Part shown: piece after piece, positions 1-64,000 of the stretch
Layout of the letters: the number at the start of each line of letters is the position of its first letter
Numbering within the stretch: the first letter of the stretch is position 1
Notes under the pieces: model-generated
What the model was told of the DNA's origin: nothing
What the model saw: the letters and a program-made list of their open reading frames with translations, nothing else
Database searches by the model: none
Program-made: the position numbers and the translations under genes
NCBI GenBank assembly: GCA_033762295.1
Contig: JANRLW010000009.1
Coordinates: 1-64,000 of the forward strand
Length of the DNA: 64,000 nucleotides
DNA from: Capsulimonadales bacterium
GTDB lineage: Bacteria; Armatimonadota; Armatimonadia; Armatimonadales; Armatimonadaceae
Direction of reading: 5' to 3'

Positions 1-235
1 GGTCCTTCAGCGTACGAAAGGCGTCATTAACCAGTGCGGACGCGTCCAGAGCGATCCGCTGCGTTTCGGGGTCCGCGGTCGCGAAACGATCGGGATGATA
101 CTTTCGCGAAAGCTCACGGAAGCGTCGGGTGAGCTGTTCCTCGTCCGCCGCGATGGGAACGTCGAGGATAACGAAGTAGGAGGCCGTCGGCGACAGCGGC
201 GTCAACGGCGTCAAAGGTGAAGTGTTTTCCGACAT
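1..235 (-). CDS. hscB: Fe-S co-chaperone HscB (J-domain), N-terminal part; runs off the window start
   Basis: Not in the ORF track. Manual translation from ATG at 235 gives MSENTSPLTPLTPLSPTASYFVILDVP...RFRELSRKYHPDRF...ASALVNDAFRTLKD, with the J-domain HPD motif; lies directly downstream of iscA. Confidence 0.85.
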   Translation of the reverse strand, partial: MSENTSPLTPLTPLSPTASYFVILDVPIAADEEQLTRRFRELSRKYHPDRFATADPETQRIALDASALVNDAFRTLKD

Positions 236-252
236 GGTCCGAATAAGGTAAA

Positions 253-274
253 GGCAGGGAAAAGGTTCCCTGCC
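253..274 (-). terminator. Hairpin between iscA and hscB (terminator/attenuator or mRNA-stability element)
   Basis: GGCAGGGAA-aagg-TTCCCTGCC inverted repeat, followed on the - strand by TTTACCTT. Confidence 0.5.
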
Positions 275-294
275 CCGGTAGAATCCGCCCGACC

Positions 295-663
295 CTATCG
301 CGCGGTGAACGAGGTGCCGCAGCCGCAGGAGCGTACCGCCTGCGGGTTCTCGAAGACGAAGCCGCCTTCCATCAGATTACGAATGTTGTAATCCAGCGTG
401 CTGTCCTTCAGGTAAAGCGCGGACTTTCGATCGACGACGACCTTGATTCCGTCTTCCTCGTAGACCATATCGAAATCCGGATCGGGTTCCGACTCCATAT
501 CGATCACATAGGACAGACCGGAACATCCGCCGCCGCGTACCCCCAGACGAAGGTACCAGCCGACCTTGCCGGTCTTCTCCTGCTGCCGCCGGATCTGCTT
601 GATCGCCGTCGGCGTCAGCCGAACCACGGGTTCGGTTTCCGGTTGCGAAACGTGCGTTGTCAT
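295..663 (-). CDS. iscA: Fe-S cluster assembly accessory protein, IscA/HesB family
   Basis: GGGCSGLSY and C-terminal SCGCGTSF motifs; isc operon context. Confidence 0.93.
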   Translation of the reverse strand: MTTHVSQPETEPVVRLTPTAIKQIRRQQEKTGKVGWYLRLGVRGGGCSGLSYVIDMESEPDPDFDMVYEEDGIKVVVDRKSALYLKDSTLDYNIRNLMEGGFVFENPQAVRSCGCGTSFTAR

Positions 664-690
664 CTCCCCGTTTCCTTTTCGCGAACGCGC

Positions 691-1119
691 CTACGCGGTG
701 ACCGCTTCGCGGACCTCGTCGGTGCGCTCCAGCAGTTTTTTGGCCTGCTTCTGCTGATAGTCATGGATCGCCGCTTTAATCGCATCCTCGGCCAGTACCG
801 AGCAGTGAATCTTCACCGGCGGCAACGCGAGTTCCTGAACGATCTCGGTGTTCCGAATCTGCAGCGCTTCGTCCAGCGTCCTGCCCTTTACCAGTTCCGT
901 CGCCAGCGACGAGGAGGCGATCGCCGATCCGCAGCCGAACGTTTTGAACTTGGCGTCCTCGATCACTCCCTCGGCGTTGATCTTCAGCTGGAGTTTCATG
1001 ACGTCGCCGCACTCCGGCGCGCCGACGATTCCGGTGCCGACACTCGGATCGTTCTTGTCGAGCGCACCGACATTGCGCGGATTCTCATAATGATCGATTA
1101 CTTTTTCGCTGTAAGGCAT
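691..1119 (-). CDS. iscU: Fe-S cluster scaffold IscU
   Basis: MPYSEKVIDHYENPRNVG, APECGD, GCGSAIAS, LPPVKIHC. Start placed at ATG 1119. Confidence 0.97.
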   Translation of the reverse strand: MPYSEKVIDHYENPRNVGALDKNDPSVGTGIVGAPECGDVMKLQLKINAEGVIEDAKFKTFGCGSAIASSSLATELVKGRTLDEALQIRNTEIVQELALPPVKIHCSVLAEDAIKAAIHDYQQKQAKKLLERTDEVREAVTA

Positions 1120-1212
1120 TTTCTTATCCTTTTCTATCCGTCTTCGACGGAAACCGACTTTCAATGACAAATTGAAGCGTCACGAGCCGTACCCGGCGGG
1201 GATCGATCTACC

Positions 1213-2433
1213 TCAGTGCGGCTGCCAGGCTACCGTCGCCAGGTCGACCCCCTCCTGCGCCAGTTCCCAGAGCGGCGACATCTCCCGCAGACGGGACACC
1301 TCACGGATAACGCGGTCGATCACGTAATCGACCTCCTCCTCGGTGTTGAACCGCCCGATGCCGAACCGCAGCGAGGAGTGAGCCAGTTCATCGCCGACGC
1401 CCAGCGCCTTCAGAACATAAGACGGTTCCAGCGACGCCGAGGTGCACGCGGACCCGGAGGACAGTGCGATATCCTTCAGCCCCATCAGCAGCGATTCGCC
1501 CTCCACATAATTAAACGAGAGGTTCATATTGCCCGGAAGCCGATGCTCGACGGAGCCGTTGACGTACACTTCGTCGATGGCATTCACAATGTTGTTTCTG
1601 AGCTTGTCCCGCAGATAAAGGAGCCGCGGCGTCTCGGTCGGCATCAGTTCCTGCATCAGTTCCGCCGCTTTGCCGAAACCGACGATCCCCGGGACGTTCA
1701 GCGTTCCCGACCGGAACCCGCGTTCATGCCCACCCCCGTCGATCTGCGCGGTCAGACGAACGCGCGGGTTGCGCCGACGAACATACAGCGCGCCGATCCC
1801 CTTCGGCCCGTAAATCTTGTGCGCGGTACAGGCCAGAAGGTCGATATTCATCTCGTTGACATCGAGCGGCACCTTGCCGAACGCCTGGACCGCGTCGGTA
1901 TGGAACAGAATGCCCCGCTCCCGGCAGAGCTTGCCGATCTCGCCGATCGGCTGAAGAACGCCGATCTCGTTGTTGGCCGCCATCACCGAGACCAGAATGG
2001 TCTTATCGGTCATCGCGTCCCGGAGCTGGTTCAGGTCGATCAAACCGTCCTTGCCGACCTCCAGATAGGTCACCCGCCGGCCATCCTTTTCCAGATGCTT
2101 GCAGGTGTCCAGAACCGCCTTATGCTCGGTGACGACCGTGATCACATGGTCGCCCTTGTCGGCGTACATCTCGGCGACCCCCTTGATCGCCAGATTGTTG
2201 GATTCGGTCGCGCCCGAGGTGAAGATAATCTCTTTCGGGTCCGCGCCGATGACCCGGGCGACCTGCTCTCGTCCGAGGTCGACCGCCTCCTCCGCCGACC
2301 AGCCAAACGGGTGGCTGCGGGACGCGGCATTCCCGAACTTGTCCGAGAAGTACGGCAACATCGCCTCAACCACACGGGGATCGGTGCGGGTTGTGGCATT
2401 ATTATCGAAATAAATCGGTATCTCAACGCTCAT
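1213..2433 (-). CDS. iscS: Cysteine desulfurase IscS
   Basis: [11 protein letters not shown] lysine motif [10 protein letters not shown], catalytic SSGSACTS. Start placed at MSVEIP. Confidence 0.97.
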
Positions 2434-2494
2434 TGGGAGCAGCCTTCCTATTCCAGGGTCTGGCATCTGCGGCGCATAGCCGACGGCAGCGACG

Positions 2495-2977
2495 CTACCG
2501 TCCTTTAACTACCTGTAACACACGTTCGGGCGAAAAAGTTCGCGTCGGAATTCCCGACAGCTCGTTTTCCGTCGGGCAGACATCGGCCAGCGTCATCGCG
2601 TTGAGCAGGCGGGTAATATCCTCCTGAATCCGGGCCAGCGGTCCTCGCAGATGGCAGTGTTGCGCCTGCTGACAGCCGTCCGTACCCGATTCGTCCCAGC
2701 ACTGCGCGATCGCCAGGGGACCATCCACCGCTTCGATGATCTCGCCGATCGAAATTTCCGACGCGGTCCGCACCAGCTTGTAGCCGCCGGTCGGTCCGGG
2801 AACGCTGCCGACAATCTGGTTGCGGGACAGCGTCTGCATCACTTTGGCCAGAAGTTCCGACGGAATCTCATACCGACGGGCGATCTCTTTCGGACCGACC
2901 ACACGCCCGGTCCCCTCCGTCGCCAGATAGGAGAGCGCCAGCAGTGCGTAATCCGTTTTCTTCGTAAAGGTAAACAT
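2495..2977 (-). CDS. Rrf2-family (IscR-like) transcriptional regulator
   Basis: [14 protein letters not shown] wing, EIIEAVDG, three C-terminal Cys (C-X8-C-X5-C); first gene of the isc operon. Confidence 0.92.
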
Positions 2978-3039
2978 CGCGGGCGTCGCCCTCCGATTTC
3001 GATTGCGCCGAAACTCCGGAAATCATTGCCGACCGGAAC

Positions 3040-3116
3040 GATAGCCGATTACTACATTCGGCGACTTATATGGTCGGCATCCGGTTCATTGTAACCGGAG
3101 GACGGCCCTATGTCAA
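3040..3116 (-). promoter_or_regulatory. Sigma70 promoter of the isc operon with downstream IscR-like operator(s)
   Basis: - strand TTGACA(3116-3111)-17 bp-TACAAT(3093-3088). Imperfect palindromes ATAGCCGATTACTACATTCGGC and CGACTTATATGGTCG at about 3040-3080 resemble IscR type-1 boxes. Confidence 0.75.
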
Positions 3117-3150
3117 GAAAAGCGGGAATGATTCCCGCTTAGAGAGAGCG

Positions 3151-3194
3151 AAAGAAAAGACCCCGGGCATCCGCTACCAGCGGACGCCCGGGGT
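3151..3194 (-). terminator. Intrinsic terminator of the PEP-CTERM hydrolase gene
   Basis: ACCCCGGGC-ATCCGCT/AGCGGAC-GCCCGGGGT stem, followed on the - strand by CTTTTCTTT. Confidence 0.75.
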
Positions 3195-3219
3195 TCGCCC
3201 TCCGAATTCGCGGTCGGAG

Positions 3220-4230
3220 TTAAGCCCGTTTCGTCCGACGCACCCGTCCCACGAACGAGAGACCGGCAACCGCGAGCAGAGCCAGCGTTCCCGGTTCCGG
3301 GGCGGTCGCCGAGATCAGCCGACTCGCGATGACCGAATATCCGGCCGCGTTCGGATGGAAGTTCGGGAGCGCTCCGTCGAGGAGAGTGATGTTCGTCAGC
3401 GTCGTCTCCTTGCCGACGAAGTCCGCGCGTGAATCCACCAGTTTTGCGCCGAAGGCGTCGGCCAGCGTTTGATAAATACCGGTCGCCGCCGTATTCAAAA
3501 CGCCGGATTGCGGCAACGGATTGAGCGGACCGAGGCCGGGGAAGGCATCCGGATAAGTCAACAGAAAAATATCGGCATTCGGAGCCTTGGCCCGGATGGT
3601 CGAAAGGATCGCCGCGTAGTTGGTCGCCATGTCATTAAACCGGGCGTTCAGGATCGCCTGCTGTTCCAATGGCGTCAGGGCGGCGAACTCGGCGTTCAGG
3701 GCGAACTGCGCGGCGGTACCGAGGATATCGTTGCCGCCCAGCTGCACGGTAACGAATCGGATCGTATCGCCGGCCGCCAGATTGTCGGCCAGGTTCGTGA
3801 ACTGGGCGGCCTGCGAGGTCGGGGTCACCGGGTTGAATACCGGGTAGTTGGTATTGTAGGATTGATTGCGGAACGGGGCGTCGATCAGGCCGACCGGGTT
3901 CGGCGTCGGATAGACACCGCCCAGTTTCTGCGCGGGCACGCCGGAGAAATAGGTCTCGGTCGTCTCGCCCGGTACGGCAAAGTTGAAAGAGGTCAGCCCG
4001 ACGGAGCCGTTCACCTGATCGAGGAACTGCGCGTACGGTGTATAGTAGCCGCCTCCGGCCCCGGGCAGTTGTCCGCCGCTCGCTCCCTTATCGTACCCCC
4101 AGGCGAACGAGTCGCCCAGAGCGACATAGACATCGTCCGCAAACGCCGCATTCGCTGTCAGCGCGACCGAGGCGATGGCCGCCGCCGCCAACCGCGTCCA
4201 CTTCGCAAAACAAACCATATGGCAAATCAC
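3220..4230 (-). CDS. Secreted SGNH/GDSL hydrolase with C-terminal PEP-CTERM sorting domain
   Basis: Signal peptide, VALGDS block I, LGGND block III, FHPN block V; ends APEPGT + TM helix + RVRRTKR. Confidence 0.88.
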   Translation of the reverse strand: MICHMVCFAKWTRLAAAAIASVALTANAAFADDVYVALGDSFAWGYDKGASGGQLPGAGGGYYTPYAQFLDQVNGSVGLTSFNFAVPGETTETYFSGVPAQKLGGVYPTPNPVGLIDAPFRNQSYNTNYPVFNPVTPTSQAAQFTNLADNLAAGDTIRFVTVQLGGNDILGTAAQFALNAEFAALTPLEQQAILNARFNDMATNYAAILSTIRAKAPNADIFLLTYPDAFPGLGPLNPLPQSGVLNTAATGIYQTLADAFGAKLVDSRADFVGKETTLTNITLLDGALPNFHPNAAGYSVIASRLISATAPEPGTLALLAVAGLSFVGRVRRTKRA

Positions 4231-4517
4231 CTTTCTCCGATACGGATGCAGTGGTCCGATCCCTTCGTGCCCTTGTCGCCGTCGACCGCGGGCGCGGGAC
4301 GGCAGTCCTCGAAGGAACTTCGGAATTATAAATAAAAACCGTGCGGCCTGTCAATCGTCGTCGGGAAACCGAGAAAGACCGGGGAGAATGACGCTTTCGT
4401 CACGGCAAACGCTTGCCTTTCGCGCTTGTGATTTGCTATAATCCGTCGTCGCGTTTCGGGCGCCGTCGGCGAAGGTCCGGGTGCCGGAAACGGATCTATG
4501 AGGAAGACGATTCACCT

Positions 4518-5678
4518 ATGAAGCTTCAGGAATATCAGGCGAAACAGTTGCTCGCGAAGTACGGCGTTCCGATCCCGGAAGGATTCGTCTGCGATACCCC
4601 CGAGCAGGTCGCGGAGGCGGTCGGCATGCTGGGCGGTCGCGGGGTGGTCAAAGCGCAGGTACTGGCCGGCGGACGGGGCAAGGCGGGCGGCGTCAAAGTC
4701 GCCAGGTCGGCCGAGGAGGCCCAGGAGTTCGCCGCTTCCATCCTCGGGAAGAAGCTCTACTTCGAACAGGCCAAGTCCGAACTTCCGATCGAGCGGCTTT
4801 ACGTGGAAGAGGCCCTGCCGATCGCCCGGGAGTATTACATCGGCATCACCACCGACCGCGCCACGCAGCGAAACGTCTTCATCGTCTCATCGCAGGGCGG
4901 GATGGACATCGAGGAGGTCGCCCACTCGACTCCGGACGCGATCGGTCGACTGCCGGTGGACCCGTTCCTCGGCGTTCGCGATTTCGCTATCCGCGCGGTC
5001 GCCACCGCGGGCGGGATTCCCGCGTCCGAACTGCCGCAACTGGCCCCGTTTCTGAAACAGTTGTATACGGCCTACGTCGATTCCGACGCCAACCTGGCCG
5101 AGATCAATCCGCTGATCGTTACCGCCGACGGCAAGTTTATCGCCGGGGATGCCAAGATCACCATCGATGATAATGCCCTTTTCCGCCATCCCGAGTTCGT
5201 TTCCTTCGCCGAAACGAGCGAGGAGACCGACGAGTACGAAAAGGAAGCCCGACGGCGCGGCATCAATAACTACGTTCACCTCGACGGAAACATCGGCATC
5301 ATCTGCAACGGCGCGGGCCTGACGATGGGAACCATGGACGAAGTCAAACGTGCCGGAGGCCAGCCGGCCGACTTTCTGGATATCGGCGGCGGCGCCAAGG
5401 CGGAACTGGTAAAGAACAGTCTGGAACTGGTTCTCTCCGATCCCAACGTAAAGGGAGTGCTGATCAACATCTTCGGCGGGATCACGCGCGGCGACGAAGT
5501 CGCGCGGGGCATCCTCGAAGGCACCGCCTCCCTCAATATCACGGTTCCGATCATCGTCCGGTTGGCCGGCACCAATGCCGAGGAAGGTCTCGCGCTCCTT
5601 CGCGATTCCGACCTGATTCCTGCCGCGACGATGCAGGAAGCGGCCCAGAAAATCGTCTCGCTGGTGGGCAACGACTGA
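4518..5678 (+). CDS. sucC: Succinyl-CoA synthetase beta subunit
   Basis: MKLQEYQAK, KAQVLAGGRGKAGG, EINPL, NGAGL, FLDIGGGA, NIFGGI. Confidence 0.96.
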   Translation: MKLQEYQAKQLLAKYGVPIPEGFVCDTPEQVAEAVGMLGGRGVVKAQVLAGGRGKAGGVKVARSAEEAQEFAASILGKKLYFEQAKSELPIERLYVEEALPIAREYYIGITTDRATQRNVFIVSSQGGMDIEEVAHSTPDAIGRLPVDPFLGVRDFAIRAVATAGGIPASELPQLAPFLKQLYTAYVDSDANLAEINPLIVTADGKFIAGDAKITIDDNALFRHPEFVSFAETSEETDEYEKEARRRGINNYVHLDGNIGIICNGAGLTMGTMDEVKRAGGQPADFLDIGGGAKAELVKNSLELVLSDPNVKGVLINIFGGITRGDEVARGILEGTASLNITVPIIVRLAGTNAEEGLALLRDSDLIPAATMQEAAQKIVSLVGND

Positions 5679-5727
5679 ACTGCCGCGGACTTCGAATCTG
5701 CGCGCAAGTTAGGAGCAAAAAATAATC

Positions 5728-5949
5728 ATGAAAACGTTCGAGTACAAGATCGTCACCTTCACCGATTCGGATGAGGACGACGAAACGATGCTGAATGACC
5801 TGGGAAGCGAAGGCTGGGAGCTGGTCAGCGTCCATGTGTCCGAAGTCACCTATGTGGAAAGCGGCGATCAGGACGAAGAAGAGGAAGGCGACGAAGAGTT
5901 TACCGAAGAGGTCGTGACCTATTATCTGAAGCGGGAGAAAGCCGCCTGA
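5728..5949 (+). CDS. Small acidic DUF4177-like protein
   Basis: FEYKIV...LNDLGSEGWELVSV...YYLKRE pattern; AGGAG RBS upstream. Confidence 0.8.
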   Translation: MKTFEYKIVTFTDSDEDDETMLNDLGSEGWELVSVHVSEVTYVESGDQDEEEEGDEEFTEEVVTYYLKREKAA

Positions 5950-6063
5950 TGGGTTCCCGGTGTCAGAGGTTCGGGGCATAGGTCGATCCCCGTTTTCCGT
6001 CGGATTGGCCATCCCCCCGAACCCCTGACACCGGGACCCGACACCGAACATCCAACACCCACC

Positions 6064-6948
6064 ATGAGCATTTTGCTGGACCAAACCACCAAAGTCGTCG
6101 TTTCGGGAATTACCGGACGGGAAGGCTCCTTCCATACCGGACAGATGATCGCCTACGGCACGCAAGTGGTCGCCGGGGTGACGCCGGGCAAGGGCGGGCA
6201 GACGTCGGAACACGGCGTCCCGATCTTTGACACCGTTGCCGAGGCCGTCTCGGCCACGGGAGCCAATGCCCAGTTCATCTCCGTCCCGCCCCGCTTCGCC
6301 GTCGATGCCATCCTCGAAGGCGCGACCGCCGGAGTCGAACTGATCGTCTGTATCACGGAGTATATTCCGGTGCAGGAGATGGTTTCCGCCGTTCGCTTTC
6401 TGAACACCACCGGGAAAACCCGCCTGATCGGCCCCAACTGCCCCGGTCTTCTGTCCGCCGGCAAGGGCAAAGTCGGCATTATTCCGGCGAGCATCTTCAC
6501 TCCCGGTCCGGTCGGACTGGTTTCCCGCTCCGGCACCCTGACCTATGAGATCGTCGATTCGCTGACCCGCGCCGGACTCGGTCAGACGACCGCCGTCGGT
6601 ATCGGTGGCGACCCGATTCTGGGCACCCGTTTCATCGATGTCCTGCCGCTGTTCGAAGCCGATCCGGAAACCAAAGCGGTGGTTCTCGTCGGCGAGATCG
6701 GCGGTTCGGACGAAGAGATCGCCTGCGAATACATCAAGACCATGAGCAAACCGGTGGTCGGATTTATCGGCGGGCGATCCGCGCCTCCGGGCAAACGAAT
6801 GGGTCATGCGGGCGCGATTGTCTCCGGAACCAGCGGAACGGCCCAGAGCAAGGTCGATGCCCTTCTCGCCGTGGGGGTTCCGGTCGCCGATACGACCATC
6901 GAAATCCCGAATCTGGTCAAAGCGGCGCTCGCCGGGGCCGGCGCATAG
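6064..6948 (+). CDS. sucD: Succinyl-CoA synthetase alpha subunit
   Basis: [25 protein letters not shown], phospho-His motif RMGHAGAI. Confidence 0.97.
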
Positions 6949-6994
6949 CCCGACAACGGCAACACGCACCCGACAACCCGACGACACGAACCCG

Positions 6995-7042
6995 ACGCCC
7001 CCGGTTTTCAGGTCTCCGCCGAAAACCGGGGGCGTTCGTTTT
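6995..7042 (+). terminator. Terminator hairpin between sucD and the convergent cytochrome c gene
   Basis: ACGCCCCCGGTTTTC...GAAAACCGGGGGCGT stem followed by TCGTTTT. Confidence 0.75.
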
Positions 7043-7047
7043 CGGCA

Positions 7048-7452
7048 TTACTTCCGGGTGACGAGAAAGGCGCTGATCGCGTCGATCGTCGCCGGCGGCA
7101 GGTGCGCGAACGCCGGCATGGTCGATCCGGGGTCCTTGCTTTTCGGGTCTTTGATGAACTCGGCGAACCACTGCGCCGTATGCCGGGGGTCGGCGCCCGC
7201 ATGAGCGAGATCCGGCCCGGAACGTCGGCCCTCCCCCAGGCTATGACAGCGAGCGCAGTTGGTATCGAAGGCGGCTTTGCCGGCATCCGTTACGGCGGAA
7301 GTCGCGCTTCCCGAAGCGGAGACGTTTTCCTTGCCCGGTTCGGAAGAACAGCCTGCCAGGACAGCCAGGAACAGCAAAGACAGCAAAGACAGCAGAGACA
7401 GCGGAGACGGAATGACGGTCGCGCCCGGCGACCGGAGAATGGAGTGGGACAC
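7048..7452 (-). CDS. Monoheme cytochrome c lipoprotein
   Basis: Lipobox LAGC, heme motif CARCH, GPDL, axial Met in STMPAF; GTG start after AGGAAG. Confidence 0.85.
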   Translation of the reverse strand: MSHSILRSPGATVIPSPLSLLSLLSLLFLAVLAGCSSEPGKENVSASGSATSAVTDAGKAAFDTNCARCHSLGEGRRSGPDLAHAGADPRHTAQWFAEFIKDPKSKDPGSTMPAFAHLPPATIDAISAFLVTRK

Positions 7453-7606
7453 CTTCCTGATTTCCTTTGTACGGGTTGTCGGATCGGCGTCGCGACGTCC
7501 GTTCCCGTTCCCACGCGGAAGCCCGTTCGCCGATCCGACATCCTGCAAAGTCGTTCGGATCAGGAGAAAAGTTGGTCCGGAGTTCCGCCTTTTGCGTCGG
7601 ACGTCT

Positions 7607-8050
7607 TCAAACTTCGTCGGAGGTCATCCGGTAACGCATGACATAGTGCGGCCCCACTCCGGGCACCTCGAACTCCTCGCTCTCGATCGTCCAACCCATC
7701 CGCTCGTAAAAACCGGCGGCGGCCACCCGGGCGTTACACCAGAGCGACGTGATGCCCCGCTCGGCGGCCATACGCTGCGCTTCCTGGACCAGGGTCGCGC
7801 CGACGCCTTTCCGCTGCCATTCCGGCAGCACGGCCATGCCACGCAGCTGGGTTCCCTTGTTTTCCATCAGGGTCACGACCCCGATGCAGTCACCGGCGGG
7901 GAGAAATGCGCCGATATGCAAAGTGGCCGGGTCATCGTCACCCGAAAAAACGGCGCTGTCCATTGACCGGCCCGGACGCAGAACCCGCGCACGGAGCCCG
8001 TACAACAGAGGCAACTCCTGCGCCCCGATCTGTCTTACCGTCCATTCCAC
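7607..8050 (-). CDS. GNAT-family N-acetyltransferase
   Basis: QLRGMAVLPEWQRKGVG acetyl-CoA motif; WCNAR...FYERMG. Confidence 0.9.
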   Translation of the reverse strand: MEWTVRQIGAQELPLLYGLRARVLRPGRSMDSAVFSGDDDPATLHIGAFLPAGDCIGVVTLMENKGTQLRGMAVLPEWQRKGVGATLVQEAQRMAAERGITSLWCNARVAAAGFYERMGWTIESEEFEVPGVGPHYVMRYRMTSDEV

Positions 8051-8099
8051 AAAAAAGAGTTAACCACGAAGCGAGCCCGGATACAATGCATCCCATTTT

Positions 8100-9023
8100 T
8101 CAGCGTTCGCAAAATTCCCCGGCGCGTCGCCGAAACTCGCGGGGCGACAGACGCATGACCTGCGAAAATCGGCGGGAAAAATGGAACTCATCGGCGAATC
8201 CGAGCATTTCCGCGACCTGCCGGTTGGTCGTCTGCGGGGAGTAACGGAGGAGTTCACAGGCGGCGGCGATCCGCCGCTGAAGCCGGTACCGGGCCGGCGT
8301 TATTCCCGTCGCCTGACGGAAACGCTTGCGGAAGGTCTCATAGGACATGTCGACGGTCGCGGCGACCTCCCGGAGATCCGTCGGCGCCGCCAGATCGATA
8401 TCTAGGGCCGCCTGCGCTCTCCCCAGCCAGTCCGACCGCATTGGGAACGCCGGTTCGCACTCGCCCGGTCGCAGCAGAGCGCCAAGGAGCACCAGAAAAC
8501 GATTGACCTGCTCCAGACGACCTGCCGCCGTCGTCAGGGAGGCGTGGTTCGTCACCAGTTCCCGCAATCGATCCGGCCAGTCCGAGGTCGGTATCGGATG
8601 GACGGGTTCGGCGGGGTTCAACAGGCCCGTCTGTCGCCAGAGGTCGAAAACCGGCCCGTCAAACGTCAGATACAGTTCGTCCCATGTCTCCGATGCCTCC
8701 GGGCCGTATCGATGGGCGATCTCCGGGAAGACGAGAACCGCGTCCCCTGCCCGAAGTTTCCGTTTCGCTCCCTGTCGATCGACGAAACGGCCGCGTCCGC
8801 GAAGAACGCAGACCACGGCGTACCGCCCGTAAACGCGCATCGCCGGGAAGTTTTCCACCCCTCCGCCATTTCGGATCTCTCCGCAAAGACGCAGGCAACC
8901 GAGCGGGGTCGATAGATCGTTCCGCAACAACAGCGTATGGGAGAAACGAGAATCGGTCTCGGGCGTCATCGGACCGATTATACCGAATCGGATATGTTTT
9001 TGACCAATCGAGCCATTGTCCAT
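8100..9023 (-). CDS. AraC-family transcriptional regulator
   Basis: N-terminal cupin-like ligand domain; C-terminal double HTH (FRKRFRQATG...VAEMLGFADEFHFSRRF). Divergent from the PhyH genes. Confidence 0.92.
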   Translation of the reverse strand: MDNGSIGQKHIRFGIIGPMTPETDSRFSHTLLLRNDLSTPLGCLRLCGEIRNGGGVENFPAMRVYGRYAVVCVLRGRGRFVDRQGAKRKLRAGDAVLVFPEIAHRYGPEASETWDELYLTFDGPVFDLWRQTGLLNPAEPVHPIPTSDWPDRLRELVTNHASLTTAAGRLEQVNRFLVLLGALLRPGECEPAFPMRSDWLGRAQAALDIDLAAPTDLREVAATVDMSYETFRKRFRQATGITPARYRLQRRIAAACELLRYSPQTTNRQVAEMLGFADEFHFSRRFSQVMRLSPREFRRRAGEFCER

Positions 9024-9086
9024 GGGCCGAGGTTACCGTATTCTACAAATTACGTATATTTCCTCGCCTTTGAAAGGAACCTGACA

Positions 9087-9944
9087 ATGACGCCGACCGC
9101 CGAACTCCCCGATGCCTCCGCGTTGCCGCCACTGGCAACCGACTATCCGCTGAGCGCCCAGCAGATTAACGAGTATCAGCGGGACGGCCATATTCTGCTG
9201 CGAAGCGTGGCGACGACGGAGGAGATCGAACCGCACCGCGAAGTCATTACCTCCGTGACGACCGAATACGCCCGGGGATACAAGCCTCTCGAACAGCGGG
9301 ATACCTACGGCAAAGCGTTCATCCAGTTTACGAACCTCTGGCAGCGTTTCCCCGCCGTGGCCGCGTTCACTCTGGCCCGACGCTTCGCCAAAATCGCCGC
9401 CGAACTGATGGGGGTCGACGGGGTTCGGATCTACCATGACCAGGCGCTGTACAAGGAACCCGCCGGCGGACACACGCCCTGGCATCAGGATCAACAGTAC
9501 TGGCCCCTGGACGGTGTCCGAACGGTGACCCTCTGGATGCCGCTGGTGGATGCGTCCGCGGATATGGGCACGATGCGCTTCGCCTCCGGTTCCCAGGAAC
9601 TGGGTTATCTCGGCCCGCTCAACATCTCCGACGAATCCGAGGCACAGCTTGAAGAACTGGTCCGGGGGAAGGGCTACCCGCTTTTCTACGCCGGCGATAT
9701 GGCCGCAGGCGACGCGACCTTCCATAATGGCTGGACGATCCATGGCGCGCCGGGAAACGCCTCGCCGACGCGAACCCGCGAGGTAATGACGGTCATCTAT
9801 CTGGAGGATGACGCCGTCATCACGGAACCCGACCATGCCTCCCGGGTCAATGATCTGGCGAGCTGGTTCCCCGGTCTCCGACCGGGCGACAAAGCCGCCT
9901 CCGCGATCAATCCCCTGGTTTATCACCGGATTCACCGACCGTAA
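9087..9944 (+). CDS. PhyH-family Fe(II)/2-oxoglutarate dioxygenase
   Basis: HDQALYK, TPWHQD (HxD), distal HGA; GAAAGGA RBS before ATG 9087. Confidence 0.9.
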   Translation: MTPTAELPDASALPPLATDYPLSAQQINEYQRDGHILLRSVATTEEIEPHREVITSVTTEYARGYKPLEQRDTYGKAFIQFTNLWQRFPAVAAFTLARRFAKIAAELMGVDGVRIYHDQALYKEPAGGHTPWHQDQQYWPLDGVRTVTLWMPLVDASADMGTMRFASGSQELGYLGPLNISDESEAQLEELVRGKGYPLFYAGDMAAGDATFHNGWTIHGAPGNASPTRTREVMTVIYLEDDAVITEPDHASRVNDLASWFPGLRPGDKAASAINPLVYHRIHRP

Positions 9945-9964
9945 CCCGACGAGGAGAACCGACC

Positions 9965-10921
9965 ATGACGACGATGCCTCTCCCGACGTTGACCGCGCGG
10001 GGCCAATCGCTCGATACGCAACCGGACGCTTTCGGCTTTCTGCGGGACAGTGCCGATATCGTCGGGGACGTCGACGCGCTTCGCGGCCGTTTCCTTGCCG
10101 ACGGTTACCTCTACCTGCCCGGTCTGCTGGATCGGGCGGAGGTCCGCGAGGCCCGGCGGAGCGTTCTCGAACGCGCCCGGGAGGAGGGTCTTCTCGATCC
10201 GGACTCTCCGGCGGAGGACGGCCTTCTCAAACCGGGGGTCAATCCCTACTTTCGACCGGAATACACCCGCGACAACCCCTGCCTGAGGCGCATTCTCTAC
10301 GAGGGACCGATGATGGCGTTCTTCGCCCGGTTCCTGGGCGGCGAGGTCCGACATTTCGACTATACCTGGCTGCGGGCGGTCGGGCCGGGGCCAGGAACCG
10401 CGCCTCACTGCGATATTGTCTACATGGGCCGGGGAACGCGAAACCTGTTTACCGCCTGGACTCCCCTCGGCGATATTCCGCTGACCGTCGGCGGCCTGAT
10501 GATTCTGGAGAACTCCCACCGCAGAACCGATCTTACCGGCGCCTATCTGGAGCAGGATGTGGACTCCTACTGCGAGAACGGTCCGAACGCCGAGGCGGTT
10601 CGTGACGGGAAGCTCTACTGGGAACACTGGCAGAGATGGCAGGAGCCGGGGGCGGGATGGGACGGCGCGTTCTCCCACGATCCGCCGGAACTGCGCACGC
10701 AGTTCGGCGGTCGCTGGCTGACCTCCGGGGAATACCGGATGGGCGACGTCCTGATCTTCGGCATGGCGACCCTGCACGCCAGCATCGACAACACTACCAA
10801 TATTTTGCGCCTGTCCACCGACACCCGTTACCAGCGCGCCGATGAGCCGGTCGATGAACGCTGGATCGGCGATCGGCCCATCGCTCACGGGATCGCAGGT
10901 AAGAAGGGCCGCATCTGCTGA
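9965..10921 (+). CDS. PhyH-family dioxygenase
   Basis: TAPHCDIVYMGRG, AWTPLGD, LHASIDN, RLSTDTRY. Confidence 0.9.
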   Translation: MTTMPLPTLTARGQSLDTQPDAFGFLRDSADIVGDVDALRGRFLADGYLYLPGLLDRAEVREARRSVLERAREEGLLDPDSPAEDGLLKPGVNPYFRPEYTRDNPCLRRILYEGPMMAFFARFLGGEVRHFDYTWLRAVGPGPGTAPHCDIVYMGRGTRNLFTAWTPLGDIPLTVGGLMILENSHRRTDLTGAYLEQDVDSYCENGPNAEAVRDGKLYWEHWQRWQEPGAGWDGAFSHDPPELRTQFGGRWLTSGEYRMGDVLIFGMATLHASIDNTTNILRLSTDTRYQRADEPVDERWIGDRPIAHGIAGKKGRIC

Positions 10922-10938
10922 GGAAACTCGGAGAAAAT

Positions 10939-11745
10939 ATGAAAAACGAAATCCGTCCCGAACAGGTCGCGTTTTACCGCGAAAATGGCTTTGTCGTCAT
11001 CGAAGACTTCCTGACACCGGAAGAACTGGAACACTGGCGTGCGAACACCGAGGAGGCGATCGCCCTGAGACTGGCGGCGGCTCCGACCGGAAAGTGGAAC
11101 CTGACCAATCAGGGCAATCCCGACTCCTACTATGCGCAGGTGTTTCTTCAGGCGATCAAACTTGCCGACACGCATCCCGGAATGCGCGAAATCATGCACG
11201 ACCCGCGCCTCGGAGAGATGGCGGCGACCCTGGCCGAAGTCGACGGCATCCGTATCTGGCACGATCAGGCGTTATTCAAGCCCCCCTTCGGCAATCCGAC
11301 CGCCTGGCACCTTGATAACCCCTACTGGTCCTTCTCCTCCCGCGACTCGCTCTCGATCTGGGTCGCTCTGGATGACGCGACTCCGGGCAACGGGTGTATG
11401 TGGTACCTGCCGGGAACTCACCGAACCGCCCGCTTCGAAAATGTCGGTATCGGGGAGAAGATGGCCGACCTCTTTCGGCATTACCCGGAATGGCGGGAGA
11501 TCGACCCGGTCGCCTGTCCGTGTCCGGCCGGGTCCGCGGTCTTTCACAACGGTCTGACCGCCCACGGAGCGGGCGCGAATATGACCAACAAACCGCGTCG
11601 CGCCATGACCTGCGCCTATATGCCCGATGGCGCGACTTTCAACGGTGAGAAGAACGTCCTGCCGGACGAATACTTCGAAACACTGTCCGTCGGCGACGTT
11701 CTGAACGATCCGATCGTCAATCCGTTGATCTTTTCACGAAAATAG
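10939..11745 (+). CDS. PhyH-family dioxygenase
   Basis: WHDQALFK, TAWHLD, WVALDD, AHGAGAN. Confidence 0.9.
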   Translation: MKNEIRPEQVAFYRENGFVVIEDFLTPEELEHWRANTEEAIALRLAAAPTGKWNLTNQGNPDSYYAQVFLQAIKLADTHPGMREIMHDPRLGEMAATLAEVDGIRIWHDQALFKPPFGNPTAWHLDNPYWSFSSRDSLSIWVALDDATPGNGCMWYLPGTHRTARFENVGIGEKMADLFRHYPEWREIDPVACPCPAGSAVFHNGLTAHGAGANMTNKPRRAMTCAYMPDGATFNGEKNVLPDEYFETLSVGDVLNDPIVNPLIFSRK

Positions 11746-11853
11746 ACGGAAAGTTTCGAGGTTTTACCCGGTCGTCGGCGTCTATGAAGCGATATTGCGA
11801 CTGCAACGGACCGTGACAAGGTCCGTCAAACGGACTTTCGAGGTAAACCAACG

Positions 11854-12684
11854 ATGAACTTTCGTCGCCTGAAGCGGATTGCGGCGCTCCTGGCCATACC
11901 GCCGCTCGGTTTGATCGTCACCCCGCCGGCGGAGGCGCAGGACGCCCCGCCGGCCGCCTCCGCCTCGGACGAGGCTCCCCTCAGCGATAAAAAACCGCGA
12001 CCGCTGAACGATATTCTTCGCCGAATGAGCCGCGCTACCGGGGTCTCCATTGTTGCCGATTCGCGTACCGGCCAACTCACCGTCGCCCCCCCGGCCGAGC
12101 CGACGACCGGCGATAACTTCGAGTCCCAGATCGCCGCGCTGGTTCGCGCTCTGCCGAACGGGACCACCTGGGGGAAGCTGATGCTGCCGGACCGACGCGG
12201 ATCGTTCGACGGGGACGCCGTGGCCGCGTACGCCGACGCGCAGGCGAAACTCTTCGGGCGTGTGGGTGAAAAGCAGAAACCCGGCCAGGTGGAGATCTTC
12301 GGGCAGTCCCTTTCCGCCCGGCAGGCCGAAGTGCATATCACCGGCCTTAATCTGGTGCCGGTCTACCTGGTCACCAACCGGAACGCGAACGCCGCGAACG
12401 CGCCCGCGGACCCCGGACAGTGGGCCAATCTGTCCCCGCAGGAGAAGCGGCAGTATGCCCGACAGCAGGCCGCCAAGCTGGCCAATACCGACCCGAGGAT
12501 GCGCAATGCCATCGCGCAACAGTATTTCATGATCTTCAATCAGTTGCTCGGCCAGCTCTCCCAGCCGGACCGGCAGGCCCTGTTCAACGGTATGAGCGGC
12601 CCCGGCGAGGCGGTCCGGGTCATTCTTCGCCAGAAAGACGGGGGCGGAAACAACCCGCCGGACGTGATCGTCGGCACCCCGTAA
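11854..12684 (+). CDS. Exported hypothetical protein
   Basis: GAGGT RBS; signal peptide ending AEA; N-terminal segment LNDILRRMSRATGVSIVAD resembles STN/secretin-N0-like domains (weak). Confidence 0.65.
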   Translation: MNFRRLKRIAALLAIPPLGLIVTPPAEAQDAPPAASASDEAPLSDKKPRPLNDILRRMSRATGVSIVADSRTGQLTVAPPAEPTTGDNFESQIAALVRALPNGTTWGKLMLPDRRGSFDGDAVAAYADAQAKLFGRVGEKQKPGQVEIFGQSLSARQAEVHITGLNLVPVYLVTNRNANAANAPADPGQWANLSPQEKRQYARQQAAKLANTDPRMRNAIAQQYFMIFNQLLGQLSQPDRQALFNGMSGPGEAVRVILRQKDGGGNNPPDVIVGTP

Positions 12685-12748
12685 TCCCGCCTGAAAACGC
12701 GACCTTGCTTCTACCGGCCGTCCGCTGACCTCAGGGACGGCCGGTTAC

Positions 12749-14056
12749 TTACGCTCCGATCGGTCGGAACAGGCCCGGAAGCGGCGTCAGTGCGCCGCGC
12801 ATGGTGGGGAAGACTTCGTCCAGGAGGGAGTGGCCGTCCAGGCGGGCCGATACCAGCGAGGCCAGCACCTGACGGTAATCGGTGGTGACGGCCAGATCGA
12901 TCCCCTCCTCCAGCGCGCTTTTCTCCAGTCCGGGCCACTTCCCGTAGACCTTTCCGCCGTTCACCCCGCCGCCCAGAACGAGCATGGCGGCCGCCCGCCC
13001 GTGATCCGTTCCCAGTCCGGAATTCTCCTGCAGGCGGCGACCGAACTCCGTCATGATCAGAACCGTGACGCGCCGCATTCCGGTCGTTCCCAGGTCCTTC
13101 GCAAACGCGCCGACGCTGTCTCCGACATCCGACAGCAGACCGGCCATCCATCCCTGCGTGGTCCCCTGCCCGACGTGCGTATCCCAGCCCCCCTTGTCCA
13201 GACAGGCCACCTCGAGTCCGATCTTCGCCCGCAGGAGACAGGCGACCTGCCGCAATCCCTGACCCAGTTCGCTGTCGGGATATTTCGCGCCGTTCGAGGG
13301 CTGATAGTTCGTCGGATCGACCTTTTTCAGCGCATCCAGCACCGTCAAGGTGCTTCGTCCGGCTTCGATCACGGCATCCTCGCCGGTTCCGTACAGGGTG
13401 GCCAGAGTGGATGCCATCGGCGATTCCTCCGGCAGATTCAAACGGAAATCCCGTATCGACCGAACGACGGTCGTGGTCGGCGCGCCGCGCAGCATGTCCG
13501 GCAGCATCGAACCGAACGCCACCGCCCGGAGCGGGGAAGCCTGCGGGGTCGGTTGGGCCGCAAGGTATCGCGCCAGCCATCCGCTCTTTTCCGATTCGGT
13601 ATCATCGAGCAGACCACGCTCCATCGTCGCCTTCGCCTCGAAATGGGAGCGGGTTTTATCCCCCGAGCCGACCGCCTGCACCGCCGCCAGCGCGCCGTCC
13701 CGATAGAACGGGTAGAGTCCCTTCAGCGACGGATGCAGGCCGAAAAACCCGTCGAGATCCAGAACATCCTTCTTCCCCAGAGCGAGGGTGGGACGCTGCC
13801 GGAAATAACCATCCTCGCCGACCGGCGCAACAATCGACAGGCAATCCGCCCCGCCCCGGAGAAACAGAACGATCAGCGAATCCCGTGTTTCCGTCCGGTC
13901 AGGGTCGGCGAAGGAGGCATGCTGGAGAGCGGTCGCCCCGAACCAGGCCGACAGCGCCGTCATCACCCCGCCCCGCACGAAGGAGCGTCGTGTTACCGCC
14001 TTCGGTTTCGCTCCGTACGCCATACCGCGACCGTCACAGGCAAACCAGTTTTCCAT
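12749..14056 (-). CDS. DUF1501-family Tat-exported protein
   Basis: TRRSFV Tat motif, LFLRGGAD, RSHF, GGWDTH, TEFGR, GTDHG, TDYR. Confidence 0.92.
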   Translation of the reverse strand: MENWFACDGRGMAYGAKPKAVTRRSFVRGGVMTALSAWFGATALQHASFADPDRTETRDSLIVLFLRGGADCLSIVAPVGEDGYFRQRPTLALGKKDVLDLDGFFGLHPSLKGLYPFYRDGALAAVQAVGSGDKTRSHFEAKATMERGLLDDTESEKSGWLARYLAAQPTPQASPLRAVAFGSMLPDMLRGAPTTTVVRSIRDFRLNLPEESPMASTLATLYGTGEDAVIEAGRSTLTVLDALKKVDPTNYQPSNGAKYPDSELGQGLRQVACLLRAKIGLEVACLDKGGWDTHVGQGTTQGWMAGLLSDVGDSVGAFAKDLGTTGMRRVTVLIMTEFGRRLQENSGLGTDHGRAAAMLVLGGGVNGGKVYGKWPGLEKSALEEGIDLAVTTDYRQVLASLVSARLDGHSLLDEVFPTMRGALTPLPGLFRPIGA

Positions 14057-14075
14057 CCTCGATCCATCCCCTTCT

Positions 14076-15605
14076 CTACCGCCATTGGAACGCCGGTGAC
14101 GCGATCACCAACGCCGCCATCTCCGCCGGTTGTCCGGCATGCTTCCCCAGTGCCGTCACCAGCGGCGCCACCGCCGGGTCGCCGGCACGACGCCCCAGGA
14201 ACCGTTCGACCATTTCCTCCGGAGAGATCGCCCCGGGCAGGGGAACGGTCGTCCCTTCCACCTTCCCGTTCCTTTCGAACAAGGCCAGAGCGAAGTTCCA
14301 GCGTGCCAGAAGCGACCCTGTCCAGGCGGCGGTCTTATCCGGATACCCGTCGGGCATCGGCCATTCGTACAACGGCTGCCCCATCGCCTGAAGATGGGCG
14401 ATCAGTCCCCCGCTTCCGTCCGTATTGGCGTCCGACGCTCTCAGAGCGGAGACGACGAAGTCGAACGGGCGCTTCAGTATCGGATACGGCGGCTGTGGGG
14501 CGGTCAGGATATGCCGGACCATCGCCGCGATATCGCCTCCGGTCGTCGTATAGACCTTTTCGACCGAGGAAACGAGTTCGGCATCCTCCTGTCCGTCGGC
14601 ATCGACCCCATGCAGGTATTTCACCATCTTTCGCGCGATGAAACGTGCCGTCCAGGGATGGCTGGCCAGAATATCGAGTACCGTATCGCCATCGGACTCC
14701 CCGCCACCCGCCGGAATGCGATGCCCGAGAACGACCTTTTCCCCGTCATCATGGAGGGCGGGATCGAATCGGAAGGCGCCATTGTTCTTCAGGAACCCTT
14801 CCTCCACCGTCCATCCGGTCAAACAGCGAGCGACCTCCTGAACATCCTTCTGGGTGTAGCCGCTGTTGACCCCCAGAGAGTGCAGTTCCATGATCTCGCG
14901 GGCGTAGTTTTCGTTGGCGACGCCCTTTCGGTTCTTCTGATTGTCCAGGTAGGTCAGCATGGCCGGAGAACGGGCGGACGCCTTCAGCATCGCCGGGAAC
15001 TTCCCGAGCGCGTTCCGTCGGATCACGTTCAGGCTGTCACGGGCGACCAGGCACTGCACGAACACCGGACTGAGATCGTTGGAGTTGATTCGTTTTCGTG
15101 CATAAAGATTGAAATGGTTCGACCAGAAATCGACCATCCGCTCGCGCAACGGGAACGGGCTATACACGGCGCGGAGAATGGACGCCTGGGACAGCTGGCG
15201 CAGGACCTCCTCGTCCCCCAGATCGTTCAGATCGTATGGGTCCGCCGTGAGCGCTTCGATCGTGCCCAGGCGCATCTGTAACCCGCGTCCCTCCCGGCTA
15301 TCATCCTCCGGAGCGTTCAGTTGTTCGTCGAGGTAGCCGGTGATACCGATCGTCGCCACACGCGCCACGTCTCCGGGAACGGGTCCGAACCCGGCGCGAT
15401 TCAGCAGACGAACGATCGGGTCCGGGTCGATGGTCGGAGGCAGGGCGACGGTGGCGGGCCGTTCACGAGCGGGCACGGTTCGCCGAATCACCTCGGAGCA
15501 ACCGGTCAGGGTCGAGGCGCTTCCGAGGACCGCCCCGGCCGCCCCGAGTCGCAGGCAGTCACGACGGGAAAGAGACATCGCAGGCTCCGTTCTACAGTAA
15601 TCCAC
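14076..15605 (-). CDS. DUF1800-family Tat lipoprotein
   Basis: SRRDCL + LTGC, LLNRAGFG, FWSNHF, YLDN, NENYAREIMELHSLG; paired with DUF1501. Confidence 0.92.
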   Translation of the reverse strand: MDYCRTEPAMSLSRRDCLRLGAAGAVLGSASTLTGCSEVIRRTVPARERPATVALPPTIDPDPIVRLLNRAGFGPVPGDVARVATIGITGYLDEQLNAPEDDSREGRGLQMRLGTIEALTADPYDLNDLGDEEVLRQLSQASILRAVYSPFPLRERMVDFWSNHFNLYARKRINSNDLSPVFVQCLVARDSLNVIRRNALGKFPAMLKASARSPAMLTYLDNQKNRKGVANENYAREIMELHSLGVNSGYTQKDVQEVARCLTGWTVEEGFLKNNGAFRFDPALHDDGEKVVLGHRIPAGGGESDGDTVLDILASHPWTARFIARKMVKYLHGVDADGQEDAELVSSVEKVYTTTGGDIAAMVRHILTAPQPPYPILKRPFDFVVSALRASDANTDGSGGLIAHLQAMGQPLYEWPMPDGYPDKTAAWTGSLLARWNFALALFERNGKVEGTTVPLPGAISPEEMVERFLGRRAGDPAVAPLVTALGKHAGQPAEMAALVIASPAFQWR

Positions 15606-15611
15606 AGTGAA

Positions 15612-16136
15612 CTACAGTGAAAGCGCGGTGCCGACCGGCGCGGTCGCCGCTTCAGCCGGCGCTTTACGCCGTATGGCCGCCCAGCCCGCGCCGAGCGAGA
15701 GCATCAGCATGGCCGGGAACAATAAAAACCATCCGACAAAGGGAAGGAACCCCGCCGCCACAAGGATGCCCGCCCCCCGGCCTACCCCTCCGAGACGGGT
15801 AAGTCGCCGGTCCATTCCGCAGAGCCGCTCCCCGGTCAACGTCGCGAGTCCCGCGGACCCGAGGATCGCCAGCAGCATCAGAGCCGCCAGCAACACCCAA
15901 CCGATCAGTTTGATAAGGCCGTTCGGCTGGTTGATCGCGATCAGGGCGAACAGGCCGGCGGTGAACGTCATTACCGCTCCGACCCCCGCCACCTTTTTCC
16001 CCTGGTTTTCCACCGCCGCCGCCGCCTGGCGGGCGCGGTCCTGAAACAGCACGGACGCTCCGACAATCGCCGTCCACAGCGTTACCCCGGTGCTGCCGAT
16101 TGTCCAGACCACCGCATTGACATCGCCTACCGTCAT
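15612..16136 (-). CDS. Multi-pass membrane protein upstream of DUF1800
   Basis: Four to five hydrophobic helices; ends 6 bp before the DUF1800 gene. Confidence 0.75.
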   Translation of the reverse strand: MTVGDVNAVVWTIGSTGVTLWTAIVGASVLFQDRARQAAAAVENQGKKVAGVGAVMTFTAGLFALIAINQPNGLIKLIGWVLLAALMLLAILGSAGLATLTGERLCGMDRRLTRLGGVGRGAGILVAAGFLPFVGWFLLFPAMLMLSLGAGWAAIRRKAPAEAATAPVGTALSL

Positions 16137-16288
16137 CCTGGGCTCTTTCCGGCGCGATTCTGCGTCGTTCGCGCCTCACAATTCCTGTGCAAGTTCTGAC
16201 ACATATATGTCTTGTACGGTTGCATCGATCGCTCCCGTACATTCGCGAGATTCTTGCATCCCCGTTCGAAAATATGCTACGGTAGGAC

Positions 16289-17431
16289 ATGAATCCTCCC
16301 GCTCTCGGCGTCGGCATCGTCGGTTTCGGCATGATCGGCAAGGTCCACGCCTTCGCGCATCGGTCCCTCCCTCTCTTTTATGATCCGCTTCCCGTCGCCA
16401 CACGACTGGTCGGCGTCTGTACCTCCCGCCCGGAAACGGCGGAGAAGGCGCAGGCGCAGGCCGGGTTCGATCTGGCGACGACCGATCTCGCGGAGTTGCT
16501 GGAGCATCCCGGAATCGACATTATCCATTGCTGTACGCCGAACGACGCCCATCGCGATCTGTTGCTCGCCGCCATCGCGGCGGGAAAACATGTCTACTGT
16601 GATAAGCCGCTGACACGCACGGTGCCCGAGGCGGAAGAGGTTCTGGCGGCGGCCATCGCCCGCCCCGAACGCATCTACCGGATGACCTTCAACTATCGCT
16701 TCGCTCCGGCCACCCTGCGGGCGAAACAGCTGGTCGAAGAAGGGTTTCTCGGGGAGATTTTCCAGTTTCGAGGAGAGTACCTGCACGCCGGTTACATCGA
16801 CCCCAACCGCCCGCGCTCCTGGCGCACGGAGTGGGCGCGCAGCGGCGGCGGCGCGGTCATGGATCTGGGCGTCCATATCTTCGATCTCTTACGCTGGCTG
16901 GTCGGCGAGATGGAAGTCGAATCGGCCAAACTGGTGACCCGGATTCCCTCGCGCCCCCATCCGAAAACCGGCGAACCGGTTCCGGTGGATGTCGATGACC
17001 TGGCCGTGGCGCAGGTACGCACGACGGAAGGCGCGGTCGGAGTGATCGAGGCGTCGCGTCTGGCGACCGGCGTTCAGGACGAACTCCGTTTCGAAATCCA
17101 TGGCAGTCGCGGCGCGATCGCCTGGAATCTGATGGACCCGGACTTTCTGAGTATCTACGACGCCCGGATTCCCGAAGGACCGCTGGGCGGCGCGCGCGGT
17201 CCGCAACGGATCGAATGCGTCACCCGGTATCCGAAACCGTACGCTTTCGGCGGGACCAAGAATACTCTCGGGTGGCCGCAGTTACACGTCCACTGCCTGT
17301 ATGACTTCATTGCGACCATCGCCGGGAAGGCGGACACCGGTCCGACCTTCACCGACGGGCTGGCCGCTCAACGCTGGGTTGCCGACTGCCAGCGGTTGGG
17401 TTCTACGCTTCCAGAGTGGCGTCCATCGTAA
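16289..17431 (+). CDS. Gfo/Idh/MocA-family oxidoreductase
   Basis: GIVGFGMIG Rossmann motif, HVYCDKP, FNYRF, GGAVMDLGVH. Confidence 0.92.
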   Translation: MNPPALGVGIVGFGMIGKVHAFAHRSLPLFYDPLPVATRLVGVCTSRPETAEKAQAQAGFDLATTDLAELLEHPGIDIIHCCTPNDAHRDLLLAAIAAGKHVYCDKPLTRTVPEAEEVLAAAIARPERIYRMTFNYRFAPATLRAKQLVEEGFLGEIFQFRGEYLHAGYIDPNRPRSWRTEWARSGGGAVMDLGVHIFDLLRWLVGEMEVESAKLVTRIPSRPHPKTGEPVPVDVDDLAVAQVRTTEGAVGVIEASRLATGVQDELRFEIHGSRGAIAWNLMDPDFLSIYDARIPEGPLGGARGPQRIECVTRYPKPYAFGGTKNTLGWPQLHVHCLYDFIATIAGKADTGPTFTDGLAAQRWVADCQRLGSTLPEWRPS

Positions 17432-17828
17432 TCTCGGCTTTGAGAACCTGGGAAACCGGACAGTTTTCCTTGGCTTCGGTCGCCGCGGCCAGGAAGTTTT
17501 CGCTCGTGGCGCCAGGCACCTTCGCGCTGACCGTCAGGTGAATCTTCGTAATGGCAAATCCGCCGTCCTTCTGCTCCAGCGTCACGACCGCGTTGGAGCG
17601 AATGGTTTCCGGGGTCATCCCATGGTTCGCCAGGATCAGGGACAGCGCCATCGCATAGCATCCGGCATGTGCCGCGCCGATCAACTCCTCGGGGTTCGTG
17701 CCGATTCCGTCCGCGAACCGCGTTTTGAAGCTGTACTGCGTGTCGTTCAAAACACCGCTCTGGGTGCTGATGGTCCCGCTGCCATCTTTGAGGCTGCCGT
17801 TCCAGACGGCGTTCGCCGTTCGATTCAT
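17403..17828 (-). CDS. osmC: OsmC-family peroxiredoxin
   Basis: [14 protein letters not shown] and ENCPVS; overlaps the convergent oxidoreductase gene by 29 bp. Confidence 0.93.
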
Positions 17829-17993
17829 GTTCGTTTACCTCCGCCGAGAGATTTTCCGCCCGGAAATAGTACCCGAATACTTGCCGTAGAAAAAAGGCAT
17901 GGGGGGCGGATGAACTTCCGAAAACGGTTTGCGTCGAAAAGGACGGAGAAGGCTGATATACGAGCAGCCTTAAAATTTGGAGGAAACTTAAAA

Positions 17994-18419
17994 GTGAAAA
18001 CGATTCATGTCAAAGCACTCGCCGCCGCCCTGATCTCCTTGATCGCCGTGGGAACCGCCCAGGCTCAGGACCAGGATGCCAACCGCAAACCGGGCCGCGC
18101 CGGTCAACGCCAGAACGGCATGGCCCGCCTGATGAAGCAGCTGGACCTGACGACCGAACAGAAGGAAAAGATCAAGAAGATTCAGGATGCTACGAAGGCG
18201 AAGGTTCAGCCGATCCGCGACAACAAATCTCTGACCGAGGAACAGAAGAAGGACCAGTTGAAGGCCATTTCCAAGGACTCGATGAAGCAGATCCTGGAGG
18301 TTCTGACCCCGGAACAGAAGGCGAAACTGCAGGAACTCCGCAGCAAGCAGCGGGGCCAGCGGGGGCAGCGTGCCGGACGCGCCGGCAACGGCCCGGCAAC
18401 CCCGGGCGCCACGCCGTAA
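17994..18419 (+). CDS. Spy/CpxP-like periplasmic LTxxQ protein
   Basis: GGAGG RBS, GTG start, signal peptide, three LTxEQ motifs. Confidence 0.8.
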   Translation: MKTIHVKALAAALISLIAVGTAQAQDQDANRKPGRAGQRQNGMARLMKQLDLTTEQKEKIKKIQDATKAKVQPIRDNKSLTEEQKKDQLKAISKDSMKQILEVLTPEQKAKLQELRSKQRGQRGQRAGRAGNGPATPGATP

Positions 18420-18441
18420 CGACGCCACGAAACCGGGTCCA

Positions 18442-18473
18442 CGCCATGCCCTACGGTACAGGGCATGGCGTTT
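18442..18473 (+). terminator. Terminator hairpin
   Basis: CGCCATGCCCT/AGGGCATGGCG stem followed by TTT. Confidence 0.65.
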
Positions 18474-18492
18474 CGGCTTCTCTCCGCCTCCT

Positions 18493-19386
18493 TCACGGTT
18501 TCGAGAAGAGAAAGCGCAGCATCGGTTCGACACGCGCCGCCCACGCCTCCTCGTTGTGCTTTGCCCCTTCCGCCTCCAGGTATTGCAGATCGACGCCGGT
18601 TTGCCAGCCCCGCTCCCGGAGAGCATCGCGCAGAAGTCGGGCATCCGGCAACGCATTTTCTCCTTCGGCCGTCCCGATATCGAGCCAGATTTTCAGAGGG
18701 GTCCGGGGTGTCGTTCGTACGGCACTCAGTATGGCCCGGTCCGCCCACCAGACGGACGGCGACAGGACCGCCGCCCGGCCGAAGGTCGCCGGATGACGAA
18801 GAGCCAGATACAGGGAAACCAGTCCGCCCAGCGACGATCCGCCAATCGCCGTTTGTTCCGGTGCTTTCCCTGTCCGAAAATGGCGGTCGATAAACGGTTT
18901 CAGTTCATGGCAAAGCCAGTCGCCGTAGGCGTCCGCTTTCCCGCCGCCATATTTCCGGTCTTTCTGCGGTGAATATTCGTTAATTCGCTCCATTCCGGAA
19001 TTGTAAATACCAACAATCAGGATAGGTTCGATCCGGTTCGCCCGTATCAGGCGATCGGCGGTTTCATCGACGCGCCACTCCTTTCCGGGCAGAAAGGCGG
19101 TCGCGCCGTCGAAGAGGTTCTGTCCGTCCTGCAGGTAGAGAACCGGATAGCGACGGTTCTTTTCGGAGGGTCGGTGATAGCCCGGCGGCAGGTAGATGGC
19201 CACCGTGCGGGCCGGTAACCGTTTCGCCGGGAAGTCGCGGAACAGAAGGACGTTCCCCGTCAGAGAATGGGGAACCGGGTGCGGTACGGAGGCGGCCGGG
19301 ACAGGTGGCGGCGTTTGTGCGCTCCCCCGTCCGGCGACGGTCGCGATCCCAAGAAACGCCCAAAGAATACTAAATTTTGTCTGCAT
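18493..19386 (-). CDS. Exported alpha/beta-hydrolase (putative esterase)
   Basis: YPVLYLQDGQN, nucleophile GSSLGG, HNEEAW. Confidence 0.9.
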   Translation of the reverse strand: MQTKFSILWAFLGIATVAGRGSAQTPPPVPAASVPHPVPHSLTGNVLLFRDFPAKRLPARTVAIYLPPGYHRPSEKNRRYPVLYLQDGQNLFDGATAFLPGKEWRVDETADRLIRANRIEPILIVGIYNSGMERINEYSPQKDRKYGGGKADAYGDWLCHELKPFIDRHFRTGKAPEQTAIGGSSLGGLVSLYLALRHPATFGRAAVLSPSVWWADRAILSAVRTTPRTPLKIWLDIGTAEGENALPDARLLRDALRERGWQTGVDLQYLEAEGAKHNEEAWAARVEPMLRFLFSKP

Positions 19387-19551
19387 TACCGGATACCCGA
19401 TGAGGTTCTTTCGATTTTGAAGTTATGGTTCGACGTTTGTTTAGCGAAAGAACGCTTTTATCGAAAAAGATTGTGAATTTTGCGACAATACAAACAACTT
19501 TTCTGCAACGAATCGAGGTTCTTTCACGTCTATTAAATGAGACCAAAAACT

Positions 19552-19696
19552 GGGCAAATGCCAGCCTTTGATACCTGCGCCGGTATCGCCCCAGACTATA
19601 AAAGGCAACGCGCTGTGCCGAAGCCTGAAATCCCTAAAAGTTAAATGGCATACCTGAACGGTCCGCTCAAAACTGACCCGGTGTTGCCCCGCAGGT
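19552..19696 (+). ncRNA. Candidate structured 5' leader RNA, family unknown
   Basis: Four contiguous 6-mers (19552-19575) each have an exact complement downstream in nested order; see findings. Confidence 0.5.
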
Positions 19697-19714
19697 GCAA
19701 AGAGGAGATATCCC

Positions 19715-20371
19715 GTGTCCAAGTGGAACAGAGAGACGATTGCGGCGGAGATTCTTCGTCGCCATGAGACAGGACAGGACCTGTCGTACTCCGGAATGAC
19801 CCGTGAGAATCTGCCGCTGTTGCGTGCCGCTACCCGTTATCTCGGGTCCTGGCAGGCGGCGGTGGAGTTCGCGGGACTCAACTATGATGATATTCGGCGG
19901 TATCGCTCGTGGACGAACGAGCGGATCGTCGAACGCATTCGCGAACTGTACGCCGAAGGGCAGGACCTTTCCTGGCGTCATATTTCGCTCACCCTGGATC
20001 CGTCGCTCGCCGCCGCCGCCACCAAGAAATCACATTTCGGTTCGTGGCGTGCCGCGCTCGATGCCGCCGGTCTGGATTACGATGCGATCCGCCGCTACCA
20101 TGACTGGAGCGAGGATGTCGTTCTCCGCAAGGTGCGCGAACTCTATGCCGAAGGAAAGCCGCTCAACGCCAAGACGATGGAGCGCGAGAACATTACCCTG
20201 ATCACGGCGGCGCGTCGGCGCTTCCCGTCCTGGGATAAGACTCTCGCCGCCGCCGGTCTCGACTACCGGGGGATCGTGCTCCGTGCGCCGTTCCGACGTC
20301 GCCGCAACCCGCAGCGAACGCTGGAATACCGCAACGGAAACCGTAACCCGGCCGTCACCGCCGCCGCCTGA
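19715..20371 (+). CDS. Protein with three ~63-aa helical repeats (homing-endonuclease-associated-repeat-like), putative nucleic-acid binding
   Basis: AGAGGAG RBS, GTG start; three copies of W...I...I..L..EG.DL....L..AA....GSW..A...AGL.Y; Arg-rich tail. Confidence 0.8.
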   Translation: MSKWNRETIAAEILRRHETGQDLSYSGMTRENLPLLRAATRYLGSWQAAVEFAGLNYDDIRRYRSWTNERIVERIRELYAEGQDLSWRHISLTLDPSLAAAATKKSHFGSWRAALDAAGLDYDAIRRYHDWSEDVVLRKVRELYAEGKPLNAKTMERENITLITAARRRFPSWDKTLAAAGLDYRGIVLRAPFRRRRNPQRTLEYRNGNRNPAVTAAA

Positions 20372-20474
20372 TCGTCCGTTCGTTCCGGGTGCACCTGCCG
20401 AAGTTCGCCGGACCGATTTCCCCCGGAAATCGGTTCCGGCTTGCTCACGCCTCCCGAAACCGCTACAATTCACT

Positions 20475-21065
20475 GTGACCCGCTTCTTTCTCACCCGTCC
20501 GTTCCTCCTTCGCCACGGAATCGGCCTTCTGCTGGTCGCCCTCGGGGTCGTCCTCTCGTTTCTGACACCCCTTCCGGTCGGTTCGCCCGAACCCTACTGG
20601 AAATCCGCCGCTCATTTGATCAGTACGAAAATCCATGATGGCTATCTGATCGCCGGAATCCTTCTTTTACTCGGCCTCGCCTGGCGAGAGCGGTGCCGCG
20701 CGAGCGCCATCCGGGTTCTGGCGGTTATGGGCACGGAGACGGCGTTGTTCGGCGTAATCAAGGCGGGTACCTGGTACGGGTTACGGCAGTGGCCGCGCCC
20801 GTCCGGCACGGACGGCGGATTTCCGAGCGGCCACACCGCCGCCAGTGTCGCTCTGGCCTATCTTCTGTCGGAACGATTTCCGGCGCTCGCTCCCGTGTTC
20901 TACGCTCTGGCCGCGACGGTCGCCTGGTCCCGTGTCGGAGACGGCGCACACTACCCCTATCAGGTACTGGCCGGAGCGATTCTGGGGTTCGGTGTCGCCC
21001 TGGTTCTTTCCCCGCGCTTCGTTCCCTCTTCGAACGCAACTTCGGCGGATATCGTCCGGGAATAG
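20475..21065 (+). CDS. PAP2-family membrane phosphatase
   Basis: K..RP, FPSGH, SRV...AHYP motifs; GTG start 5 nt after TACAAT. Confidence 0.88.
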   Translation: MTRFFLTRPFLLRHGIGLLLVALGVVLSFLTPLPVGSPEPYWKSAAHLISTKIHDGYLIAGILLLLGLAWRERCRASAIRVLAVMGTETALFGVIKAGTWYGLRQWPRPSGTDGGFPSGHTAASVALAYLLSERFPALAPVFYALAATVAWSRVGDGAHYPYQVLAGAILGFGVALVLSPRFVPSSNATSADIVRE

Positions 21066-21216
21066 GAGAAAGAGCGGGCAAGAGCAGACAAGCGTGCCTC
21101 CGACGGCGTATGTCCGGAAGATGTGGTAAAAAGGATCATTAAGGCAAACTCGCGATACGGCCCGAAACGCTTTGCAGGTGGGTCCGAGCCACTTCGTGCG
21201 CCCGGGCGTCATGCCC

Positions 21217-21260
21217 CCCTGTCCTGAGAGTGAACACGATGACCCTGTCCTGAGAGTGAA
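21217..21260 (+). repeat. Two-copy 18-bp direct repeat upstream of the rhomboid gene
   Basis: CCCTGTCCTGAGAGTGAA at 21217-21234 and 21243-21260. Confidence 0.9.
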
Positions 21261-21266
21261 ACTGGC

Positions 21267-22559
21267 GTGTTAACGATGCTGTCACCGGTTACCTTACCCG
21301 TTCTGTTTGCTCTGGCGGCGGTCATTCTGGTACTTGTCTCCATTCCGCCGATACCGATGCGCCGTCAGCGTGGTGGCACGTCTTCCTTTCCCCTGGTCAC
21401 TCTCAGCCTGATCGCCCTGAACGTCGTTCTCTTCCTGGCCACCACCGGGGCGAACGGCCTCCCTCCCGAAGTGGCGCAGCACTGGGGGATGATTCCGCGC
21501 GCGGCGAACCTGCTGACCCTCGTCACCCACCTGTTCCTGCACAACAGCTGGGGCCATTTGCTCGGAAACATGCTGGGACTCTGGCTGTTCGGGCAGCATG
21601 TCGAGGAGGCTCTGGGCCGGCTGGAGTACGCGCTGTTCTATCTGGGCAGCGGAGTGGCGGCCGGACTTCTGCACCTGATTATCGCGGCGACGGTCGTCAC
21701 CTCGGCGGCCGAGGTGCCGCTGATCGGGGCGTCCGGCGCGGTTTTCGGCATCCTGGGACTTTTCGCGGTCCGGTTCTGGCGCGCCCGGGTTCGGCTCTTC
21801 GTCTTTCTGGAGGTGTCGGCGGTCTGGGCGGTGGCGTCCTGGGTCGTCCTGAATCTCTGCCTGTCGGGTCTGGTGTCTCTTCTTACCGGCCGCAGCGACA
21901 GCATCGCCCACTTCGCCCATATCGGGGGGCTGGCCTTCGGCGTCCTCATGACCATGCCGCTGCGCATGCGGGAGGATAGCCGTCGCGAATACCACCTGGA
22001 GGATGCCGAAAAAGCCGTCGCGTCCGGCAACAGCGAGATGGCTGCCGCGCACTATCGGCAGGTGGTGGCTCACTCCCCGGAGGATGCCAACGCGCACCAT
22101 GCGCTCGCCCGGGTCTATGTCACACTCCGGCAGGCGGAAGCTGCGCACCGACATATGCTGGACGCCTTGAAACTGAATCTGGCGCAGGGCCATTCACTTG
22201 CGGTGGCCCGTGTCTACGAAGATGCGGTCAGCTGCTTCGAAAACTTCCCGCTCACCCCGATACTCCTCCAGCGGGTCGCTTCCGCCTGTGAGGAGACCGA
22301 ACAGTATTCCCTGGCGGTACGTGCGCTTTCCGAACTCTGCCGCGACCATCCGGCGGCGCGCGAGGCGGAGATGAGCCTGCTCCGTCTGGGGAAACTCCAC
22401 CTGTATAAGCTGAACCAGCCGCAGAACGCCGAGGGAATCTTCTCCGAATTCCTGCGGCTTTATCCCGACTCGGACTGGGGGAATCATGCGCTCCGCCTTC
22501 GAGAGGAGGCGAACCGCGCGGCCGTGGCGTTTCATCCCCTTCCGGTCCGTGGGAACTGA
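21267..22559 (+). CDS. Rhomboid intramembrane serine protease with C-terminal TPR region
   Basis: HLFLH..WGHLLGNM, catalytic GASGA, AHIGG; helical TPR-like C-terminus. Confidence 0.9.
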   Translation: MLTMLSPVTLPVLFALAAVILVLVSIPPIPMRRQRGGTSSFPLVTLSLIALNVVLFLATTGANGLPPEVAQHWGMIPRAANLLTLVTHLFLHNSWGHLLGNMLGLWLFGQHVEEALGRLEYALFYLGSGVAAGLLHLIIAATVVTSAAEVPLIGASGAVFGILGLFAVRFWRARVRLFVFLEVSAVWAVASWVVLNLCLSGLVSLLTGRSDSIAHFAHIGGLAFGVLMTMPLRMREDSRREYHLEDAEKAVASGNSEMAAAHYRQVVAHSPEDANAHHALARVYVTLRQAEAAHRHMLDALKLNLAQGHSLAVARVYEDAVSCFENFPLTPILLQRVASACEETEQYSLAVRALSELCRDHPAAREAEMSLLRLGKLHLYKLNQPQNAEGIFSEFLRLYPDSDWGNHALRLREEANRAAVAFHPLPVRGN

Positions 22560-22562
22560 AAA

Positions 22563-22592
22563 TGAAAAACCCGCACAAAGGCGGGTTTTTCA
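22563..22592. terminator. Bidirectional intrinsic terminator
   Basis: TGAAAAACCCGC-acaaag-GCGGGTTTTTCA between convergent genes. Confidence 0.85.
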
Positions 22593-22616
22593 TCCGGGGG
22601 GTCGGGCGTACGGGGA

Positions 22617-23201
22617 TCAGGCCAGCCAGCGATTCCTCTGTTCGTCGGTCGATTCCGGGTCATCCCTCAGAGCGTCGGCGAACGTTTCCGGGTCGCTGAC
22701 GATCGGTTTCTGATCCGCGCGAAAATACTGGTTCGCCAGAGTCGGAGGCTGTCGCAGATAGGCCGAGATCTCCTCCGCCTGTCGTCCGATCGTCTCGGCA
22801 AGAGCCTTCAAAAACTTTTCCGGAATCGACTCCGGAGCGATCAGCCGCCGGTGCAGTTTGACGAACAGCGCGTACGGGATATCCAGAGCGGCGGCCACCG
22901 ATGCCGCGTCCAGGCCCCGCCCGGCTGCCGCCGCCATCAATCCGTTCACTCCGATCGCACCGGCTGTCGTCTTGCGTCGGGCTCGCACGACCTCCAGGCC
23001 GATCTCCCGCACGCGGGTGACCGCCACCGCATCCGGGGAGGTGTCCGCCCGGTCGGACCAGCGATCGGCGGCGAACCGTGCCAGATCGCGGGCCTGCGCC
23101 GGATACCGCCGCATCCACTCCGTCAGGTCCGGCCTCTCCGCCTGCGCGAACCGGACCAGCACCTCGTCCTCATCAAAAGGCAACTCGTTGACCGTACTCA
23201 T
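22617..23201 (-). CDS. Sigma-factor partner protein with central XRE-like HTH (putative anti-sigma/repressor)
   Basis: Starts 22 bp after the sigma gene. N-terminal helical domain (DLTEWMRRYP), central GLDAASVAAALDIP...KLHRR...FLKALAETIG resembling a Cro/C1 HTH, then YFRADQKP. Confidence 0.6.
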   Translation of the reverse strand: MSTVNELPFDEDEVLVRFAQAERPDLTEWMRRYPAQARDLARFAADRWSDRADTSPDAVAVTRVREIGLEVVRARRKTTAGAIGVNGLMAAAAGRGLDAASVAAALDIPYALFVKLHRRLIAPESIPEKFLKALAETIGRQAEEISAYLRQPPTLANQYFRADQKPIVSDPETFADALRDDPESTDEQRNRWLA

Positions 23202-23223
23202 CTTACTGTTCCATTCCCCCGCA

Positions 23224-24075
23224 CTAGGCCGTCAGCGCGCCGCGCTCCCAGGCCATCAATTTATCCTTGGCGCGGCGCAGGTAGTTGCGTACCGAACGCC
23301 CCGTGACTCCCAGCGCCCGTGCCACCGACGGGCGATTCGGGTCCTCGCTCTCCTCCGGCAACCCTTCCACGTAAATCAGGTACAGAGCGGTCCGCTCATT
23401 GTGATTCAACAGGCGCAACGCCTCCTCGTACTCGGCCAGCGCCTGCGGGGTCGCCCCCGTATCGGCGATCCGGCCGAAAAGCCGGTCGGAATCCCGCTCC
23501 TCCTCACCGTCCTCCGCCTGATCGCCGGGATTCATTTCCGTATCCGCCACCGCCTGACGCTTCTCGATCAGATTCCAGAGACGTCGATCCAGGCAAACCC
23601 AGAACCGCACTTCCCAGAACTCCGCCGACGGCGTTCGATCGAACAGCGCATCGCAGACCGCCGCGAAAAGGTCGCGTACACAATCATCGGCATCCTCGGA
23701 GGTCAACCGCCAGCGGGCCAGCTTTCGCTGAATATGCGCCGCCGTTCGCTCCACCAGCACCTCGATGATCTGCCAGGCCGTGTTTTCGTCCCCGTGCGCC
23801 GCAAATTCGCGTGCGAAATAGACGAGTGTCTCTTCCCGTAGTCGCGCGGAATCCGTCCATACCTGCCCCTTCATCAGCAGACGCTCGCGTCGCTGCCGGG
23901 CGGGCAGGCGGGAGATCTCCCGTACCTGAGCCTCGACCTCCCGTTCGCGCGTATAAACCTGTCCGTTGTCCCGTCGGGTTCGTGTGAGCGGTCGCACCGG
24001 CCAGGGGCCTCCCTCATCCGAATCTCTTTTTGCTCCGCTCTCGTCGGGAGAAGGGAACGCTTCGTTGTCTGTCAT
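23224..24075 (-). CDS. ECF-like sigma-70 family factor with N-terminal extension
   Basis: Region-2-like EDADDCVRDLF; region 4 LRLLNHNERTALYLIYVEG...VARALGVTGRSVRNYLRRAKDKL. Start placed at ATG 24075, downstream of TATAAT. Confidence 0.82.
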   Translation of the reverse strand: MTDNEAFPSPDESGAKRDSDEGGPWPVRPLTRTRRDNGQVYTREREVEAQVREISRLPARQRRERLLMKGQVWTDSARLREETLVYFAREFAAHGDENTAWQIIEVLVERTAAHIQRKLARWRLTSEDADDCVRDLFAAVCDALFDRTPSAEFWEVRFWVCLDRRLWNLIEKRQAVADTEMNPGDQAEDGEEERDSDRLFGRIADTGATPQALAEYEEALRLLNHNERTALYLIYVEGLPEESEDPNRPSVARALGVTGRSVRNYLRRAKDKLMAWERGALTA

Positions 24076-24278
24076 GGGCGGTACTGTCACGGTTTCCGGA
24101 AACCCGGAAACCGCCCTCGGAAAATTTACGACGCGCCCATTATAGCCCATAAAGCGGCGGCAAGGACAACGCACCCTGGCGGGCCGTTGCCTCGCTCCAT
24201 GATTGAAGCAAACACGGCGCAGAAGTGTCGGTATACTGTGTAGGACGTACTCGGTCCTTATCTGGCAAGGAGCCTCTC

Positions 24279-25700
24279 TTGAATCGGACAATTGCTGCAC
24301 ATTCGGTTCGCCGCCCTCTGTCGCGGCGCGATTTTCTCAGTGTCGCCACAATCGGCCTCGGCGGACTGCTTTCGGGTTGCGGAGGCGGCGGCGGTTCCGT
24401 GGTCCGGTCCACCCCGATCACCGGTGGTCCCGGTCGCGGCACAGGTGAGATCCCGCCGCAAAGCGGCTGGTCCGTCGTCAATACGGCCTACAAACAACTC
24501 ACCAAAAAGTGGACCTTCCTGGTCTACATGAATGCGGCGAACGACCTCGAAGAGTATTCCATCCTCAACATGAATCAGATGGAGGCGATCGGGTCCGGCG
24601 ATAACCTCAACCTCATCGTCCAGTACAAACGCTTTCCGAACCGATACGACAGTTCCAACGGCGACTGGCCGGGAACACGCCGTTACTATGTCGTCCGCGA
24701 TACCGATCGCGCTGCCGTGAACTCCTATCTCCTGTCCGAAAATCAAACGCTCGACATGGGCGACTGGCAGAGCCTGCAGCGATTCGTCCAGTGGGGGGTC
24801 GCTACCTACCCCGCCGAACGCTACTGCCTGGTTCTCTGGAACCACGGAGCGGGCTGGCGTTCGGCCCGAAACGGCGCGGGACCGATCACGCGCGGCGTCT
24901 CCTACGATGACATTACCGGAAATCACATAGATACCATCGAGTTCCCGGCCGCGATCGACATCGGCGGCGGACGCAAGTGGGATGTTCTGGCCTTCGACTC
25001 CTCGCTCATGCAGATGCTCGAGGTGGCCTACGAAATACGCGACAAGGCGACCTATATCGTCGGTTCGGAGGAGTCCCCGCCCGGTCCCGGCTACCCCTAT
25101 GATCGGTTCCTCGGCAACCTGGCCAACGATATCAACCGATCTCCGCGCGATTTCGCCATTGATATCGCACAGCAAACCATCGAGTCCTACACGCTGAACA
25201 GCAACATCACCCACTCGGTTCTGGATGTGTCCAAAGTCGCGGGGATCGTCCCGGCGGTCGACGAACTGGGTCGGCTGCTCTTCGAAAAGAAGGGAACGTA
25301 CGCGCAGCGTATCCGGGACGCCCGGGCAAAAGCGGAGAATTACGATTATCTCTATTACCGGGACATCATCGACTTCACCAACCAACTGACCGCGCCGATG
25401 ACGCCACAAGACCGACTGTCAAAAGAAGAATTTCCACTTACGACACCGCCTATCGCCGATGCTGCCATCGTGAACGCGGCGGCGCTCCTTCGTCAGACCG
25501 TTCAGGAGGCCGTGATCAAAAACGTCCGCGGCAATCAACACCCCCGATCCAACGGTCTCTCCATCTACCTGCCGACGCCGGGCGAGTACGATGCGATCGA
25601 TGTCTCCCAGGCCAACGGCTTCGGTCAGCGTTACCGCGCCCTCGCCTTCACCAAAGCCGCCCCCAGCTGGCATAACTTCATCGAGAACGGGCCGATCTAG
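24279..25700 (+). CDS. Clostripain (peptidase C11)-family Tat lipoprotein; catalytic Cys replaced by Ser
   Basis: SRRDFL + LSGC, WTFLVYMNAANDLE, LWNHGAGW, FDSSLM (canonical FDACLM), GSEE, NGLSIY; AAGGAG RBS before TTG. Confidence 0.85.
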   Translation: MNRTIAAHSVRRPLSRRDFLSVATIGLGGLLSGCGGGGGSVVRSTPITGGPGRGTGEIPPQSGWSVVNTAYKQLTKKWTFLVYMNAANDLEEYSILNMNQMEAIGSGDNLNLIVQYKRFPNRYDSSNGDWPGTRRYYVVRDTDRAAVNSYLLSENQTLDMGDWQSLQRFVQWGVATYPAERYCLVLWNHGAGWRSARNGAGPITRGVSYDDITGNHIDTIEFPAAIDIGGGRKWDVLAFDSSLMQMLEVAYEIRDKATYIVGSEESPPGPGYPYDRFLGNLANDINRSPRDFAIDIAQQTIESYTLNSNITHSVLDVSKVAGIVPAVDELGRLLFEKKGTYAQRIRDARAKAENYDYLYYRDIIDFTNQLTAPMTPQDRLSKEEFPLTTPPIADAAIVNAAALLRQTVQEAVIKNVRGNQHPRSNGLSIYLPTPGEYDAIDVSQANGFGQRYRALAFTKAAPSWHNFIENGPI

Positions 25701-28333
25701 CGGACGTTGACACTGGTCGCCACTCGCAACACGATCGTCCCGAGGACGATGCCGAGGGCGAGGGCGACCAGAGCGATGTGCCAGGAGAAGGGCCGCCGCA
25801 TCCGCGCCGCCCGACGTCCTCCGCGCCCCTCCGATGCGGGCGTCGGACGCCGAACCCCGGATGCCGGACGGGATACTCCGGCGACCGAACCGTCCGTCTC
25901 CCCCGGCAGAGCGAGCGCCATCGTCGTTCCCGAACCGGCGGCGGTGTTCCGGTAGAGGTCGGGCGACGAAAGGGCCGGCAATGCCGGATAGTACTCCTCG
26001 TGGTAGTGCACCGAGTCCACCTGATCCGACGGCACCCCGTTGAGCGTCACCCCGATGATATTCGCACGCGCCTTGTTCAAAAGGCGCATCACCTGATCCT
26101 CCGAGCCGCGCGGGACGTTGTTCGCTCGAACGACCAGCAGGGTCGCATCGACGAACGCCGCCATCACCGACGCGTCGGCAAACGCGATCGCCGAGGGCGT
26201 GTCGAAGAAGAGGAAGTCCGCCTTCCGCTTCAGCCGTTCGTGCAGTGTTCGCATCCTCTCATCCGCCAGCAGTTCCGACGGGTGGAGCGGCGGCGGTCCG
26301 GCAGGAAGGAGCAGAAGGTTCGGAATATCGGTGGGCAGCAGGGCATCCTCGAGACGGGCCTCCTCACGCAACACCGAGGTAAGGCCGATTTCATTCGAAA
26401 CACCGAAGACATCCTGCAGTTTCGGAAAGCGCAGGTCGGTATCGACCAGAATAACCGTCTTTCCGGCCTGCGCGAACGTAATGGCCAGATTTGAAACCGT
26501 GGTCGTCGCTCCCTGCCCCGGCTTTCCGGTCGCGACCATCAAAGACCGGAACGGATGCTCCTCCTGCGAAAAAAGAAGGTCGGTCCGTAGCAGTCGGTAC
26601 GCCTCAGAGACCGGAGCCAGCGGACTGAGATAAGCGACACGCGGGGCGCGATGCGGGTCGGGCAAATGCTCCGGGATAACGCCGACGACCGGCAGCTTTA
26701 ACGTTCGTTCGACGTCCTGCACCGTCCGAATCGAGTTATCGAGCGCATCCATACCGACTACCAGGACCACTCCGCAGAAAAGGGAAAGGACCAGGCCGAA
26801 TACCACGAGTGTCGGACGGTATCGGGCGATATCCCCGCCCACCGGCTCGGCATGGGCCTGGCTGACGATATTGATCGCGCCGGCCTTGCTCTCGTCGATC
26901 GCCTGGAGTTCGTATTTTCGCAGTTGCTCGGCCAGGGTCGTGACGTTTCGATCGGCGATGGTCGTTTCTCGCCGCAGGTCGCCCAGAGCGAACTGGGCCT
27001 CCGGTAGACTGCGCAGACGATCCGCCGCCGTTCCCGCCTGCTGATCGATCGCGTTCAGCCGCTGTTCGGCGCTGTCTCGCTGCACCTGGGCGTTCGCCAG
27101 TTGCAGTTCCAGCGCCTGCCGATTGGGATTCGCGGACGTCACTCCGTAGTCCTGTTTCCGGGCCTCCGCCAGCGCCTGCTCGGCGGCTTTCAGTTCGGAT
27201 TTCGCCAGGACGACCGAATCGTACTCCTCACCGTAATTCAGGTCGCGAAGCTTCTGCAGATTGATCCGGGCGTTGGCGACCCGCTGCCGTAAATCACGCA
27301 CGGCCGGGTTTTCCTCGGCGGGCAGGGCGTTCCGGACCGTGGCCGCCGTCGTTGCCAGTTGCCGCTCCAGCCGCGATACCGCCGCGGTCGCCTCGTTCAG
27401 GCTGCGCCGGGCCGCGTCCCGCTCGGTTTGCAGCTGGACGTACTGATTGATGACGTTTTCCTGGGCGGAGGTCAGGGCCACCCCCTGCGCCTTCCGATAG
27501 CGGCTCTCGGCCCGCTGCGCCTCCTCCAGCTGCCGCCGTGCCTCGCGAAGTTTCTCCTGCGTCAAAGCCAGACGGGCGTTCGCCGTTCCGGCGCTGCGGG
27601 AGATGTAAAAGTCGATAAACGCCACGCAGAGCATATTGACATAGAGGTTTGCCTCCGCCTCGCGCTCGAAACGCCCCGAAATCCGGACCTGATTCACGAT
27701 CTGACGGTTGTTTTCCGTGTCCAGCGGTCCGGCGACCACATCGAACGACATCTTCTCGCGGATAACGTCGGTGATGGCGGTGGGGCTGAGTTCGATGCCG
27801 CCTTCCTTGAAGCTTCCGAGGGAGTCCCGGGCTTCGACCAGCGAAGCGACGATCCGCTCGCGACTTTCCCGTTTCCGGCGCTCGCGAATGGCCGGCGCTT
27901 CCGCCGCCCGAATCTCCTTCAGAGCCACCGCCCGCTTGACCAGGGAATCCGCTTCGCTGTCCGTCTGGGCGAAATACCCGTTCTTGTCGAGGATACGTTG
28001 CACCGATTCGGTTCGCTCGGGCCGGGGCTGACGGAGAAGTTCCGCCGTGCGCAGATAGAGGTCGTTGCTGCTGCGCAGTTGCATTACCAGCTCGGAGATA
28101 CGGGCGGAGATATCCTCCTGAACCCGGGGGGGTGGCGCAACTCCGGTTTCGCCGACGTTGGCGACCGGAGTCTGTCCGGTGTCCAGCGGCGAGATGATCG
28201 CCACCGCCTCATACGAGCGCTGCTGTCCCTTGATGGTTGCGCCCACCAGAATCACGACCGCGGAAATCGCCATAATCCCCGCGATCAACCACCGTTTACC
28301 CCAGACCAGGCGGAAGATTCGCCAGAATTCCAT
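25697..28333 (-). CDS. Wzc/GumC-like polysaccharide co-polymerase with BY-kinase-like domain
   Basis: N-terminal TM, long periplasmic coiled coil, second TM, EAYRLLRT, degenerate Walker A, DTDLR, DTP. Confidence 0.88.
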   Translation of the reverse strand: MEFWRIFRLVWGKRWLIAGIMAISAVVILVGATIKGQQRSYEAVAIISPLDTGQTPVANVGETGVAPPPRVQEDISARISELVMQLRSSNDLYLRTAELLRQPRPERTESVQRILDKNGYFAQTDSEADSLVKRAVALKEIRAAEAPAIRERRKRESRERIVASLVEARDSLGSFKEGGIELSPTAITDVIREKMSFDVVAGPLDTENNRQIVNQVRISGRFEREAEANLYVNMLCVAFIDFYISRSAGTANARLALTQEKLREARRQLEEAQRAESRYRKAQGVALTSAQENVINQYVQLQTERDAARRSLNEATAAVSRLERQLATTAATVRNALPAEENPAVRDLRQRVANARINLQKLRDLNYGEEYDSVVLAKSELKAAEQALAEARKQDYGVTSANPNRQALELQLANAQVQRDSAEQRLNAIDQQAGTAADRLRSLPEAQFALGDLRRETTIADRNVTTLAEQLRKYELQAIDESKAGAINIVSQAHAEPVGGDIARYRPTLVVFGLVLSLFCGVVLVVGMDALDNSIRTVQDVERTLKLPVVGVIPEHLPDPHRAPRVAYLSPLAPVSEAYRLLRTDLLFSQEEHPFRSLMVATGKPGQGATTTVSNLAITFAQAGKTVILVDTDLRFPKLQDVFGVSNEIGLTSVLREEARLEDALLPTDIPNLLLLPAGPPPLHPSELLADERMRTLHERLKRKADFLFFDTPSAIAFADASVMAAFVDATLLVVRANNVPRGSEDQVMRLLNKARANIIGVTLNGVPSDQVDSVHYHEEYYPALPALSSPDLYRNTAAGSGTTMALALPGETDGSVAGVSRPASGVRRPTPASEGRGGRRAARMRRPFSWHIALVALALGIVLGTIVLRVATSVNVR

Positions 28334-28473
28334 ACCGCTGCTCGGCTCCCGACGACCGAAGCACTCTCCGGCTCATCGCTAGAATGCAGAATTTTCTACG
28401 TACCCTGCACCGGGAACGCCGTCTATTGTATCAGTGAATGGCCAAAGTTGGGGCTATCCGAGCAAAAACGGGG

Positions 28474-29772
28474 TCAGCGGGTCCCGCTCACCACGGTCAG
28501 GCGGGTCCGTTCCGCCGCCGCCCGCTGCGACGGAATCAGGGTCGGCAACGCGCTCGATTCGATCCGATCCGTGCCCGGCGCGGACATTACGACCGCATAC
28601 TCCATCACGTTCTGGAGTTCACGAATGTTGCCGGGCCAGTCATGCTGCTCCATCAGATGCAGCGCCTCCTCAGTGATGCCGCCGGGGAAGGTCCGCCCGT
28701 TTTCCTGAGACGACCGCGCCAGGAAGTGGAACGCCAGGGGGCGCACGTCCTCCTTACGGTTGCGTAGCGGGGGGAGCTTGACCGGGACGACGTGCAGCCG
28801 ATAGTAAAGATCGAGACGGAACGTTCCCTCCTGCACGGCCTGCCACAGATCACGGTTGGTGGCAGCGACAACGCGTACATCCACCTTGGTCGACTTGGTG
28901 CCACCGATCCGGCTTACCTCCCGTTCCTGAAGCGCGCGCAGCAATTTCACCTGCGTCACATGCGGGATATCACCGATCTCGTCCAGAAACAGCGTGCCGC
29001 CGTCGGCCAGTTCGAACCGGCCCGGCTTGGCGGCCAGCGCACCGGTGAACGCCGACTTTTCGTGACCGAACAGTTCCGACTCGAGCAGGGATTCCGGCAG
29101 TGCGGCGCAGGATACCGCGACAAATGCCCCTCGACTGCGCGGACTGGCCTCATGGATCAGACGCGCGGCAACCTCTTTTCCGGTCCCGGATTCGCCCAGC
29201 AGCAGAACGGTCGCGCGGGACGCGGCGGCGCGCAGCAATTGGTCACGCATCTCCAGGGTCGCGGGGGCCTCGCCCACCAATCCGAAGGTGGCGGCGGACG
29301 GCACCGGGATCTTGACCGCCGCCGCCCCCGGAACGGTGGGAGACGGCGCCGTCAGCGTCGGCCGCGCCCGCAACGCCCGTTCGACCGTGGCTCGAACCTG
29401 CTCCATCTCGAACGGCTTCGTCAGGTAGTCGAACGCCCCCAATCGCATCGCCTCTACCGCCGACCGGATCGTGCCATGCCCGGAAATCAGCAGAGCGCGC
29501 AGCCCCGGATGCTGCTTCCGAACCGACTCCAGTACCTCCAGACCGTTCATATCCGGCATCAAAAAGTCGGTCACCAGCAGATCCAGGCTCGTCTGCTGCT
29601 TCGCCTTTTTGATCGCGTCCCGACCGCTATCGGCAACGATCACGTTGTAACCATCCCGTAACAGGACCGCAGAAAGCACCCGTCGCAGATTCGGTTCGTC
29701 ATCGACGATCAGAATGGTCTGTCCGTTCGTCTGTCCGTTCGCAGGCTCCATGGTTCCGTTTGCGCTTTCCAT
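28474..29772 (-). CDS. NtrC-family response regulator (receiver + AAA+), no C-terminal HTH
   Basis: ILIVDDE, D..MP receiver; [38 protein letters not shown]. Confidence 0.92.
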
Positions 29773-29785
29773 TTGTCACTTCTTC

Positions 29786-31237
29786 CTAGGCGGCCCGGTA
29801 TTCCGCCCGATTTCGGGGAGTGGCTTCCGAGGGGATTTCCGACGATTCGATTTCCGGCATCTGCCCGGGTAACGACAGGGTGAACCATGCCCCGCCCTGA
29901 GGGGAATTTCCGCAATCCACCGATCCGCCATGCGCTTCGATCACCCGGCGCACATGCGCGAGTCCCAGACCGGACCCTCGTGCTTTGGTCGTATAAAACG
30001 GTTCCCAGAGCCGGGGAAGCGCCTCCGGCAGGATGCCCGGTCCGTTATCGGCCACGGTCAGATCGTAACGTGCCGGAGTGAACTCGGCGTTCACCGTCAG
30101 GCGGACCGTGATCTCGATCGGAACCATCAGCGAACGCGATGCCCCCGCCTGTCCGGCGTTCAGCAGAAGGTTGCGCAGTGCCTGCCCGATCTGCGGCGCA
30201 TCCATCTCCGCACGAACCGGCGTCTCGGACGGATACGACTCGTGGATGGCGACGACCCCCATCGCTTCGAGTTCCTGCCGCAGAAACGCGATCTCTCCCT
30301 GGATCAGCGTGACCAGGTCCTGTGAGATTCTCTGCGGCGGAGTCGGTCGCGCAAACTCCAGCAGATCAGTGGTCAGGCGGTTCAGTCCGTTGACCTCGTC
30401 CACCACGATATTCAGAAAATCCGAGACCATTCCCGCGCGTTCGCCTCTGTCGGAGGAGAACTCTCTCAGCAGGAACTGGGCGGCTCCCTTGATCGACGAA
30501 AGGGGATTCCGCAGCTCATGGGCGACCGTCGCCGCCATCCGCCCGATGGTTGCCAGGTGCGCGGTTTGCGCGATCTCCCGCTCCATCTTGGCCGCCTCCT
30601 GCGCCGCCAGCGTCAGATCCTCGATGATCCGCGCCTGTGCGACCGCGGCCCCCGCCTGCGCCGCGAAAAGGGAGAACACCCGCAGATCACTTTCGGTGAA
30701 GGCGCCCGCCGGCGTAAAGCGGGAGAGACATAACACCCCGTGGACCGCGCCATCGGCGGCGACCAGCGGAGCGCACAGAGCCGATTCCACCTCCGGACGA
30801 CGGGTGATGTCCCCCGGACGCCCGTCCTTACTCAAAAGCGGATGGTTGCTCGGGTCCTTGTTCACCAGGATCGGTTGCCCGGAGGCCGCGACCCGCCCGG
30901 CAATCCGCTCCCCGACCAGAAGCGTCACCGACTCCGCGACGTCCGTGGAAAGCCCGACCGAAGCCACTACCCGCAGCGTGTTGCCGTTTTTCTCCCGCAG
31001 TAACAGCGAACACGTATGGCCATCCAGAGCGGCCGCGACACGTTCGGCGATCCGCTGAAGAAGATGACGGGTCTCGGAATGGGGAACGGAACGCCACAGT
31101 TCATAAAGTGCGGCAATCTGTCGTTCGCGTCGCTCGTTCTCCGCGATCGCTTCCTGCCGTCCGGCCCGGTTCTGCGTTCGCGTTCGTTTGGTGGTCGTCG
31201 TGCCCTCAGCGGGCAAATCGGTCGTCGTCCCGGTCAT
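29786..31237 (-). CDS. Soluble GAF-domain sensor histidine kinase
   Basis: GAF domain, H-box AHELRNPL, N-box, DNGPG, GSGLGL; no TM helix. Confidence 0.92.
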   Translation of the reverse strand: MTGTTTDLPAEGTTTTKRTRTQNRAGRQEAIAENERRERQIAALYELWRSVPHSETRHLLQRIAERVAAALDGHTCSLLLREKNGNTLRVVASVGLSTDVAESVTLLVGERIAGRVAASGQPILVNKDPSNHPLLSKDGRPGDITRRPEVESALCAPLVAADGAVHGVLCLSRFTPAGAFTESDLRVFSLFAAQAGAAVAQARIIEDLTLAAQEAAKMEREIAQTAHLATIGRMAATVAHELRNPLSSIKGAAQFLLREFSSDRGERAGMVSDFLNIVVDEVNGLNRLTTDLLEFARPTPPQRISQDLVTLIQGEIAFLRQELEAMGVVAIHESYPSETPVRAEMDAPQIGQALRNLLLNAGQAGASRSLMVPIEITVRLTVNAEFTPARYDLTVADNGPGILPEALPRLWEPFYTTKARGSGLGLAHVRRVIEAHGGSVDCGNSPQGGAWFTLSLPGQMPEIESSEIPSEATPRNRAEYRAA

Positions 31238-31417
31238 GTATTGTTACTCCGCCCTTTTCTTTTCGGACGTTTTACCACCGGAATGCAGAGGTTTTTTACA
31301 GGAGAGAGGTAAGCTTTTTCTGAAATACTGGTATATTTACTGCGTTTTTGCGCCTTTCCGCAGCCCGAACACCGCTCCGTTTTCGCTTTTCGGACTTTCC
31401 GACGATAAGGAATCGCC

Positions 31418-32065
31418 ATGGACCCCCTTTTTCACGAACGATTGTATCGATCCGATGACGTCATGACCCGATTGCGCCACCTTCCGGTGACCGTTTGCGG
31501 GGCGGGTGCGCTCGGAGCGAACCTGACCGAAACGCTGCTTCGCCAGGGTTTTTACCGTCTGACCGTCATCGACCGGGATCGGGTGGAGGAGCGCAATCTG
31601 TCGACTCAGCCCTATTTCCGGGGAGATATCGGCGCGCAGAAGGCAAAGATTCTGGCGAACTCGCTCTACCGCGCCCTGGGCGTTCCGGTCGTCGGAAAAG
31701 CCGAGGAATTGACCCCGACAAACGCGGCGAAACTTCTCGACGGCAGCGGACTGGTCGTGGATACGTTCGACAACAGCGTCGCCCGACGGACCGTTACCGA
31801 CACCTGCGCCGAAAAACATCTGCCGTGTCTGCATGTCGGGCTGGCCGACCGCTACGGCGAGATCGTCTGGAATGAACGGTACCGGGTGCCGTCGGATGCG
31901 CACGACGATCTCTGTGATTATCCGCTCGCCCGAAATCTGGTCACGCTCACGGTCAGCGTGGCCGCCGAGGTGATCGTTCGCTTCGCGGCAACGGGCAGGC
32001 AAGAGGATTACGCGATCACCTGGGAGGACTTCGTTATCCGTCCTCACCCGGCGACCGCCGGCTGA
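31418..32065 (+). CDS. Short ThiF/MoeB (E1-like) adenylyltransferase
   Basis: VCGAGALG, IDRDRVEERNL..Q, KAK, VDTFDN; AAGGA RBS. Confidence 0.9.
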   Translation: MDPLFHERLYRSDDVMTRLRHLPVTVCGAGALGANLTETLLRQGFYRLTVIDRDRVEERNLSTQPYFRGDIGAQKAKILANSLYRALGVPVVGKAEELTPTNAAKLLDGSGLVVDTFDNSVARRTVTDTCAEKHLPCLHVGLADRYGEIVWNERYRVPSDAHDDLCDYPLARNLVTLTVSVAAEVIVRFAATGRQEDYAITWEDFVIRPHPATAG

Positions 32066-32634
32066 TTCGATACCGCATCGCCCGGTGACCCTTCGTCGTC
32101 ATCGGGCGGGTCCGCATCCGGAACCGTGAAAAAGCCGATCAGCCGACGCTCCGCTCCCTCGCCCGGCACTCGCCCCGACCTTCCCGCATACTCGAAGACC
32201 GTTGCCCGCAACGCTTTCGTCTCCTCCGGGGTCAGGGAGACCGACTTGACCAAAAGGCTGATCCGGCCTTCCGGCAAAGGAAAGGTCGCCTGCCGGAGGA
32301 AACGACCGAAGGCGGATTCCAGCACGCCGGTCAACGCGGCCACCAGACCCATCACCTCCTCCGCGCCGACTTCCTCCCGATTGACGTAGGATGCCTCCTC
32401 CACCAGAGCATACTGCCGTTCGGTCGGACCACGCCCCCGACGCTCTCCGACGACGCGAAGTATGCCGGCATTGCGAAGAACCCCGATATGCCGGTAAACC
32501 GTCCCGAGAGGAATCTCGCTCATCCGTGCGGCGATCTGACGCGGGGTCATGACCCGGTCGCTGACCGCCACGAGAATCCGTGCGCGAACCGGATGCAGAA
32601 TCGCCTGCGCCCGGGTGAGTGCTCGCTGTTCCAC
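32044..32634 (-). CDS. Winged-HTH (ArsR-like) transcriptional regulator
   Basis: HPVRARIL, GTVYRHIGVLRNAGIL, ERQY wing; divergent from the ABC operon. Confidence 0.85.
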   Translation of the reverse strand: MEQRALTRAQAILHPVRARILVAVSDRVMTPRQIAARMSEIPLGTVYRHIGVLRNAGILRVVGERRGRGPTERQYALVEEASYVNREEVGAEEVMGLVAALTGVLESAFGRFLRQATFPLPEGRISLLVKSVSLTPEETKALRATVFEYAGRSGRVPGEGAERRLIGFFTVPDADPPDDDEGSPGDAVSNQPAVAG

Positions 32635-32640
32635 CCGACC

Positions 32641-32728
32641 AGTATATTTTCAAAAATGTGAATAGTCAAGCGCAACTCGCGCGCCTCCGCTGTGTCCCAA
32701 TTCACAGGACATTCACAAATTTGAGAAT
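32641..32728. promoter_or_regulatory. Divergent promoter region with two operator palindromes
   Basis: - strand TTGACT-17 bp-TATACT (32669-32641). ATTTTCAAAAATGTGAAT (32646-32663) and ATTCACAAATTTGAGAAT (32711-32728) are inverted near-copies of each other. Confidence 0.75.
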
Positions 32729-32739
32729 GGAGTCCCGAG

Positions 32740-33651
32740 TTGGAACTGCGAATCGAGAACCTGACCAAAACCTATCCCAACGGCGTTCGCGCGCTCAATG
32801 GAATCAACCTGATCATCCCGCGCGGTCTGTTCGGTCTGCTTGGCCCGAACGGAGCGGGGAAATCCTCGCTGATGCGAACGATCGCAACCCTTCAGGAGCC
32901 GGATACCGGCGGCATTTTCTTCAACGAAATCGACGTTCTTCGGGAAAAGGAGGCGTTGCGGGCGCGGCTCGGCTATCTGCCGCAGGAGTTCGGCTTCTAT
33001 CCGACCCTCTCCGCCGAAGCGACCCTGGACCACTTCGCCGCCCTGAAAGGCATGAACAACGCGCGCGAACGGCGCGAACGGGTGCAGGCGATGTTGCAAC
33101 AGGTCAACCTTTATGATGCCCGTAAGAAGAACGTCGGCGGCTACTCCGGGGGAATGCGTCAACGTCTCGGAATCGCCGTCGCCCTGATCGGCAACCCGGA
33201 ACTGATCATCGTCGACGAACCTACCGCCGGCCTCGACCCGACCGAACGCCACCGGTTCCTGAATCTGCTGTCCGAAATCGGTGAAAACGTCGTCGTCATC
33301 CTCTCGACGCACATCGTGGAGGATGTCCGTGAATTGTGCGAGCGGATGGCGATCATCGCCAGCGGTCAGGTGGTGGCCGAGGGCAACCCCGAAACCGTGA
33401 TCGAAGCGGTGCGCGGGCGTCTCTGGAAACGAACCTTCGACAAACGCGCCCTCGCCGATGCCCAGGCAAGATACCGGGTCGTCTCCACCCGACTCGTCGC
33501 CGGAAAACCCGTTCTGGCGATCTACAGCGAGCAATCGCCGGGCGACGGTTTCGAGCCGGTCGCCGCCGACCTGGAGGATGCTTACTTTTTCCATACCGCC
33601 CGGAACCTGGGTGGCGAACCGTCCGCAATCCCCGCAGGAGGTCCGTCGTGA
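32740..33651 (+). CDS. ABC transporter ATP-binding protein
   Basis: GPNGAGKS, YSGGMRQR, VDEPTAGLD. Confidence 0.95.
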   Translation: MELRIENLTKTYPNGVRALNGINLIIPRGLFGLLGPNGAGKSSLMRTIATLQEPDTGGIFFNEIDVLREKEALRARLGYLPQEFGFYPTLSAEATLDHFAALKGMNNARERRERVQAMLQQVNLYDARKKNVGGYSGGMRQRLGIAVALIGNPELIIVDEPTAGLDPTERHRFLNLLSEIGENVVVILSTHIVEDVRELCERMAIIASGQVVAEGNPETVIEAVRGRLWKRTFDKRALADAQARYRVVSTRLVAGKPVLAIYSEQSPGDGFEPVAADLEDAYFFHTARNLGGEPSAIPAGGPS

Positions 33652-36600
33652 AAGACGTTTTTCTCTTCGAACTCCGTTTCCGCACACGACAGATCTCGAC
33701 CTACCTTTTTTTCGGGATCTTCTTCCTCCTCGCCCTCCTGTTCATATCGACCGATATCGTGCAGCTCGGCGGCGGGGACGGCCGGGTCAAAGGAAACGCT
33801 CCCTTCGTGATCTCCGTGGCCGGAACCATCCTGATGGTCCTTGGCGGAACCATCTGCTCCGCTCTGCTCGGAACCGCCGTCTACCGCGATTTCGAAGCGA
33901 ACGCGCACGAACTGTTCTTCACCACCCGGCTTTCGAAGCGCGACTACCTGTTCGGGCGTTTCCTGGGCGCCTTCGTCGTGACCGTCCTGGTCTTTCTGTC
34001 GATTCCGCTCGGGTTCATCCTGGGGACCGTCGCGCCCTGGGCCGACAAATCCGACTTCGGACCCTTTCGCGCCGACGCCTACCTGTTCTTCCTCGGCGTC
34101 TATCTGCTGCCCAACTTGTTGCTGGTCGGCTCCTTCTGTTTTGTTTTCGGCGCGTTGACGCGCAGTCTCCTCGCCATTTACGTTCAGGGCATCCTGCTCT
34201 TCGTCGGCTGGGCCATGTCCCTGAGCCTCCTGAGCAACCTGGAAAGCCGGGAACTGGCCGCTTTCTTCGATCCTTTCGGCCTGAGCGCGACCTCCCTGCT
34301 GACCCGATACTGGACACTGGCGGAGAAAAACACCTCGCTTCTCACCCTCTCCGGTCCGCTGCTGGTCAATCGCGCCTTCTGGCTGGCCATTGCGGCGGTC
34401 GTTTTCGCGATCGGTTACCGTCTGTTCGCTTTTTCACGACATCCCCTGACCCTGGCGCGCCGCCGCAAGACAGCCATCGATAACGCCACGTTAACGGAGT
34501 CGGTTTTACCGTCCCAACTGCCGCCGGCGGCCACGGAACCCGTCTCGCCCCGGACCGTCTACCTCCGGTTGACCGGATTTTACTATCGTGAAATCCTGCG
34601 TGGCGTTCCCTTTCTCGCCATTACCTTCGCCGGTATGCTGCTGCTTTTCGTCAACGCTTCCCAGGCCGACCGCATTTTCGATACGCCGATCTATCCCGTG
34701 ACCCGCGTCATGATGGACAGCGTCGCCAACGGCTTTTCGCTGTTCTTCGTCATTCTGATCACCTTCTACACCGGGGAACTGGTCTGGCGGGAACGCGTGC
34801 TCCGTCTGGACCAGATTACCGACGCTCTGCCGACGTCGACCGCGGCCGGAATGCTCGCCAAAGTGTCGGCGATCGTCGCCATGCTGATGACGCTGAACGT
34901 CGGTCTGATCGCCGCCGGGATCGTGACCCAGGCCGCGAAGGGCTATTTCCACTTCGAACTGCCGCTGTACGCCACCTACCTGTTCGGCATCCTCCTTCCC
35001 GGCTGGATCGCCATGGTCTTTCTCGCCTTTTTCCTGCATTCCGTTCTCAACAACAAATTCCTGGGCCATACCGCCCTGATTCTGATCTCCCTCTCCGCGT
35101 CCGTTCTGCCCCTGCTCAAACTGGAACGCTACCTCTACCGGTTCGGCTCCGGACCGACCCCGGTGTACTCCGATATGAACGGCTTCGGACCGTTCCTGGC
35201 ACCGGTGTTCTGGTTTACCCTGTACTGGCTGGCGGTTTCCGTGTTGCTGCTCCTGGCCGCGCTTCGCCTCTGGGTCCGGGGCAAGGAGGAACGCCTGTTC
35301 TTCCGCTGGCAAAACGGGCGCATCGGTCGGGCCGGAAACGTTGTCGGCGTAACCGCCGCAGCGACCGTCGTCGGAAGCGCCGCCTTTATCACCTACAACA
35401 CCGACGTTCTCCACGAATACGTCCCGAAACAGGAGGGGCTTCGCCGCCAGGAAACCTATGAACGCTCCTACAAGGCCGCCTGGGAAAAGAAACCGATGCC
35501 GCACATCACGGCTGTCCGACTCGACGTCGACCTTCAGCCGGAACGACTCCGGTACGCCGTTCGGGGAACGTACCGCCTGAGAAATAAATCCGGGCGTCCG
35601 ATCCGCGAAGTCGCCCTGCAGACGGACCAGACCCTTACCGTGAAGGAACTGCGGTTCGCCGTTCCGGTCACCCCCGATATCGTCGATAACGCCACGGGCT
35701 TCCGAACCTTCCGCCTGGAACGTCCGCTGTCTCCCGGCGAGGAAACCACGCTCGATTTTTCGCTCGCCTATGACAAAACCGGCTTCCCGAACGACGGCAT
35801 TCAGACCGCCATCGCCGAAAACGGAACGTTCGTGACCATGCCGGTCCCTGCGATCGGGTACCAGCCCGGCGGCGAAATCACCGACGAACGGGAACGGGAA
35901 AAGCGAAAGTTGCCGAAGCGTCCCCGTATGCCGGCCCTGACCGATACCGCCGCCCGCAACCGTACCTATCTGGGCAGCGACGCCGACTGGATCGACTTCG
36001 AGGCCACCGTCCGGACCTCCCCCGACCAGACCGCCATCGCCCCCGGCTACCTGCAAAAGGAATGGACGGAAAACGGACGACGCTGTTTCCGCTACAAAAT
36101 GGATGCCCCCATCCGCAACTTCTACTCCTTCCTCTCGGCCAGGTACGCGGTCAAGCGCGACACCTGGACCGGACAAGACGGCAAAAAGGTTGCCCTCGAG
36201 ATCTGGTACCACCCCGCCCATGCCTATAATCTCGACCGGATGATGGCGGGAATGAAAGATGCGCTCACCTATTGCTCCGAGAACTTCGGCCCGTATCAGT
36301 TCCGACAACTTCGCATCCTGGAGTTCCCGGCATACGCTTCCTTCGCCCAGTCCTTCCCGAATACCGTCCCTTACTCCGAGGCCATCGGGTTCATCGCCCG
36401 CGTTCGAGAGGAGGAGGAGGACATCGACTACCCGTACTACGTCACGGCGCATGAAACCGCCCACCAGTGGTGGGCGCACCAGGTGCTGGGAGCGGACATG
36501 GAAGGGGCGACCCTGCTCTCCGAATCGCTGGCCGAGTACTCCGCACTGAAGATCCTGGAGAAAAAGTACGGCCCCGAACGGATTCGCCGGTTCCTGAGAC

Positions 36601-37250
36601 ACGATCTCGACCGTTACCTGCGCGGGCGCGGCGGCGAGCGGGAGGAGGAGAATCCCCTGGTCAAAGTGCAGAACCAGCAGTACATTCACTACCCGAAGGG
36701 CGCCCTCGCCTTCTACGCGCTGGCGGATCGGATCGCCGAAAAACGTCTGAACGCCGTCCTGGCGCGGTTCGTTCGGGACAAAGGGTTTCAGGAGCCTCCG
36801 TACACGACCTCCCTCGAACTGCTGGAATATCTCAAAACGGCGACGCCCGCCGGGGATCGTACCTTCCTCGGTGACCTGTTCGAGCGGATTACCATGTATG
36901 ACTGCCGGGCGACGGAGGCGTCCGCGAAACGGTTGCCTGACGGAAAATGGCGGGTGACGGTGACCGTCTCGGCAAGCAAGCGGTACGCCGACGGTTCGGG
37001 ACGAGAGACCGTCGCCCCCCTCGACGACCTCTTCGACATCGGTGTTTTCGCGGCCGCGCAGGGAAGGCAACGAGACAAGGACGCGGTCGGCAAGCCGTTG
37101 ATTCTGGAACGTCACCGGCTGACAACGGAACGGCGGACATTCACCTTCGAAACGGAGACCGAACCCGCGAAGGCCGGTATCGATCCTTACAACAAAATGA
37201 TCGACCGCATCCCTTCGGACAATGTCATCAAGGTGACGACCGCGCCCTGA
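33648..37250 (+). CDS. ABC-2 permease fused to an M1-family aminopeptidase
   Basis: Two multi-TM permease halves, then FAQSF, HETAHQWW...SESLAEY (HExxH-X18-E); GTG start overlaps the ATPase stop. Confidence 0.9.
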   Translation: MKDVFLFELRFRTRQISTYLFFGIFFLLALLFISTDIVQLGGGDGRVKGNAPFVISVAGTILMVLGGTICSALLGTAVYRDFEANAHELFFTTRLSKRDYLFGRFLGAFVVTVLVFLSIPLGFILGTVAPWADKSDFGPFRADAYLFFLGVYLLPNLLLVGSFCFVFGALTRSLLAIYVQGILLFVGWAMSLSLLSNLESRELAAFFDPFGLSATSLLTRYWTLAEKNTSLLTLSGPLLVNRAFWLAIAAVVFAIGYRLFAFSRHPLTLARRRKTAIDNATLTESVLPSQLPPAATEPVSPRTVYLRLTGFYYREILRGVPFLAITFAGMLLLFVNASQADRIFDTPIYPVTRVMMDSVANGFSLFFVILITFYTGELVWRERVLRLDQITDALPTSTAAGMLAKVSAIVAMLMTLNVGLIAAGIVTQAAKGYFHFELPLYATYLFGILLPGWIAMVFLAFFLHSVLNNKFLGHTALILISLSASVLPLLKLERYLYRFGSGPTPVYSDMNGFGPFLAPVFWFTLYWLAVSVLLLLAALRLWVRGKEERLFFRWQNGRIGRAGNVVGVTAAATVVGSAAFITYNTDVLHEYVPKQEGLRRQETYERSYKAAWEKKPMPHITAVRLDVDLQPERLRYAVRGTYRLRNKSGRPIREVALQTDQTLTVKELRFAVPVTPDIVDNATGFRTFRLERPLSPGEETTLDFSLAYDKTGFPNDGIQTAIAENGTFVTMPVPAIGYQPGGEITDEREREKRKLPKRPRMPALTDTAARNRTYLGSDADWIDFEATVRTSPDQTAIAPGYLQKEWTENGRRCFRYKMDAPIRNFYSFLSARYAVKRDTWTGQDGKKVALEIWYHPAHAYNLDRMMAGMKDALTYCSENFGPYQFRQLRILEFPAYASFAQSFPNTVPYSEAIGFIARVREEEEDIDYPYYVTAHETAHQWWAHQVLGADMEGATLLSESLAEYSALKILEKKYGPERIRRFLRHDLDRYLRGRGGEREEENPLVKVQNQQYIHYPKGALAFYALADRIAEKRLNAVLARFVRDKGFQEPPYTTSLELLEYLKTATPAGDRTFLGDLFERITMYDCRATEASAKRLPDGKWRVTVTVSASKRYADGSGRETVAPLDDLFDIGVFAAAQGRQRDKDAVGKPLILERHRLTTERRTFTFETETEPAKAGIDPYNKMIDRIPSDNVIKVTTAP

Positions 37251-37256
37251 GTCGCG

Positions 37257-38276
37257 TCAGGATAACAGACCGGCGTTCCGGAGGGTTCGGAGAAGCATCT
37301 CCTCCACCGGAGCGTCGGTGGTCGTCTGCAGATAGTCCATACCATGTCGCTGGGACAGTTCGGAGAGCGATGCGCAAAACCGATGGAATGCCTCGCGATA
37401 GTTGGCCAGTACCGCCGGGGTGATACTGACCTCCCGCGTCTCACCCGTTACCGCATCCACGAGCCGAAGATCCCCCACGACATTCGGTTCCGCCTCCTCC
37501 GGCGCGAGAATCTGCAGAAGAACGACCTCAAATCGACGGGACAGCAGGGCGCGAACGCCCCGTTCCCAGTTCGGATCGAAAAAGTCGGAGAGGACGATAC
37601 AGATGCCCGGTGAGGAATGACGGGCGGTATAGTTCCGTAGCGCGTGGACAAAATCCGTCCGTCCGCCCGGGGACAGGCTCTCCAGATACTCGAAAAGCCG
37701 TGGCGCAGATGCCTGCCCGCGCAGCGTCGGAACCCGGCTCCCGACCGTTTGCGCGAAACAGGCGACCGAAACACGATCGTAACGGATCAAACTGACATAG
37801 CCGATCGATGCCGCGATCTTACGGGCAAAGTCAAACTTGGTCATTCTCCCGGCGAACGTCTCCACCGGATACTCCATGCTCTGGGAGGCATCCAGCAACA
37901 GATGGATCGAAACGTCCTCCTGGGAAAACAGCCTTTGGAACAGCCGTTCCGGACGCAGAAACGCCTGCCGATCGACGTGCCTGGGGTCGTCCTCTATCCC
38001 GTACGGCCGGAAATCCGACACCTCGGGCGAAGCGCCGGGACGGAGGGGCCGCTTTTCCCCTTTTTTCGGGCCGGAGAAAGGGCGGCGCGCTGTCCCGGAC
38101 AGTCGCTCCAACGCCCGGAGAAACTCCGGTTCCAGAAACCTGCTTTGCACCGACATGGTAGGCACCGTCGCTTTCTTTACCGATCCGTTCTTCTTCGAAC
38201 GATCGGGCGTCTCCTGGCCGAAATCGGGAAGACCGTTTAATTGGAATTCACCAACCCCGACTTTTGTTTCAAGCAT
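37257..38276 (-). CDS. DUF58 (vWA-like) protein; alternative start at 38156
   Basis: DFRPY...DDPRHVD, LLDASQSM, VLSDF, LVDAVTGE. Confidence 0.85.
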   Translation of the reverse strand: MLETKVGVGEFQLNGLPDFGQETPDRSKKNGSVKKATVPTMSVQSRFLEPEFLRALERLSGTARRPFSGPKKGEKRPLRPGASPEVSDFRPYGIEDDPRHVDRQAFLRPERLFQRLFSQEDVSIHLLLDASQSMEYPVETFAGRMTKFDFARKIAASIGYVSLIRYDRVSVACFAQTVGSRVPTLRGQASAPRLFEYLESLSPGGRTDFVHALRNYTARHSSPGICIVLSDFFDPNWERGVRALLSRRFEVVLLQILAPEEAEPNVVGDLRLVDAVTGETREVSITPAVLANYREAFHRFCASLSELSQRHGMDYLQTTTDAPVEEMLLRTLRNAGLLS

Positions 38277-38354
38277 ACACTCCCGGACCGTCCGTATGCA
38301 AGCCCCCGGAGCGAATTCGAGCGGGCTGCCGACCGTATCCGGGTCGCGAACGGT

Positions 38355-41300
38355 CTATTCCGGGCAGATGAAATAGTACGGGCAGGTCGGACAATCGGCC
38401 GTATCGGCGGGCGTCGGCGGAAACACCTTCAGGCGGATGCCGCGTAAAGCGCGGTCATACTGCTCGAGGTGACGGAGGCGGGTTTTCGGGCGATCGGGGA
38501 CCGCCAGTGTCTCACCGGACTGCAAAAACCGCAGGCGAAGGTCCGGCTTACCGCCCGGTCGCGCTTTGAGCGCGGCCTCGTACAGCAGCGAGTAGCGAGG
38601 GTCCCGGAGAATATCGCTGTTTTCGGGATCGGTCGGCGGTCGCCGGAACGTGTGGCATTCCATCGTCGCCCCGTCGGACGACACGAAATCCGGCCGGACC
38701 TCGATCGCTCCGTTTTCCAGTTCCAGCGTCAGCGATGCCGGTAAATCCTTCCGCCGGAACGGCGCGACGCCGCTCGCGGCTGCGATATTTCGCTTTACCC
38801 GCTGTACGATCTCTCCCGCCGCCTGCCGGTACAGTTCCGCGTGCGGGTGCGTTTCGTCCAGTCCGTGCTCCACCCAGGCCGCCTCCAGAGCCACCGCCGG
38901 GTCCGGGCTTTCCAGCGCTTCCTCGAGCGTTCGCTTGAACGCATCGTAGGCGGTTCTTTCGCCGGTCGGGACGTTCGCCACCTCCTGATAGAAGTAACGG
39001 CGCGGGCAGCGCAGATACAACTCCGCCTCGGATGCCCGGATCGGTCCGGTCGGCGCGTCATCGGCATGGAGCGTTGACTCGAAATCGACGGTTTCGCCGA
39101 CCGGTTCCGCCGAAGCTTGCGCATAGTGCGCGGAGACCGACCAGACCTCGTTCCGAATTCCCGGTATCCCGTTCAGCGACTTCAGAAGCGGTGACGGCCA
39201 CTCCGGACGGCTGCCGTATTTCAACGCTCGTGACAGAACGATATGATCCCGCGCACGTGTCAGAGCGACGAAAAACAGGCGCGATTCCTCCTCCAGCGAG
39301 CTTGCGCCCGCTTTTTCATCGCCCGGCACCGGCGGCAACAGCGACGGCCCCGGACGGGAGGGAAACTTGTTCTGCGAAAGGTTGGGCACATAGACGATCG
39401 GGAACTCCAGTCCCTTCGCGCCATGCACGGTCAGGAAACGAACGACATCGGCGCCTTCGTCGGTTTCCGGGTCGGCGAATGTCGTCCCCAGTCGCGCCAT
39501 CCGCCGCAGATGCCGTAAAAAGGCGCGTCGTGGCTCATCGTCCTCCTCGAGCAACGCCACCGATCGATCCCGGAACGCTCGCGCTAGCGCAAGGAGGCGT
39601 GCCGCACCCGCCGTGTCCTCCAGCGTTCGAATCCAGCCCGGTCGCCCCCAGAAGAGTTCCAGATAAAAATCGAGCGCATCGCTGCGATACGGCAATCCCT
39701 CCGGAAGCTGCGGGTGGCGTCGCCGGGCCGGTCCCGCCGGTTCGGCCGCACGGGAGAGCAGCGCGACCAGATTTCGGACATCCCGACGCGCCAGAAACCC
39801 ACCCTCCTCCATGCCGCCGGCCGTCGGTATTCCGCGCGCGGTCAGCGCCGCCCGCAACTGACGCGCCTGGTTGCGCGTACGACAGAGCACCACCTGATCG
39901 CGGAACGCATACCCTTCCTGTTCGACGAAGTATCGCATCGTGTTGGCGATCCCGTCCGCCTGCGCCCGGTCATCGTCCGCAATCGCCAGCGTGACCGAGG
40001 CCGCCGGTTCCTCCTTACGCGATGCCTTCCAGGTCGCCGCCCCTTCCCCGCTGACCACACCGAACAGTGTCACCAGTTCCGCGCGCGAACGGTAGTTCAT
40101 CGCAAGATCGGTCCGCTCTCCGTTCGGGAAATCGTTCCGAAACTGAGCGACATTGGCGGGGGAGGCCCCACGGAACTGGTAGATGCTCTGCCGCACATCG
40201 CCGACGCACCAAAGACCGTCGCCGTCGCCGGCCAGCAGTTGAACCAGCCGCGCCCCGGCACGGTTGACATCCTGATACTCATCCACGAGAATATGATGCC
40301 ACTGAGCGCGTTCCGCCGTCCGCACCTCCTCGTTCTCCTCGAGCAGGCGCAGGGTCCGGCAGATCAGATCGCTGTAGTCCATCGCCCCCTTGTCCCGAAG
40401 AATCCGCTCGTAGAACGCATACACCCGTGCGACGTCCCGCAACCGATCATCCCCCGCCGCCTCCGCCCGTTCGGCGAACTCCTGGGGAGACATCATCTCC
40501 TCCTTGACACGTGCGATCATCCGCAGAATATCGGGGAGCGGGAACGCCAGGTCATGAAGGTACTGCAGGGCCGTCAGCCCCAGGTGGGCGGCACGACGCT
40601 CCAGAAGGGCGCAGGCATCCGCCATTTCCAGCAGAACGGGGGTCGCCGGAAGCCCGATCACCGTGCCATGCCGACGCAGCATCTCCAATCCGTAGGCGTG
40701 GAACGTACTGATGGAGGCGCGACGCGCGACCTCCGGTGCGACCAGAGCGATCCGCTCCCGCATCTCCTCCGCCGCCTTACGGGAAAAGGTCAACGCCAGC
40801 AGGTTCTCCGGGGGAACGCCGCACTCCTCGGTCAGAAAAAGCACGCGGGCGGTCAGCGTTCGGGTCTTCCCCGTACCCGGCCCCGCTCCGACCAGCAGAG
40901 GTCCCTTCTCCGCACGCGCGGCCTTCTCCTGACTGGGATCGAGGGTCGTCGAGAGAGGAGCCGGTGGTACGACAGCGGACTCGTCGGTGTCCGGCGCGAC
41001 CGCCGGACTCTCCGTCAGACTTTCCGTCAACTGGGCAAAAACGAGCGCCGACGGCAGCCCCAGACGGGCAGCCATTCGGTGAGCATCCGTCCCCGCATCG
41101 AACAGCCGACGCGCCGACGATGCGGGTAAAAGGAACTCGCGGGCAAACACATTCGCCTCGGTTTCACGACGTTGTCGCGGACCGTACCCGATGTTAAGCG
41201 TCGATTCCGGTTCGGCGAAGTCCTCCTCACAGCAATGGCAGAGGATGCCTTTCTCATGGAGGTAGAAATGGGCGAGTTCATGGGCGAGATAGACCCGTCG

Positions 41301-41546
41301 CTCCGCCGGCAGGGCGTCGGCACGAACCCAGATCGCCCGGGCCTCCGGGTCCAGAACGGCATGCGCCCCGGAAAGCAGGGCATCGCTCGGGCGACGCGGG
41401 TAACAGCGCAGGCCCGCCACCTTCAGGGCGGTATTGAGAAGCTGCTCCGCCGGCGCATCAGCCTCCTCTCCCCTCGTTCCCAGGAGAAGGGCTCGTCGTT
41501 CCCGCGCCGCCGCACGCGCCGCCTGCCATGTGGTCGCCGCTCCCAA
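38355..41546 (-). CDS. ImmA/IrrE metallopeptidase - UvrD/PcrA SF1 helicase - AddB/Cas4-like Fe-S domain fusion (~1063 aa)
   Basis: AHELAH + ETEANVFAREFLLP; helicase motifs GPGTGKT, TFSRKAA, DEYQD, GDVRQSIY, NYRS, TVHGAKGLEF, FVALTRA; RCPRRYFY...CPTCPYYFICP. TTG start inferred 6 nt after TATAAT. Confidence 0.9.
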   Translation of the reverse strand: MGAATTWQAARAAARERRALLLGTRGEEADAPAEQLLNTALKVAGLRCYPRRPSDALLSGAHAVLDPEARAIWVRADALPAERRVYLAHELAHFYLHEKGILCHCCEEDFAEPESTLNIGYGPRQRRETEANVFAREFLLPASSARRLFDAGTDAHRMAARLGLPSALVFAQLTESLTESPAVAPDTDESAVVPPAPLSTTLDPSQEKAARAEKGPLLVGAGPGTGKTRTLTARVLFLTEECGVPPENLLALTFSRKAAEEMRERIALVAPEVARRASISTFHAYGLEMLRRHGTVIGLPATPVLLEMADACALLERRAAHLGLTALQYLHDLAFPLPDILRMIARVKEEMMSPQEFAERAEAAGDDRLRDVARVYAFYERILRDKGAMDYSDLICRTLRLLEENEEVRTAERAQWHHILVDEYQDVNRAGARLVQLLAGDGDGLWCVGDVRQSIYQFRGASPANVAQFRNDFPNGERTDLAMNYRSRAELVTLFGVVSGEGAATWKASRKEEPAASVTLAIADDDRAQADGIANTMRYFVEQEGYAFRDQVVLCRTRNQARQLRAALTARGIPTAGGMEEGGFLARRDVRNLVALLSRAAEPAGPARRRHPQLPEGLPYRSDALDFYLELFWGRPGWIRTLEDTAGAARLLALARAFRDRSVALLEEDDEPRRAFLRHLRRMARLGTTFADPETDEGADVVRFLTVHGAKGLEFPIVYVPNLSQNKFPSRPGPSLLPPVPGDEKAGASSLEEESRLFFVALTRARDHIVLSRALKYGSRPEWPSPLLKSLNGIPGIRNEVWSVSAHYAQASAEPVGETVDFESTLHADDAPTGPIRASEAELYLRCPRRYFYQEVANVPTGERTAYDAFKRTLEEALESPDPAVALEAAWVEHGLDETHPHAELYRQAAGEIVQRVKRNIAAASGVAPFRRKDLPASLTLELENGAIEVRPDFVSSDGATMECHTFRRPPTDPENSDILRDPRYSLLYEAALKARPGGKPDLRLRFLQSGETLAVPDRPKTRLRHLEQYDRALRGIRLKVFPPTPADTADCPTCPYYFICPE

Positions 41547-41645
41547 TAGCCCATTATATCGCTCCGCCGCGCGGAAAACCGCTGTTTGACTCCGTCCCGT
41601 TGGCGGCGATCGAGGACCGCCTGTACAATAGCCGGGTTTTCCGCC

Positions 41646-42635
41646 ATGCCGACGCCGATTATCCGTGTGGAATCGCTCCGCAAGACCTACCGTATCGCCG
41701 AACGGGCCGCCGGTTCCTGGAACGCGATCAAATCGCTGCTTCGACCGTCCTACCGTGAAAAGGTCGCCCTGGACGACGTCTCTTTTGAAATGCAGCCGGG
41801 CGAACTGGTCGGCTACATCGGACCCAACGGCGCGGGCAAATCGACCACCGTCAAAATTCTCGCCGGGATTCTGGTCCCCGATCGCGGCGTCTGCACCGTG
41901 CTCGAACGTGTCCCCTACGAGCGGCGAATAGAGCACGTCCGTCGGATCGGCGTCGTCTTCGGACAGAGGTCGCAACTCTGGTGGGACCTTCCGGTGATCG
42001 AATCGTTCGATCTCCTGCGGGAAATCTATCGCGTCGACAAAACCGCCTATGCTCGCCTGCGCGATGACCTGATTGCCCGCCTCGACCTTGGCTCCTTTCT
42101 CTCCGTTCCGGTCCGTCAACTCAGTCTGGGCCAGCGGATGCGCTGTGAACTGGCCGCCTCCCTCCTCCATGCCCCCGATCTGCTTTTCCTGGACGAGCCG
42201 ACGATCGGTCTGGACGCCGTCTCCAAACTGGCGGTCCGGGAGTTTATTCGCGACCTGAACCGGGAACGCGGGACGACGGTCATCCTGACCACACACGATA
42301 TGGATGATATCGAGGCTCTCTGTTCCCGTGTTCTGGTGATCGCCGACGGACACATCCTCTCCGACGGATCGCTGACCGCTCTCCGGACACAGGTGACCCG
42401 CGAACGATGGCTCACCCTCGATCTGGAGAACCCCGATACCTCCGTCACCGACCCGGCGGCGACCGTTATCAAACGGGAAGGCGACCGGGTGACGCTCGCC
42501 TTCGATCCGGAGACGATACCGGCGGCCACCCTGATCGCCCGGCTGACCGCCCGGGTCGGAATCCGCGATCTCTTCGTCGGCAATCCGCCGATCGAGGAGA
42601 TCATCGCTCGCCTGTACGGAGAACGCTCCCGATGA
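41646..42635 (+). CDS. ABC transporter ATP-binding protein
   Basis: GPNGAGKST, FGQRSQLWWDLP, LSLGQRMR, DEPTIGLD. Confidence 0.95.
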   Translation: MPTPIIRVESLRKTYRIAERAAGSWNAIKSLLRPSYREKVALDDVSFEMQPGELVGYIGPNGAGKSTTVKILAGILVPDRGVCTVLERVPYERRIEHVRRIGVVFGQRSQLWWDLPVIESFDLLREIYRVDKTAYARLRDDLIARLDLGSFLSVPVRQLSLGQRMRCELAASLLHAPDLLFLDEPTIGLDAVSKLAVREFIRDLNRERGTTVILTTHDMDDIEALCSRVLVIADGHILSDGSLTALRTQVTRERWLTLDLENPDTSVTDPAATVIKREGDRVTLAFDPETIPAATLIARLTARVGIRDLFVGNPPIEEIIARLYGERSR

Positions 42636-43438
42636 CCGGTCTATGGCCCTATTTTGCCCTTTTCTCGGCCCGCTTTCGGACCCTGATCCAGTACCGCGAA
42701 GCGGCGATCGCCGGCATGGCAACCCAGTTGTTCTGGGGTTTGATCAAAATCATGATCCTGGAGGGGTTCTACCACGGCACGACGCGGACCCCACCGATGT
42801 CGCTCGCGCAGGCCGTCACCTATACCTGGCTCGGTCAGGCGTTCCTCGCCATGTTGCCGTTCACCGCCAACCCCGATCCCGACGTCCGAAACATGATCCG
42901 CACCGGAGCCGTCGCCTACGAACTGGCGCGCCCGATCGACCTGTACTCCCTGTGGCTGTCACGGCAGTTCGCCGCCCGGACCGCGCCAACCCTGCTTCGC
43001 TGTGTTCCGATCTTTCTGATCGCCGTTCCTTTCCTTGGCATGGGGTTACCCCCCACCCTCGCCTCCGGAGCAGCGTTTGTCGTCAGCCTTGCCGGAGCGT
43101 TATGGCTCGTCTGCAGTTTCATGACGATCATCACGATCTCTCTGTTATGGACCATCTCCGGGGACGGAATCGCCCGACTCGTCCCGTCCGTCACTCTCCT
43201 TCTCTCCGGCCTCATCATCCCGTTGCCGCTGTTCCCGCCTGCCCTTCAAACGTTCCTGAAATGGCAGCCCTTCTCCGGCGTCGCCGATTCGCCTTTCCGC
43301 CTGTACTTCGGGCATCTTCCACCGGAAGCCCTGGGAGGCGTCCTGTTGCACCAACTGGCCTGGAGCCTTGTCTTTGTCCTGATCGGTCGCCTGTTGCTGC
43401 GGCGTGGCCTGCGGCTTTTGACGGTTCAGGGAGGCTGA
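42632..43438 (+). CDS. ABC-2 family permease (DUF990-like)
   Basis: QYR, IRTGAVAYELARP, LSG.IIPL..FP, ends VQGG; ATGA overlap with the ATPase gene. Confidence 0.9.
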   Translation: MTGLWPYFALFSARFRTLIQYREAAIAGMATQLFWGLIKIMILEGFYHGTTRTPPMSLAQAVTYTWLGQAFLAMLPFTANPDPDVRNMIRTGAVAYELARPIDLYSLWLSRQFAARTAPTLLRCVPIFLIAVPFLGMGLPPTLASGAAFVVSLAGALWLVCSFMTIITISLLWTISGDGIARLVPSVTLLLSGLIIPLPLFPPALQTFLKWQPFSGVADSPFRLYFGHLPPEALGGVLLHQLAWSLVFVLIGRLLLRRGLRLLTVQGG

Positions 43439-43448
43439 AGGAGAACCC

Positions 43449-44255
43449 ATGCGGAACGTCTATCTTCGGCTCTACGTTCGCTACGTCGCCGCCTCGGTGC
43501 GGGCGCAGTTACAGTACCGCGCCTCCTTTTTCATGATGACCCTCGGTCAGTTCCTCGCGATCGCGATCGAGTTTGCCGGAATACAGGCGCTGTTCGACCG
43601 GTTCGGCACGATGCGCGGCTGGTCGCTGCCGGAGGTGGCGTTGCTCTACGGCATGGCCAATACGGCCTTCGCCCTGGCCGATATGTTCGGACGGGGTTTC
43701 GACCAGTTCGGAACGATGGTGCGGAGCGGAGATTTCGACCGTCTTCTGCTGCGTCCGCTTCCGACGGCGTTCCAGTTACTGGCGCAGGATCTGGTGCTGA
43801 TGCGGCTCGGACGAATTCTTTGCGGACTGCTCGCCCTGAGTTGGGCGATGGGGCAACTGGCCATTACGACGGATGCCGCCAAAATCGTTCTGCTCCTGTT
43901 TTCGCTGCTCGGCGGCGCCTGCGTCTTTTTCGGGCTGTTCGTTCTTCAGGCGGCCTCGTGCTTTCGGACGATCGAAACACTGGAGATCTGGAGTACGGTC
44001 ACCTACGGGGGAGTGGAGGCGGCGCAGTTCCCGATGCCGCTCTACCGATCCTGGATGCGGGACCTGTTTACGTTCATTGTCCCGCTCGCCTGCCTGAACT
44101 ATCTGCCGGCAAGCGTCCTTCTCAACCGGAGCGCCGACCTCGGGGTTCCTCCGATCCTGGCATGGACCTGCCCGATCATCGGCTTTGTGTTTCTGGCAAT
44201 CAGTCTGCGGGTCTGGTCGTTCGGCGAACGGCACTACCTTTCGACCGGCAGCTGA
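43449..44255 (+). CDS. ABC-2 family permease (DUF990-like)
   Basis: QYRASF, GWS..EV, GDFDRLLLRP, ends YLSTGS. Confidence 0.9.
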   Translation: MRNVYLRLYVRYVAASVRAQLQYRASFFMMTLGQFLAIAIEFAGIQALFDRFGTMRGWSLPEVALLYGMANTAFALADMFGRGFDQFGTMVRSGDFDRLLLRPLPTAFQLLAQDLVLMRLGRILCGLLALSWAMGQLAITTDAAKIVLLLFSLLGGACVFFGLFVLQAASCFRTIETLEIWSTVTYGGVEAAQFPMPLYRSWMRDLFTFIVPLACLNYLPASVLLNRSADLGVPPILAWTCPIIGFVFLAISLRVWSFGERHYLSTGS

Positions 44256-44261
44256 CCGCCC

Positions 44262-45212
44262 TCACCCGGCATGGTCGTTCAGTTCCAGAACCGCTTCCTC
44301 GACCGCGCGCGTGCGATGGAGGACCTGACGAACGGTCGTACGCAATCCTTCGACGTCCGGCGCTGTCAACGTCACCGGCGTGGCGTCCACACGGGCAAGC
44401 GCGGCCTGTGCCAGAGATAACGCCTGACAGATCAGTTCCTCCTGAGCCTCCAGACGGGCCAGCAGAGGGTCCAGCCCGCGAAGCGCCTCCAGCCGCTCCT
44501 GACAGATCTCCAGCGACTGATGATAGGAGCGGCGGGCGACCGGGTCCGTCGCCCGATCGAGTCGCGCCTGCAGACGTAACAGTTCCGCCTCGGTTCGGGC
44601 CAGCGCACCGTCCTCCATCAGACGCGCCACCTGCTGACGGTGAACGGCGATCCGGTAGTGATCCGCGAGCAATGCGTTACACTCACGAAGCATCTCCTGC
44701 CGCAAAGCCGGGTTTCCTCCGGCTCCGGCGACGGGAGCGGACGCCAGCTGCACGATCACATCGCCGTAAAGACGCTCGGCCCGCGTTTCACCCGACCGGA
44801 GAAACGCCTGTCGCACCTCATTTTCGAGCGGAACCAGGTTGCCGCGCAGACGGGGGGTGGGCAGACCGCGCCCCTGCTCGACCATCCCGGCCATCGTGCC
44901 GATGCCGGCCAGTCCGATCGGCAGTGCCGAAAGCATCGTCGTCGCCACCGGCCCGACCAGGTTGAAACACGCATTCAGGTACAGGAAGACGATGAAAAGC
45001 GCACCGATGAAGGAGACCACCGTCCAGGCAGGATCGAGCCGATCACCCGACGAGGTCGTGATCGATCGGGACGTTTCCGAAACGGGTTTCTCTGTGGATC
45101 GGATGACGGCAGAAGCGTCGGCGCTTCGGGTCCGGGCGACATAGGACCCCACTCTGGCGGTGATGCGCGGGTCTACCTGTTCCCAGCGTATCTGCTCCCG
45201 GCGAAACAACAT
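44262..45212 (-). CDS. Hypothetical 2-TM protein with helical/coiled-coil C-terminus
   Basis: Two hydrophobic segments then a long amphipathic helical region; start uncertain. Confidence 0.65.
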   Translation of the reverse strand: MLFRREQIRWEQVDPRITARVGSYVARTRSADASAVIRSTEKPVSETSRSITTSSGDRLDPAWTVVSFIGALFIVFLYLNACFNLVGPVATTMLSALPIGLAGIGTMAGMVEQGRGLPTPRLRGNLVPLENEVRQAFLRSGETRAERLYGDVIVQLASAPVAGAGGNPALRQEMLRECNALLADHYRIAVHRQQVARLMEDGALARTEAELLRLQARLDRATDPVARRSYHQSLEICQERLEALRGLDPLLARLEAQEELICQALSLAQAALARVDATPVTLTAPDVEGLRTTVRQVLHRTRAVEEAVLELNDHAG

Positions 45213-45474
45213 CGCGCTTCGGCCCTCGCTTCCTGCGGTGATTTTTGTCAGCTTTCTCCGGCAGCGCCCTGCCTGTTCCCCGGATCGGACTCCATTAAAG
45301 GACTCTCGATCGGGGTTGGCGGTTCCTGTCCGGGGCCTGTACCCTTGCAGTTCCGTATACCTATATCGGTCGATACGAAAACAATGCTCAAGGGATTCTC
45401 CAACAATTAAACGCAAACCACCCGGCGGTAGTTCTCCATTATACAGCGGTCGGACGGAAGAGAAAGCGGAAAAA

Positions 45475-46197
45475 TCAGGATCGTTCGCGATCCAGTACCA
45501 GCAGGGTTCCACCGGCGACCAGACCCGGGAGCAGGAAGACCCCGACGAACGGAATCAGGGTGAGGAGACCGGCCACCAGCGCAAAGGACAGCGTTCGCGC
45601 GTCCGGCGGACGGAACAGGAACGGCAGCTGCCGTCCCAGCGTCATTCCGCGCCGCAAACAGGTCGGCGCGGTAAAATCCAGCAGACCGATCACCCCCGCC
45701 GCAACCACACCCGGAATCGGACCGAGCCAGAGCCCGAGAACGAAAGCCGTCAAACCGAGCGTCAGATTCAACGCCAGACGTCCCAGGACGTCGGCGAAAA
45801 GAGCACCCCCTTCCGGCGGAAGGGCGGTCGGCCGTTCCGGGCGCACCTCCCGTTCCGTCGCCTCGGCGATCGATTCGTACACCATACCGAAAAAGACGCC
45901 CCCGAACAGCGTGAAAAGGAAGGGGAAGAGCAGGAGCCAGAGGACGATGGCCGCCCCGGAGACCAGGGGGGTCAGCCAGCCGCTGCCCGGTAGACCGGAG
46001 AGCAGCGCGGCCAGATGAGGCAACAGAAAGATGCCGCCGAGTATTCCCAGCGTCATATACACGAACAGCGTCAACAGCACCGGACCAAAGCAGTATTTCC
46101 ACAGCCGGGGCGTTCGCATTACCAGAAATATTCCGCGAAAAGCATCCATAGTTCTTCGCAGTTCAGACACACGAACCCCCGGCTCTGTTGCCCGCAT
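45475..46197 (-). CDS. EI24/CysZ-like membrane protein
   Basis: LWKYCFGPVLL, YESIAEATE, LIPFVGVFLLP..VAGGT. Confidence 0.75.
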   Translation of the reverse strand: MRATEPGVRVSELRRTMDAFRGIFLVMRTPRLWKYCFGPVLLTLFVYMTLGILGGIFLLPHLAALLSGLPGSGWLTPLVSGAAIVLWLLLFPFLFTLFGGVFFGMVYESIAEATEREVRPERPTALPPEGGALFADVLGRLALNLTLGLTAFVLGLWLGPIPGVVAAGVIGLLDFTAPTCLRRGMTLGRQLPFLFRPPDARTLSFALVAGLLTLIPFVGVFLLPGLVAGGTLLVLDRERS

Positions 46198-46225
46198 TTC
46201 TGCGGTTCCGACGAAATCCTTCGGA

Positions 46226-46750
46226 TTATTCGCAGCAGGAAGGCCCCGGCGACGCCGTTTTTTCCCGTCCGATGTTCAAGGACAGCGTGACCGGCGCAGC
46301 GACCGTCCCCCCGCAGCAACCGGTTTCCGCTTCCCGTCCGTGGGTGTCGAAATGGTCGTCCTCCGTCTCATTCATTTCATCCAGAAGCGCGTACACCTCC
46401 CAGGAATTGCCGTCCGGATCGGTGACCCAGACCTTGTCCTGGCGCGCAAAACAGCAGACGGTATCGCCCTCGCGGAAAACGACGACCCCCGTGCTCTCCA
46501 GGCGATCCTTCGTCGCTGCCACTTCCTCGGTCGAATGAACCACGATGCCGAGATGGGACAGCGTACCGGCTCCGGCCGTCACCTGACCCTGCTGCATCGC
46601 CAGTTTCAACGGCGGGTTCTCGATATCGAAGTTGGCATAACCCGGACGACGTTTGTGAGCGGAAACCCCGAAAAACGCCTCGTAGAAAGCGACCGCACGG
46701 TCGATATCGTGTACGTTCAGGGAAATATGGGTTTTGGCAATCGTATTCAT
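46226..46750 (-). CDS. ArsI/CadI-family VOC metalloenzyme
   Basis: HISLNV, GYANF, HLGI, TVCCFARQDKVWVTDPDGNSWE with a vicinal Cys pair; Cys-rich tail. Confidence 0.9.
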   Translation of the reverse strand: MNTIAKTHISLNVHDIDRAVAFYEAFFGVSAHKRRPGYANFDIENPPLKLAMQQGQVTAGAGTLSHLGIVVHSTEEVAATKDRLESTGVVVFREGDTVCCFARQDKVWVTDPDGNSWEVYALLDEMNETEDDHFDTHGREAETGCCGGTVAAPVTLSLNIGREKTASPGPSCCE

Positions 46751-46778
46751 CGGACTCACTCCGGCACGGCCCCGGCGG

Positions 46779-46873
46779 TATTTCGCCATTGCGGCGAATG
46801 GGCTTGCCCTGTACCGATCATAACACCCGGACTTCCGGGGCGTCAAGATATATTTCGTCATTTGGCGAAATGT
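46779..46873. promoter_or_regulatory. Two ArsR-type operator palindromes
   Basis: TATTTCGCCATTGCGGCGAATG (46779-46800) and ATATTTCGTCATTTGGCGAAATGT (46850-46873). Confidence 0.7.
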
Positions 46874-46934
46874 TTTTTTTTCGGAACACGACAGCGACCG
46901 GTTCCGAATTCTTGCGGGAAGGCATCACGAACGA

Positions 46935-47321
46935 ATGGCCGAATACTACCACGATACGGATCTGCAACGGTTGCCGGAAATGGGCAAGGAAAGCCCGGAC
47001 CTGATGCACCGCTTTCTGGAATATTACGATGAGTGCCTGAAGGAAAATTCGCTGAGCAAGCGGGAAAAGGCGCTGATCGGTCTGGGCGTTTCTCACGTCG
47101 TCCAGTGTCCTTATTGCATCGACAGCTTTACGAAACTCTGCCGGGAAGCGGGATTGAGCCGACCGGAGATGACCGAGGCCGTCCATGTTGGCGCGGCCGT
47201 TTCGGCGGGCGCCACCATCAGCCACGGCCTGCAGATGATTCAAATTCTGGACCGCGAAGAGGACGACTCGGGAGACCGGGAGAGTTCCGCTCCGGAACCG
47301 TCCGGAGGAGCGCCCGAATAG
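46935..47321 (+). CDS. CMD/AhpD-family protein (arsenosugar-biosynthesis-associated peroxidase-like)
   Basis: EYYH..DL, LSKREKALI, VVQCPYCID, EAVHV.A...GATISHGLQM. Confidence 0.85.
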   Translation: MAEYYHDTDLQRLPEMGKESPDLMHRFLEYYDECLKENSLSKREKALIGLGVSHVVQCPYCIDSFTKLCREAGLSRPEMTEAVHVGAAVSAGATISHGLQMIQILDREEDDSGDRESSAPEPSGGAPE

Positions 47322-47356
47322 GGGTATTTCGCCGCGGACGAAGAACAAGAGCGAAA

Positions 47357-47402
47357 AGAGCGAAACCGCGCCGAAGAGTTCTTCGGCGCGGTTTCGCTTT
47401 TC
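47357..47402. terminator. Bidirectional intrinsic terminator
   Basis: AGCGAAACCGCGCCGAAGA/TCTTCGGCGCGGTTTCGCT stem with A-rich and T-rich flanks. Confidence 0.85.
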
Positions 47403-47424
47403 CGGAGGGACCGAAACGGACCCG

Positions 47425-48096
47425 TCAGTCGCCCAGATAGCGAAGTCGGTATCGTTCGCCGACCGGCAGTTCCGTGTGCCGATACGAGGAACCGAGGATC
47501 AGTCCGTAGACCAGGTGCGGCACGGACGCCAGAAAGACCGCTTCCCAGCCCAGGTTTCCATGACCTGCCTGATTCATCATGACATCCGGATTCGGCAGGA
47601 ACGAGGACGTGACCTGCGGCAGTCCCCAGCGGGACGCCAGTCCGACCATCCAGGGATACAGAAAAGCGTACATCGCCACGAACAGCAGAAAGCCGTAGAG
47701 CGTCCCCTTGCCGTGGTTGCTCTGGAAGTGGAACAGGTGCAGGACGAAGGCGTACGCCAGCGCCGCGCCGGTATACAGACCCACCACGCCGGCGATTCCC
47801 AGAAGCTGCGCTCCGACCGGGTCGTCCGTGATGAACGCCCCAAGAATGAGGGGCAGGTTCAGACCGTTGGTCGCATTCATCCCGTAGCCGAAGTAGATCA
47901 GGAAATGCGTCAGCAACAGCCCGAGCGACGCGCCGATCCCGTAGATCAGCGTTCTTCCCCAGTGGATCCGGTAGGGCGAATCGATGAGAATCACATCCCC
48001 GCCGCGCGCGGGAGCCGGAGTCGAATAAACTTCCGCCATCTGCTTTGTCACGTCTCCTTCAGAGGGCCTCCGCACGCCGAAACGGAGTGAGGGCAT
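47425..48096 (-). CDS. Hypothetical 4-TM membrane protein
   Basis: Four hydrophobic helices, C-terminal HLVYGLILG; start uncertain. Confidence 0.7.
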   Translation of the reverse strand: MPSLRFGVRRPSEGDVTKQMAEVYSTPAPARGGDVILIDSPYRIHWGRTLIYGIGASLGLLLTHFLIYFGYGMNATNGLNLPLILGAFITDDPVGAQLLGIAGVVGLYTGAALAYAFVLHLFHFQSNHGKGTLYGFLLFVAMYAFLYPWMVGLASRWGLPQVTSSFLPNPDVMMNQAGHGNLGWEAVFLASVPHLVYGLILGSSYRHTELPVGERYRLRYLGD

Positions 48097-48192
48097 GAGA
48101 GGAACACCCGGCGCGACCTGATGCCGTGCCGATTATCGTTCGCATTGTACCCCAGGTTCGCCGGAATTACCGATCCGATACCCAAATTGCCC

Positions 48193-48221
48193 TTGCGATA
48201 ATTAAATTTACATTATACAAT
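48193..48221 (+). promoter_or_regulatory. Sigma70 promoter of the MerR-vWA pair
   Basis: TTGCGA-17 bp-TACAAT in an AT-rich patch; ACATT..AATGT inverted repeat overlaps the -10. Confidence 0.65.
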
Positions 48222-48231
48222 GTCAGCAACA

Positions 48232-48942
48232 ATGGATGTCAACGACATGGAAACCCGGTTTCGAAACTGGCGAGGAACGGCCGGCGAACTGGCGGACGTG
48301 CTGACACGCCTGCTCTCCGAGTCGTCCTCTACGCCGGAACCGCCGCCGACCGAACGGCTGATCCGGTTCTATGTCACTCAGGGCGTTCTCACCCGACCCG
48401 ATCGGGAGGGACGGGAGGCCCGTTTCGGTTACCGTCAACTGGTCGAGACGCTGGCGACGCGGCTCCTACTCGCCGACGGCTGGTCTCTGGCGCGTATCGC
48501 CGATTACCTGCGCGATACCGAAACGGCGACTCTGCAAACCCTGCTGCCGCGTACGGTTCCGCCGGGCGATACCGATCCGGGCCGAACGAAAGCCGAAGCG
48601 CTGGTCCGGCAGTTTTCGGAACGCTATCAAACCGCCGCTCCGGCGGTTCCGCCGGCCGTAATCGCCCCGGCGGAATCCGTTCGCGATCGGGCGGAAACAC
48701 GTCAGGAGATACGTACCGCTCTGCACCGTCTCGGCCTGTCGGGCGACATGCCCGAAAGGACGACCGACACGCTCTATACCGTCGCGCCCTGGTGCCAGAT
48801 ACGTCTCTTTGCCGACAGCCTGGACGAGGCGCTCCGACAGGCCAGCGGCGCGGCGGAACGGGAGCGGATGGTCGAGGACGCCGTCCGTGTTTTCCGCGCC
48901 GCCCTCGCCGAGGAGATCGCGCGGCGCGGCAAGCGTCGCTAA
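48232..48942 (+). CDS. MerR-like HTH regulator
   Basis: TERLIRFYVTQGVLTRP...ARFGYRQL...GWSLARI. Start moved to 48232 because ATG 48220 lies inside the -10. Confidence 0.82.
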   Translation: MDVNDMETRFRNWRGTAGELADVLTRLLSESSSTPEPPPTERLIRFYVTQGVLTRPDREGREARFGYRQLVETLATRLLLADGWSLARIADYLRDTETATLQTLLPRTVPPGDTDPGRTKAEALVRQFSERYQTAAPAVPPAVIAPAESVRDRAETRQEIRTALHRLGLSGDMPERTTDTLYTVAPWCQIRLFADSLDEALRQASGAAERERMVEDAVRVFRAALAEEIARRGKRR

Positions 48943-49024
48943 CCGTCGTCACGTTAAACGCCCAAACTTCGCAGGGCGTTCATGCCGGTATCATGGGCAT
49001 TTTTGCCGGAAAGGTCGCGAATTT

Positions 49025-50323
49025 ATGACACACACTCCTCTGACGATCGAACTGACTCCCTGCCGGACGGCCATCTCCCGGGAGGGCGGAACCCTGGATG
49101 TTCTGATCCGGGTTCAGGCCCCGGCGCTGCCGCCCGCCCGACGCGACCGTCCGCCTTTGCACCTGGCGCTCGTGGTGGACCGATCCGGTTCCATGGCCGG
49201 TCAGCCGTTGCGGGAGGCGCTCCGCTGCGCCGAGAATATCATCACGCACCTGTCGCCCGTCGATCGCGCCGCGCTGGTCGTCTACGATACCGACGTCCGC
49301 ACTCTGGTCCCGCTGACCGCCGTCGTCGACCCCGCGCCGTTCGTCCGCGCCCTGCGCAGCGTCACCGACGGCGGCTCGACCGCCCTCCATGCCGGGTGGC
49401 TCGAAGGCGCGAATCAGCTTGCCCCGCAGACCGGCACGGCCTCCCTGTCACGCGTTCTGCTCCTCTCCGACGGTCAGGCGAACGTCGGCGAAACCGATGT
49501 GACGAAGATTGCCGACCAGTGCCGTGCGCTCGCCGGCGCGGGAGTGACGACCACCACCATCGGACTGGGCCGGAACTTCAATGAGGATCTGATGGTTGCC
49601 ATGGCCCGACACGGAGGCGGACAGCACTACTACGGACAGACCGCCGCCGACCTGGAGGACGCGTTCCGCGAGGAGTTCGACCTTGTCCGTGCCCTCTACG
49701 CCCGCAACCTGACCGCCTCGCTTCACCCCGGACCGGGCGTCGTGGTCGAGATCACCTCCGTGCCCGGAGTCCTTGCCAACGCGCCGGTTCCGCTCTCCGA
49801 TGTGGCCTATGGGGCAGAGGTCTGGCTGCTGGCGCGTCTGCATTACGCCGCCAAACCGGACGGAAACCATACCCTCCTCGCGGTCGGAGTGAAAGGCCAG
49901 CGGATCGACGGCGGCCCGTTCGAGACCCGCTCCTCTCTGCTGGAACTTCCGACCATGCCCGAACTCACCCTGAAGACGCTTCCGACCGACGACCTTGTAA
50001 CCCGCCGAAAAGCCGAGGTCGAGACCGCCAACCTCTACGACGAGGTTCGGTCCGCTCTGCGCTCCGGCGACCGGACCGAGGCGAAACGTAAACTGGAACA
50101 GGCAAAATCGACCGCGCAGACCTTCGACTGGATGGAACGCAGTGTCGACGCCATGGAAACTCTGATCGATACCGACGCGGAAATGGCGGTCAAGGAGGCG
50201 CTCTTCCAGGCGGAGAAAGCGAGAAGACGACAGGCGCCGATCCACGAATCCGCCGTCGCCGCGCCCGGCGAGGATACGCCGACCTACCTCCGCCGCAAAA
50301 CGGAGAGCGGCAAACGCGAATAA
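49025..50323 (+). CDS. von Willebrand factor A domain protein
   Basis: MIDAS DRSGSM, GGSTAL, LLSDGQAN, GLG..FNEDLM. Confidence 0.92.
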   Translation: MTHTPLTIELTPCRTAISREGGTLDVLIRVQAPALPPARRDRPPLHLALVVDRSGSMAGQPLREALRCAENIITHLSPVDRAALVVYDTDVRTLVPLTAVVDPAPFVRALRSVTDGGSTALHAGWLEGANQLAPQTGTASLSRVLLLSDGQANVGETDVTKIADQCRALAGAGVTTTTIGLGRNFNEDLMVAMARHGGGQHYYGQTAADLEDAFREEFDLVRALYARNLTASLHPGPGVVVEITSVPGVLANAPVPLSDVAYGAEVWLLARLHYAAKPDGNHTLLAVGVKGQRIDGGPFETRSSLLELPTMPELTLKTLPTDDLVTRRKAEVETANLYDEVRSALRSGDRTEAKRKLEQAKSTAQTFDWMERSVDAMETLIDTDAEMAVKEALFQAEKARRRQAPIHESAVAAPGEDTPTYLRRKTESGKRE

Positions 50324-50357
50324 CCCGGCGGCCCGGACCGCCCGATCGACGCGTCCG

Positions 50358-50930
50358 TCAATTCTCCACCAGCGGAAGATTCAGGGCGCGGGCATAGGCT
50401 TCGGCGGTTCGATGGGCCACTCGCTCGCCGGACCCGCAGAACCGGAGACGATAGGGCTGCCACTTGCCGACCTGCCAGCGCAGGTACAGCCAGTGGCGCA
50501 CCCGTCCTCCGGTCGTCTCCCGCTGCAACAGCAGTCCCACCAGATCGTCGTAGGTCCCGTGCCGCCACTGGACGAACGGCAGGATGCCGCGCCGCATCCG
50601 CCAGGTTTTCTTCGCCGGGTGAATGACAATGTCACTGCGCCAGAGGAGGGAGCCAAAACCGACACTGCCGAAAAGCGCCCCCGCGATCAGGTAGGTGACG
50701 GTCTGCAGGGAACTGACCCCGAACCGGTCCTTCTCCCAGAACGGAACATATCCCGAAACCTGCGCGGCGCCAAGGATCACCAAAAACGCCCCCCAGACGG
50801 CAAGACCGGCCATCATCAGCGCAAGCACGATCCCGAACCGCCCCTCCTTCTTCAGGTTCTCCGGGGTGATTCCCTGCGAACGGCGAAAAACGCCCTCGTC
50901 ATCGATGTCGGCCAGCGGAAGGTTGGACAT
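50358..50930 (-). CDS. Hypothetical 2-TM membrane protein
   Basis: GGAG RBS; two TM helices then a basic beta-rich domain. Confidence 0.7.
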   Translation of the reverse strand: MSNLPLADIDDEGVFRRSQGITPENLKKEGRFGIVLALMMAGLAVWGAFLVILGAAQVSGYVPFWEKDRFGVSSLQTVTYLIAGALFGSVGFGSLLWRSDIVIHPAKKTWRMRRGILPFVQWRHGTYDDLVGLLLQRETTGGRVRHWLYLRWQVGKWQPYRLRFCGSGERVAHRTAEAYARALNLPLVEN

Positions 50931-51073
50931 GCCTCAGTCTCCCTACCCATATACTACCAACACTTCCGTTCCCCGGCGACCGGGTGCGCAATATTACCGG
51001 ACCCTTACGCTCCCTCCCCGTTTCCCCCGCGAAGGCCCCGAACACGCAAACCACCCGGCTTTGGAAAAATGGG

Positions 51074-51220
51074 TCAGGCGACGGCATAGGCGCTGAACGG
51101 ACGGGCCTCCTCCGGCCAGAAGGCCAGGACAATGCAATTCCTGGGGACTCCGGCAGCAACCAGTTCGGCAGCAATACGCGTTTCCGTGTTGTCCTCCTGA
51201 ACGAAAAACTCGGCAATCAA
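51074..51220 (-). pseudogene. XisI-like C-terminal fragment
   Basis: FVQEDNTETRIAAELVAAGVPRNCIVLAFWPEEARPFSAYAVA matches the XisI C-terminal pattern; the N-terminal half is absent. Confidence 0.7.
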
Positions 51221-51318
51221 TACCGTTAGCGTATTACTTTCATGAAATCTATTCATTGGACGCATAGTTGACGACACAGGTACAATAAGGTCGCTATCCC
51301 ACTCGACGAGGAAATATC

Positions 51319-54213
51319 ATGAGCGACACTGTGCACAACCCGTTCGATTCGCGGCAGACGTTCACCTATGCCGGAGGTAAGTCCGGACAGTTCCATTCCC
51401 TGCCCGCTCTGGAAAAAGCGGGCGTCGGCCCAATATCCAAATTGCCGATTTCCATCCGTATCGTTCTGGAATCCGTGCTCCGAAACTGCGACGGCGTTCG
51501 CGTCGCCGAGAACGACGTTCGAACGCTCGCCAACTGGAGTCCGAACGCCGAGCGTACCGAGGAGATCCCCTTCGTCGTCGCCCGTGTCGTCCTTCAGGAT
51601 TTCACCGGCGTTCCGCTTCTCGTCGACCTGGCCGCCATGCGCTCCGCCGTCGCCCGCATGGGCAAGGACCCCGGCATCATCGAACCCCTGGTGCCGGTCG
51701 ACCTCGTCGTCGATCACTCCGTTCAGGTCGATTACTCCGGCGTACCCGACGCGCTGCAGCGCAACATGGAGATCGAGTTCAAGCGCAATGAAGCGCGGTA
51801 TCAGTTCCTGAAGTGGGGTACTCAGGCGTTCAACGGCTTCGGCGTCGTTCCGCCCGGCATCGGGATCGTCCATCAGGTCAACCTCGAGTACCTGGCCAAG
51901 GGCGTTCTGGAAACCGACGGGGTTTTCTATCCCGATACGCTCGTCGGCACCGATAGCCACACGACCATGATCAACGGGCTCGGCGTCGTCGCCTGGGGCG
52001 TCGGCGGAATCGAGGCCGAAGCCGGTATGCTCGGGCAACCGGTCTACTTCCTGACCCCGGACGTCGTCGGCGTTCACCTGACCGGCGCGCTGAAGCCGGG
52101 CGTCACTGCCACCGACCTCGTCCTCACCATTACCGAGATGCTCCGAAAAGCCAAGGTCGTCGGCAAGTTCGTCGAATTCCACGGCGAAGGCGCGGCGTCC
52201 CTGTCTCTCACCGACCGCGCGACGATCGGTAACATGGCTCCCGAATACGGCGCGACCATGGGCTACTTCCCGGTCGACGAGGAATCCTGTAAGTATCTGG
52301 CCTACACCGGGCGCACCGAGGAGCAGGTGGACGCCTTCCGCCAGTACTTCATCACGCAGGGCATGTTCGGAATGCCGGGAGCGGGCGAGATCGAGTACAG
52401 TCAACTGCTCGAACTTGACCTCGCCACCGTCGAACCGAGCGTCGCCGGACCGAAGCGCCCGCAGGATCGGATCGCTCTACCGGCGGTAAAAGAGAAATTC
52501 AGCGAACTGCTGACCCGCGCCACGACCGAAAGCGGCTACGGAAAGTCGTTCGCCGAGGCCAATAAACGCTTCCATATTCTCTACGGCGTCAACCAGGGCA
52601 AGACCGGCGACGCCCCGCTCACCGGCGGCGGCGAACAGGCTGAGGAGACCAAACCGGAAGGGGCGCACGCCCTGGAATCCGATAAGGAGACGGCGACCCT
52701 GACCGAGATCGAGATGATGCAGAATCGCCCGACGCCCGATCGGGTCGAGGAGGTGGCGGAGGGACAGTACGACCAGGCCCGCATCTCCCTGAAACATGGC
52801 GATGTCGTGATCGCCGCCATTACCTCCTGCACCAACACCTCCAACCCGTCGGTCATGCTCGCCGCCGGACTGGTGGCGAAGAAGGCGATCGAAAAGGGCC
52901 TGAAGGTGCCGCCGTACGTCAAAACCTCCCTCGGCCCCGGTTCCCGCGTCGTCACCGAGTACCTGACGAAAACCGGCCTCCAGGACTGTCTGGATCAACT
53001 GGGATTTCAGACGGTCGGCTACGGCTGTACCACCTGTATCGGAAATTCCGGCCCGCTGGAGCCGCACCTGGAAAAGACGGTTGTGGACAACGATCTCGTC
53101 GTCGCCTCGGTTCTGTCCGGCAACCGCAACTTCGAGGCGCGCGTCCATCAGAGCATCAAGGCCAACTTCCTGATGTCGCCGCCGCTTGTCGTCGCCTTCG
53201 CGCTTGCCGGACGCGTCGACATCGACCTGACGACCGAACCGCTCGGAAGGGACGCGGACGGCAAGGAAGTCTTCCTGCAAGACCTCTGGCCGACCCCGGA
53301 CGAAGTGAATTCTCTGCTCGGCGCGGCCAGTGACCCCGAAACCTACCGCCGCCTCTACACCGACTTCGAATCCCAGAACCCGCTCTGGCAGGCGGTCCCG
53401 TCGCCGACCGGCAAGGTCTACGACTGGAACCCGAACTCCACTTACATTCAGGAGCCGCCCTACTTCGACCGGTTCGGAATGGAGCCGGGGACGGCGAAAA
53501 ACATCCGGAACGGTCGCCCGCTGGCGATGTTCGGCGACTCGGTCACGACGGACCACATCTCCCCCGCCGGTTCGATCAAGCCGTCGTCTCCGGCCGGGCT
53601 CTACCTCCAGGAGAAGGGCGTTCCGCCGGAGGACTTCAACTCCTACGGATCACGGCGCGGCAACGACCGGATCATGATGCGCGGGACATTCGCCAACGTC
53701 CGGATCAAGAATCTGATGGTTCCCGGTGTCGAGGGCGGCTTCACCGTCCACTATCCGAGCGGCGAGCAGATGCCCATTTACGACGCGTCGATCCGCTACC
53801 AGTCGTCCGGCACCCCGCTCTTCGTCTTCGCAGGTCAGGAGTATGGCACCGGCTCGAGCCGTGACTGGGCGGCGAAGGGAACGGCGCTGCTCGGCGTCAA
53901 GGCGGTCATCGCCCAGTCGTTCGAGCGCATTCACCGCAGCAACCTGGTCGGCACCGGGGTCCTGCCCTGTCAGTTCAAGGACGGTGTCAGCCTGCAGAGC
54001 CTCAACCTCTGCGGCGACGAGACGTTCGACCTGACCGGACTGGAGAACGGCATCACGCCGCGCATGGATGTCACCCTGGTGATCCATCGAGCGAACGGCG
54101 AGACGACCGAGGTGCCGGTCACGCTCCGGATCGACACCCCGATCGAGGTGGAGTACTACCTCCACGGCGGCATTCTCCCATACGTCCTCCGCCAGCTCAT
54201 CGCGAAGGCGTAA
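51319..54213 (+). CDS. acnA: Aconitate hydratase A
   Basis: [54 protein letters not shown]. Confidence 0.97.
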
Positions 54214-54310
54214 GCCAGCCTCCGGTGGTTTCTGTTCCCCAACCACGAGCAGGAACCACCGGATCTCTCCATCGCTTTTTCCTCCCCCGGGTCGTACGAT
54301 ACAATCGACC

Positions 54311-55204
54311 GTGGAAAATGGCGTCATTACCGGATTGCGCGAGGGGGATCTCGATCTTGCGGCGACCCTGAACAGCGGGCAGATGTTCCGCTGGTGGCGC
54401 GACGCGGACGGCGCGTTCGTCGGAACCGTCGGTCGACGACGCCTGCGCCTGTCACAAAGCGACGACGGGGGCAGGGTGCACTACGCAGCGGACGGTCCCG
54501 AGGCCGACGCCTTTGTCCGCTCCTTCCTGCGCCTGGACGATATCGACCTGCCCGCGCATGCCGAGAGGTGGTGCCGCGCCGATAGCCTCTTCGCCGAAGC
54601 CTGGGCCGCGCAGCCCGGGGTCCGCATTGTCCGGCAGGACCCCGAGGAGTGCTTTTTCTCCTTCCTGTGCGCCTCCGTCGCGCCGATACGTCGTATCTCC
54701 GGGATGCTGACCGCCGTTGTCAACGAATGCGGTACCAAACTCCCCGACGGCTACCACGCTTTTCCCCATGCCGCCGAACTCGCCTGTGTCACCGAGGACC
54801 GCCTGCGCGAACTCGGCCTCGGCTTCCGCGCCCGCCGCATCGCCGAAGCCGCGAAGCAGCTCGCCGAACTCCCGCCGGACTGGCTCCCCTCCCTTCGCGC
54901 CCGGTCCCACCCGGACGCCCGCGAGGCCCTCTGCCAGTTTTTTTTCGGACTCGGCTGGAAGATCGCCGACTGTATCTGTCTGTTCAGCCTGGACAAAGAC
55001 GACGCCATACCGGTCGATACCCACATCCTTCGTATCGCGCAGACGCGGTACACTCCCGAACTCGCCGGAAAATCCCTGACCCCCGCCCACTACGAACGCA
55101 TTACCGCCGCCTTTCGCGAACGTTTCGGAGAAAGAGCCGGTTGGGCGCAGCAAATCCTCTTTTATCGGGCGGCCGTCGGGTCTCGGCGCGAAAACCGGGG
55201 TTGA
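54311..55204 (+). CDS. 8-oxoguanine DNA glycosylase (OGG1-like, HhH-GPD)
   Basis: TLNSGQMFRW, RQDPEEC, LGLGFRA, GLGWKIADC, PVDTH, AGWAQQ. Confidence 0.9.
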   Translation: MENGVITGLREGDLDLAATLNSGQMFRWWRDADGAFVGTVGRRRLRLSQSDDGGRVHYAADGPEADAFVRSFLRLDDIDLPAHAERWCRADSLFAEAWAAQPGVRIVRQDPEECFFSFLCASVAPIRRISGMLTAVVNECGTKLPDGYHAFPHAAELACVTEDRLRELGLGFRARRIAEAAKQLAELPPDWLPSLRARSHPDAREALCQFFFGLGWKIADCICLFSLDKDDAIPVDTHILRIAQTRYTPELAGKSLTPAHYERITAAFRERFGERAGWAQQILFYRAAVGSRRENRG

Positions 55205-55249
55205 CGAATGGCGAACCGTGCCGTAACGTAGCGAAGGGATTTTTCAACT

Positions 55250-56365
55250 ATGGCACTTGGAGTCGGTATCGTCGGTCTGCCGAACGTCGGCAAATCCACG
55301 CTTTTCAACGCGATCACGAAAGCGGGCGCACTCGCCGCCAACTACCCGTTCGCGACCATCGATAAGAACGTCGGCGTCGTCACCCTGCCCGACGAGCGCC
55401 TGACCGCGCTGCAAAAGCTTTACACGAAAGGTGACCGGGTTCCGCCCCTGGTCCCGACCGCCGTCGAGTTCGTCGACATCGCCGGGCTCGTTCGTGGCGC
55501 ACACAAGGGTGAAGGGCTCGGAAACCAGTTCCTTGCCAACATACGCGAGGTCGCCGCCGTCGCCCATGTGGTTCGCTGCTTCGAGGACGAAAACATCGTC
55601 CATGTCGAAGGCAAGGTCGATCCTCTCGGTGACCTAGAGACGATCGATACCGAACTCGCCCTCGCCGATCTCCAGACGATCGAAAAACGACTGGAACGCC
55701 TGCGTAAGACCGCCCGGACGAACAAGGACGACGCCGAACTGCTGTCCGTCGTCGAACCCCTGCACGAACGCCTGTCCGAAGGTCACCCCGCCCGTACCTA
55801 CACCGGAGCCGACCCCGAACTCCGCGCCCGCGCCTATCGCAACCTCGGACTGCTCACCGGAAAGCCCGTCATCTACGTCGCCAACGTCTCCGAGGACGAC
55901 CTTCCCGACGGTGAAGGCAACGCCCACGTCGCCGCCGTCCGCGAGTACGCCGCGAAAGAGGGAGCCGAAGCGGTCGTCGTTTCCGCGAAGATCGAAGCCG
56001 AACTTGCCGATCTGGGCGAGGAGGAAGCCCGCGAATACCTTGCCTCCCTGGGCCTTACCGAAACCGGCCTGAACCGGCTGGTCAAGGTCGCCTATCGCCT
56101 GCTCGGTCTTCGTACCTTCCTGACCGCCGGAGAAAAGGAGGTTCGCGCCTGGACCATCCACTCCGGGGACCGCGCCCCGCAGGCGGCCGGAGCGATCCAC
56201 ACCGATCTCGAAAAGGGCTTTATCCGCGCCGAAGTCGTCGAGTGGGACAAACTGGTTTCGGCGGGAAGCTGGTCCGGCGCCAAGGACCGGGGATGGGTCC
56301 GGATGGAAGGCAAGGAGTACACCGTGCAGGACGGTGACGTTATGATCATCCACCATAACGGTTGA
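55250..56365 (+). CDS. ychF: Redox-regulated ATPase YchF
   Basis: GIVGLPNVGKST, ANYPFAT, DIAGLV, GEGLGNQFL, EGKEYTVQDGD. Confidence 0.97.
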   Translation: MALGVGIVGLPNVGKSTLFNAITKAGALAANYPFATIDKNVGVVTLPDERLTALQKLYTKGDRVPPLVPTAVEFVDIAGLVRGAHKGEGLGNQFLANIREVAAVAHVVRCFEDENIVHVEGKVDPLGDLETIDTELALADLQTIEKRLERLRKTARTNKDDAELLSVVEPLHERLSEGHPARTYTGADPELRARAYRNLGLLTGKPVIYVANVSEDDLPDGEGNAHVAAVREYAAKEGAEAVVVSAKIEAELADLGEEEAREYLASLGLTETGLNRLVKVAYRLLGLRTFLTAGEKEVRAWTIHSGDRAPQAAGAIHTDLEKGFIRAEVVEWDKLVSAGSWSGAKDRGWVRMEGKEYTVQDGDVMIIHHNG

Positions 56366-56476
56366 CGTTCGCTCTTTCTCGTTGGCGTAATGGCCCTGCG
56401 GTATATCCGGTGAAGGAATAAGGTTCCTCCCTGACGAACTAACGACCAATACCATTCGCAAAGGAAACGCTATACG

Positions 56477-56824
56477 ATGGCAGAGCAGAGTGCCGAACAA
56501 ACGGCGAATCCCGAAACCCCGGACGCCGTGCCGGCCCCGAAAAAGCAGCAGGTTCCTCCGGCCGTCACCGCGATCGTTGTCGTTTTTCTGCTGGGGTTCA
56601 TCGCCTGGCAGTTCACCCTGTACTTCAAGATGCCCCGCTTCGGCCGGCAGAAACCCGTCGGGGAGATTGTGATGGAAAAGGTCATTGCCACCGACGGCGA
56701 TATCAAGCGACTGAGCAAAGAGGAACTGGATCAACTGAACAACCTGACCATGGGCAACGGCGAGAAATACTTCAACACCTATGCCGAGCAGCGCGCCAAG
56801 CAGGCAAAGCCGGCTGCACCTTAA
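56477..56824 (+). CDS. Small single-TM hypothetical protein
   Basis: AAGGA RBS; one hydrophobic helix; stop overlaps the convergent gene's stop. Confidence 0.7.
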   Translation: MAEQSAEQTANPETPDAVPAPKKQQVPPAVTAIVVVFLLGFIAWQFTLYFKMPRFGRQKPVGEIVMEKVIATDGDIKRLSKEELDQLNNLTMGNGEKYFNTYAEQRAKQAKPAAP

Positions 56825-58608
56825 CGCGCTTCTTCCTCCTCTTTCACGGTACGACGCCTTTCGTTGCGTGATCGCGGCGACGGAAGGCGTCCGGTAATGC
56901 CCTTCCCCTCCGTCACGAGGTGGATGGCGTCCGCCTCCACCGACGTCAGTCGATCCCGGACCCCGCTCGGCCAGATTATCTCCACCGATTCGATCCGCTT
57001 TTCCCGCCCGAGACCGAAATAGACCCGCCGATCGCTGGCCGAAAGATAGCTCGAGCCCGCTCGCACCGTCGCCGTCTGCCTTGTTTGGCCCGCGGTCAGG
57101 ACGAACCGGGCGTGCAGACCGTCACGATTGCTCCGGGTGCCGACGGTTTTGAACGCGACCCAGTGGTGCCCGTTTCGATTCCGGTTCCGGAACAGTTCCG
57201 CCGGGCCGTTCTGACTGCTGACCAGCGCATCCTGCCGACCGTCGTTGTCATAGTCACCGATCGCCAGCCCCCGGCCGACGCTTTTTCGCGCCAGCGGACC
57301 GAGTTCCGTGGCCGCCTCCTCACGAAACCGTCCGTTCCCCTCGTTGTGAAACAGTTGTTTCGGTTCCGGCGCACTGATGCCGATCCGTCGAAGATTCTCG
57401 TCATCGACCTTGCCGTTCACGACCAGAAGATCCTCCCAGCCGTCGGCATCGTAGTCGAGAAACTCCGCGCCAAAGGCGAAAGCGTCGAGCGCCGCCAGTC
57501 CGACCTCCGCCGCAAGCGCACGAAATACCCCGTCGCCTTCGTTTTTGAACAGCGTTTTCGGAGAACTGATCCGGCTGGTGACATACACGCTCGGTCGACC
57601 GCTATGGTCGTAGTCACCGATCGCGACGCTCATTCCGGCCATTGGCTGATGGTCCGCCCCAAAAGCGCACCCCGCCGGAACCGCCACCTGCGAAAACCTG
57701 CCGTTCCGGTCGTTTCGCCAGAGCATGTTCGGCGTCTGGTCGTTGGCAACGAAAATATCCTGCCAGCCGTCCCCATCGAAGTCCAGGAATCCGACCGCGA
57801 GGCCTCGCCCCCGTTCCCGCGCGATTCCCGCCCGTTCGCTCACATCGACGAAACGGTCCCCATCGTTCCGAAACAGCCGGTGCGTGTCCGGATGGTGCAG
57901 CGAGTTGGCATAGTACTCGCCATCTTTTCCCCACGTCCAGTCCGAATAGTAGCAGACATAAAGGTCTAGCCGCCCGTCGTTATTGTAGTCTCCGAAAGCG
58001 GCGGCGGTCGCGAGGCCGGTACTGTGTAATCGATCGAGTCCCATCCGGCGGGTCACCTCCTCGAACCGGGGTTTCGAACCGCCCGTGTTCCGCAAAAGGT
58101 GGTTGGCCCGAAAGCCGGTAAGGAAAAGGTCCGCCCGGCCATCGTTGTCGAAGTCGCCGACCGCGACGCCGATCAGGTAACCCAGATCGCGATCCAACCC
58201 CGAACCGGCGGTAACATCGGCGAAAGTCCCGTCGCCCCGGTTTCGGAATAGCCCGCAAAAAGGTCGTCGGAGGGGGTTTTTGCGACCGGTGGGCGGATCG
58301 GCGGAACCGGATTGGAGCAGAAGAATATCCGAAAATCCGTCGTTGTCGAAATCGAGGAACGCGCATCCGCCGGGGGCGAACTCCACGAAATGCGGACGAT
58401 CCGTCGTGCCGGAGATATGCGTAAAGCGAACGCCGGTCCGCATCGCCACCTCCTCGAAAAACGCGGAGGACGACGACGGTGCGGCTACGGACGAAGAAGG
58501 GGGCGGCGTTCGCGAGGGGATGGAGGCGATTCCGGTCCACAAAAGCGCGACCGACAAGGTCATTACGAGGAGGGTTCGCCGAATCACAGGCCGTTTCATC
58601 GTTGACAT
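56821..58608 (-). CDS. CRTAC1-family protein (FG-GAP repeats + ASPIC/UnbV)
   Basis: Repeated DFDNDG..D motifs; C-terminal SYLS...YFGLG...IIWPSG; signal peptide. Confidence 0.92.
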   Translation of the reverse strand: MSTMKRPVIRRTLLVMTLSVALLWTGIASIPSRTPPPSSSVAAPSSSSAFFEEVAMRTGVRFTHISGTTDRPHFVEFAPGGCAFLDFDNDGFSDILLLQSGSADPPTGRKNPLRRPFCGLFRNRGDGTFADVTAGSGLDRDLGYLIGVAVGDFDNDGRADLFLTGFRANHLLRNTGGSKPRFEEVTRRMGLDRLHSTGLATAAAFGDYNNDGRLDLYVCYYSDWTWGKDGEYYANSLHHPDTHRLFRNDGDRFVDVSERAGIARERGRGLAVGFLDFDGDGWQDIFVANDQTPNMLWRNDRNGRFSQVAVPAGCAFGADHQPMAGMSVAIGDYDHSGRPSVYVTSRISSPKTLFKNEGDGVFRALAAEVGLAALDAFAFGAEFLDYDADGWEDLLVVNGKVDDENLRRIGISAPEPKQLFHNEGNGRFREEAATELGPLARKSVGRGLAIGDYDNDGRQDALVSSQNGPAELFRNRNRNGHHWVAFKTVGTRSNRDGLHARFVLTAGQTRQTATVRAGSSYLSASDRRVYFGLGREKRIESVEIIWPSGVRDRLTSVEADAIHLVTEGKGITGRLPSPRSRNERRRTVKEEEEAR

Positions 58609-58695
58609 CCCTTTCACGGCGGAAGGGCAAAACAAGAAAGCCGGGGGCGATGGTGATCGCCCCCGGCCATGAACCTCCAACCGGGCTATCGGGCC

Positions 58696-58917
58696 TCAGT
58701 CCTTGGTGGTCTGAATTCCGGTCACCTCATCGGTGTGGAGATGCTTCCGTTGTTCGGTGTCACTCTTCGTCGCGCCGGCGTTCCCGGTCAGGAACTTCGG
58801 GCCGCTCATGTTCTTGAACACGAGAAAGCCTCCGATCGCCAGTACGATGACCCCGATCACGACCGCAATGATGGCGGGCGAGACTTCCGACCGTAGCGGA
58901 CTCTCTTCCTGTTTCAT
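58696..58917 (-). CDS. Small single-TM protein accompanying the prepilin genes
   Basis: AAGGA RBS; EVSPAIIAVVIGVIVLAIGGFLVF; starts 11 bp after the prepilin gene. Confidence 0.75.
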   Translation of the reverse strand: MKQEESPLRSEVSPAIIAVVIGVIVLAIGGFLVFKNMSGPKFLTGNAGATKSDTEQRKHLHTDEVTGIQTTKD

Positions 58918-58928
58918 CCGGTTCGTCC

Positions 58929-59942
58929 TTATTCGTCCGGCCAGAGGAAGGTCGCGAACCCGGGCGAAGGTCCTTCACAGCCGGTGCAGACCGCGCCGCT
59001 CGTATCCGGTCGCGGCGTCATGCGAAGGAACTGCTGGGGGGTCAGCGATTTGGCGTGTCCGTCCAGGAAGGTGACGGTCGTCGTTCCCTGTCCGTAGTTG
59101 TTCTTGCGGCCTTCCCAGCCACGGTCGCACTGGCCGTTGTTCGCCCCGCCCTTGTGGCGCGGCACCGGCCCGGTGTAGTTGAACATGGAGATCGCCGTGG
59201 ACGCCTGGTAATCCTCCGGCGTACCGTAGGAAGGCGTCGTGCAGAACCCGATGGCGCGGTTATCCCCCCGGTTGGTGCTACTGGTCGCCAGAGCGTCGTA
59301 GTCACCCGCGCAGAAGAGCGTGCCGTACTCCGCCGGTCGGGCGACCGCGGCCAGCGTGCGGCTCGGGAAGACACCGGCCTTGAACGAACGGCCCGGGGTG
59401 TTCTGGTTGACTACCCCCATGATGCCGTTGTAGCGCATTCCCCAGACGATGCCGAGGTCCGCGGTCCAGCCGATCGTGGCATTGGTGCCCTTACCGCCGC
59501 GCCAGGTTACCCAGTACTGGAAGTTGCCGCCGTCATGTACCCTCGCATCCGCGAACGCGCCGATGCCCTGGTATACCGCCCAGCTCACGCCGTTTCGGCT
59601 CGGAGCGACGTTCAGCGGAACGTTGCCGATATCGCCGATCTGTACCGCCTGGTTCGGGCAGATGAACAGACCGACATTCTTCGTGTACGGCTGGATCGAG
59701 TCGATCCAGGTCGCGCCGAGCAGCGCCGGGTCGTCCTGGCGGTACAGCAGCGGAACGGTCTCATCATAGTCCTGAGCATACATCAGGTAGGCAAGACCGG
59801 CCTGCTTGACGTTGTTCAGACAGGTCGTCGCGAAGGCTGCCTCGCGGGCCTGGGCGAAGACCGGGAACAGGATAGCTGCCAGAATCGCGATTATCGCGAT
59901 GACAACGAGCAACTCGATGAGCGTAAAGCCCTTGCGTATCAT
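58929..59942 (-). CDS. Prepilin-type N-terminal cleavage/methylation protein with H-X9-DG-type C-terminus (DUF1559-like)
   Basis: [49 protein letters not shown]. Confidence 0.93.
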
Positions 59943-60046
59943 TCTTCGGCTCCTTATGGTCAGGCAAGAACCCCCCGGATCTCAACTATCCGACGAATGG
60001 GTTCCTCGCTGACGTTACAATCTTCGTAGACTTGACGAGCGACGAC

Positions 60047-60826
60047 TTAGTTGAACGGCTGCGGGAAGTACTTCGCCGGGTTGTCCGCCGGATACAGACC
60101 GTTGCGCGGAACCGACTTGACATGGCCGTCCAGGAACGCCAGGTTCGCCTGCACGTTGTGGCGGGAGGAACCGGCCGCCCAGTCCGGGTTGTTGGCATCG
60201 CGAATCGCCGCGAACCCGTTCCACCGGTCCGAACCGGTCAGATACGCGCCCGGCTTGATCGGCGACTGATCGTTGGTGAACGGCGCGGCCGTCGCCATCA
60301 GAACGCCGCCATCGACGAACATACAAACCTCGGCCGGCTGCGGAAACTTCACGGTCTGGCCCAGGTAGAAGTTGTAGAGATAGCTGGTGTGCACCGGTCG
60401 CTGATAGCTTCCCGGATTCGGCGCCAGGTTCGGCGAAATGCTGCCGGTGACGTTGCGGGAGACATCGTCCGGGCAGATCAGGATGTCGTTGTTCTTCGTA
60501 TAGGCGAAGATCATCTGCGGCCAGCCGACCTGGTTCGGCGCTTCCAATCCGGCCAGAGTGACGTTGCCCTGCGGCGCGCGGTCATCGTAGTCGACCTGAT
60601 ACTGCTTGACCGCCAGCGCGATCTGTTTCAGGTTGCTGATACACGTCGCGGCGCGAGCCTTGCCGCGCGCCTGTCCGAAGACCGGGAAAAGAATCGCGGC
60701 GAGAATCGCGATAATGGCGATAACCACGAGCAATTCAATCAGGGTGAAACCCGCGCGGGACGTTCCTGCGGAGGTCTGCACCGGAGAGGACCCGGCCCGA
60801 ATTCCGAGCTTGTCAGATTGCTTCAT
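60047..60826 (-). CDS. Prepilin-type N-terminal cleavage/methylation protein with H-X9-DG motif (DUF1559-like)
   Basis: [40 protein letters not shown] before ATG 60826. Confidence 0.93.
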
Positions 60827-61170
60827 ACGTACTGCTCCTGTAAACCGTGCGTTCACGATACGTCGTTGTGCGGCTCCTTTTGGTCGGCCCGTCCGCTCCC
60901 CCGGTGATATCCGCCCGGAACGGGAAGAAGGAGGAAAGGATTCGGCCCGCCGATGGATCGGATGAATGATTCGAACGGATGTCGACCCGGTGCTTCCGAA
61001 ACGGTCGCCGAGTCGAAATGAGGAAATGATCGAGAATGCCGTTGCCCATCCGCCCGGCGTCGGAACGAGCAAGAGTGTCCGTACCGGCGACCGCGCCAGC
61101 GGAAGAGAAGAGCGGATTCTTTATCTCGACCTTCATGCCCGAGAGCTTCCTTACTGATCGGATAGCCCAA

Positions 61171-61199
61171 ATTATAACGAGTAAACTTTACTTTGTCAA
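61171..61199 (-). promoter_or_regulatory. Consensus sigma70 promoter with operator in the spacer
   Basis: TTGACA-17 bp-TATAAT; palindrome AGTAAA-c-TTTACT at 61180-61192. Confidence 0.88.
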
Positions 61200-61298
61200 C
61201 GCTTTATTGAGATAAATAATCGGAGGAACGGGACGATCCTCCCCAGCGAACGAACCCCGACCCGGACAGGCCGGGGTTTGCCTCCCTTGACCGGCGTT

Positions 61299-62402
61299 TC
61301 AACCGAAAAGGTTCGGCGTACCCGAAGAGCCGTCCTCGATCTTTTCCGGACGGGGGCGATACGGGAGGCCGAGATGCTCGTACGCGCCGCGGGTCGCCAG
61401 CCGTCCGCGCGGCGTCCGATTCAGGAATCCGAGCATCATCAGGTACGGTTCGTAGACATCCTCGATCGTATCCCGCTCCTCCTGAAGCGTCGCGGCGATC
61501 GTCTCGATCCCGACCGGGCCGCCGTCGAACTTCTCGATCAACGTTCGAAGGAACCGTCGGTCGAAATCATCCAGACCGAGTCCATCGACGCCCTGCATTT
61601 TCAATGCGGCGTCCGCAATCTCCGACGTGATCGAACCGTCGCCGCGTACCTGAGCGTAGTCCCGTGCCCGCTTCAACAAGCGGTTGGCGATACGTGGCGT
61701 TCCTCGCGACCGACGCGCCAGTCCGAACGCGCCCTCCTCATCGATCGGGACATTCAAAAGGTCCGCCGAGCGGGTGATAATCCGCGCCAGATCCTCCGGG
61801 TTGTAAAACTCGAAATAGTGTGTGATCCCGAAACGGTCGCGCAACGGATTGGTCAGCAGGCCGGGTCGGGTGGTCGCGCCGATCAGCGTGAAACGGGGCA
61901 GCGGAATCTTGATGGTTCTGGCCGAAGCCCCCTGTCCGATCGTCATATCCATCTCATAATCCTCCATCGCCGGGTAGAGGTACTCCTCCGAAAGCCGGTT
62001 CAGACGATGGATCTCGTCGATGAACAGAACGCTGTTTTGCTCCAGATTCGTCAGAATCGCGACCAGGTCGCCCGGCTTCTCAATCGCAGGAGCCGAGGTC
62101 GCCCGCAGATTCGCCCCCATTTCCGCAGCGATGACGTTGGCGAGCGAGGTTTTCCCCAGACCGGGCGGACCGTGCAGGAGAATATGGTCGAGCGGTTCCT
62201 GACGCATTCGCGCCGCCGCCAGAGCGATTCCCAGGTTTTCCTTGATCTTCGGCTGACCGATGTATTCGGACAGACGCTTGGGACGGAGCGAAAACTCTTC
62301 CTTATCGGCCGCGCTATTGAAACGCCCGCCGACGATCCGGTCGTCTCGACCGTCGTCTCCTCCGTCTCCGCCATGACTCAGTGTGGATGATTGGATCGGC
62401 AT
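61299..62402 (-). CDS. ruvB: Holliday junction helicase RuvB
   Basis: [48 protein letters not shown]. Confidence 0.98.
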
Positions 62403-62423
62403 TCTCCGGCCTTCCGCGCGAGG

Positions 62424-63056
62424 CTACTTGCTGAGTCGGTTCAGAGCCGTCCGGAGCAGCAAGGCGAATTCCGGTTTCTCCCCGTCCTTCTCCTTCTCCG
62501 CTACCGCACCCTCCGCCGCCCTCCGCGCATCATTTTTGTTATAACCCAGGTTTTCCAGCGCCGAGGCGACGTCCTCGAGAAGAGTCTCCCGATCGCTTCG
62601 CGTCCTGGCTTTGGAACTCGAGGCCAACATATCCACTCGCCGCTCAAAGCCCAGAGCGGAAAACTTATCTTTTAATTCCACTACCAAACGCTGGGCCGTC
62701 CGCGCCCCGATCCCCGGCACCTTGGTCAGTCGCCGGACGTCCTCCTGACTGACCGCCTGCGCCAGTTCCTCGGCCGGAAGAGCCGATAGCAGCGCCAACG
62801 CCGCCTTCGGCCCGATACCGCTCACCGTCAGCAGGAGTTGAAAGACCTTCAACTCCTGCTCGGTATTGAAACCGTACAGACTGAGGTCATCCTCGCGTAC
62901 GATCAGGTGGGTCAGCAGGCGGATCGGTTGACCGGTCTCCGGCAACGTCTCCAGCACCGACACCGGCACGTTCACCCGATATCCGATCCCGTGTACGTCC
63001 ACAATCACCGCGCCCGCGCCCGTCCGTCCGACCGTCCCGGACACCTCTGCGATCAC
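62424..63056 (-). CDS. ruvA: Holliday junction DNA-binding protein RuvA
   Basis: VHGIGY, VREDDLSLYGF, VSGIGPKAA, VPGIGARTA, LENLGY. Confidence 0.97.
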   Translation of the reverse strand: MIAEVSGTVGRTGAGAVIVDVHGIGYRVNVPVSVLETLPETGQPIRLLTHLIVREDDLSLYGFNTEQELKVFQLLLTVSGIGPKAALALLSALPAEELAQAVSQEDVRRLTKVPGIGARTAQRLVVELKDKFSALGFERRVDMLASSSKARTRSDRETLLEDVASALENLGYNKNDARRAAEGAVAEKEKDGEKPEFALLLRTALNRLSK

Positions 63057-63093
63057 GTTCCCTCACCCCTTCCTTATCCCGCCGGTTCCCACG

Positions 63094-63510
63094 TCATTGC
63101 ACCCAGTGCCGTATCTGTCCGCCATCGCGCCGTACCAGCAAGAGACCGAGCGCGCGCGGATAGAGACGTTTCACGGCCTCGCACGCCTCGGCGAGCGGAT
63201 GACGGTGTACCTGGACCGGTTCCCGGACCCACCGTCCACCGATCGATCGCACCTGCGCCATACCCGCCGCCCAGCGTTCCGCGGTTTCAGCCTCCGGAAA
63301 CGCAAGTACCCAGAAAGACGGTGAATTATTCGAAGGCAGGTCCTCCGATCCTTCCCGGTAGAACGCATGGGACACCCGCTGCGGAAAATAAATCAGGAAA
63401 AGCTCGTCCGGGTAGCTGTCGCCGAGCAACCCGCGCACGACCTCGTCGGCCTCCGGACGGAGACCGGGCGGTTCGACGGGGGGAGGCAATACTTCCGGGA
63501 CAACGGCCAT
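63094..63510 (-). CDS. Hypothetical protein
   Basis: GAAGGAAG RBS; co-oriented and 37 bp upstream of ruvA. Confidence 0.6.
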   Translation of the reverse strand: MAVVPEVLPPPVEPPGLRPEADEVVRGLLGDSYPDELFLIYFPQRVSHAFYREGSEDLPSNNSPSFWVLAFPEAETAERWAAGMAQVRSIGGRWVREPVQVHRHPLAEACEAVKRLYPRALGLLLVRRDGGQIRHWVQ

Positions 63511-63584
63511 TCCGGCAACTTCCTTCTCGGAGCGCTCGTCAGAAAAAGCCCTCGATTACGCCTGTTATACCTCGTAATGCCTCG

Positions 63585-64000
63585 TTATTGCCCGTCATCC
63601 TCCCGGAACCGACCGGTCAGCGGCAATGTTCCGGCATGGCACTCGGTTTCGACCACGGGCCAGGCCAGCAGCGGCATTCCGTCGAACCGGGCGCTGTCGC
63701 CGGAACCGGACGCCTCCGAAAAACCGAACGTCGCCGCATAGGTCTTCCAGCCACCGGGAGGCACCTCCTCGACAACGAACTCCAGTTCCATTGTCCAGCG
63801 AACCCGCCCCGCTCCCTGCGCCGGTTCATCCGTCACCTCGCTCACGGTCAGACGGGAGGGCACGACCGGGCCTTCCGGACTCCGCACCGTCACCGGCTGC
63901 GGGCAGACCTCGCGGCGCATCGGGAACGACGCGGCGAACCGCACCCGACCGGACCCCGCCTGATCCGTCCGGTTAAAGACGACCAGAGCACGGGTCGGCG
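63585..64000 (-). CDS. Hypothetical protein, C-terminal part; frame open to the window end
   Basis: PTRALVVFNRT...VEEVPPGGWKTY; beta-sandwich-like. Confidence 0.5.
   Translation of the reverse strand, partial: PTRALVVFNRTDQAGSGRVRFAASFPMRREVCPQPVTVRSPEGPVVPSRLTVSEVTDEPAQGAGRVRWTMELEFVVEEVPPGGWKTYAATFGFSEASGSGDSARFDGMPLLAWPVVETECHAGTLPLTGRFREDDGQ

Follow-up and report, generated by a model that had tools for sequence, protein, structure and literature searches.

In a 64,000-nucleotide stretch of a Capsulimonadales chromosome (the window), the genes for an ECF-like sigma factor, a helix-turn-helix (HTH) partner protein and a fusion of an M78 peptidase to a UvrD-type helicase form one system, a three-gene cassette that recurs in related genomes. 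The balance of the evidence leans slightly towards this being a signalling cassette, in which the M78 peptidase cuts the partner, the sigma factor becomes active and a DNA-damage regulon beside that of LexA is switched on.

The sequence-only reading of the window had placed the three genes on the minus strand, and the open reading frame listing agrees with its positions (Table 1). The system had also been described as split, and so it is: 14.3 kb lie between the start of the sigma gene and the stop of the fusion gene, which is flanked by an ABC transporter and a DUF58 gene without an adjoining XRE gene. The partner adjoins the peptidase at nine of ten related loci, whereas the two are 14 kb apart in the window; this split is a rearrangement, and comparable splits are seen in other genomes. 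The fusion gene is taken to start with TTG at 41546 because the resulting N-terminus (M..W..AR.AAR) aligns with those of six orthologues. The CGGAAA(A)CC-type repeats noted near both genes are present as well, as GGTTTCCGGGTTTCCGGAAACC upstream of the sigma gene and as GGTTTTCCGC and CGGAAAACCCGG upstream of the fusion gene.

Table 1. Coordinates of the cassette genes, their domains and nearby sequence elements in the window.
Feature	Position	Strand	Basis and details
Partner gene	22617..23201	-	ORF, 194 aa; helical N-terminal region, then XRE-type HTH, Y-F-R-containing linker and two C-terminal helices
Putative peptidase cleavage site (F|R), Y159-F160-R161, in the linker after the HTH	22719..22727	-	Conservation; cleavage inferred
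XRE-type HTH domain of partner, residues 85-153	22743..22949	-	Fold comparison
Divergent ECF-like sigma factor gene	23224..24075	-	ORF, 283 aa counted from ATG; conserved N-terminal extension of ~75 residues
-10-like element AGT, 18 nt past TTTCCGG and 7 nt ahead of the ATG at 24075	24083..24085	-	Spacing kept in 10/11 loci
-35-like element TTTCCGG of the system's promoter	24104..24110	-	Fixed spacing in the window and all 10 related loci, and in further families
Sigma-A-type -10 box TATAAT upstream of sigma gene, within the shared 10-mer	24139..24144	-	TATAAT in 8/11 loci, distance variable
M78 peptidase / UvrD helicase / Cys4 PD-(D/E)XK-like fusion gene	38355..41546	-	1063 aa, TTG start; Pfam and orthologue alignment
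C-terminal PD-(D/E)XK-like module, four conserved Cys	38361..39035	-	PF12705, 36 bits
UvrD-type superfamily-1 helicase core	39228..40943	-	PF00580, 230 bits; PF13361, 97 bits
M78 (IrrE/ImmA-type) peptidase domain, HELAH and downstream E..EAN.FAREFLLP	41046..41354	-	PF06114, 41-46 bits
Sigma-A-type -10 box TATAAT, 6 nt ahead of the fusion's TTG, leaderless arrangement	41553..41558	-	Sequence
TTTCCGC upstream of fusion gene, -35-like heptamer; GGG where AGT is expected	41571..41577	-	Sequence

Adjacency of the trio in other genomes, the check that had been named for the proposed system, was found at all ten related loci and at the majority of 90 partner matches. At the related loci the sigma, partner and fusion genes follow in this order on one strand (10/10), contiguously in nine, and the fusion orthologues are 50-58% identical. 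Among 401 Armatimonadota genomes, with sigma matches counted at E<=1e-10, the partner occurs in 87, the sigma factor in 77, the M78 family in 98 and all three in 74. The predicted co-occurrence holds throughout: the M78 family is present in 87 of the 87 partner genomes, and no genome of the 401 has the partner or the sigma factor without the peptidase family. A sigma gene lies at most 500 bp upstream on the same strand in 72 of the 90 partner matches and an M78 gene at most 500 bp downstream in 66, related genomes not being independent counts in these tallies or in those of the promoter motif. Directly upstream of the partner, 9 of the 13 partner genomes that lack a sigma match have a divergent sigma gene. 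The sigma and partner genes often overlap, with gaps between matches of -3 to -6 in several genomes. The Armatimonadota cassettes are chromosomal and confined to four families with 65-100% occupancy, a distribution that looks like vertical inheritance.

Cassettes are also carried by two proteobacterial plasmids, pLMG930.2 of Xanthomonas euvesicatoria and pMl5 of Sinorhizobium medicae, with the same gene order and similar protein sizes (~265 aa, ~207 aa and ~1100 aa, the last with M78 and UvrD). Their sigma-like proteins are related to those of Armatimonadota (hhalign probability 87.9%, E 3e-6), and an S-Y-K/R-A-x-D-x-P stretch is common to the partners of both groups; the S-Y-K-A-x-D-K-P form also aligns in the Xanthomonas plasmid partner. 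Similar trios near ThiF genes had been mentioned in the sequence-only reading, and one was found on the Xanthomonas plasmid, where it precedes a Mov34/JAB gene too, a setting of the ubiquitin-like (Bil/Bub-type) operons; the Armatimonadota cassettes, in contrast, are clade-wide, with the promoter motif scattered to recA, recD2 and a PARP-like gene.

The sigma-like protein reaches 24.4 bits with the Pfam model Sigma70_r4_2, under the cut-off of 25.7, and has no Pfam match to region 2 because its sequence is so divergent. Its AF2 model (pLDDT 81.6) has only sigma-70-family proteins as top Foldseek matches, led by sigmaE (1or7_A, E 9.4e-4) and followed by CnrH, SigW and Mycobacterium tuberculosis (Mtb) SigE; ECF sigma factors align with it over ~200 columns with probability 1.00 and TM 0.27-0.47. 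Against solved structures, the sequence profile aligns weakly with CnrH and Mtb SigE at positions 93-261 (E 0.13-0.9). The protein has an invariant block, FWVCLDRRLWNLIEKRQA, which we take to resemble sigma region 2.3-2.4.

The partner protein has no match in a Pfam search, and its family comprises 1276 cluster representatives at E<=1e-3. Its AF2 model has a pLDDT of 77.7, with moderate values (44-77) in the N-terminal region. The succession of an XRE-type HTH and Y159-F160-R161, read earlier from the sequence, was borne out by structure comparison, which places the HTH fold over residues 85-153. VIA-align matches this domain to NGO0477 (Z 8.2), the N-terminal domain of CapH (7t5u, Z 7.8, rmsd 1.7 over 61 residues), ImmR (7t8i, Z 7.3) and DdrO (6rnz, Z 6.9); the Foldseek E-values are weak (0.24-1.4). 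The N-terminal region matched no anti-sigma fold in a structure-match list that was filled by HTH domain matches. The F|R site, conservation of which had been anticipated, is kept as an aromatic-basic pair in 21 of 21 close relatives (mostly SYR) and in the majority of 51 distant members, among which it is followed by an invariant Pro.

Pfam resolves the large open reading frame into Peptidase_M78, UvrD-helicase, UvrD_C and PDDEXK_1 domains. The M78 domain has an intact HExxH motif and downstream Glu, with H89, E90, H93 and E130 invariant in seven orthologues. Stretches GAGPGTGKT and VDEYQD (DEYQD), presumably Walker A and Walker B, are legible in the helicase core. Of the hallmarks of AddB/Cas4-type PD-(D/E)XK Fe-S nucleases, the nuclease-like module keeps the four candidate cluster-binding Cys in six of six orthologues, one in ELYLRCP and three in CPxCPYFFxCP. 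With the positions of the catalytic D...(D/E)xK motif assigned by eye, the lysine of ExK is not recognisable in any of the six (the Glu is followed by C/M/R, H/M/L/R and T), and the upstream Asp is absent in one of them.

In four families the sigma gene is preceded by the motif TTTCCG(G/C)-N18-AGT: at 16 of 19 loci and, in two further families, at 12 of 20 exactly, plus three with N19 found by eye. The end of the motif lies 7 nt from the sigma ATG in the window's family, which implies a leaderless mRNA; no Shine-Dalgarno sequence was found upstream of the sigma gene at 11 loci, and the single exception to the AGT-ATG spacing among them, L006, has its ATG slightly further downstream, by a few bases. 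Only one gene has the motif in all four families, the sigma gene of the cassette itself, and in a position-weight scan of the window's genome its promoter is the lone strong site (35 bits, the next best scoring 23). The two plasmids have TTTCCGA-N18-ACT/TGT ahead of the sigma-like gene and again past the helicase gene, the -10 triplet being ACT or TGT as against AGT in Armatimonadota. From these data we infer that the sigma factor reads TTTCCG(G/C)-N18-AGT, at its own gene included. The TTTCCGC at 41571..41577 is not counted as a functional copy.

The same motif is found at DNA-repair genes in the window's family (f1), for which a second cassette-bearing family (f2) served as contrast. It precedes recA at 13 of 15 f1 loci versus 1 of 28 f2 loci, and recD2 at 16 of 19 versus 0 of 20, even though f2 has both the cassette and the motif at the sigma gene. 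At recA the motif is embedded in the coding sequence of thpR (TTC CGG ... AGT in 11 of 11 thpR-recA loci), where other ThpR proteins have Gly; AGT accounts for 5.6% of Ser codons in the window's genome. At recD2 the sequence (T)ATAAT directly follows AGT. The PARP-like gene of f1 has the motif in 9 of 13 cases by pattern, in three more, found by eye, whose -35 element differs at one base, and in L004; in L004, L090 and G381 this gene lies directly behind the fusion gene. Copies at other genes are sparser: 5 of 19 radA loci have a proximal one, 4 of 24 ssb loci have one, and at uvrB it is restricted to the window's genome (1 of 30 loci). Motif copies are not enriched at gene 5' ends when their fraction is compared with those of 60 permuted heptamers.

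At least five other radA loci, by eye, have a CAAA(C/T)-N4-GTTTG palindrome, a putative LexA box, together with TACAAT, and orthologues of radA and uvrB possess either this arrangement or the sigma motif. In some genomes the sigma motif takes the place of the LexA-box-like palindrome at radA and uvrB. Two LexA genes are retained in the window's genome, which indicates that the cassette adds to LexA and does not replace it. The motif promoters at its own operon and at repair genes suggest that the cassette drives a DNA-damage regulon beside LexA.

A model can be built on the gene linkage, the fold classes and the motif with its conservation. The fusion protein would be made constitutively from a housekeeping-type promoter and may load on abnormal DNA, its presumed activating signal, through the UvrD motor and an inactive-looking Fe-S nuclease module. 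Loading would switch on the N-terminal M78 peptidase, which by analogy with known M78 substrates is likely to cut the partner at the conserved aromatic-basic site in the linker behind the HTH (F160|R161). A partner that binds the ECF-like sigma factor would thereby free or activate it. The freed sigma factor would then read TTTCCG(G/C)-N18-AGT promoters, among them that of its own operon, giving positive feedback through a leaderless mRNA. In f1 the putative regulon would take in recA (from the promoter within thpR), recD2 and the PARP-like gene, with radA and uvrB in some genomes. The fusion gene in the window's genome, having apparently moved 14 kb upstream, would act in trans.

Three known systems share parts of this design. 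In Deinococcus, the M78 peptidase IrrE (PprI) cuts the XRE repressor DdrO after DNA damage, so that recA and repair genes are induced independently of LexA. The HTH of DdrO structurally matches that of the partner (Z 6.9). DdrO is a direct repressor on a palindromic site, and IrrE/DdrO is not known to involve a sigma factor or a helicase fusion, whereas the conserved DNA signal here is an asymmetric -35/-10-like pair. SigmaE and RseA are an ECF sigma/anti-sigma pair released by regulated proteolysis through membrane site-1 and site-2 proteases. Similar to these are the co-transcribed, often overlapping sigma and partner genes, the putatively self-regulating promoter, the match of the sigma model to sigmaE, CnrH and SigW, and the putative destruction of the partner by a signal-activated protease; the partner here, in contrast, is cytoplasmic and XRE HTH-based with no recognised anti-sigma domain, and cutting would fall to an M78 enzyme joined to a DNA motor. 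LexA, a repressor that cleaves itself, controls SOS genes that are induced by DNA damage, and the motif stands at the same kind of genes, orthologues of radA and uvrB among them.

The closest parallel is CapH/CapP, an HTH repressor and an M78 peptidase, activated by single-stranded DNA, that are encoded ahead of CBASS, Bub and other operons (Lau et al. 2022, bioRxiv 10.1101/2022.04.27.489752; also PMC13373217). According to Lau et al. CapP cuts CapH at Phe82|Arg83, which confirms the Phe-Arg site named in the sequence-only reading, and the peptidase has a C-terminal GAF-like sensor domain. The present system resembles CapH/CapP in its M78 HExxH peptidase, its XRE-HTH partner (Z 7.8 to the CapH N-terminal domain), its aromatic-Arg site past the HTH and its putative DNA-damage logic. 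Whereas CapP and IrrE have a small GAF-like domain, Pfam finds no GAF match behind the M78 domain of the fusion, where a complete UvrD helicase and the Cys4 nuclease-like PDDEXK_1 module are found instead. Other differences from CapH/CapP are the extra N-terminal domain of the partner, the constant presence of a dedicated sigma factor that has a promoter motif of its own, and an output in the window's family that consists of repair genes with no adjoining immune operon. No description of the three-gene system was found in the freely accessible literature searched; the nearest match is one sentence in Lau et al. stating that capH and capP lie next to a sigma-70-family sigma factor in 24 CBASS systems.

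The characterised M78 substrates with an HTH fold (CapH, ImmR and DdrO) are all DNA-binding repressors and rank among the best structural matches of the partner. The partner could accordingly be a repressor of the CapH/DdrO type on the operon promoter, cleavage of which would de-repress the sigma gene and let the sigma factor act once made; the sigma-A-type TATAAT that precedes the motif in 8 of 11 loci makes a downstream roadblock conceivable, and TTTCCG occurs repeatedly close to some promoters, namely those of the window's sigma gene and of G000 uvrB. This explanation is nevertheless unlikely, given that no conserved palindrome or repeated half-site is visible between TATAAT and the sigma ATG at the 11 loci (the asymmetric bipartite motif alone is kept), that the partner has a conserved extra N-terminal domain missing from CapH and DdrO, that hydrophobic residues abound in its recognition helix (PYALFVKLHRR), and that the frequent gene overlap is like that of sigma/anti-sigma pairs. 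Improbable, too, is a variant in which the 283-aa protein is an activator of the LuxR/GerE type that contacts TTTCCG beside housekeeping promoters through its C-terminal HTH, the model being otherwise the same. The sub-threshold region-4-type HTH that is all Pfam detects would fit it, as would the annotation of the Xanthomonas plasmid homologue as LuxR family (GerE, 25.1 bits) and the (T)ATAAT behind AGT at recD2. Against it, the match to ECF sigma factors covers the entire model rather than its C-terminus alone, the profile alignment extends over CnrH and Mtb SigE (at the weak E-values given above), the FWVCLDRRLWNLIEKRQA block seems similar to region 2.3-2.4, and the sigma and PARP-like genes have a fixed 18-nt spacer with no TATAAT at the -10 position.

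Two further explanations concern what the cassette controls. It may be mainly a mobile-element or anti-phage switch, with the repair-gene motifs read by another factor common to f1, an idea that its position ahead of Mov34/JAB and ThiF genes on the Xanthomonas plasmid and the near-absence of recA and recD2 sites in f2 would both favour; since the cassette is present in all f1 genomes searched, it is inseparable from the motif within that family. We give this slightly less credence still than the activator, because the cassette's sigma gene is the sole motif carrier across all four families, a motif-bearing PARP-like gene lies right behind the fusion in three loci, the -35 heptamer and spacing recur with the cassette on plasmids of another phylum, and the Armatimonadota cassette is chromosomal with high occupancy in its four families. 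A common control site tying both loci together had been seen in the 10-mer TATAATGGGC, which does occur exactly at 24135-24144 and 41549-41558 on the minus strand, each time shortly upstream of a gene start. At up to one mismatch the window has three matches against 0.96 expected, a number reached in 8 of 100 shuffles and not significant alone. The comparison with relatives contradicts such a site and makes it very improbable: the 10-mer amounts to a sigma-A-type TATAAT plus GGGC, and the four bases past TATAAT differ in all relatives (GACT, CAGA, ACTG, AAGG, TTTT and AAAG). Fusion genes relocated elsewhere carry TACAATAG, TATAATAG or TAAAATAG near their start, that is, a TACAAT, TATAAT or TAAAAT box, without TTTCCG-N18-AGT. 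The shared 10-mer represents nothing more specific than two -10 boxes of the housekeeping type.

To our knowledge, the DNA-damage circuits described in bacteria depend on a repressor that can be cleaved or that binds a ligand, such as LexA, DdrO with IrrE, or the WYL regulators PafBC and DriD. If the signalling cassette operates as proposed, it would represent an additional circuit design, with a motor-linked protease as the damage sensor and the release of a sigma factor as the response. A role would thereby be assigned to the large unnamed partner family with its 1276 representatives and to the peptidase-helicase fusion, which is widespread but appears in databases just as "UvrD-helicase domain protein"; ordinary DNA repair would be tied to a regulatory module that also accompanies immune operons of the ubiquitin-like type. 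The 28-nt promoter, the candidate scissile bond and three co-expressible proteins are readily testable handles, and the turnover between LexA-box-like palindrome and sigma motif at radA and uvrB, with the thpR-embedded promoter, are clean cases of regulatory rewiring. A wider proposal, which we regard as a serious possibility with a little less than an even chance, is that four Armatimonadota families have a second, LexA-independent damage response in which a helicase-borne protease cuts an HTH anti-sigma factor; a switch that in other phyla guards ubiquitin-like anti-phage operons on plasmids would have been domesticated into a chromosomal master regulator controlling recA, recD2 and the PARP-like gene, its promoter placed within thpR with a change of a conserved Gly to Ser. 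The cassette would then couple abnormal DNA to sigma-factor activity in general, as a novel type of sigma/anti-sigma control in the cytoplasm.

The three genes that the sequence-only reading had assigned to a split three-component system, encoding a sigma-like protein, its helix-turn-helix (HTH) partner and a fusion of an M78 peptidase with a UvrD helicase (together, the cassette), were found as open reading frames on the minus strand of the window, which is part of contig C9 in a genome (G000) of 5.16 Mb and 132 contigs. A sequence check likewise bore out the 10-mer and the repeats where that reading had located them.

Features of the cassette and of associated genes (window coordinates unless a contig is named)
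Feature	Position	Strand	Details
Sigma-like gene	23224-24075	minus	ORF, 283 aa
Partner gene	22617-23201	minus	ORF, 194 aa; starts 22 nt past the end of the sigma-like gene
Partner model, part 1			helical N-terminal region, moderate confidence
Partner model, part 2	residues 85-153		XRE-type HTH, very high confidence
Partner model, part 3			linker with Y159-F160-R161, lower confidence
Partner model, part 4			two C-terminal helices, confident
Fusion gene	38355-41546	minus	Peptidase_M78, UvrD helicase core and PDDEXK_1 module (Pfam)
C11 peptidase gene	24225-25700	plus	clostripain family, divergently upstream of the sigma gene
thpR of G000	C96:279-923 (L042)		10 related loci also have the motif in the coding sequence

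The sole Pfam match of the sigma-like protein is Sigma70_r4_2, at 24.4 bits and under the 25.7 cut-off. With its AlphaFold model (pLDDT 81.6), the top Foldseek matches are exclusively sigma-70-family proteins, ECF factors first: the best is sigmaE (1or7_A, E 9.4e-4), followed by CnrH, SigW and the SigE, SigH and SigL proteins of M. tuberculosis. The protein has a conserved N-terminal extension of about 75 residues before the sigma core. The partner protein has no Pfam match, and its profile has no meaningful match among solved structures by sequence search. In its AlphaFold model (pLDDT 77.7), the HTH domain resembles NGO0477 (Z 8.2), the N-terminal domain of CapH (Z 7.8, rmsd 1.7 across 61 residues), ImmR (Z 7.3) and DdrO (Z 6.9); to our knowledge, the M78 peptidase substrates known so far are three, CapH, ImmR and DdrO. 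For the N-terminal domain of the partner there was no fold match in a list taken up by matches to the HTH domain. The clostripain-family (C11) peptidase gene is divergent to the sigma gene, both in the window and in six of eight annotated loci (L003, L004, L006, L007, L008 and L011); its product has a hint of a Tat-like signal, and a ParA-like gene of about 900 aa often lies beyond it. This neighbourhood may reflect either simple synteny or a connection with the cassette.

A pattern scan with the partner alignment, using one genome per species, returned 10 loci, every one in Armatimonadota, and in 10 of 10 the sigma, partner and fusion genes follow in that order on one strand; the trio is contiguous in nine and interrupted by a 4.6-kb insert in the other. 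When 401 Armatimonadota genomes were searched with three profiles and the positions compared, the partner was found in 87, the sigma factor (E ≤ 1e-10) in 77 and the M78 domain family in 98. The M78 family is present in 87/87 partner genomes, 74 of which have all three genes, and none of the 401 genomes has the partner or the sigma factor without it. Thirteen genomes had the partner and M78 with no sigma match, and a local search recovered a divergent sigma gene directly upstream in nine of these. Across the 401 genomes the cassette is restricted to the family of the window's genome (f1) and three other families (f2, f8 and f27). A sigma gene on the same strand lies at most 500 bp upstream at 72 of 90 partner matches, an M78 gene within 500 bp downstream at 66, and both at 51, many of the others being on short contigs. 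The adjacency and co-occurrence by which the sequence-only reading had wanted its split system judged, through gene neighbourhoods and phylogenetic profiling, are thus both observed, and the system of three genes is both genuine and conserved. Other genomes, too, have the genes split on a single contig (4.6 kb in G234, 15.6 kb in G026, 828 kb in G145 and 3.6 Mb in G036); therefore the cassette functions in trans, and the window is not the sole case.

At three loci (L017 of G118, L022 of G239 and L025 of G399), partner-like HTH genes occur as a tandem pair or triplet ahead of the peptidase-helicase gene. The stretches covered at L017 and L025 gave no sigma gene, and L022 has only a weak sigma-like match (E 1e-4); this arrangement may be a sigma-less variant nearer to CapH/CapP.

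The fusion gene of the window, whose TTG start was set by an N-terminus conserved in six orthologues, is 14.3 kb upstream of the sigma/partner pair on the same strand. It is flanked by ABC transporter and DUF58 genes and, as had been noted, by no XRE gene. The histidine kinase, sigma-54 regulator, ParA-like and C11 peptidase genes in between are what relatives usually have upstream of the sigma gene, so the fusion gene is the part that moved. Its helicase has intact GxGxGKT and DEYQD stretches; its nuclease module retains four Cys and lacks the ExK lysine in 6/6 orthologues, and looks like a DNA-binding part rather than a cutting part. The fusion protein family comprises at least 188 proteins, with Acidobacteriota, Chloroflexota and Halomonadaceae among the source names. 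The genes directly after the fusion gene differ between loci (L006:13935-15781, L008:15793-16290, L011:11385-11699 and L003:14190-14708), the types seen being a WGR-PARP gene with a helix-hairpin-helix protein, a pentapeptide-repeat protein or a PycTM-domain protein.

The 10-mer TATAATGGGC, proposed as a signal shared by the sigma and fusion genes, is exact at both places but statistically unremarkable. Upstream of the sigma gene in relatives, TATAAT stands at variable distances with unrelated bases after it, and relocated fusion genes elsewhere have TACAAT, TATAAT or TAAAAT near the start; because relatives keep only the −10-type box, both copies are ordinary sigma-A-type −10 boxes. The TATAAT of the window's fusion gene ends 6 nt ahead of the TTG start. 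Gene starts 6-9 nt past a TATAAT-type box, with no Shine-Dalgarno sequence, were seen at recD2 (C69:39326), mutS (C48:1886) and the fusion gene (window 41544-41558), and leaderless mRNAs seem common in G000.

The CGGAAA(A)CC-type repeats proved more informative, as they led to a conserved motif. The window and all 10 loci share TTTCCGG ahead of the sigma gene, followed at fixed spacing, across an unconserved 18-nt spacer, by AGT; the ATG comes exactly 7 nt past AGT in 10 of these 11 loci, none of which has a Shine-Dalgarno sequence at the sigma gene start. This is the geometry of a −35/−10 pair, with a predicted transcript from the A of ATG, a leaderless mRNA. A search for RNA evidence over window 22500-24400 listed no sequencing run. 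The motif, TTTCCG(G/C)-N18-AGT, is also found ahead of divergent orthologues of the sigma gene in other families (L015, L016, L018, L019 and L020), which brings it to 16 of the 19 loci whose upstream sequence could be used; among 20 further sigma genes sampled in f8 and f27 it is exact at 12, with three more, read by eye, having a 19-nt spacer. TTTCCGC upstream of the window's fusion gene was rejected as a copy, AGT being absent at the right distance.

Related loci are found beyond Armatimonadota. Plasmid pLMG930.2 of Xanthomonas euvesicatoria encodes a 265-aa sigma-like protein, a 207-aa protein and a 1095-aa M78-UvrD protein, followed by two small genes, a Mov34/JAB gene and a ThiF gene, an instance of the contiguous trio near ThiF genes that the sequence-only reading had mentioned. 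Its sigma-like protein is related to that of the window (hhalign probability 87.9%). On this plasmid and on pMl5 of Sinorhizobium medicae, TTTCCGA-N18-ACT or -TGT occurs once ahead of the sigma-like gene and once beyond the helicase gene. That the −35 heptamer and its spacing travel with the sigma family across phyla is so far the best argument for the view that the sigma factor would read the motif. Look-alike loci from Pseudomonadota, Chloroflexota and Acidobacteriota serve only as leads.

The input of the cassette resembles CapH/CapP and IrrE/DdrO, and its output an ECF sigma/anti-sigma pair, but it is a plain member of neither family: where CapP and IrrE have a GAF-like sensor domain the fusion protein has a helicase-nuclease, and, unlike in ECF pairs, no anti-sigma domain is recognised in the partner. 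A preprint mentions 24 CBASS systems in which capH and capP are accompanied by a sigma factor, and reports that CapP is activated by ssDNA and cuts CapH between Phe82 and Arg83 (Lau et al. 2022, bioRxiv 10.1101/2022.04.27.489752); beyond the mention of these 24 systems, no description of the cassette was found in the literature searched. By analogy with CapP and CapH, the peptidase would cut the partner, presumably with the helicase of the fusion protein as the sensor. The putative cut site, F160|R161 in the linker after the HTH, was already singled out in the sequence-only reading; an aromatic-basic pair is kept there in 21/21 close relatives and in most of 51 diverse members of the partner family (1276 cluster representatives), followed by an invariant Pro, and the site aligns with S-Y-K-A-A-D-K-P in the partner of the Xanthomonas plasmid.

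Cleavage could have either of two consequences. The partner may be a CapH-like repressor of the operon, or it may hold the sigma factor inactive. The latter reading is favoured because the sigma and partner genes often overlap, because the partner has a conserved N-terminal domain absent from CapH and DdrO, because its recognition helix is hydrophobic and because no operator-like repeat is conserved. Both the proteolytic step and the anti-sigma step are thus proposed from comparison.

The only strong site in a position-weight scan of G000 is the sigma gene's own promoter, and 11 of 75 motif copies are at gene 5' ends, against a decoy mean of 2.1 of 17.7 in the permutation control, a fraction that is not enriched. 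Matches near gene starts were found at uvrB, mutS, recR, recD2, radA, ssb and a PARP-like gene (WGR + PARP), with a further site upstream of recA. Because single-genome scans are noisy and unenriched, promoters were compared across genomes, over the orthologous upstream regions of six candidates (the PARP-like gene, recA, recD2, radA, uvrB and ssb). Within G000, the scans also gave copies at mutS, recR, Nudix and pentapeptide (C90:5680) genes, PrkA and a DNA methylase, and motifs with N17 only at recJ and recX. Two near-identical DNA methylase genes (N6_N4_Mtase; C20:1809 and C79:4297) each have the motif about 68 nt upstream; they may represent a mobile element that is repeated and controlled in the same way.

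At the PARP-like gene, TTTCCG-N19-AGT (the same motif) was found by pattern in 9/13 loci with upstream sequence, and three further loci, read by eye, have GTTCCGC, ATTCCGG or CTTCCGC at the same spacing, one of them a paralogue directly after the fusion gene, as also arranged in L004. Only the single f2 locus lacks the motif, and the spacers are unrelated in sequence. At recA, 13/15 f1 loci have it, the misses being a locus whose upstream sequence is just 177 nt long and an additional recA copy in G381, as against 1/28 loci in f2 (at −693). In 11 f1 loci this motif lies inside thpR, the LigT-type 2H phosphoesterase gene directly before recA, where TTC CGG ... AGT encodes the peptide F-R-x6-S in 11/11; AGT accounts for 5.6% of Ser codons in G000, and ThpR of f2 and of the G381 paralogue has Gly in place of this Ser. 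The motif thus looks like a promoter imposed on coding sequence. At recD2, nTTCCGG-N18-AGT runs directly into (T)ATAAT in 16/19 f1 orthologues, against 0/20 in f2. With about 0.004-0.01 matches to the eight specified bases expected per upstream region from base composition, the counts at recA, recD2 and the PARP-like gene are, on this estimate, far above chance, relatedness allowed for. Nine f2 genomes (G121, G157, G210, G218, G270, G291, G296, G301 and G242) have two full-length recA genes, with the motif at neither; the second, which in several of them also follows a thpR-like gene, was rejected as a target (0/9).

The remaining candidates behave differently. The ssb gene (4/24 loci), which serves as a negative control, and uvrB (1/30, G000 only) were rejected as conserved targets, and radA has the motif at −38 to −53 in 5/19 loci, plus one at −189. 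In at least five other radA loci, by eye, a CAAA(C/T)-N4-GTTTG palindrome stands beside TACAAT, and many f1 relatives have a palindrome of this type after TACAAT at uvrB; it is probably the LexA box of the f1 clade. In the form CAAA(C/T)/GAAC-N4-GTTTG, directly after or before TACAAT, it was seen in many f1 genomes among uvrB loci L044-L059 and radA loci L152-L161, and in some genomes a sigma-type motif replaces it. Upstream of uvrB in G000 (C6:79560-79735, L026), three TTTCCG copies follow a TAGAAT box, one with the full N18-AGT; G000 alone has such copies where relatives have the palindrome. The cassette was rejected as a replacement for LexA, two LexA genes being present in G000.

What is new here is the promoter motif and its targets: in the f1 family, the cassette seems to control recA, recD2 and the PARP-like gene alongside LexA.

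Follow-up and report, generated by a model that had tools for sequence, protein, structure and literature searches.

The reading frame at 38355..41546 on the minus strand of a contig from a Capsulimonadales bacterium raises the question of what a protein that joins a zinc peptidase, a UvrD-type helicase and an iron-sulphur nuclease fold might do: repair DNA, or report on its state. The frame lies in a window, by which we mean the whole stretch of 64,000 nucleotides that was analysed. A first-pass annotation had read its product as a signalling enzyme and not as a helicase for repair. The genomic context lends that reading strong support, as the gene is tied to genes for a sigma factor and an XRE-fold partner. 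Further support comes from a conserved promoter ahead of Bil and Bub operons, an N-terminal domain folded like IrrE, PprI and CapP, peptidase and ATPase sites that are kept beside a nuclease site that is lost, and two other UvrD-type genes in the genome.

Architecture of the fusion protein

From its TTG start, the gene encodes a protein of 1063 amino acids. The reading frame continues open upstream to 42722, overlapping the plus-strand ABC ATPase gene there, and the N-terminus of homologues coincides with the one set by the TTG. A TATAAT -10-like box (41544..41560, minus strand) ends 6 nt 5' of this codon, and no Shine-Dalgarno sequence is present at the usual distance from it; these sequence features suggest a leaderless or nearly leaderless transcript. 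The promoter call itself is made from the -10 hexamer only, because a sigma-70 consensus scan lists no minus-strand promoter ahead of the gene. The architecture is kept in hundreds of protein clusters, and the fusion is neither a chance feature nor an assembly artefact. AlphaFold models the whole protein with a mean pLDDT of 86.6 and a pTM of 0.88. The motifs quoted in the first-pass annotation can all be located in the translation (HELAH at 89, ETEANVF at 128, GAGPGTGKT at 220, DEYQD at 422, RCPRRY at 846, VRPDF at 950, MECHTFRRPP at 962 and CPTCPYYFIC at 1052), and an HMM search, one of the checks it had named, matches Peptidase_M78, UvrD-helicase, UvrD_C and PDDEXK_1 in the fusion. Pfam places the M78 and UvrD domains in 40/40 sampled family members and PDDEXK_1 in 36/40; residue conservation was read from a family alignment of 115 full-length members.

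The N-terminal domain (residues 1-195; 40962..41546, minus strand) is identified by Pfam, profile and fold as an IrrE/CapP-type zinc peptidase with an HTH-like linker. Peptidase_M78 (PF06114) matches residues 65-166 (E 1.2e-10; 41.7 bits, gathering cut-off 22). Among the active-site residues, H89, H93 and E128 are kept in 115/115 aligned members and E90 in 114/115, and the N-terminal HExxH is present in 116 of 120 homologues among the matches listed. The domain's profile finds CapP (7t5t) at 2.2e-6 and IrrE (3dte) at 2e-4, the alignment to CapP spanning HExxH and the downstream Glu; the zinc ligands of CapP are given as H96, H100 and E129 (10.1101/2022.04.27.489752). A model of the 195-residue domain (pLDDT 86.6) has IrrE 3dti (E 2.7e-5), the PprI-ssDNA structure 8sln and CapP 7t5t as its best PDB folds, with 177-186 columns covered, HTH-like linker included, in agreement with the M78 fold proposed earlier. 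Pfam finds no match in the fusion to the C-terminal GAF domain of IrrE and CapP; the helicase starts at residue 202.

The motor (residues 202-773; 39228..40943, minus strand) is of the SF1A type, like UvrD, PcrA and Rep, as seen by Pfam, invariant columns, a phmmer search of the PDB and fold. UvrD-helicase (PF00580) matches residues 202-474 over profile positions 1-271 of 271 (E 2.5e-68) and UvrD_C matches at E 6.3e-28, which together with the invariant motif columns upholds the claim of a complete set of SF1A motifs. Walker A with K227 (kept in 115/115 aligned members), Walker B, motif III (449-461), motif V and motif VI (760-766) are all present, as is DEYQD (422-426), and none of the 16 aligned Armatimonadota copies has lost the peptidase or ATPase motifs. 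The phmmer search returns UvrD1 at 7e-65 and PcrA at 1e-62, and fold matches are UvrD1, PcrA, UvrD and Rep. Besides the motifs, the likeness amounts to 25-29% identity with UvrD1, PcrA and UvrD structures over ~650-685 columns, the difference being the extra N- and C-terminal domains of the fusion. Orthology to these helicases was considered and rejected, because the NCBIfam scores miss the equivalog cut-offs by a wide margin (pcrA 297.3 vs 911.2, rep 261.6 vs 951, uvrD 228.8 vs 1144). Identity with Gabija GajB was rejected as well: the PADLOC match covers only the generic helicase core (residues 201-584), and Pfam showed neither a GajA-like nor a TOPRIM gene in the local neighbourhood (DUF58, ABC transporter).

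The C-terminal domain (residues 838-1062; 38361..39035, minus strand) has an AdnA/AddB-like PD-(D/E)xK fold, as judged from Pfam, profile, alignments and counts. PDDEXK_1 matches residues 838-1062 (E 3e-9; 37.6 bits, cut-off 22), and the profile finds the AdnA nuclease domain at 1.9e-6. Of the cluster cysteines C847, C1052, C1055 and C1061, the last three are kept in 115/115 members and C847 in 114/115; CxxCx5C is present at the C-terminus in 118 of 120 homologues among the matches listed. The motif II Asp is D953 in VRPD, in a column that holds Asp in 249 of 283 aligned domains. No alignment of the domain yields a (D/E)xK: the candidates are E-C-H, or F-R-R-P-P-T opposite AdnA D-L-K-T; where AdnA reads D-L-K-T-G-K, the family consensus is r-v-r-T-G-k. 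Across 260 aligned C-domains, [DE]xK-T occurs in 12, of which 11 come from three unrelated tandem-nuclease proteins and a lone one, P0110, from a fusion protein. The four-cysteine staple, the retained PD and the missing (D/E)xK are therefore as first described, and the absence holds family-wide in these 260 domains, a directly observed loss of the nuclease pair. As in AdnAB, AddAB and RecBCD, an SF1A motor is followed by a RecB-family nuclease fold, and the four-cysteine Fe-S cluster on that fold is shared with AdnA and AddB. Unlike those complexes, the fusion is a single polypeptide without a partner subunit and with an N-terminal peptidase, and most members have R-x-R in place of the catalytic D-x-K. 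The dead domain recalls RecC, whose inactive nuclease-like domain guides a DNA strand.

Partner genes, cassette and promoter

Two genes encoded in the same window, 14 kb from the fusion gene, had not been picked up in the first pass. The product of c2 (23224..24075, minus strand) is, by identity and profiles, a probable ECF-like sigma-70-family factor of 283 aa with an N-terminal extension of ~100 aa, and c1 (22617..23201, minus strand) encodes a 194-aa partner protein recognised by identity and structure search; they are 58% and 41% identical to c2 and c1, respectively, of the Armatimonas cassette. The sigma factor scores 24.4 with Sigma70_r4_2 (cut-off 25.7) and 29.2 bits with TIGR02937 sigma70-ECF (cut-off 42.9; E 6e-7; 13-161/165). 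Its profile matches SigL, FliA and RpoE structures at 4e-5 to 7e-4 and ordinary ECF sigma factors over positions ~60-260. In c1, an N-terminal helical region is followed by an XRE-type HTH fold (~75-160) and a C-terminal motif. The protein has no match in Pfam or NCBIfam, its HTH being too diverged for Pfam; an Atlas structure search places it with an HTH_31 cluster (TM 0.52), and its profile gives a weak XRE match to 3kxa (E 0.066). The C-terminal motif Y159-F160-R161-A-D-Q-K-P is present in 27/34 sequences and its Pro in 33/34. A profile search detects no sequence similarity between c1 and CapH; the aromatic-basic motif resembles the CapH cleavage site, described as lying between F82 and R83 (10.1101/2022.04.27.489752). 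A variant of c1 at locus L007 bears a zf-HC2 anti-sigma motif (Pfam). We regard c1 as a candidate substrate of the peptidase and/or candidate inhibitor of the sigma factor; it could act as an anti-sigma factor, as a repressor or in both ways.

In relatives the three genes usually form a cassette, with the sigma gene first, the small XRE-fold gene second and the fusion gene, almost always, third. Linkage outside the phylum was observed in 21 full-length loci from a genome scan: a c1-type gene is directly upstream of the fusion gene in 20/21 and a sigma-like gene upstream of c1 in 20/21 (19 by clustering, L046 by Pfam), counts that are drawn from kin and hence not independent. Bil or Bub ubiquitin-like operons come immediately after the cassette in Proteobacteria, Verrucomicrobiota and Chloroflexota, their cargo genes being recognised by PADLOC (BilA, BilC, BilD) and Pfam (Multi_ubiq, Prok-E2_E, ThiF/JAB, DUF6527), and a separate effector operon of either kind follows the fusion gene in 17 of the 21 loci. 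Within Armatimonadota, the fusion C-domain occurs in 21 of 151 sampled genomes and is confined to 4 of 39 families (f1 5/6, f2 6/7, f8 6/8, f27 3/4). Of the 20 further genomes of the phylum that have the helicase gene, 19 also have c1; in G121, which is 95% complete, none is detectable. As read off search coordinates, all three genes lie side by side in 12 cases, and in another 3 they are 15.6 kb, 830 kb and 3.5 Mb apart, with helicase motifs intact throughout. No Bil or Bub cargo was found in the genome studied here. In this Armatimonadaceae lineage the cassette is inherited vertically, without such cargo; together with action in trans from split loci, this may point to a chromosomal response to stress or invader DNA, and the mobile Bil- and Bub-linked cassettes may be derived from a circuit of this kind. 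Because the cassette is split in this genome, the three proteins must act in trans.

A conserved promoter of the TT[TA]CCGG-N13-18-GATT type lies between helicase gene and cargo in other phyla. At 10 of the 21 loci outside the phylum, the bipartite motif was observed in the first 150 nt downstream of the helicase stop, with a background of 22 matches in 798,434 nt, 12 of which are these same sites. In the window, a candidate c2-dependent promoter, TTTCCGG-N17-CAGTAC (24081..24110, minus strand), ends 5 nt before the c2 ATG, and TTTCCGG-N17-[CG]AGT[AT] is also found at the c2 start in G079, G040, G145 and G075. The -35 element is common to Armatimonadota c2 starts and the cargo operons of other phyla, and the motif precedes c2 in only 2 of 19 non-Armatimonadota loci. 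In layout it resembles an ordinary -35/-10 promoter. The window's fusion gene lacks any match to the bipartite promoter. A genome-wide scan for the TTTCCGG motif shows no enrichment of N17 (7 matches, vs 16, 8, 6 and 11 at other spacings), and therefore no output regulon was identified in this organism; the only target detected in the genome is the sigma gene's own promoter.

A proposed switch and its alternatives

We consider it reasonably probable that the fusion is the sensor-protease of a three-protein transcription switch with c1 and c2, one that frees a dedicated sigma factor. The UvrD-type motor and dead Fe-S nuclease fold would bind and track on abnormal DNA, whether ends, forks or ssDNA, arising from damage or an invading element, and this engagement would switch on the IrrE/CapP-type zinc peptidase. 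The peptidase would then cut c1, probably at the conserved aromatic-basic pair, between F160 and R161, and the hold on the sigma factor or its promoter would be lost. The freed sigma factor could transcribe from TTTCCGG-N17-xAGTA-type promoters, and in other phyla such a promoter would drive the Bil or Bub defence operons directly after the helicase gene. Activation by DNA, c1 as the substrate and release of the sigma factor are the steps that we infer. A more specific form, in which translocation licenses c1 cleavage and sigma release, and the cargo-less, vertically inherited, trans-acting circuit serves as a chromosomal response, is offered tentatively. We found no account of such a helicase-protease-sigma switch in the literature searched.

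It seems unlikely that the fusion is itself an effector, its motor tracking along DNA and its peptidase degrading DNA-bound or cross-linked proteins or phage proteins, with c2 and c1 only controlling expression. The conservation of all ATPase motifs implies real translocation, PADLOC gives the core a GajB-like score of 269 bits, and Armatimonadota have no attached cargo and a sigma-type promoter driving the cassette itself. Against this, that match is to the generic UvrD core, with no GajA-like gene beside it, and the peptidase is of the IrrE/CapP regulatory type, down to its HTH-like linker. The 17 loci with a separate Bil or Bub operon, which has its own promoter motif in 10 of the 21, also speak against an effector role, as does a helicase gene that in the window is not behind a sigma-type promoter.

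Quite improbable, in our view, is that the peptidase trims the ~100-aa extension of c2 in pro-sigma style, with c1 as an ordinary DNA-binding co-regulator. The extension is family-specific, with conserved R19, R86 and a PL..R..G..Y.R...VEA block that ordinary ECF sigma factors do not have; the XRE fold of c1 is typical of DNA binders, and the candidate c2 promoter in the window overlaps a 14-bp palindrome, GGTTTCCGGAAACC. This palindrome, however, is not conserved in relatives. Moreover, ImmA and IrrE, known M78 regulators, cleave XRE-type partners. The same is reported for CapP (10.1101/2022.04.27.489752), and c1 carries an aromatic-basic motif like the CapH cleavage site.

That the protein simply serves recombination or repair, as a helicase of the AdnAB, AddAB or RecB kind with a decayed nuclease and a passenger peptidase, is very improbable even though the full-length fold search matches AddA, AdnA/AdnB and RecB over 977-1207 columns and the gene's neighbours look housekeeping (ABC transporters, DUF58), since every equivalog score falls short, no partner subunit gene is adjacent, c1 and c2 co-occur tightly with it, two canonical UvrD-type genes lie elsewhere in the genome, and a peptidase site invariant across phyla beside a lost nuclease site is the opposite of passenger-domain decay.

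Known regulators and the proposed sigma-releasing switch

XRE-repressor-cleaving M78 peptidases such as ImmA, IrrE/PprI and CapP form a second large class of bacterial DNA-damage switch, beside LexA/RecA, and their sensing of DNA is only now being worked out. The sigma-releasing switch that we favour resembles CapH+CapP, IrrE(PprI)/DdrO and ImmA/ImmR in pairing an M78 zinc peptidase, HTH-like linker included, with an XRE-type partner, which in relatives is encoded next to it. CapH+CapP comes from the Corbett laboratory and is also described as 'controllers of adjacent pathways'; ssDNA activates CapP and PprI, which cleave their partner (10.1101/2022.04.27.489752; PMC10904395). Like the cassettes of the fusion's relatives, this pair is described as encoded upstream of immune operons (CBASS, Bil, Bub), and Lau et al. 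list 24 CBASS systems with capH, capP and a sigma-70-family sigma factor (10.1101/2022.04.27.489752). The Bil preprint gives capH and capP a divergent arrangement 'in all but one case' (PMC10557695), whereas the fusion cassette is co-directional with its cargo, has a different gene order and nearly always includes a dedicated sigma factor. The word 'helicase' has 0 occurrences in the main texts of the CapH/CapP (10.1101/2022.04.27.489752) and Bil (PMC10557695) preprints, and likewise in those of the Bub preprint and the CapK/CapS paper. The window differs further, its partner genes lying 14 kb away without cargo, whereas relatives have adjacent genes and then Bil or Bub. In place of the GAF domain that CapP and IrrE carry, the fusion has ~870 aa of complete UvrD-type motor and dead Fe-S nuclease, and where CapP and PprI bind ssDNA passively, the translocation reading proposes ATP-driven tracking.

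Sigma/anti-sigma switches opened by regulated proteolysis, such as RseA-sigmaE and the Csx30-CASP-sigma system cut by Craspase, offer a second comparison. Their logic, with an ECF-like sigma factor reserved for the circuit, a small inhibitor and a signal-responsive protease, recurs here as a set of candidate roles; the differences are a protease fused to a DNA motor and a putative inhibitor with an XRE fold. In the fusion family, a complete helicase together with a disabled end-binding nuclease fold takes the place of the small ligand-binding domain, and a dedicated sigma factor comes in addition. Should the proposal be right, it would directly link DNA translocation to proteolytic signalling and would account for the activation of many Bil and Bub ubiquitin-like operons. 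The split, cargo-less copy shows that action in trans is possible, so the switch should be easy to reconstitute from separate plasmids.

Domain architecture of the peptidase-helicase fusion

The gene at 38355-41546 on the minus strand encodes a protein of 1063 aa that begins at a TTG codon. The first-pass annotation had described it as a triple fusion of an M78 peptidase, a UvrD helicase and an Fe-S nuclease-like domain, and every motif it quoted lies in the protein where it had been placed. Pfam domains, along with family-wide conservation, confirm this architecture, with Peptidase_M78 at residues 65-166 (E 1.2e-10), UvrD-helicase at residues 202-474 (E 2.5e-68, with the entire profile covered), UvrD_C, and PDDEXK_1 at residues 838-1062 (E 3e-9). 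The reading frame is open upstream of the TTG as far as 42722; position 41546 is the likely start because this upstream stretch opposes a plus-strand ABC ATPase gene and homologues share the same N-terminus. A TATAAT box precedes the TTG, with 6 nt between the end of the box and the start. The protein scores far beneath the NCBIfam equivalog cut-offs for UvrD, PcrA, Rep, AddA and RecB, and its matches in PADLOC are limited to generic GajB-type helicase cores. The genome encodes two other UvrD-type genes.

A profile of the N-terminal region matches CapP (7t5t, 2.2e-6) and IrrE (3dte, 2e-4), with the HExxH motif and the downstream glutamate aligned. An AlphaFold model of residues 1-195 (pLDDT 86.6, pTM 0.83) has IrrE, PprI bound to ssDNA, and CapP as its top fold matches in the PDB, bearing out the M78 fold that had been proposed; as the alignments extend over 177-186 columns, both the peptidase and the HTH-like linker of IrrE/PprI/CapP are present in the fusion. 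The full-length model (pLDDT 86.6, pTM 0.88) matches UvrD1, PcrA, UvrD and Rep over the motor, and AddA, AdnA/B and RecB over the motor and nuclease together.

These features are conserved across a large family. Among the 120 close matches listed by a word-indexed search (35-62% identity), 116 carry HExxH near the N-terminus and 118 a C-terminal CxxCx5C. In 115 aligned full-length members, 114-115 retain each of the zinc-site residues (H89, E90, H93 and E128), the four cysteines and the motifs of the helicase; the lack of HExxH conservation that would have counted against the earlier reading is thus not seen. Of 40 members sampled, all matched M78 and UvrD domains in Pfam, and 36 matched PDDEXK_1. 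A profile of the C-terminal domain (C-domain) recovered 350 representative clusters (E <= 1e-30), rising to 1692 with the limit at E <= 1e-10, out of 1.84 billion representatives, and full-length proteins with this domain (n=154) retain HExxH in 149 cases and Walker A in 148. At one locus in a relative (L096, G066:C8:62000-69000), the helicase-protease gene is interrupted: the longest frame has 680 aa, and the N- and C-terminal matches do not share a frame. Either a pseudogene or a fault in the assembly could account for this.

The C-domain profile matches the nuclease domain of AdnA (1.9e-6), and the catalytic D-L-K-T-G-K of AdnA aligns to r-v-r-T-G-k in the consensus of the fusion family. 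The motif (D/E)xK is absent from the C-domain encoded in the window, which reads E-C-H or, under another alignment, F-R-R-P-P-T in its place. Across 260 aligned C-domains, [DE]xK-T occurs in 12, 11 of which come from three tandem-nuclease proteins that lack a helicase and only one from a fusion protein. Of 283 C-domains, 249 retain the motif II aspartate and 268-276 the cysteines. Because the window copy is without (D/E)xK and [DE]xK-T is nearly missing from fusion C-domains, the suggestion of a pseudo-nuclease is correct on these alignments, and holds for the family as a whole. The metagenomic proteins P0125, P0173 and P0196 (1047-1297 aa) are built from multiple repeats, in tandem, of this Fe-S PD-(D/E)xK domain, with an intact D-Y-K-T/S motif in three to four copies per protein and neither helicase nor peptidase.

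Partner genes and downstream cargo

Two further genes complete what we refer to as the cassette: c2, an ECF-like sigma factor gene (23224-24075, minus strand; product with 58% identity to Armatimonas c2), and c1, which encodes a small XRE-fold partner protein (22617-23201, minus strand; 41% identity to Armatimonas c1). In the window, 14 kb separates them from the helicase gene, which comes first and shares their strand. In relatives, c2 contains a Sigma70_r4 region by Pfam; a c2 profile matches ECF sigma factors, and TIGR02937 is covered almost from end to end, with a score under the cut-off. The c1 protein has an XRE-type HTH fold and no match to protein family models. A C-terminal motif, P-x-L-A-x3-[YF]-[KR]-[AS]-x3-P, is common to c1 proteins; out of 34 sequences, 27 have the aromatic-basic pair and 33 the proline. 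CapH is reported to be cut by CapP between F82 and R83 (10.1101/2022.04.27.489752), and by mere resemblance to that site the aromatic-basic pair of c1 is a candidate cleavage site. No fusion of c1 to a larger protein was found among proteins of 675-2000 aa, a size range that makes this weak evidence.

A scan of species-representative genomes, from which the best 80 loci were kept, contained 21 loci with full-length matches, distributed among Chloroflexota, Acidobacteriota, Verrucomicrobiota, Armatimonas and many Proteobacteria. ORF clustering recovered the same gene order in these loci, namely c2 (~260-280 aa), then c1 (~190 aa), then the fusion. All but one of the 21 loci listed have c1, and 20 have a sigma-like c2 (19 by clustering and one, L046, by Pfam). 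The region 3' of the fusion gene frequently holds a ubiquitin-like operon. Genes of the Bub type (Multi_ubiq, Prok-E2_E, ThiF/JAB, DUF6527) are found there in 11 of the 21 loci listed, called by Pfam on L012, L014 and L015 and by clustering elsewhere; Bil genes are found in six, with BilA, BilC and BilD called by PADLOC on L006, L009 and L011 and the other loci by clustering; and the remaining four have neither.

We also observed a variant cassette in an uncultured bacterium (L007:6844-13167), in which c1 (385 aa) carries a zf-HC2 anti-sigma motif at its N-terminus, the cassette lacks an adjacent, separate sigma gene, and a PglX-like methyltransferase follows the helicase in place of Bil or Bub. 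In a single case (G087:C5:27744-29810), lexA and the cassette sigma gene are divergently arranged, ~770 bp apart.

Promoter motif and descent of the cassette

A bipartite motif, TTTCCGG-N17-[CG]AGT[AT], occupies 24081-24110 in the window, stopping a few bases short of the c2 start, and it likewise stands just before the c2 start in four other genomes (G079, G040, G145 and G075). In other phyla, TT[TA]CCGG-N13-18-GATT[AGT] or [CG]AGT[AT] occurs <=150 nt past the helicase stop, ahead of the cargo, in 10 of the 21 loci listed, with near-variants recognized by eye in five more; a bipartite motif upstream of c2 was seen in two of 19 non-Armatimonadota loci. As a background, 798,434 nt contained 22 matches to the motif, of which 12 are these same sites. 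That the -35 element is common across phyla fits with a conserved sigma-4 domain.

The helicase promoter in the window has no match to the sigma-type motif, and a regulon scan of the whole genome with TTTCCGG-N17-[CG]AGT[AT] showed no enrichment, with seven matches at N17 against 6-16 at other spacings. In a check for Bil or Bub cargo elsewhere, neither DUF6527 nor Multi_ubiq was found in this genome (94.5% complete); the blank for Multi_ubiq is weak, since control genomes gave no match either. Between a Fur-like gene and radA (C73:38300-38372), there is a TTCCGG-N17-GAGTAT element, a looser match to the motif, which is similar in G012, present with one mismatch in G079 and missing in G026, G040 and G139; radA was considered as a target on this basis, and the element may be an ordinary promoter. 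In three loci of the Armatimonadota family f8 (L099, L101 and L107), a second, opposite-facing TTTCCGG-N17-18-xAGTx lies ~100-130 nt upstream of the c2 promoter and faces a small divergent gene whose product has a similar-looking N-terminus in L097, L099 and L101. This small gene may be an extra target of the sigma factor.

Within Armatimonadota, the C-domain is present as a single copy in 21 of 151 sampled genomes and is confined to four of 39 families (f1, 5/6 genomes; f2, 6/7; f8, 6/8; f27, 3/4). Nineteen of the 20 other carrier genomes have c1, G121 being the exception. By coordinates, the trio is contiguous in 12 carriers, has a 1-2 kb gap in two, lies on different contigs in two, and in three more is split, over distances of 15.6 kb, 830 kb and 3.5 Mb. 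These splits look independent, because the regions flanking the separated helicase genes show no clustering with one another. The split fusion copies keep all motifs, and all 16 aligned Armatimonadota copies retain both Walker motifs (A and B) together with motif III, HExxH and the glutamate.

In a quick maximum-likelihood tree (39 rows, SH-aLRT support) with long-branched UvrD paralogues from this genome as the outgroup, the Armatimonadota copies fall into family groups (f1 99, f8 99, f2 100), and the window copy is sister to that of G079 (96). The cargo-bearing copies form one clade (97) in which taxonomy is scrambled, with Pseudomonas beside Aeromonas, Sphingomonas beside Mesorhizobium, and Verrucomicrobiota nested inside. 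Cargo-less lineages are the first to branch, with the root unsure. The topology fits vertical inheritance of the Armatimonadota cassette and horizontal spread of the cargo-linked form; the window copy is split and cargo-less and, on this reading, vertically inherited.

Relation to known switches and to neighbouring genes

A signalling role for the fusion, as initially proposed, is the best-supported reading, favoured by the conserved linkage of the three genes, the promoter evidence, and the retention of the peptidase and ATPase sites as against the loss of the nuclease site. On its sequence features, the cassette may be classed with the switches that pair an M78 peptidase with an XRE partner, set apart by its fused DNA motor and private sigma factor. 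According to the CapH/CapP study, CapP combines M78, HTH and GAF domains, is activated by ssDNA, and has a sigma-70-family factor alongside in 24 systems (10.1101/2022.04.27.489752). Both CapP and the fusion contain an M78 domain with an HTH-like linker, whereas the DNA motor is particular to the fusion and the GAF domain to CapP. Related regulators accompany the same cargo: CapH and CapP are reported with 25 of 162 Bil operons, divergent in all but one case (PMC10557695), and, for 544 Bub operons, CapW in 43 and CapH with CapP in 168 (Bub preprint). A helicase-fused peptidase is not mentioned in the available portions of the papers on CapH/CapP (10.1101/2022.04.27.489752), PprI-ssDNA (PMC10904395), Bil (PMC10557695), Bub, or CapK/CapS (PMC13373217). 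Full-text searches turned up no account of an M78-helicase fusion, nor of the cassette; the 'CapP' entries in the Bub supplement, given as IMG gene numbers only, may include helicase fusions.

The idea that the cassette replaces LexA was rejected, as TIGR00498 is present in 135 of 151 phylum genomes, including that of the window and all four cassette-bearing families. The immediate neighbours of the fusion gene have a housekeeping look: on the downstream side is a DUF58 gene, and on the upstream side an ABC transporter in divergent orientation. The DUF58 gene was dismissed as a partner since the genes downstream of the helicase in f1 relatives do not cluster with it. A Peptidase_C11 (clostripain-family) gene at 24225-25700 on the plus strand, with a signal and lipobox-like N-terminus, is divergent from c2 in the window and in four of five f1 relatives (G079, G026, G040 and G139). 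We rejected it as cargo, as its side lacks the sigma-type motif and its product looks like a secreted lipoprotein, and its position is taken to be synteny only.

Elsewhere in the window, the stretch 32740-37250 (plus strand) holds an ABC ATPase gene and, after it, an ORF of 1304 aa with an ABC-2 permease region and a Peptidase_M1 domain, an unusual transporter-peptidase fusion whose start is uncertain and which overlaps the ATPase ORF. A 218-aa ORF at 19715-20371 on the plus strand contains two homing-endonuclease-associated repeats (HNH_repeat, E 4e-17).
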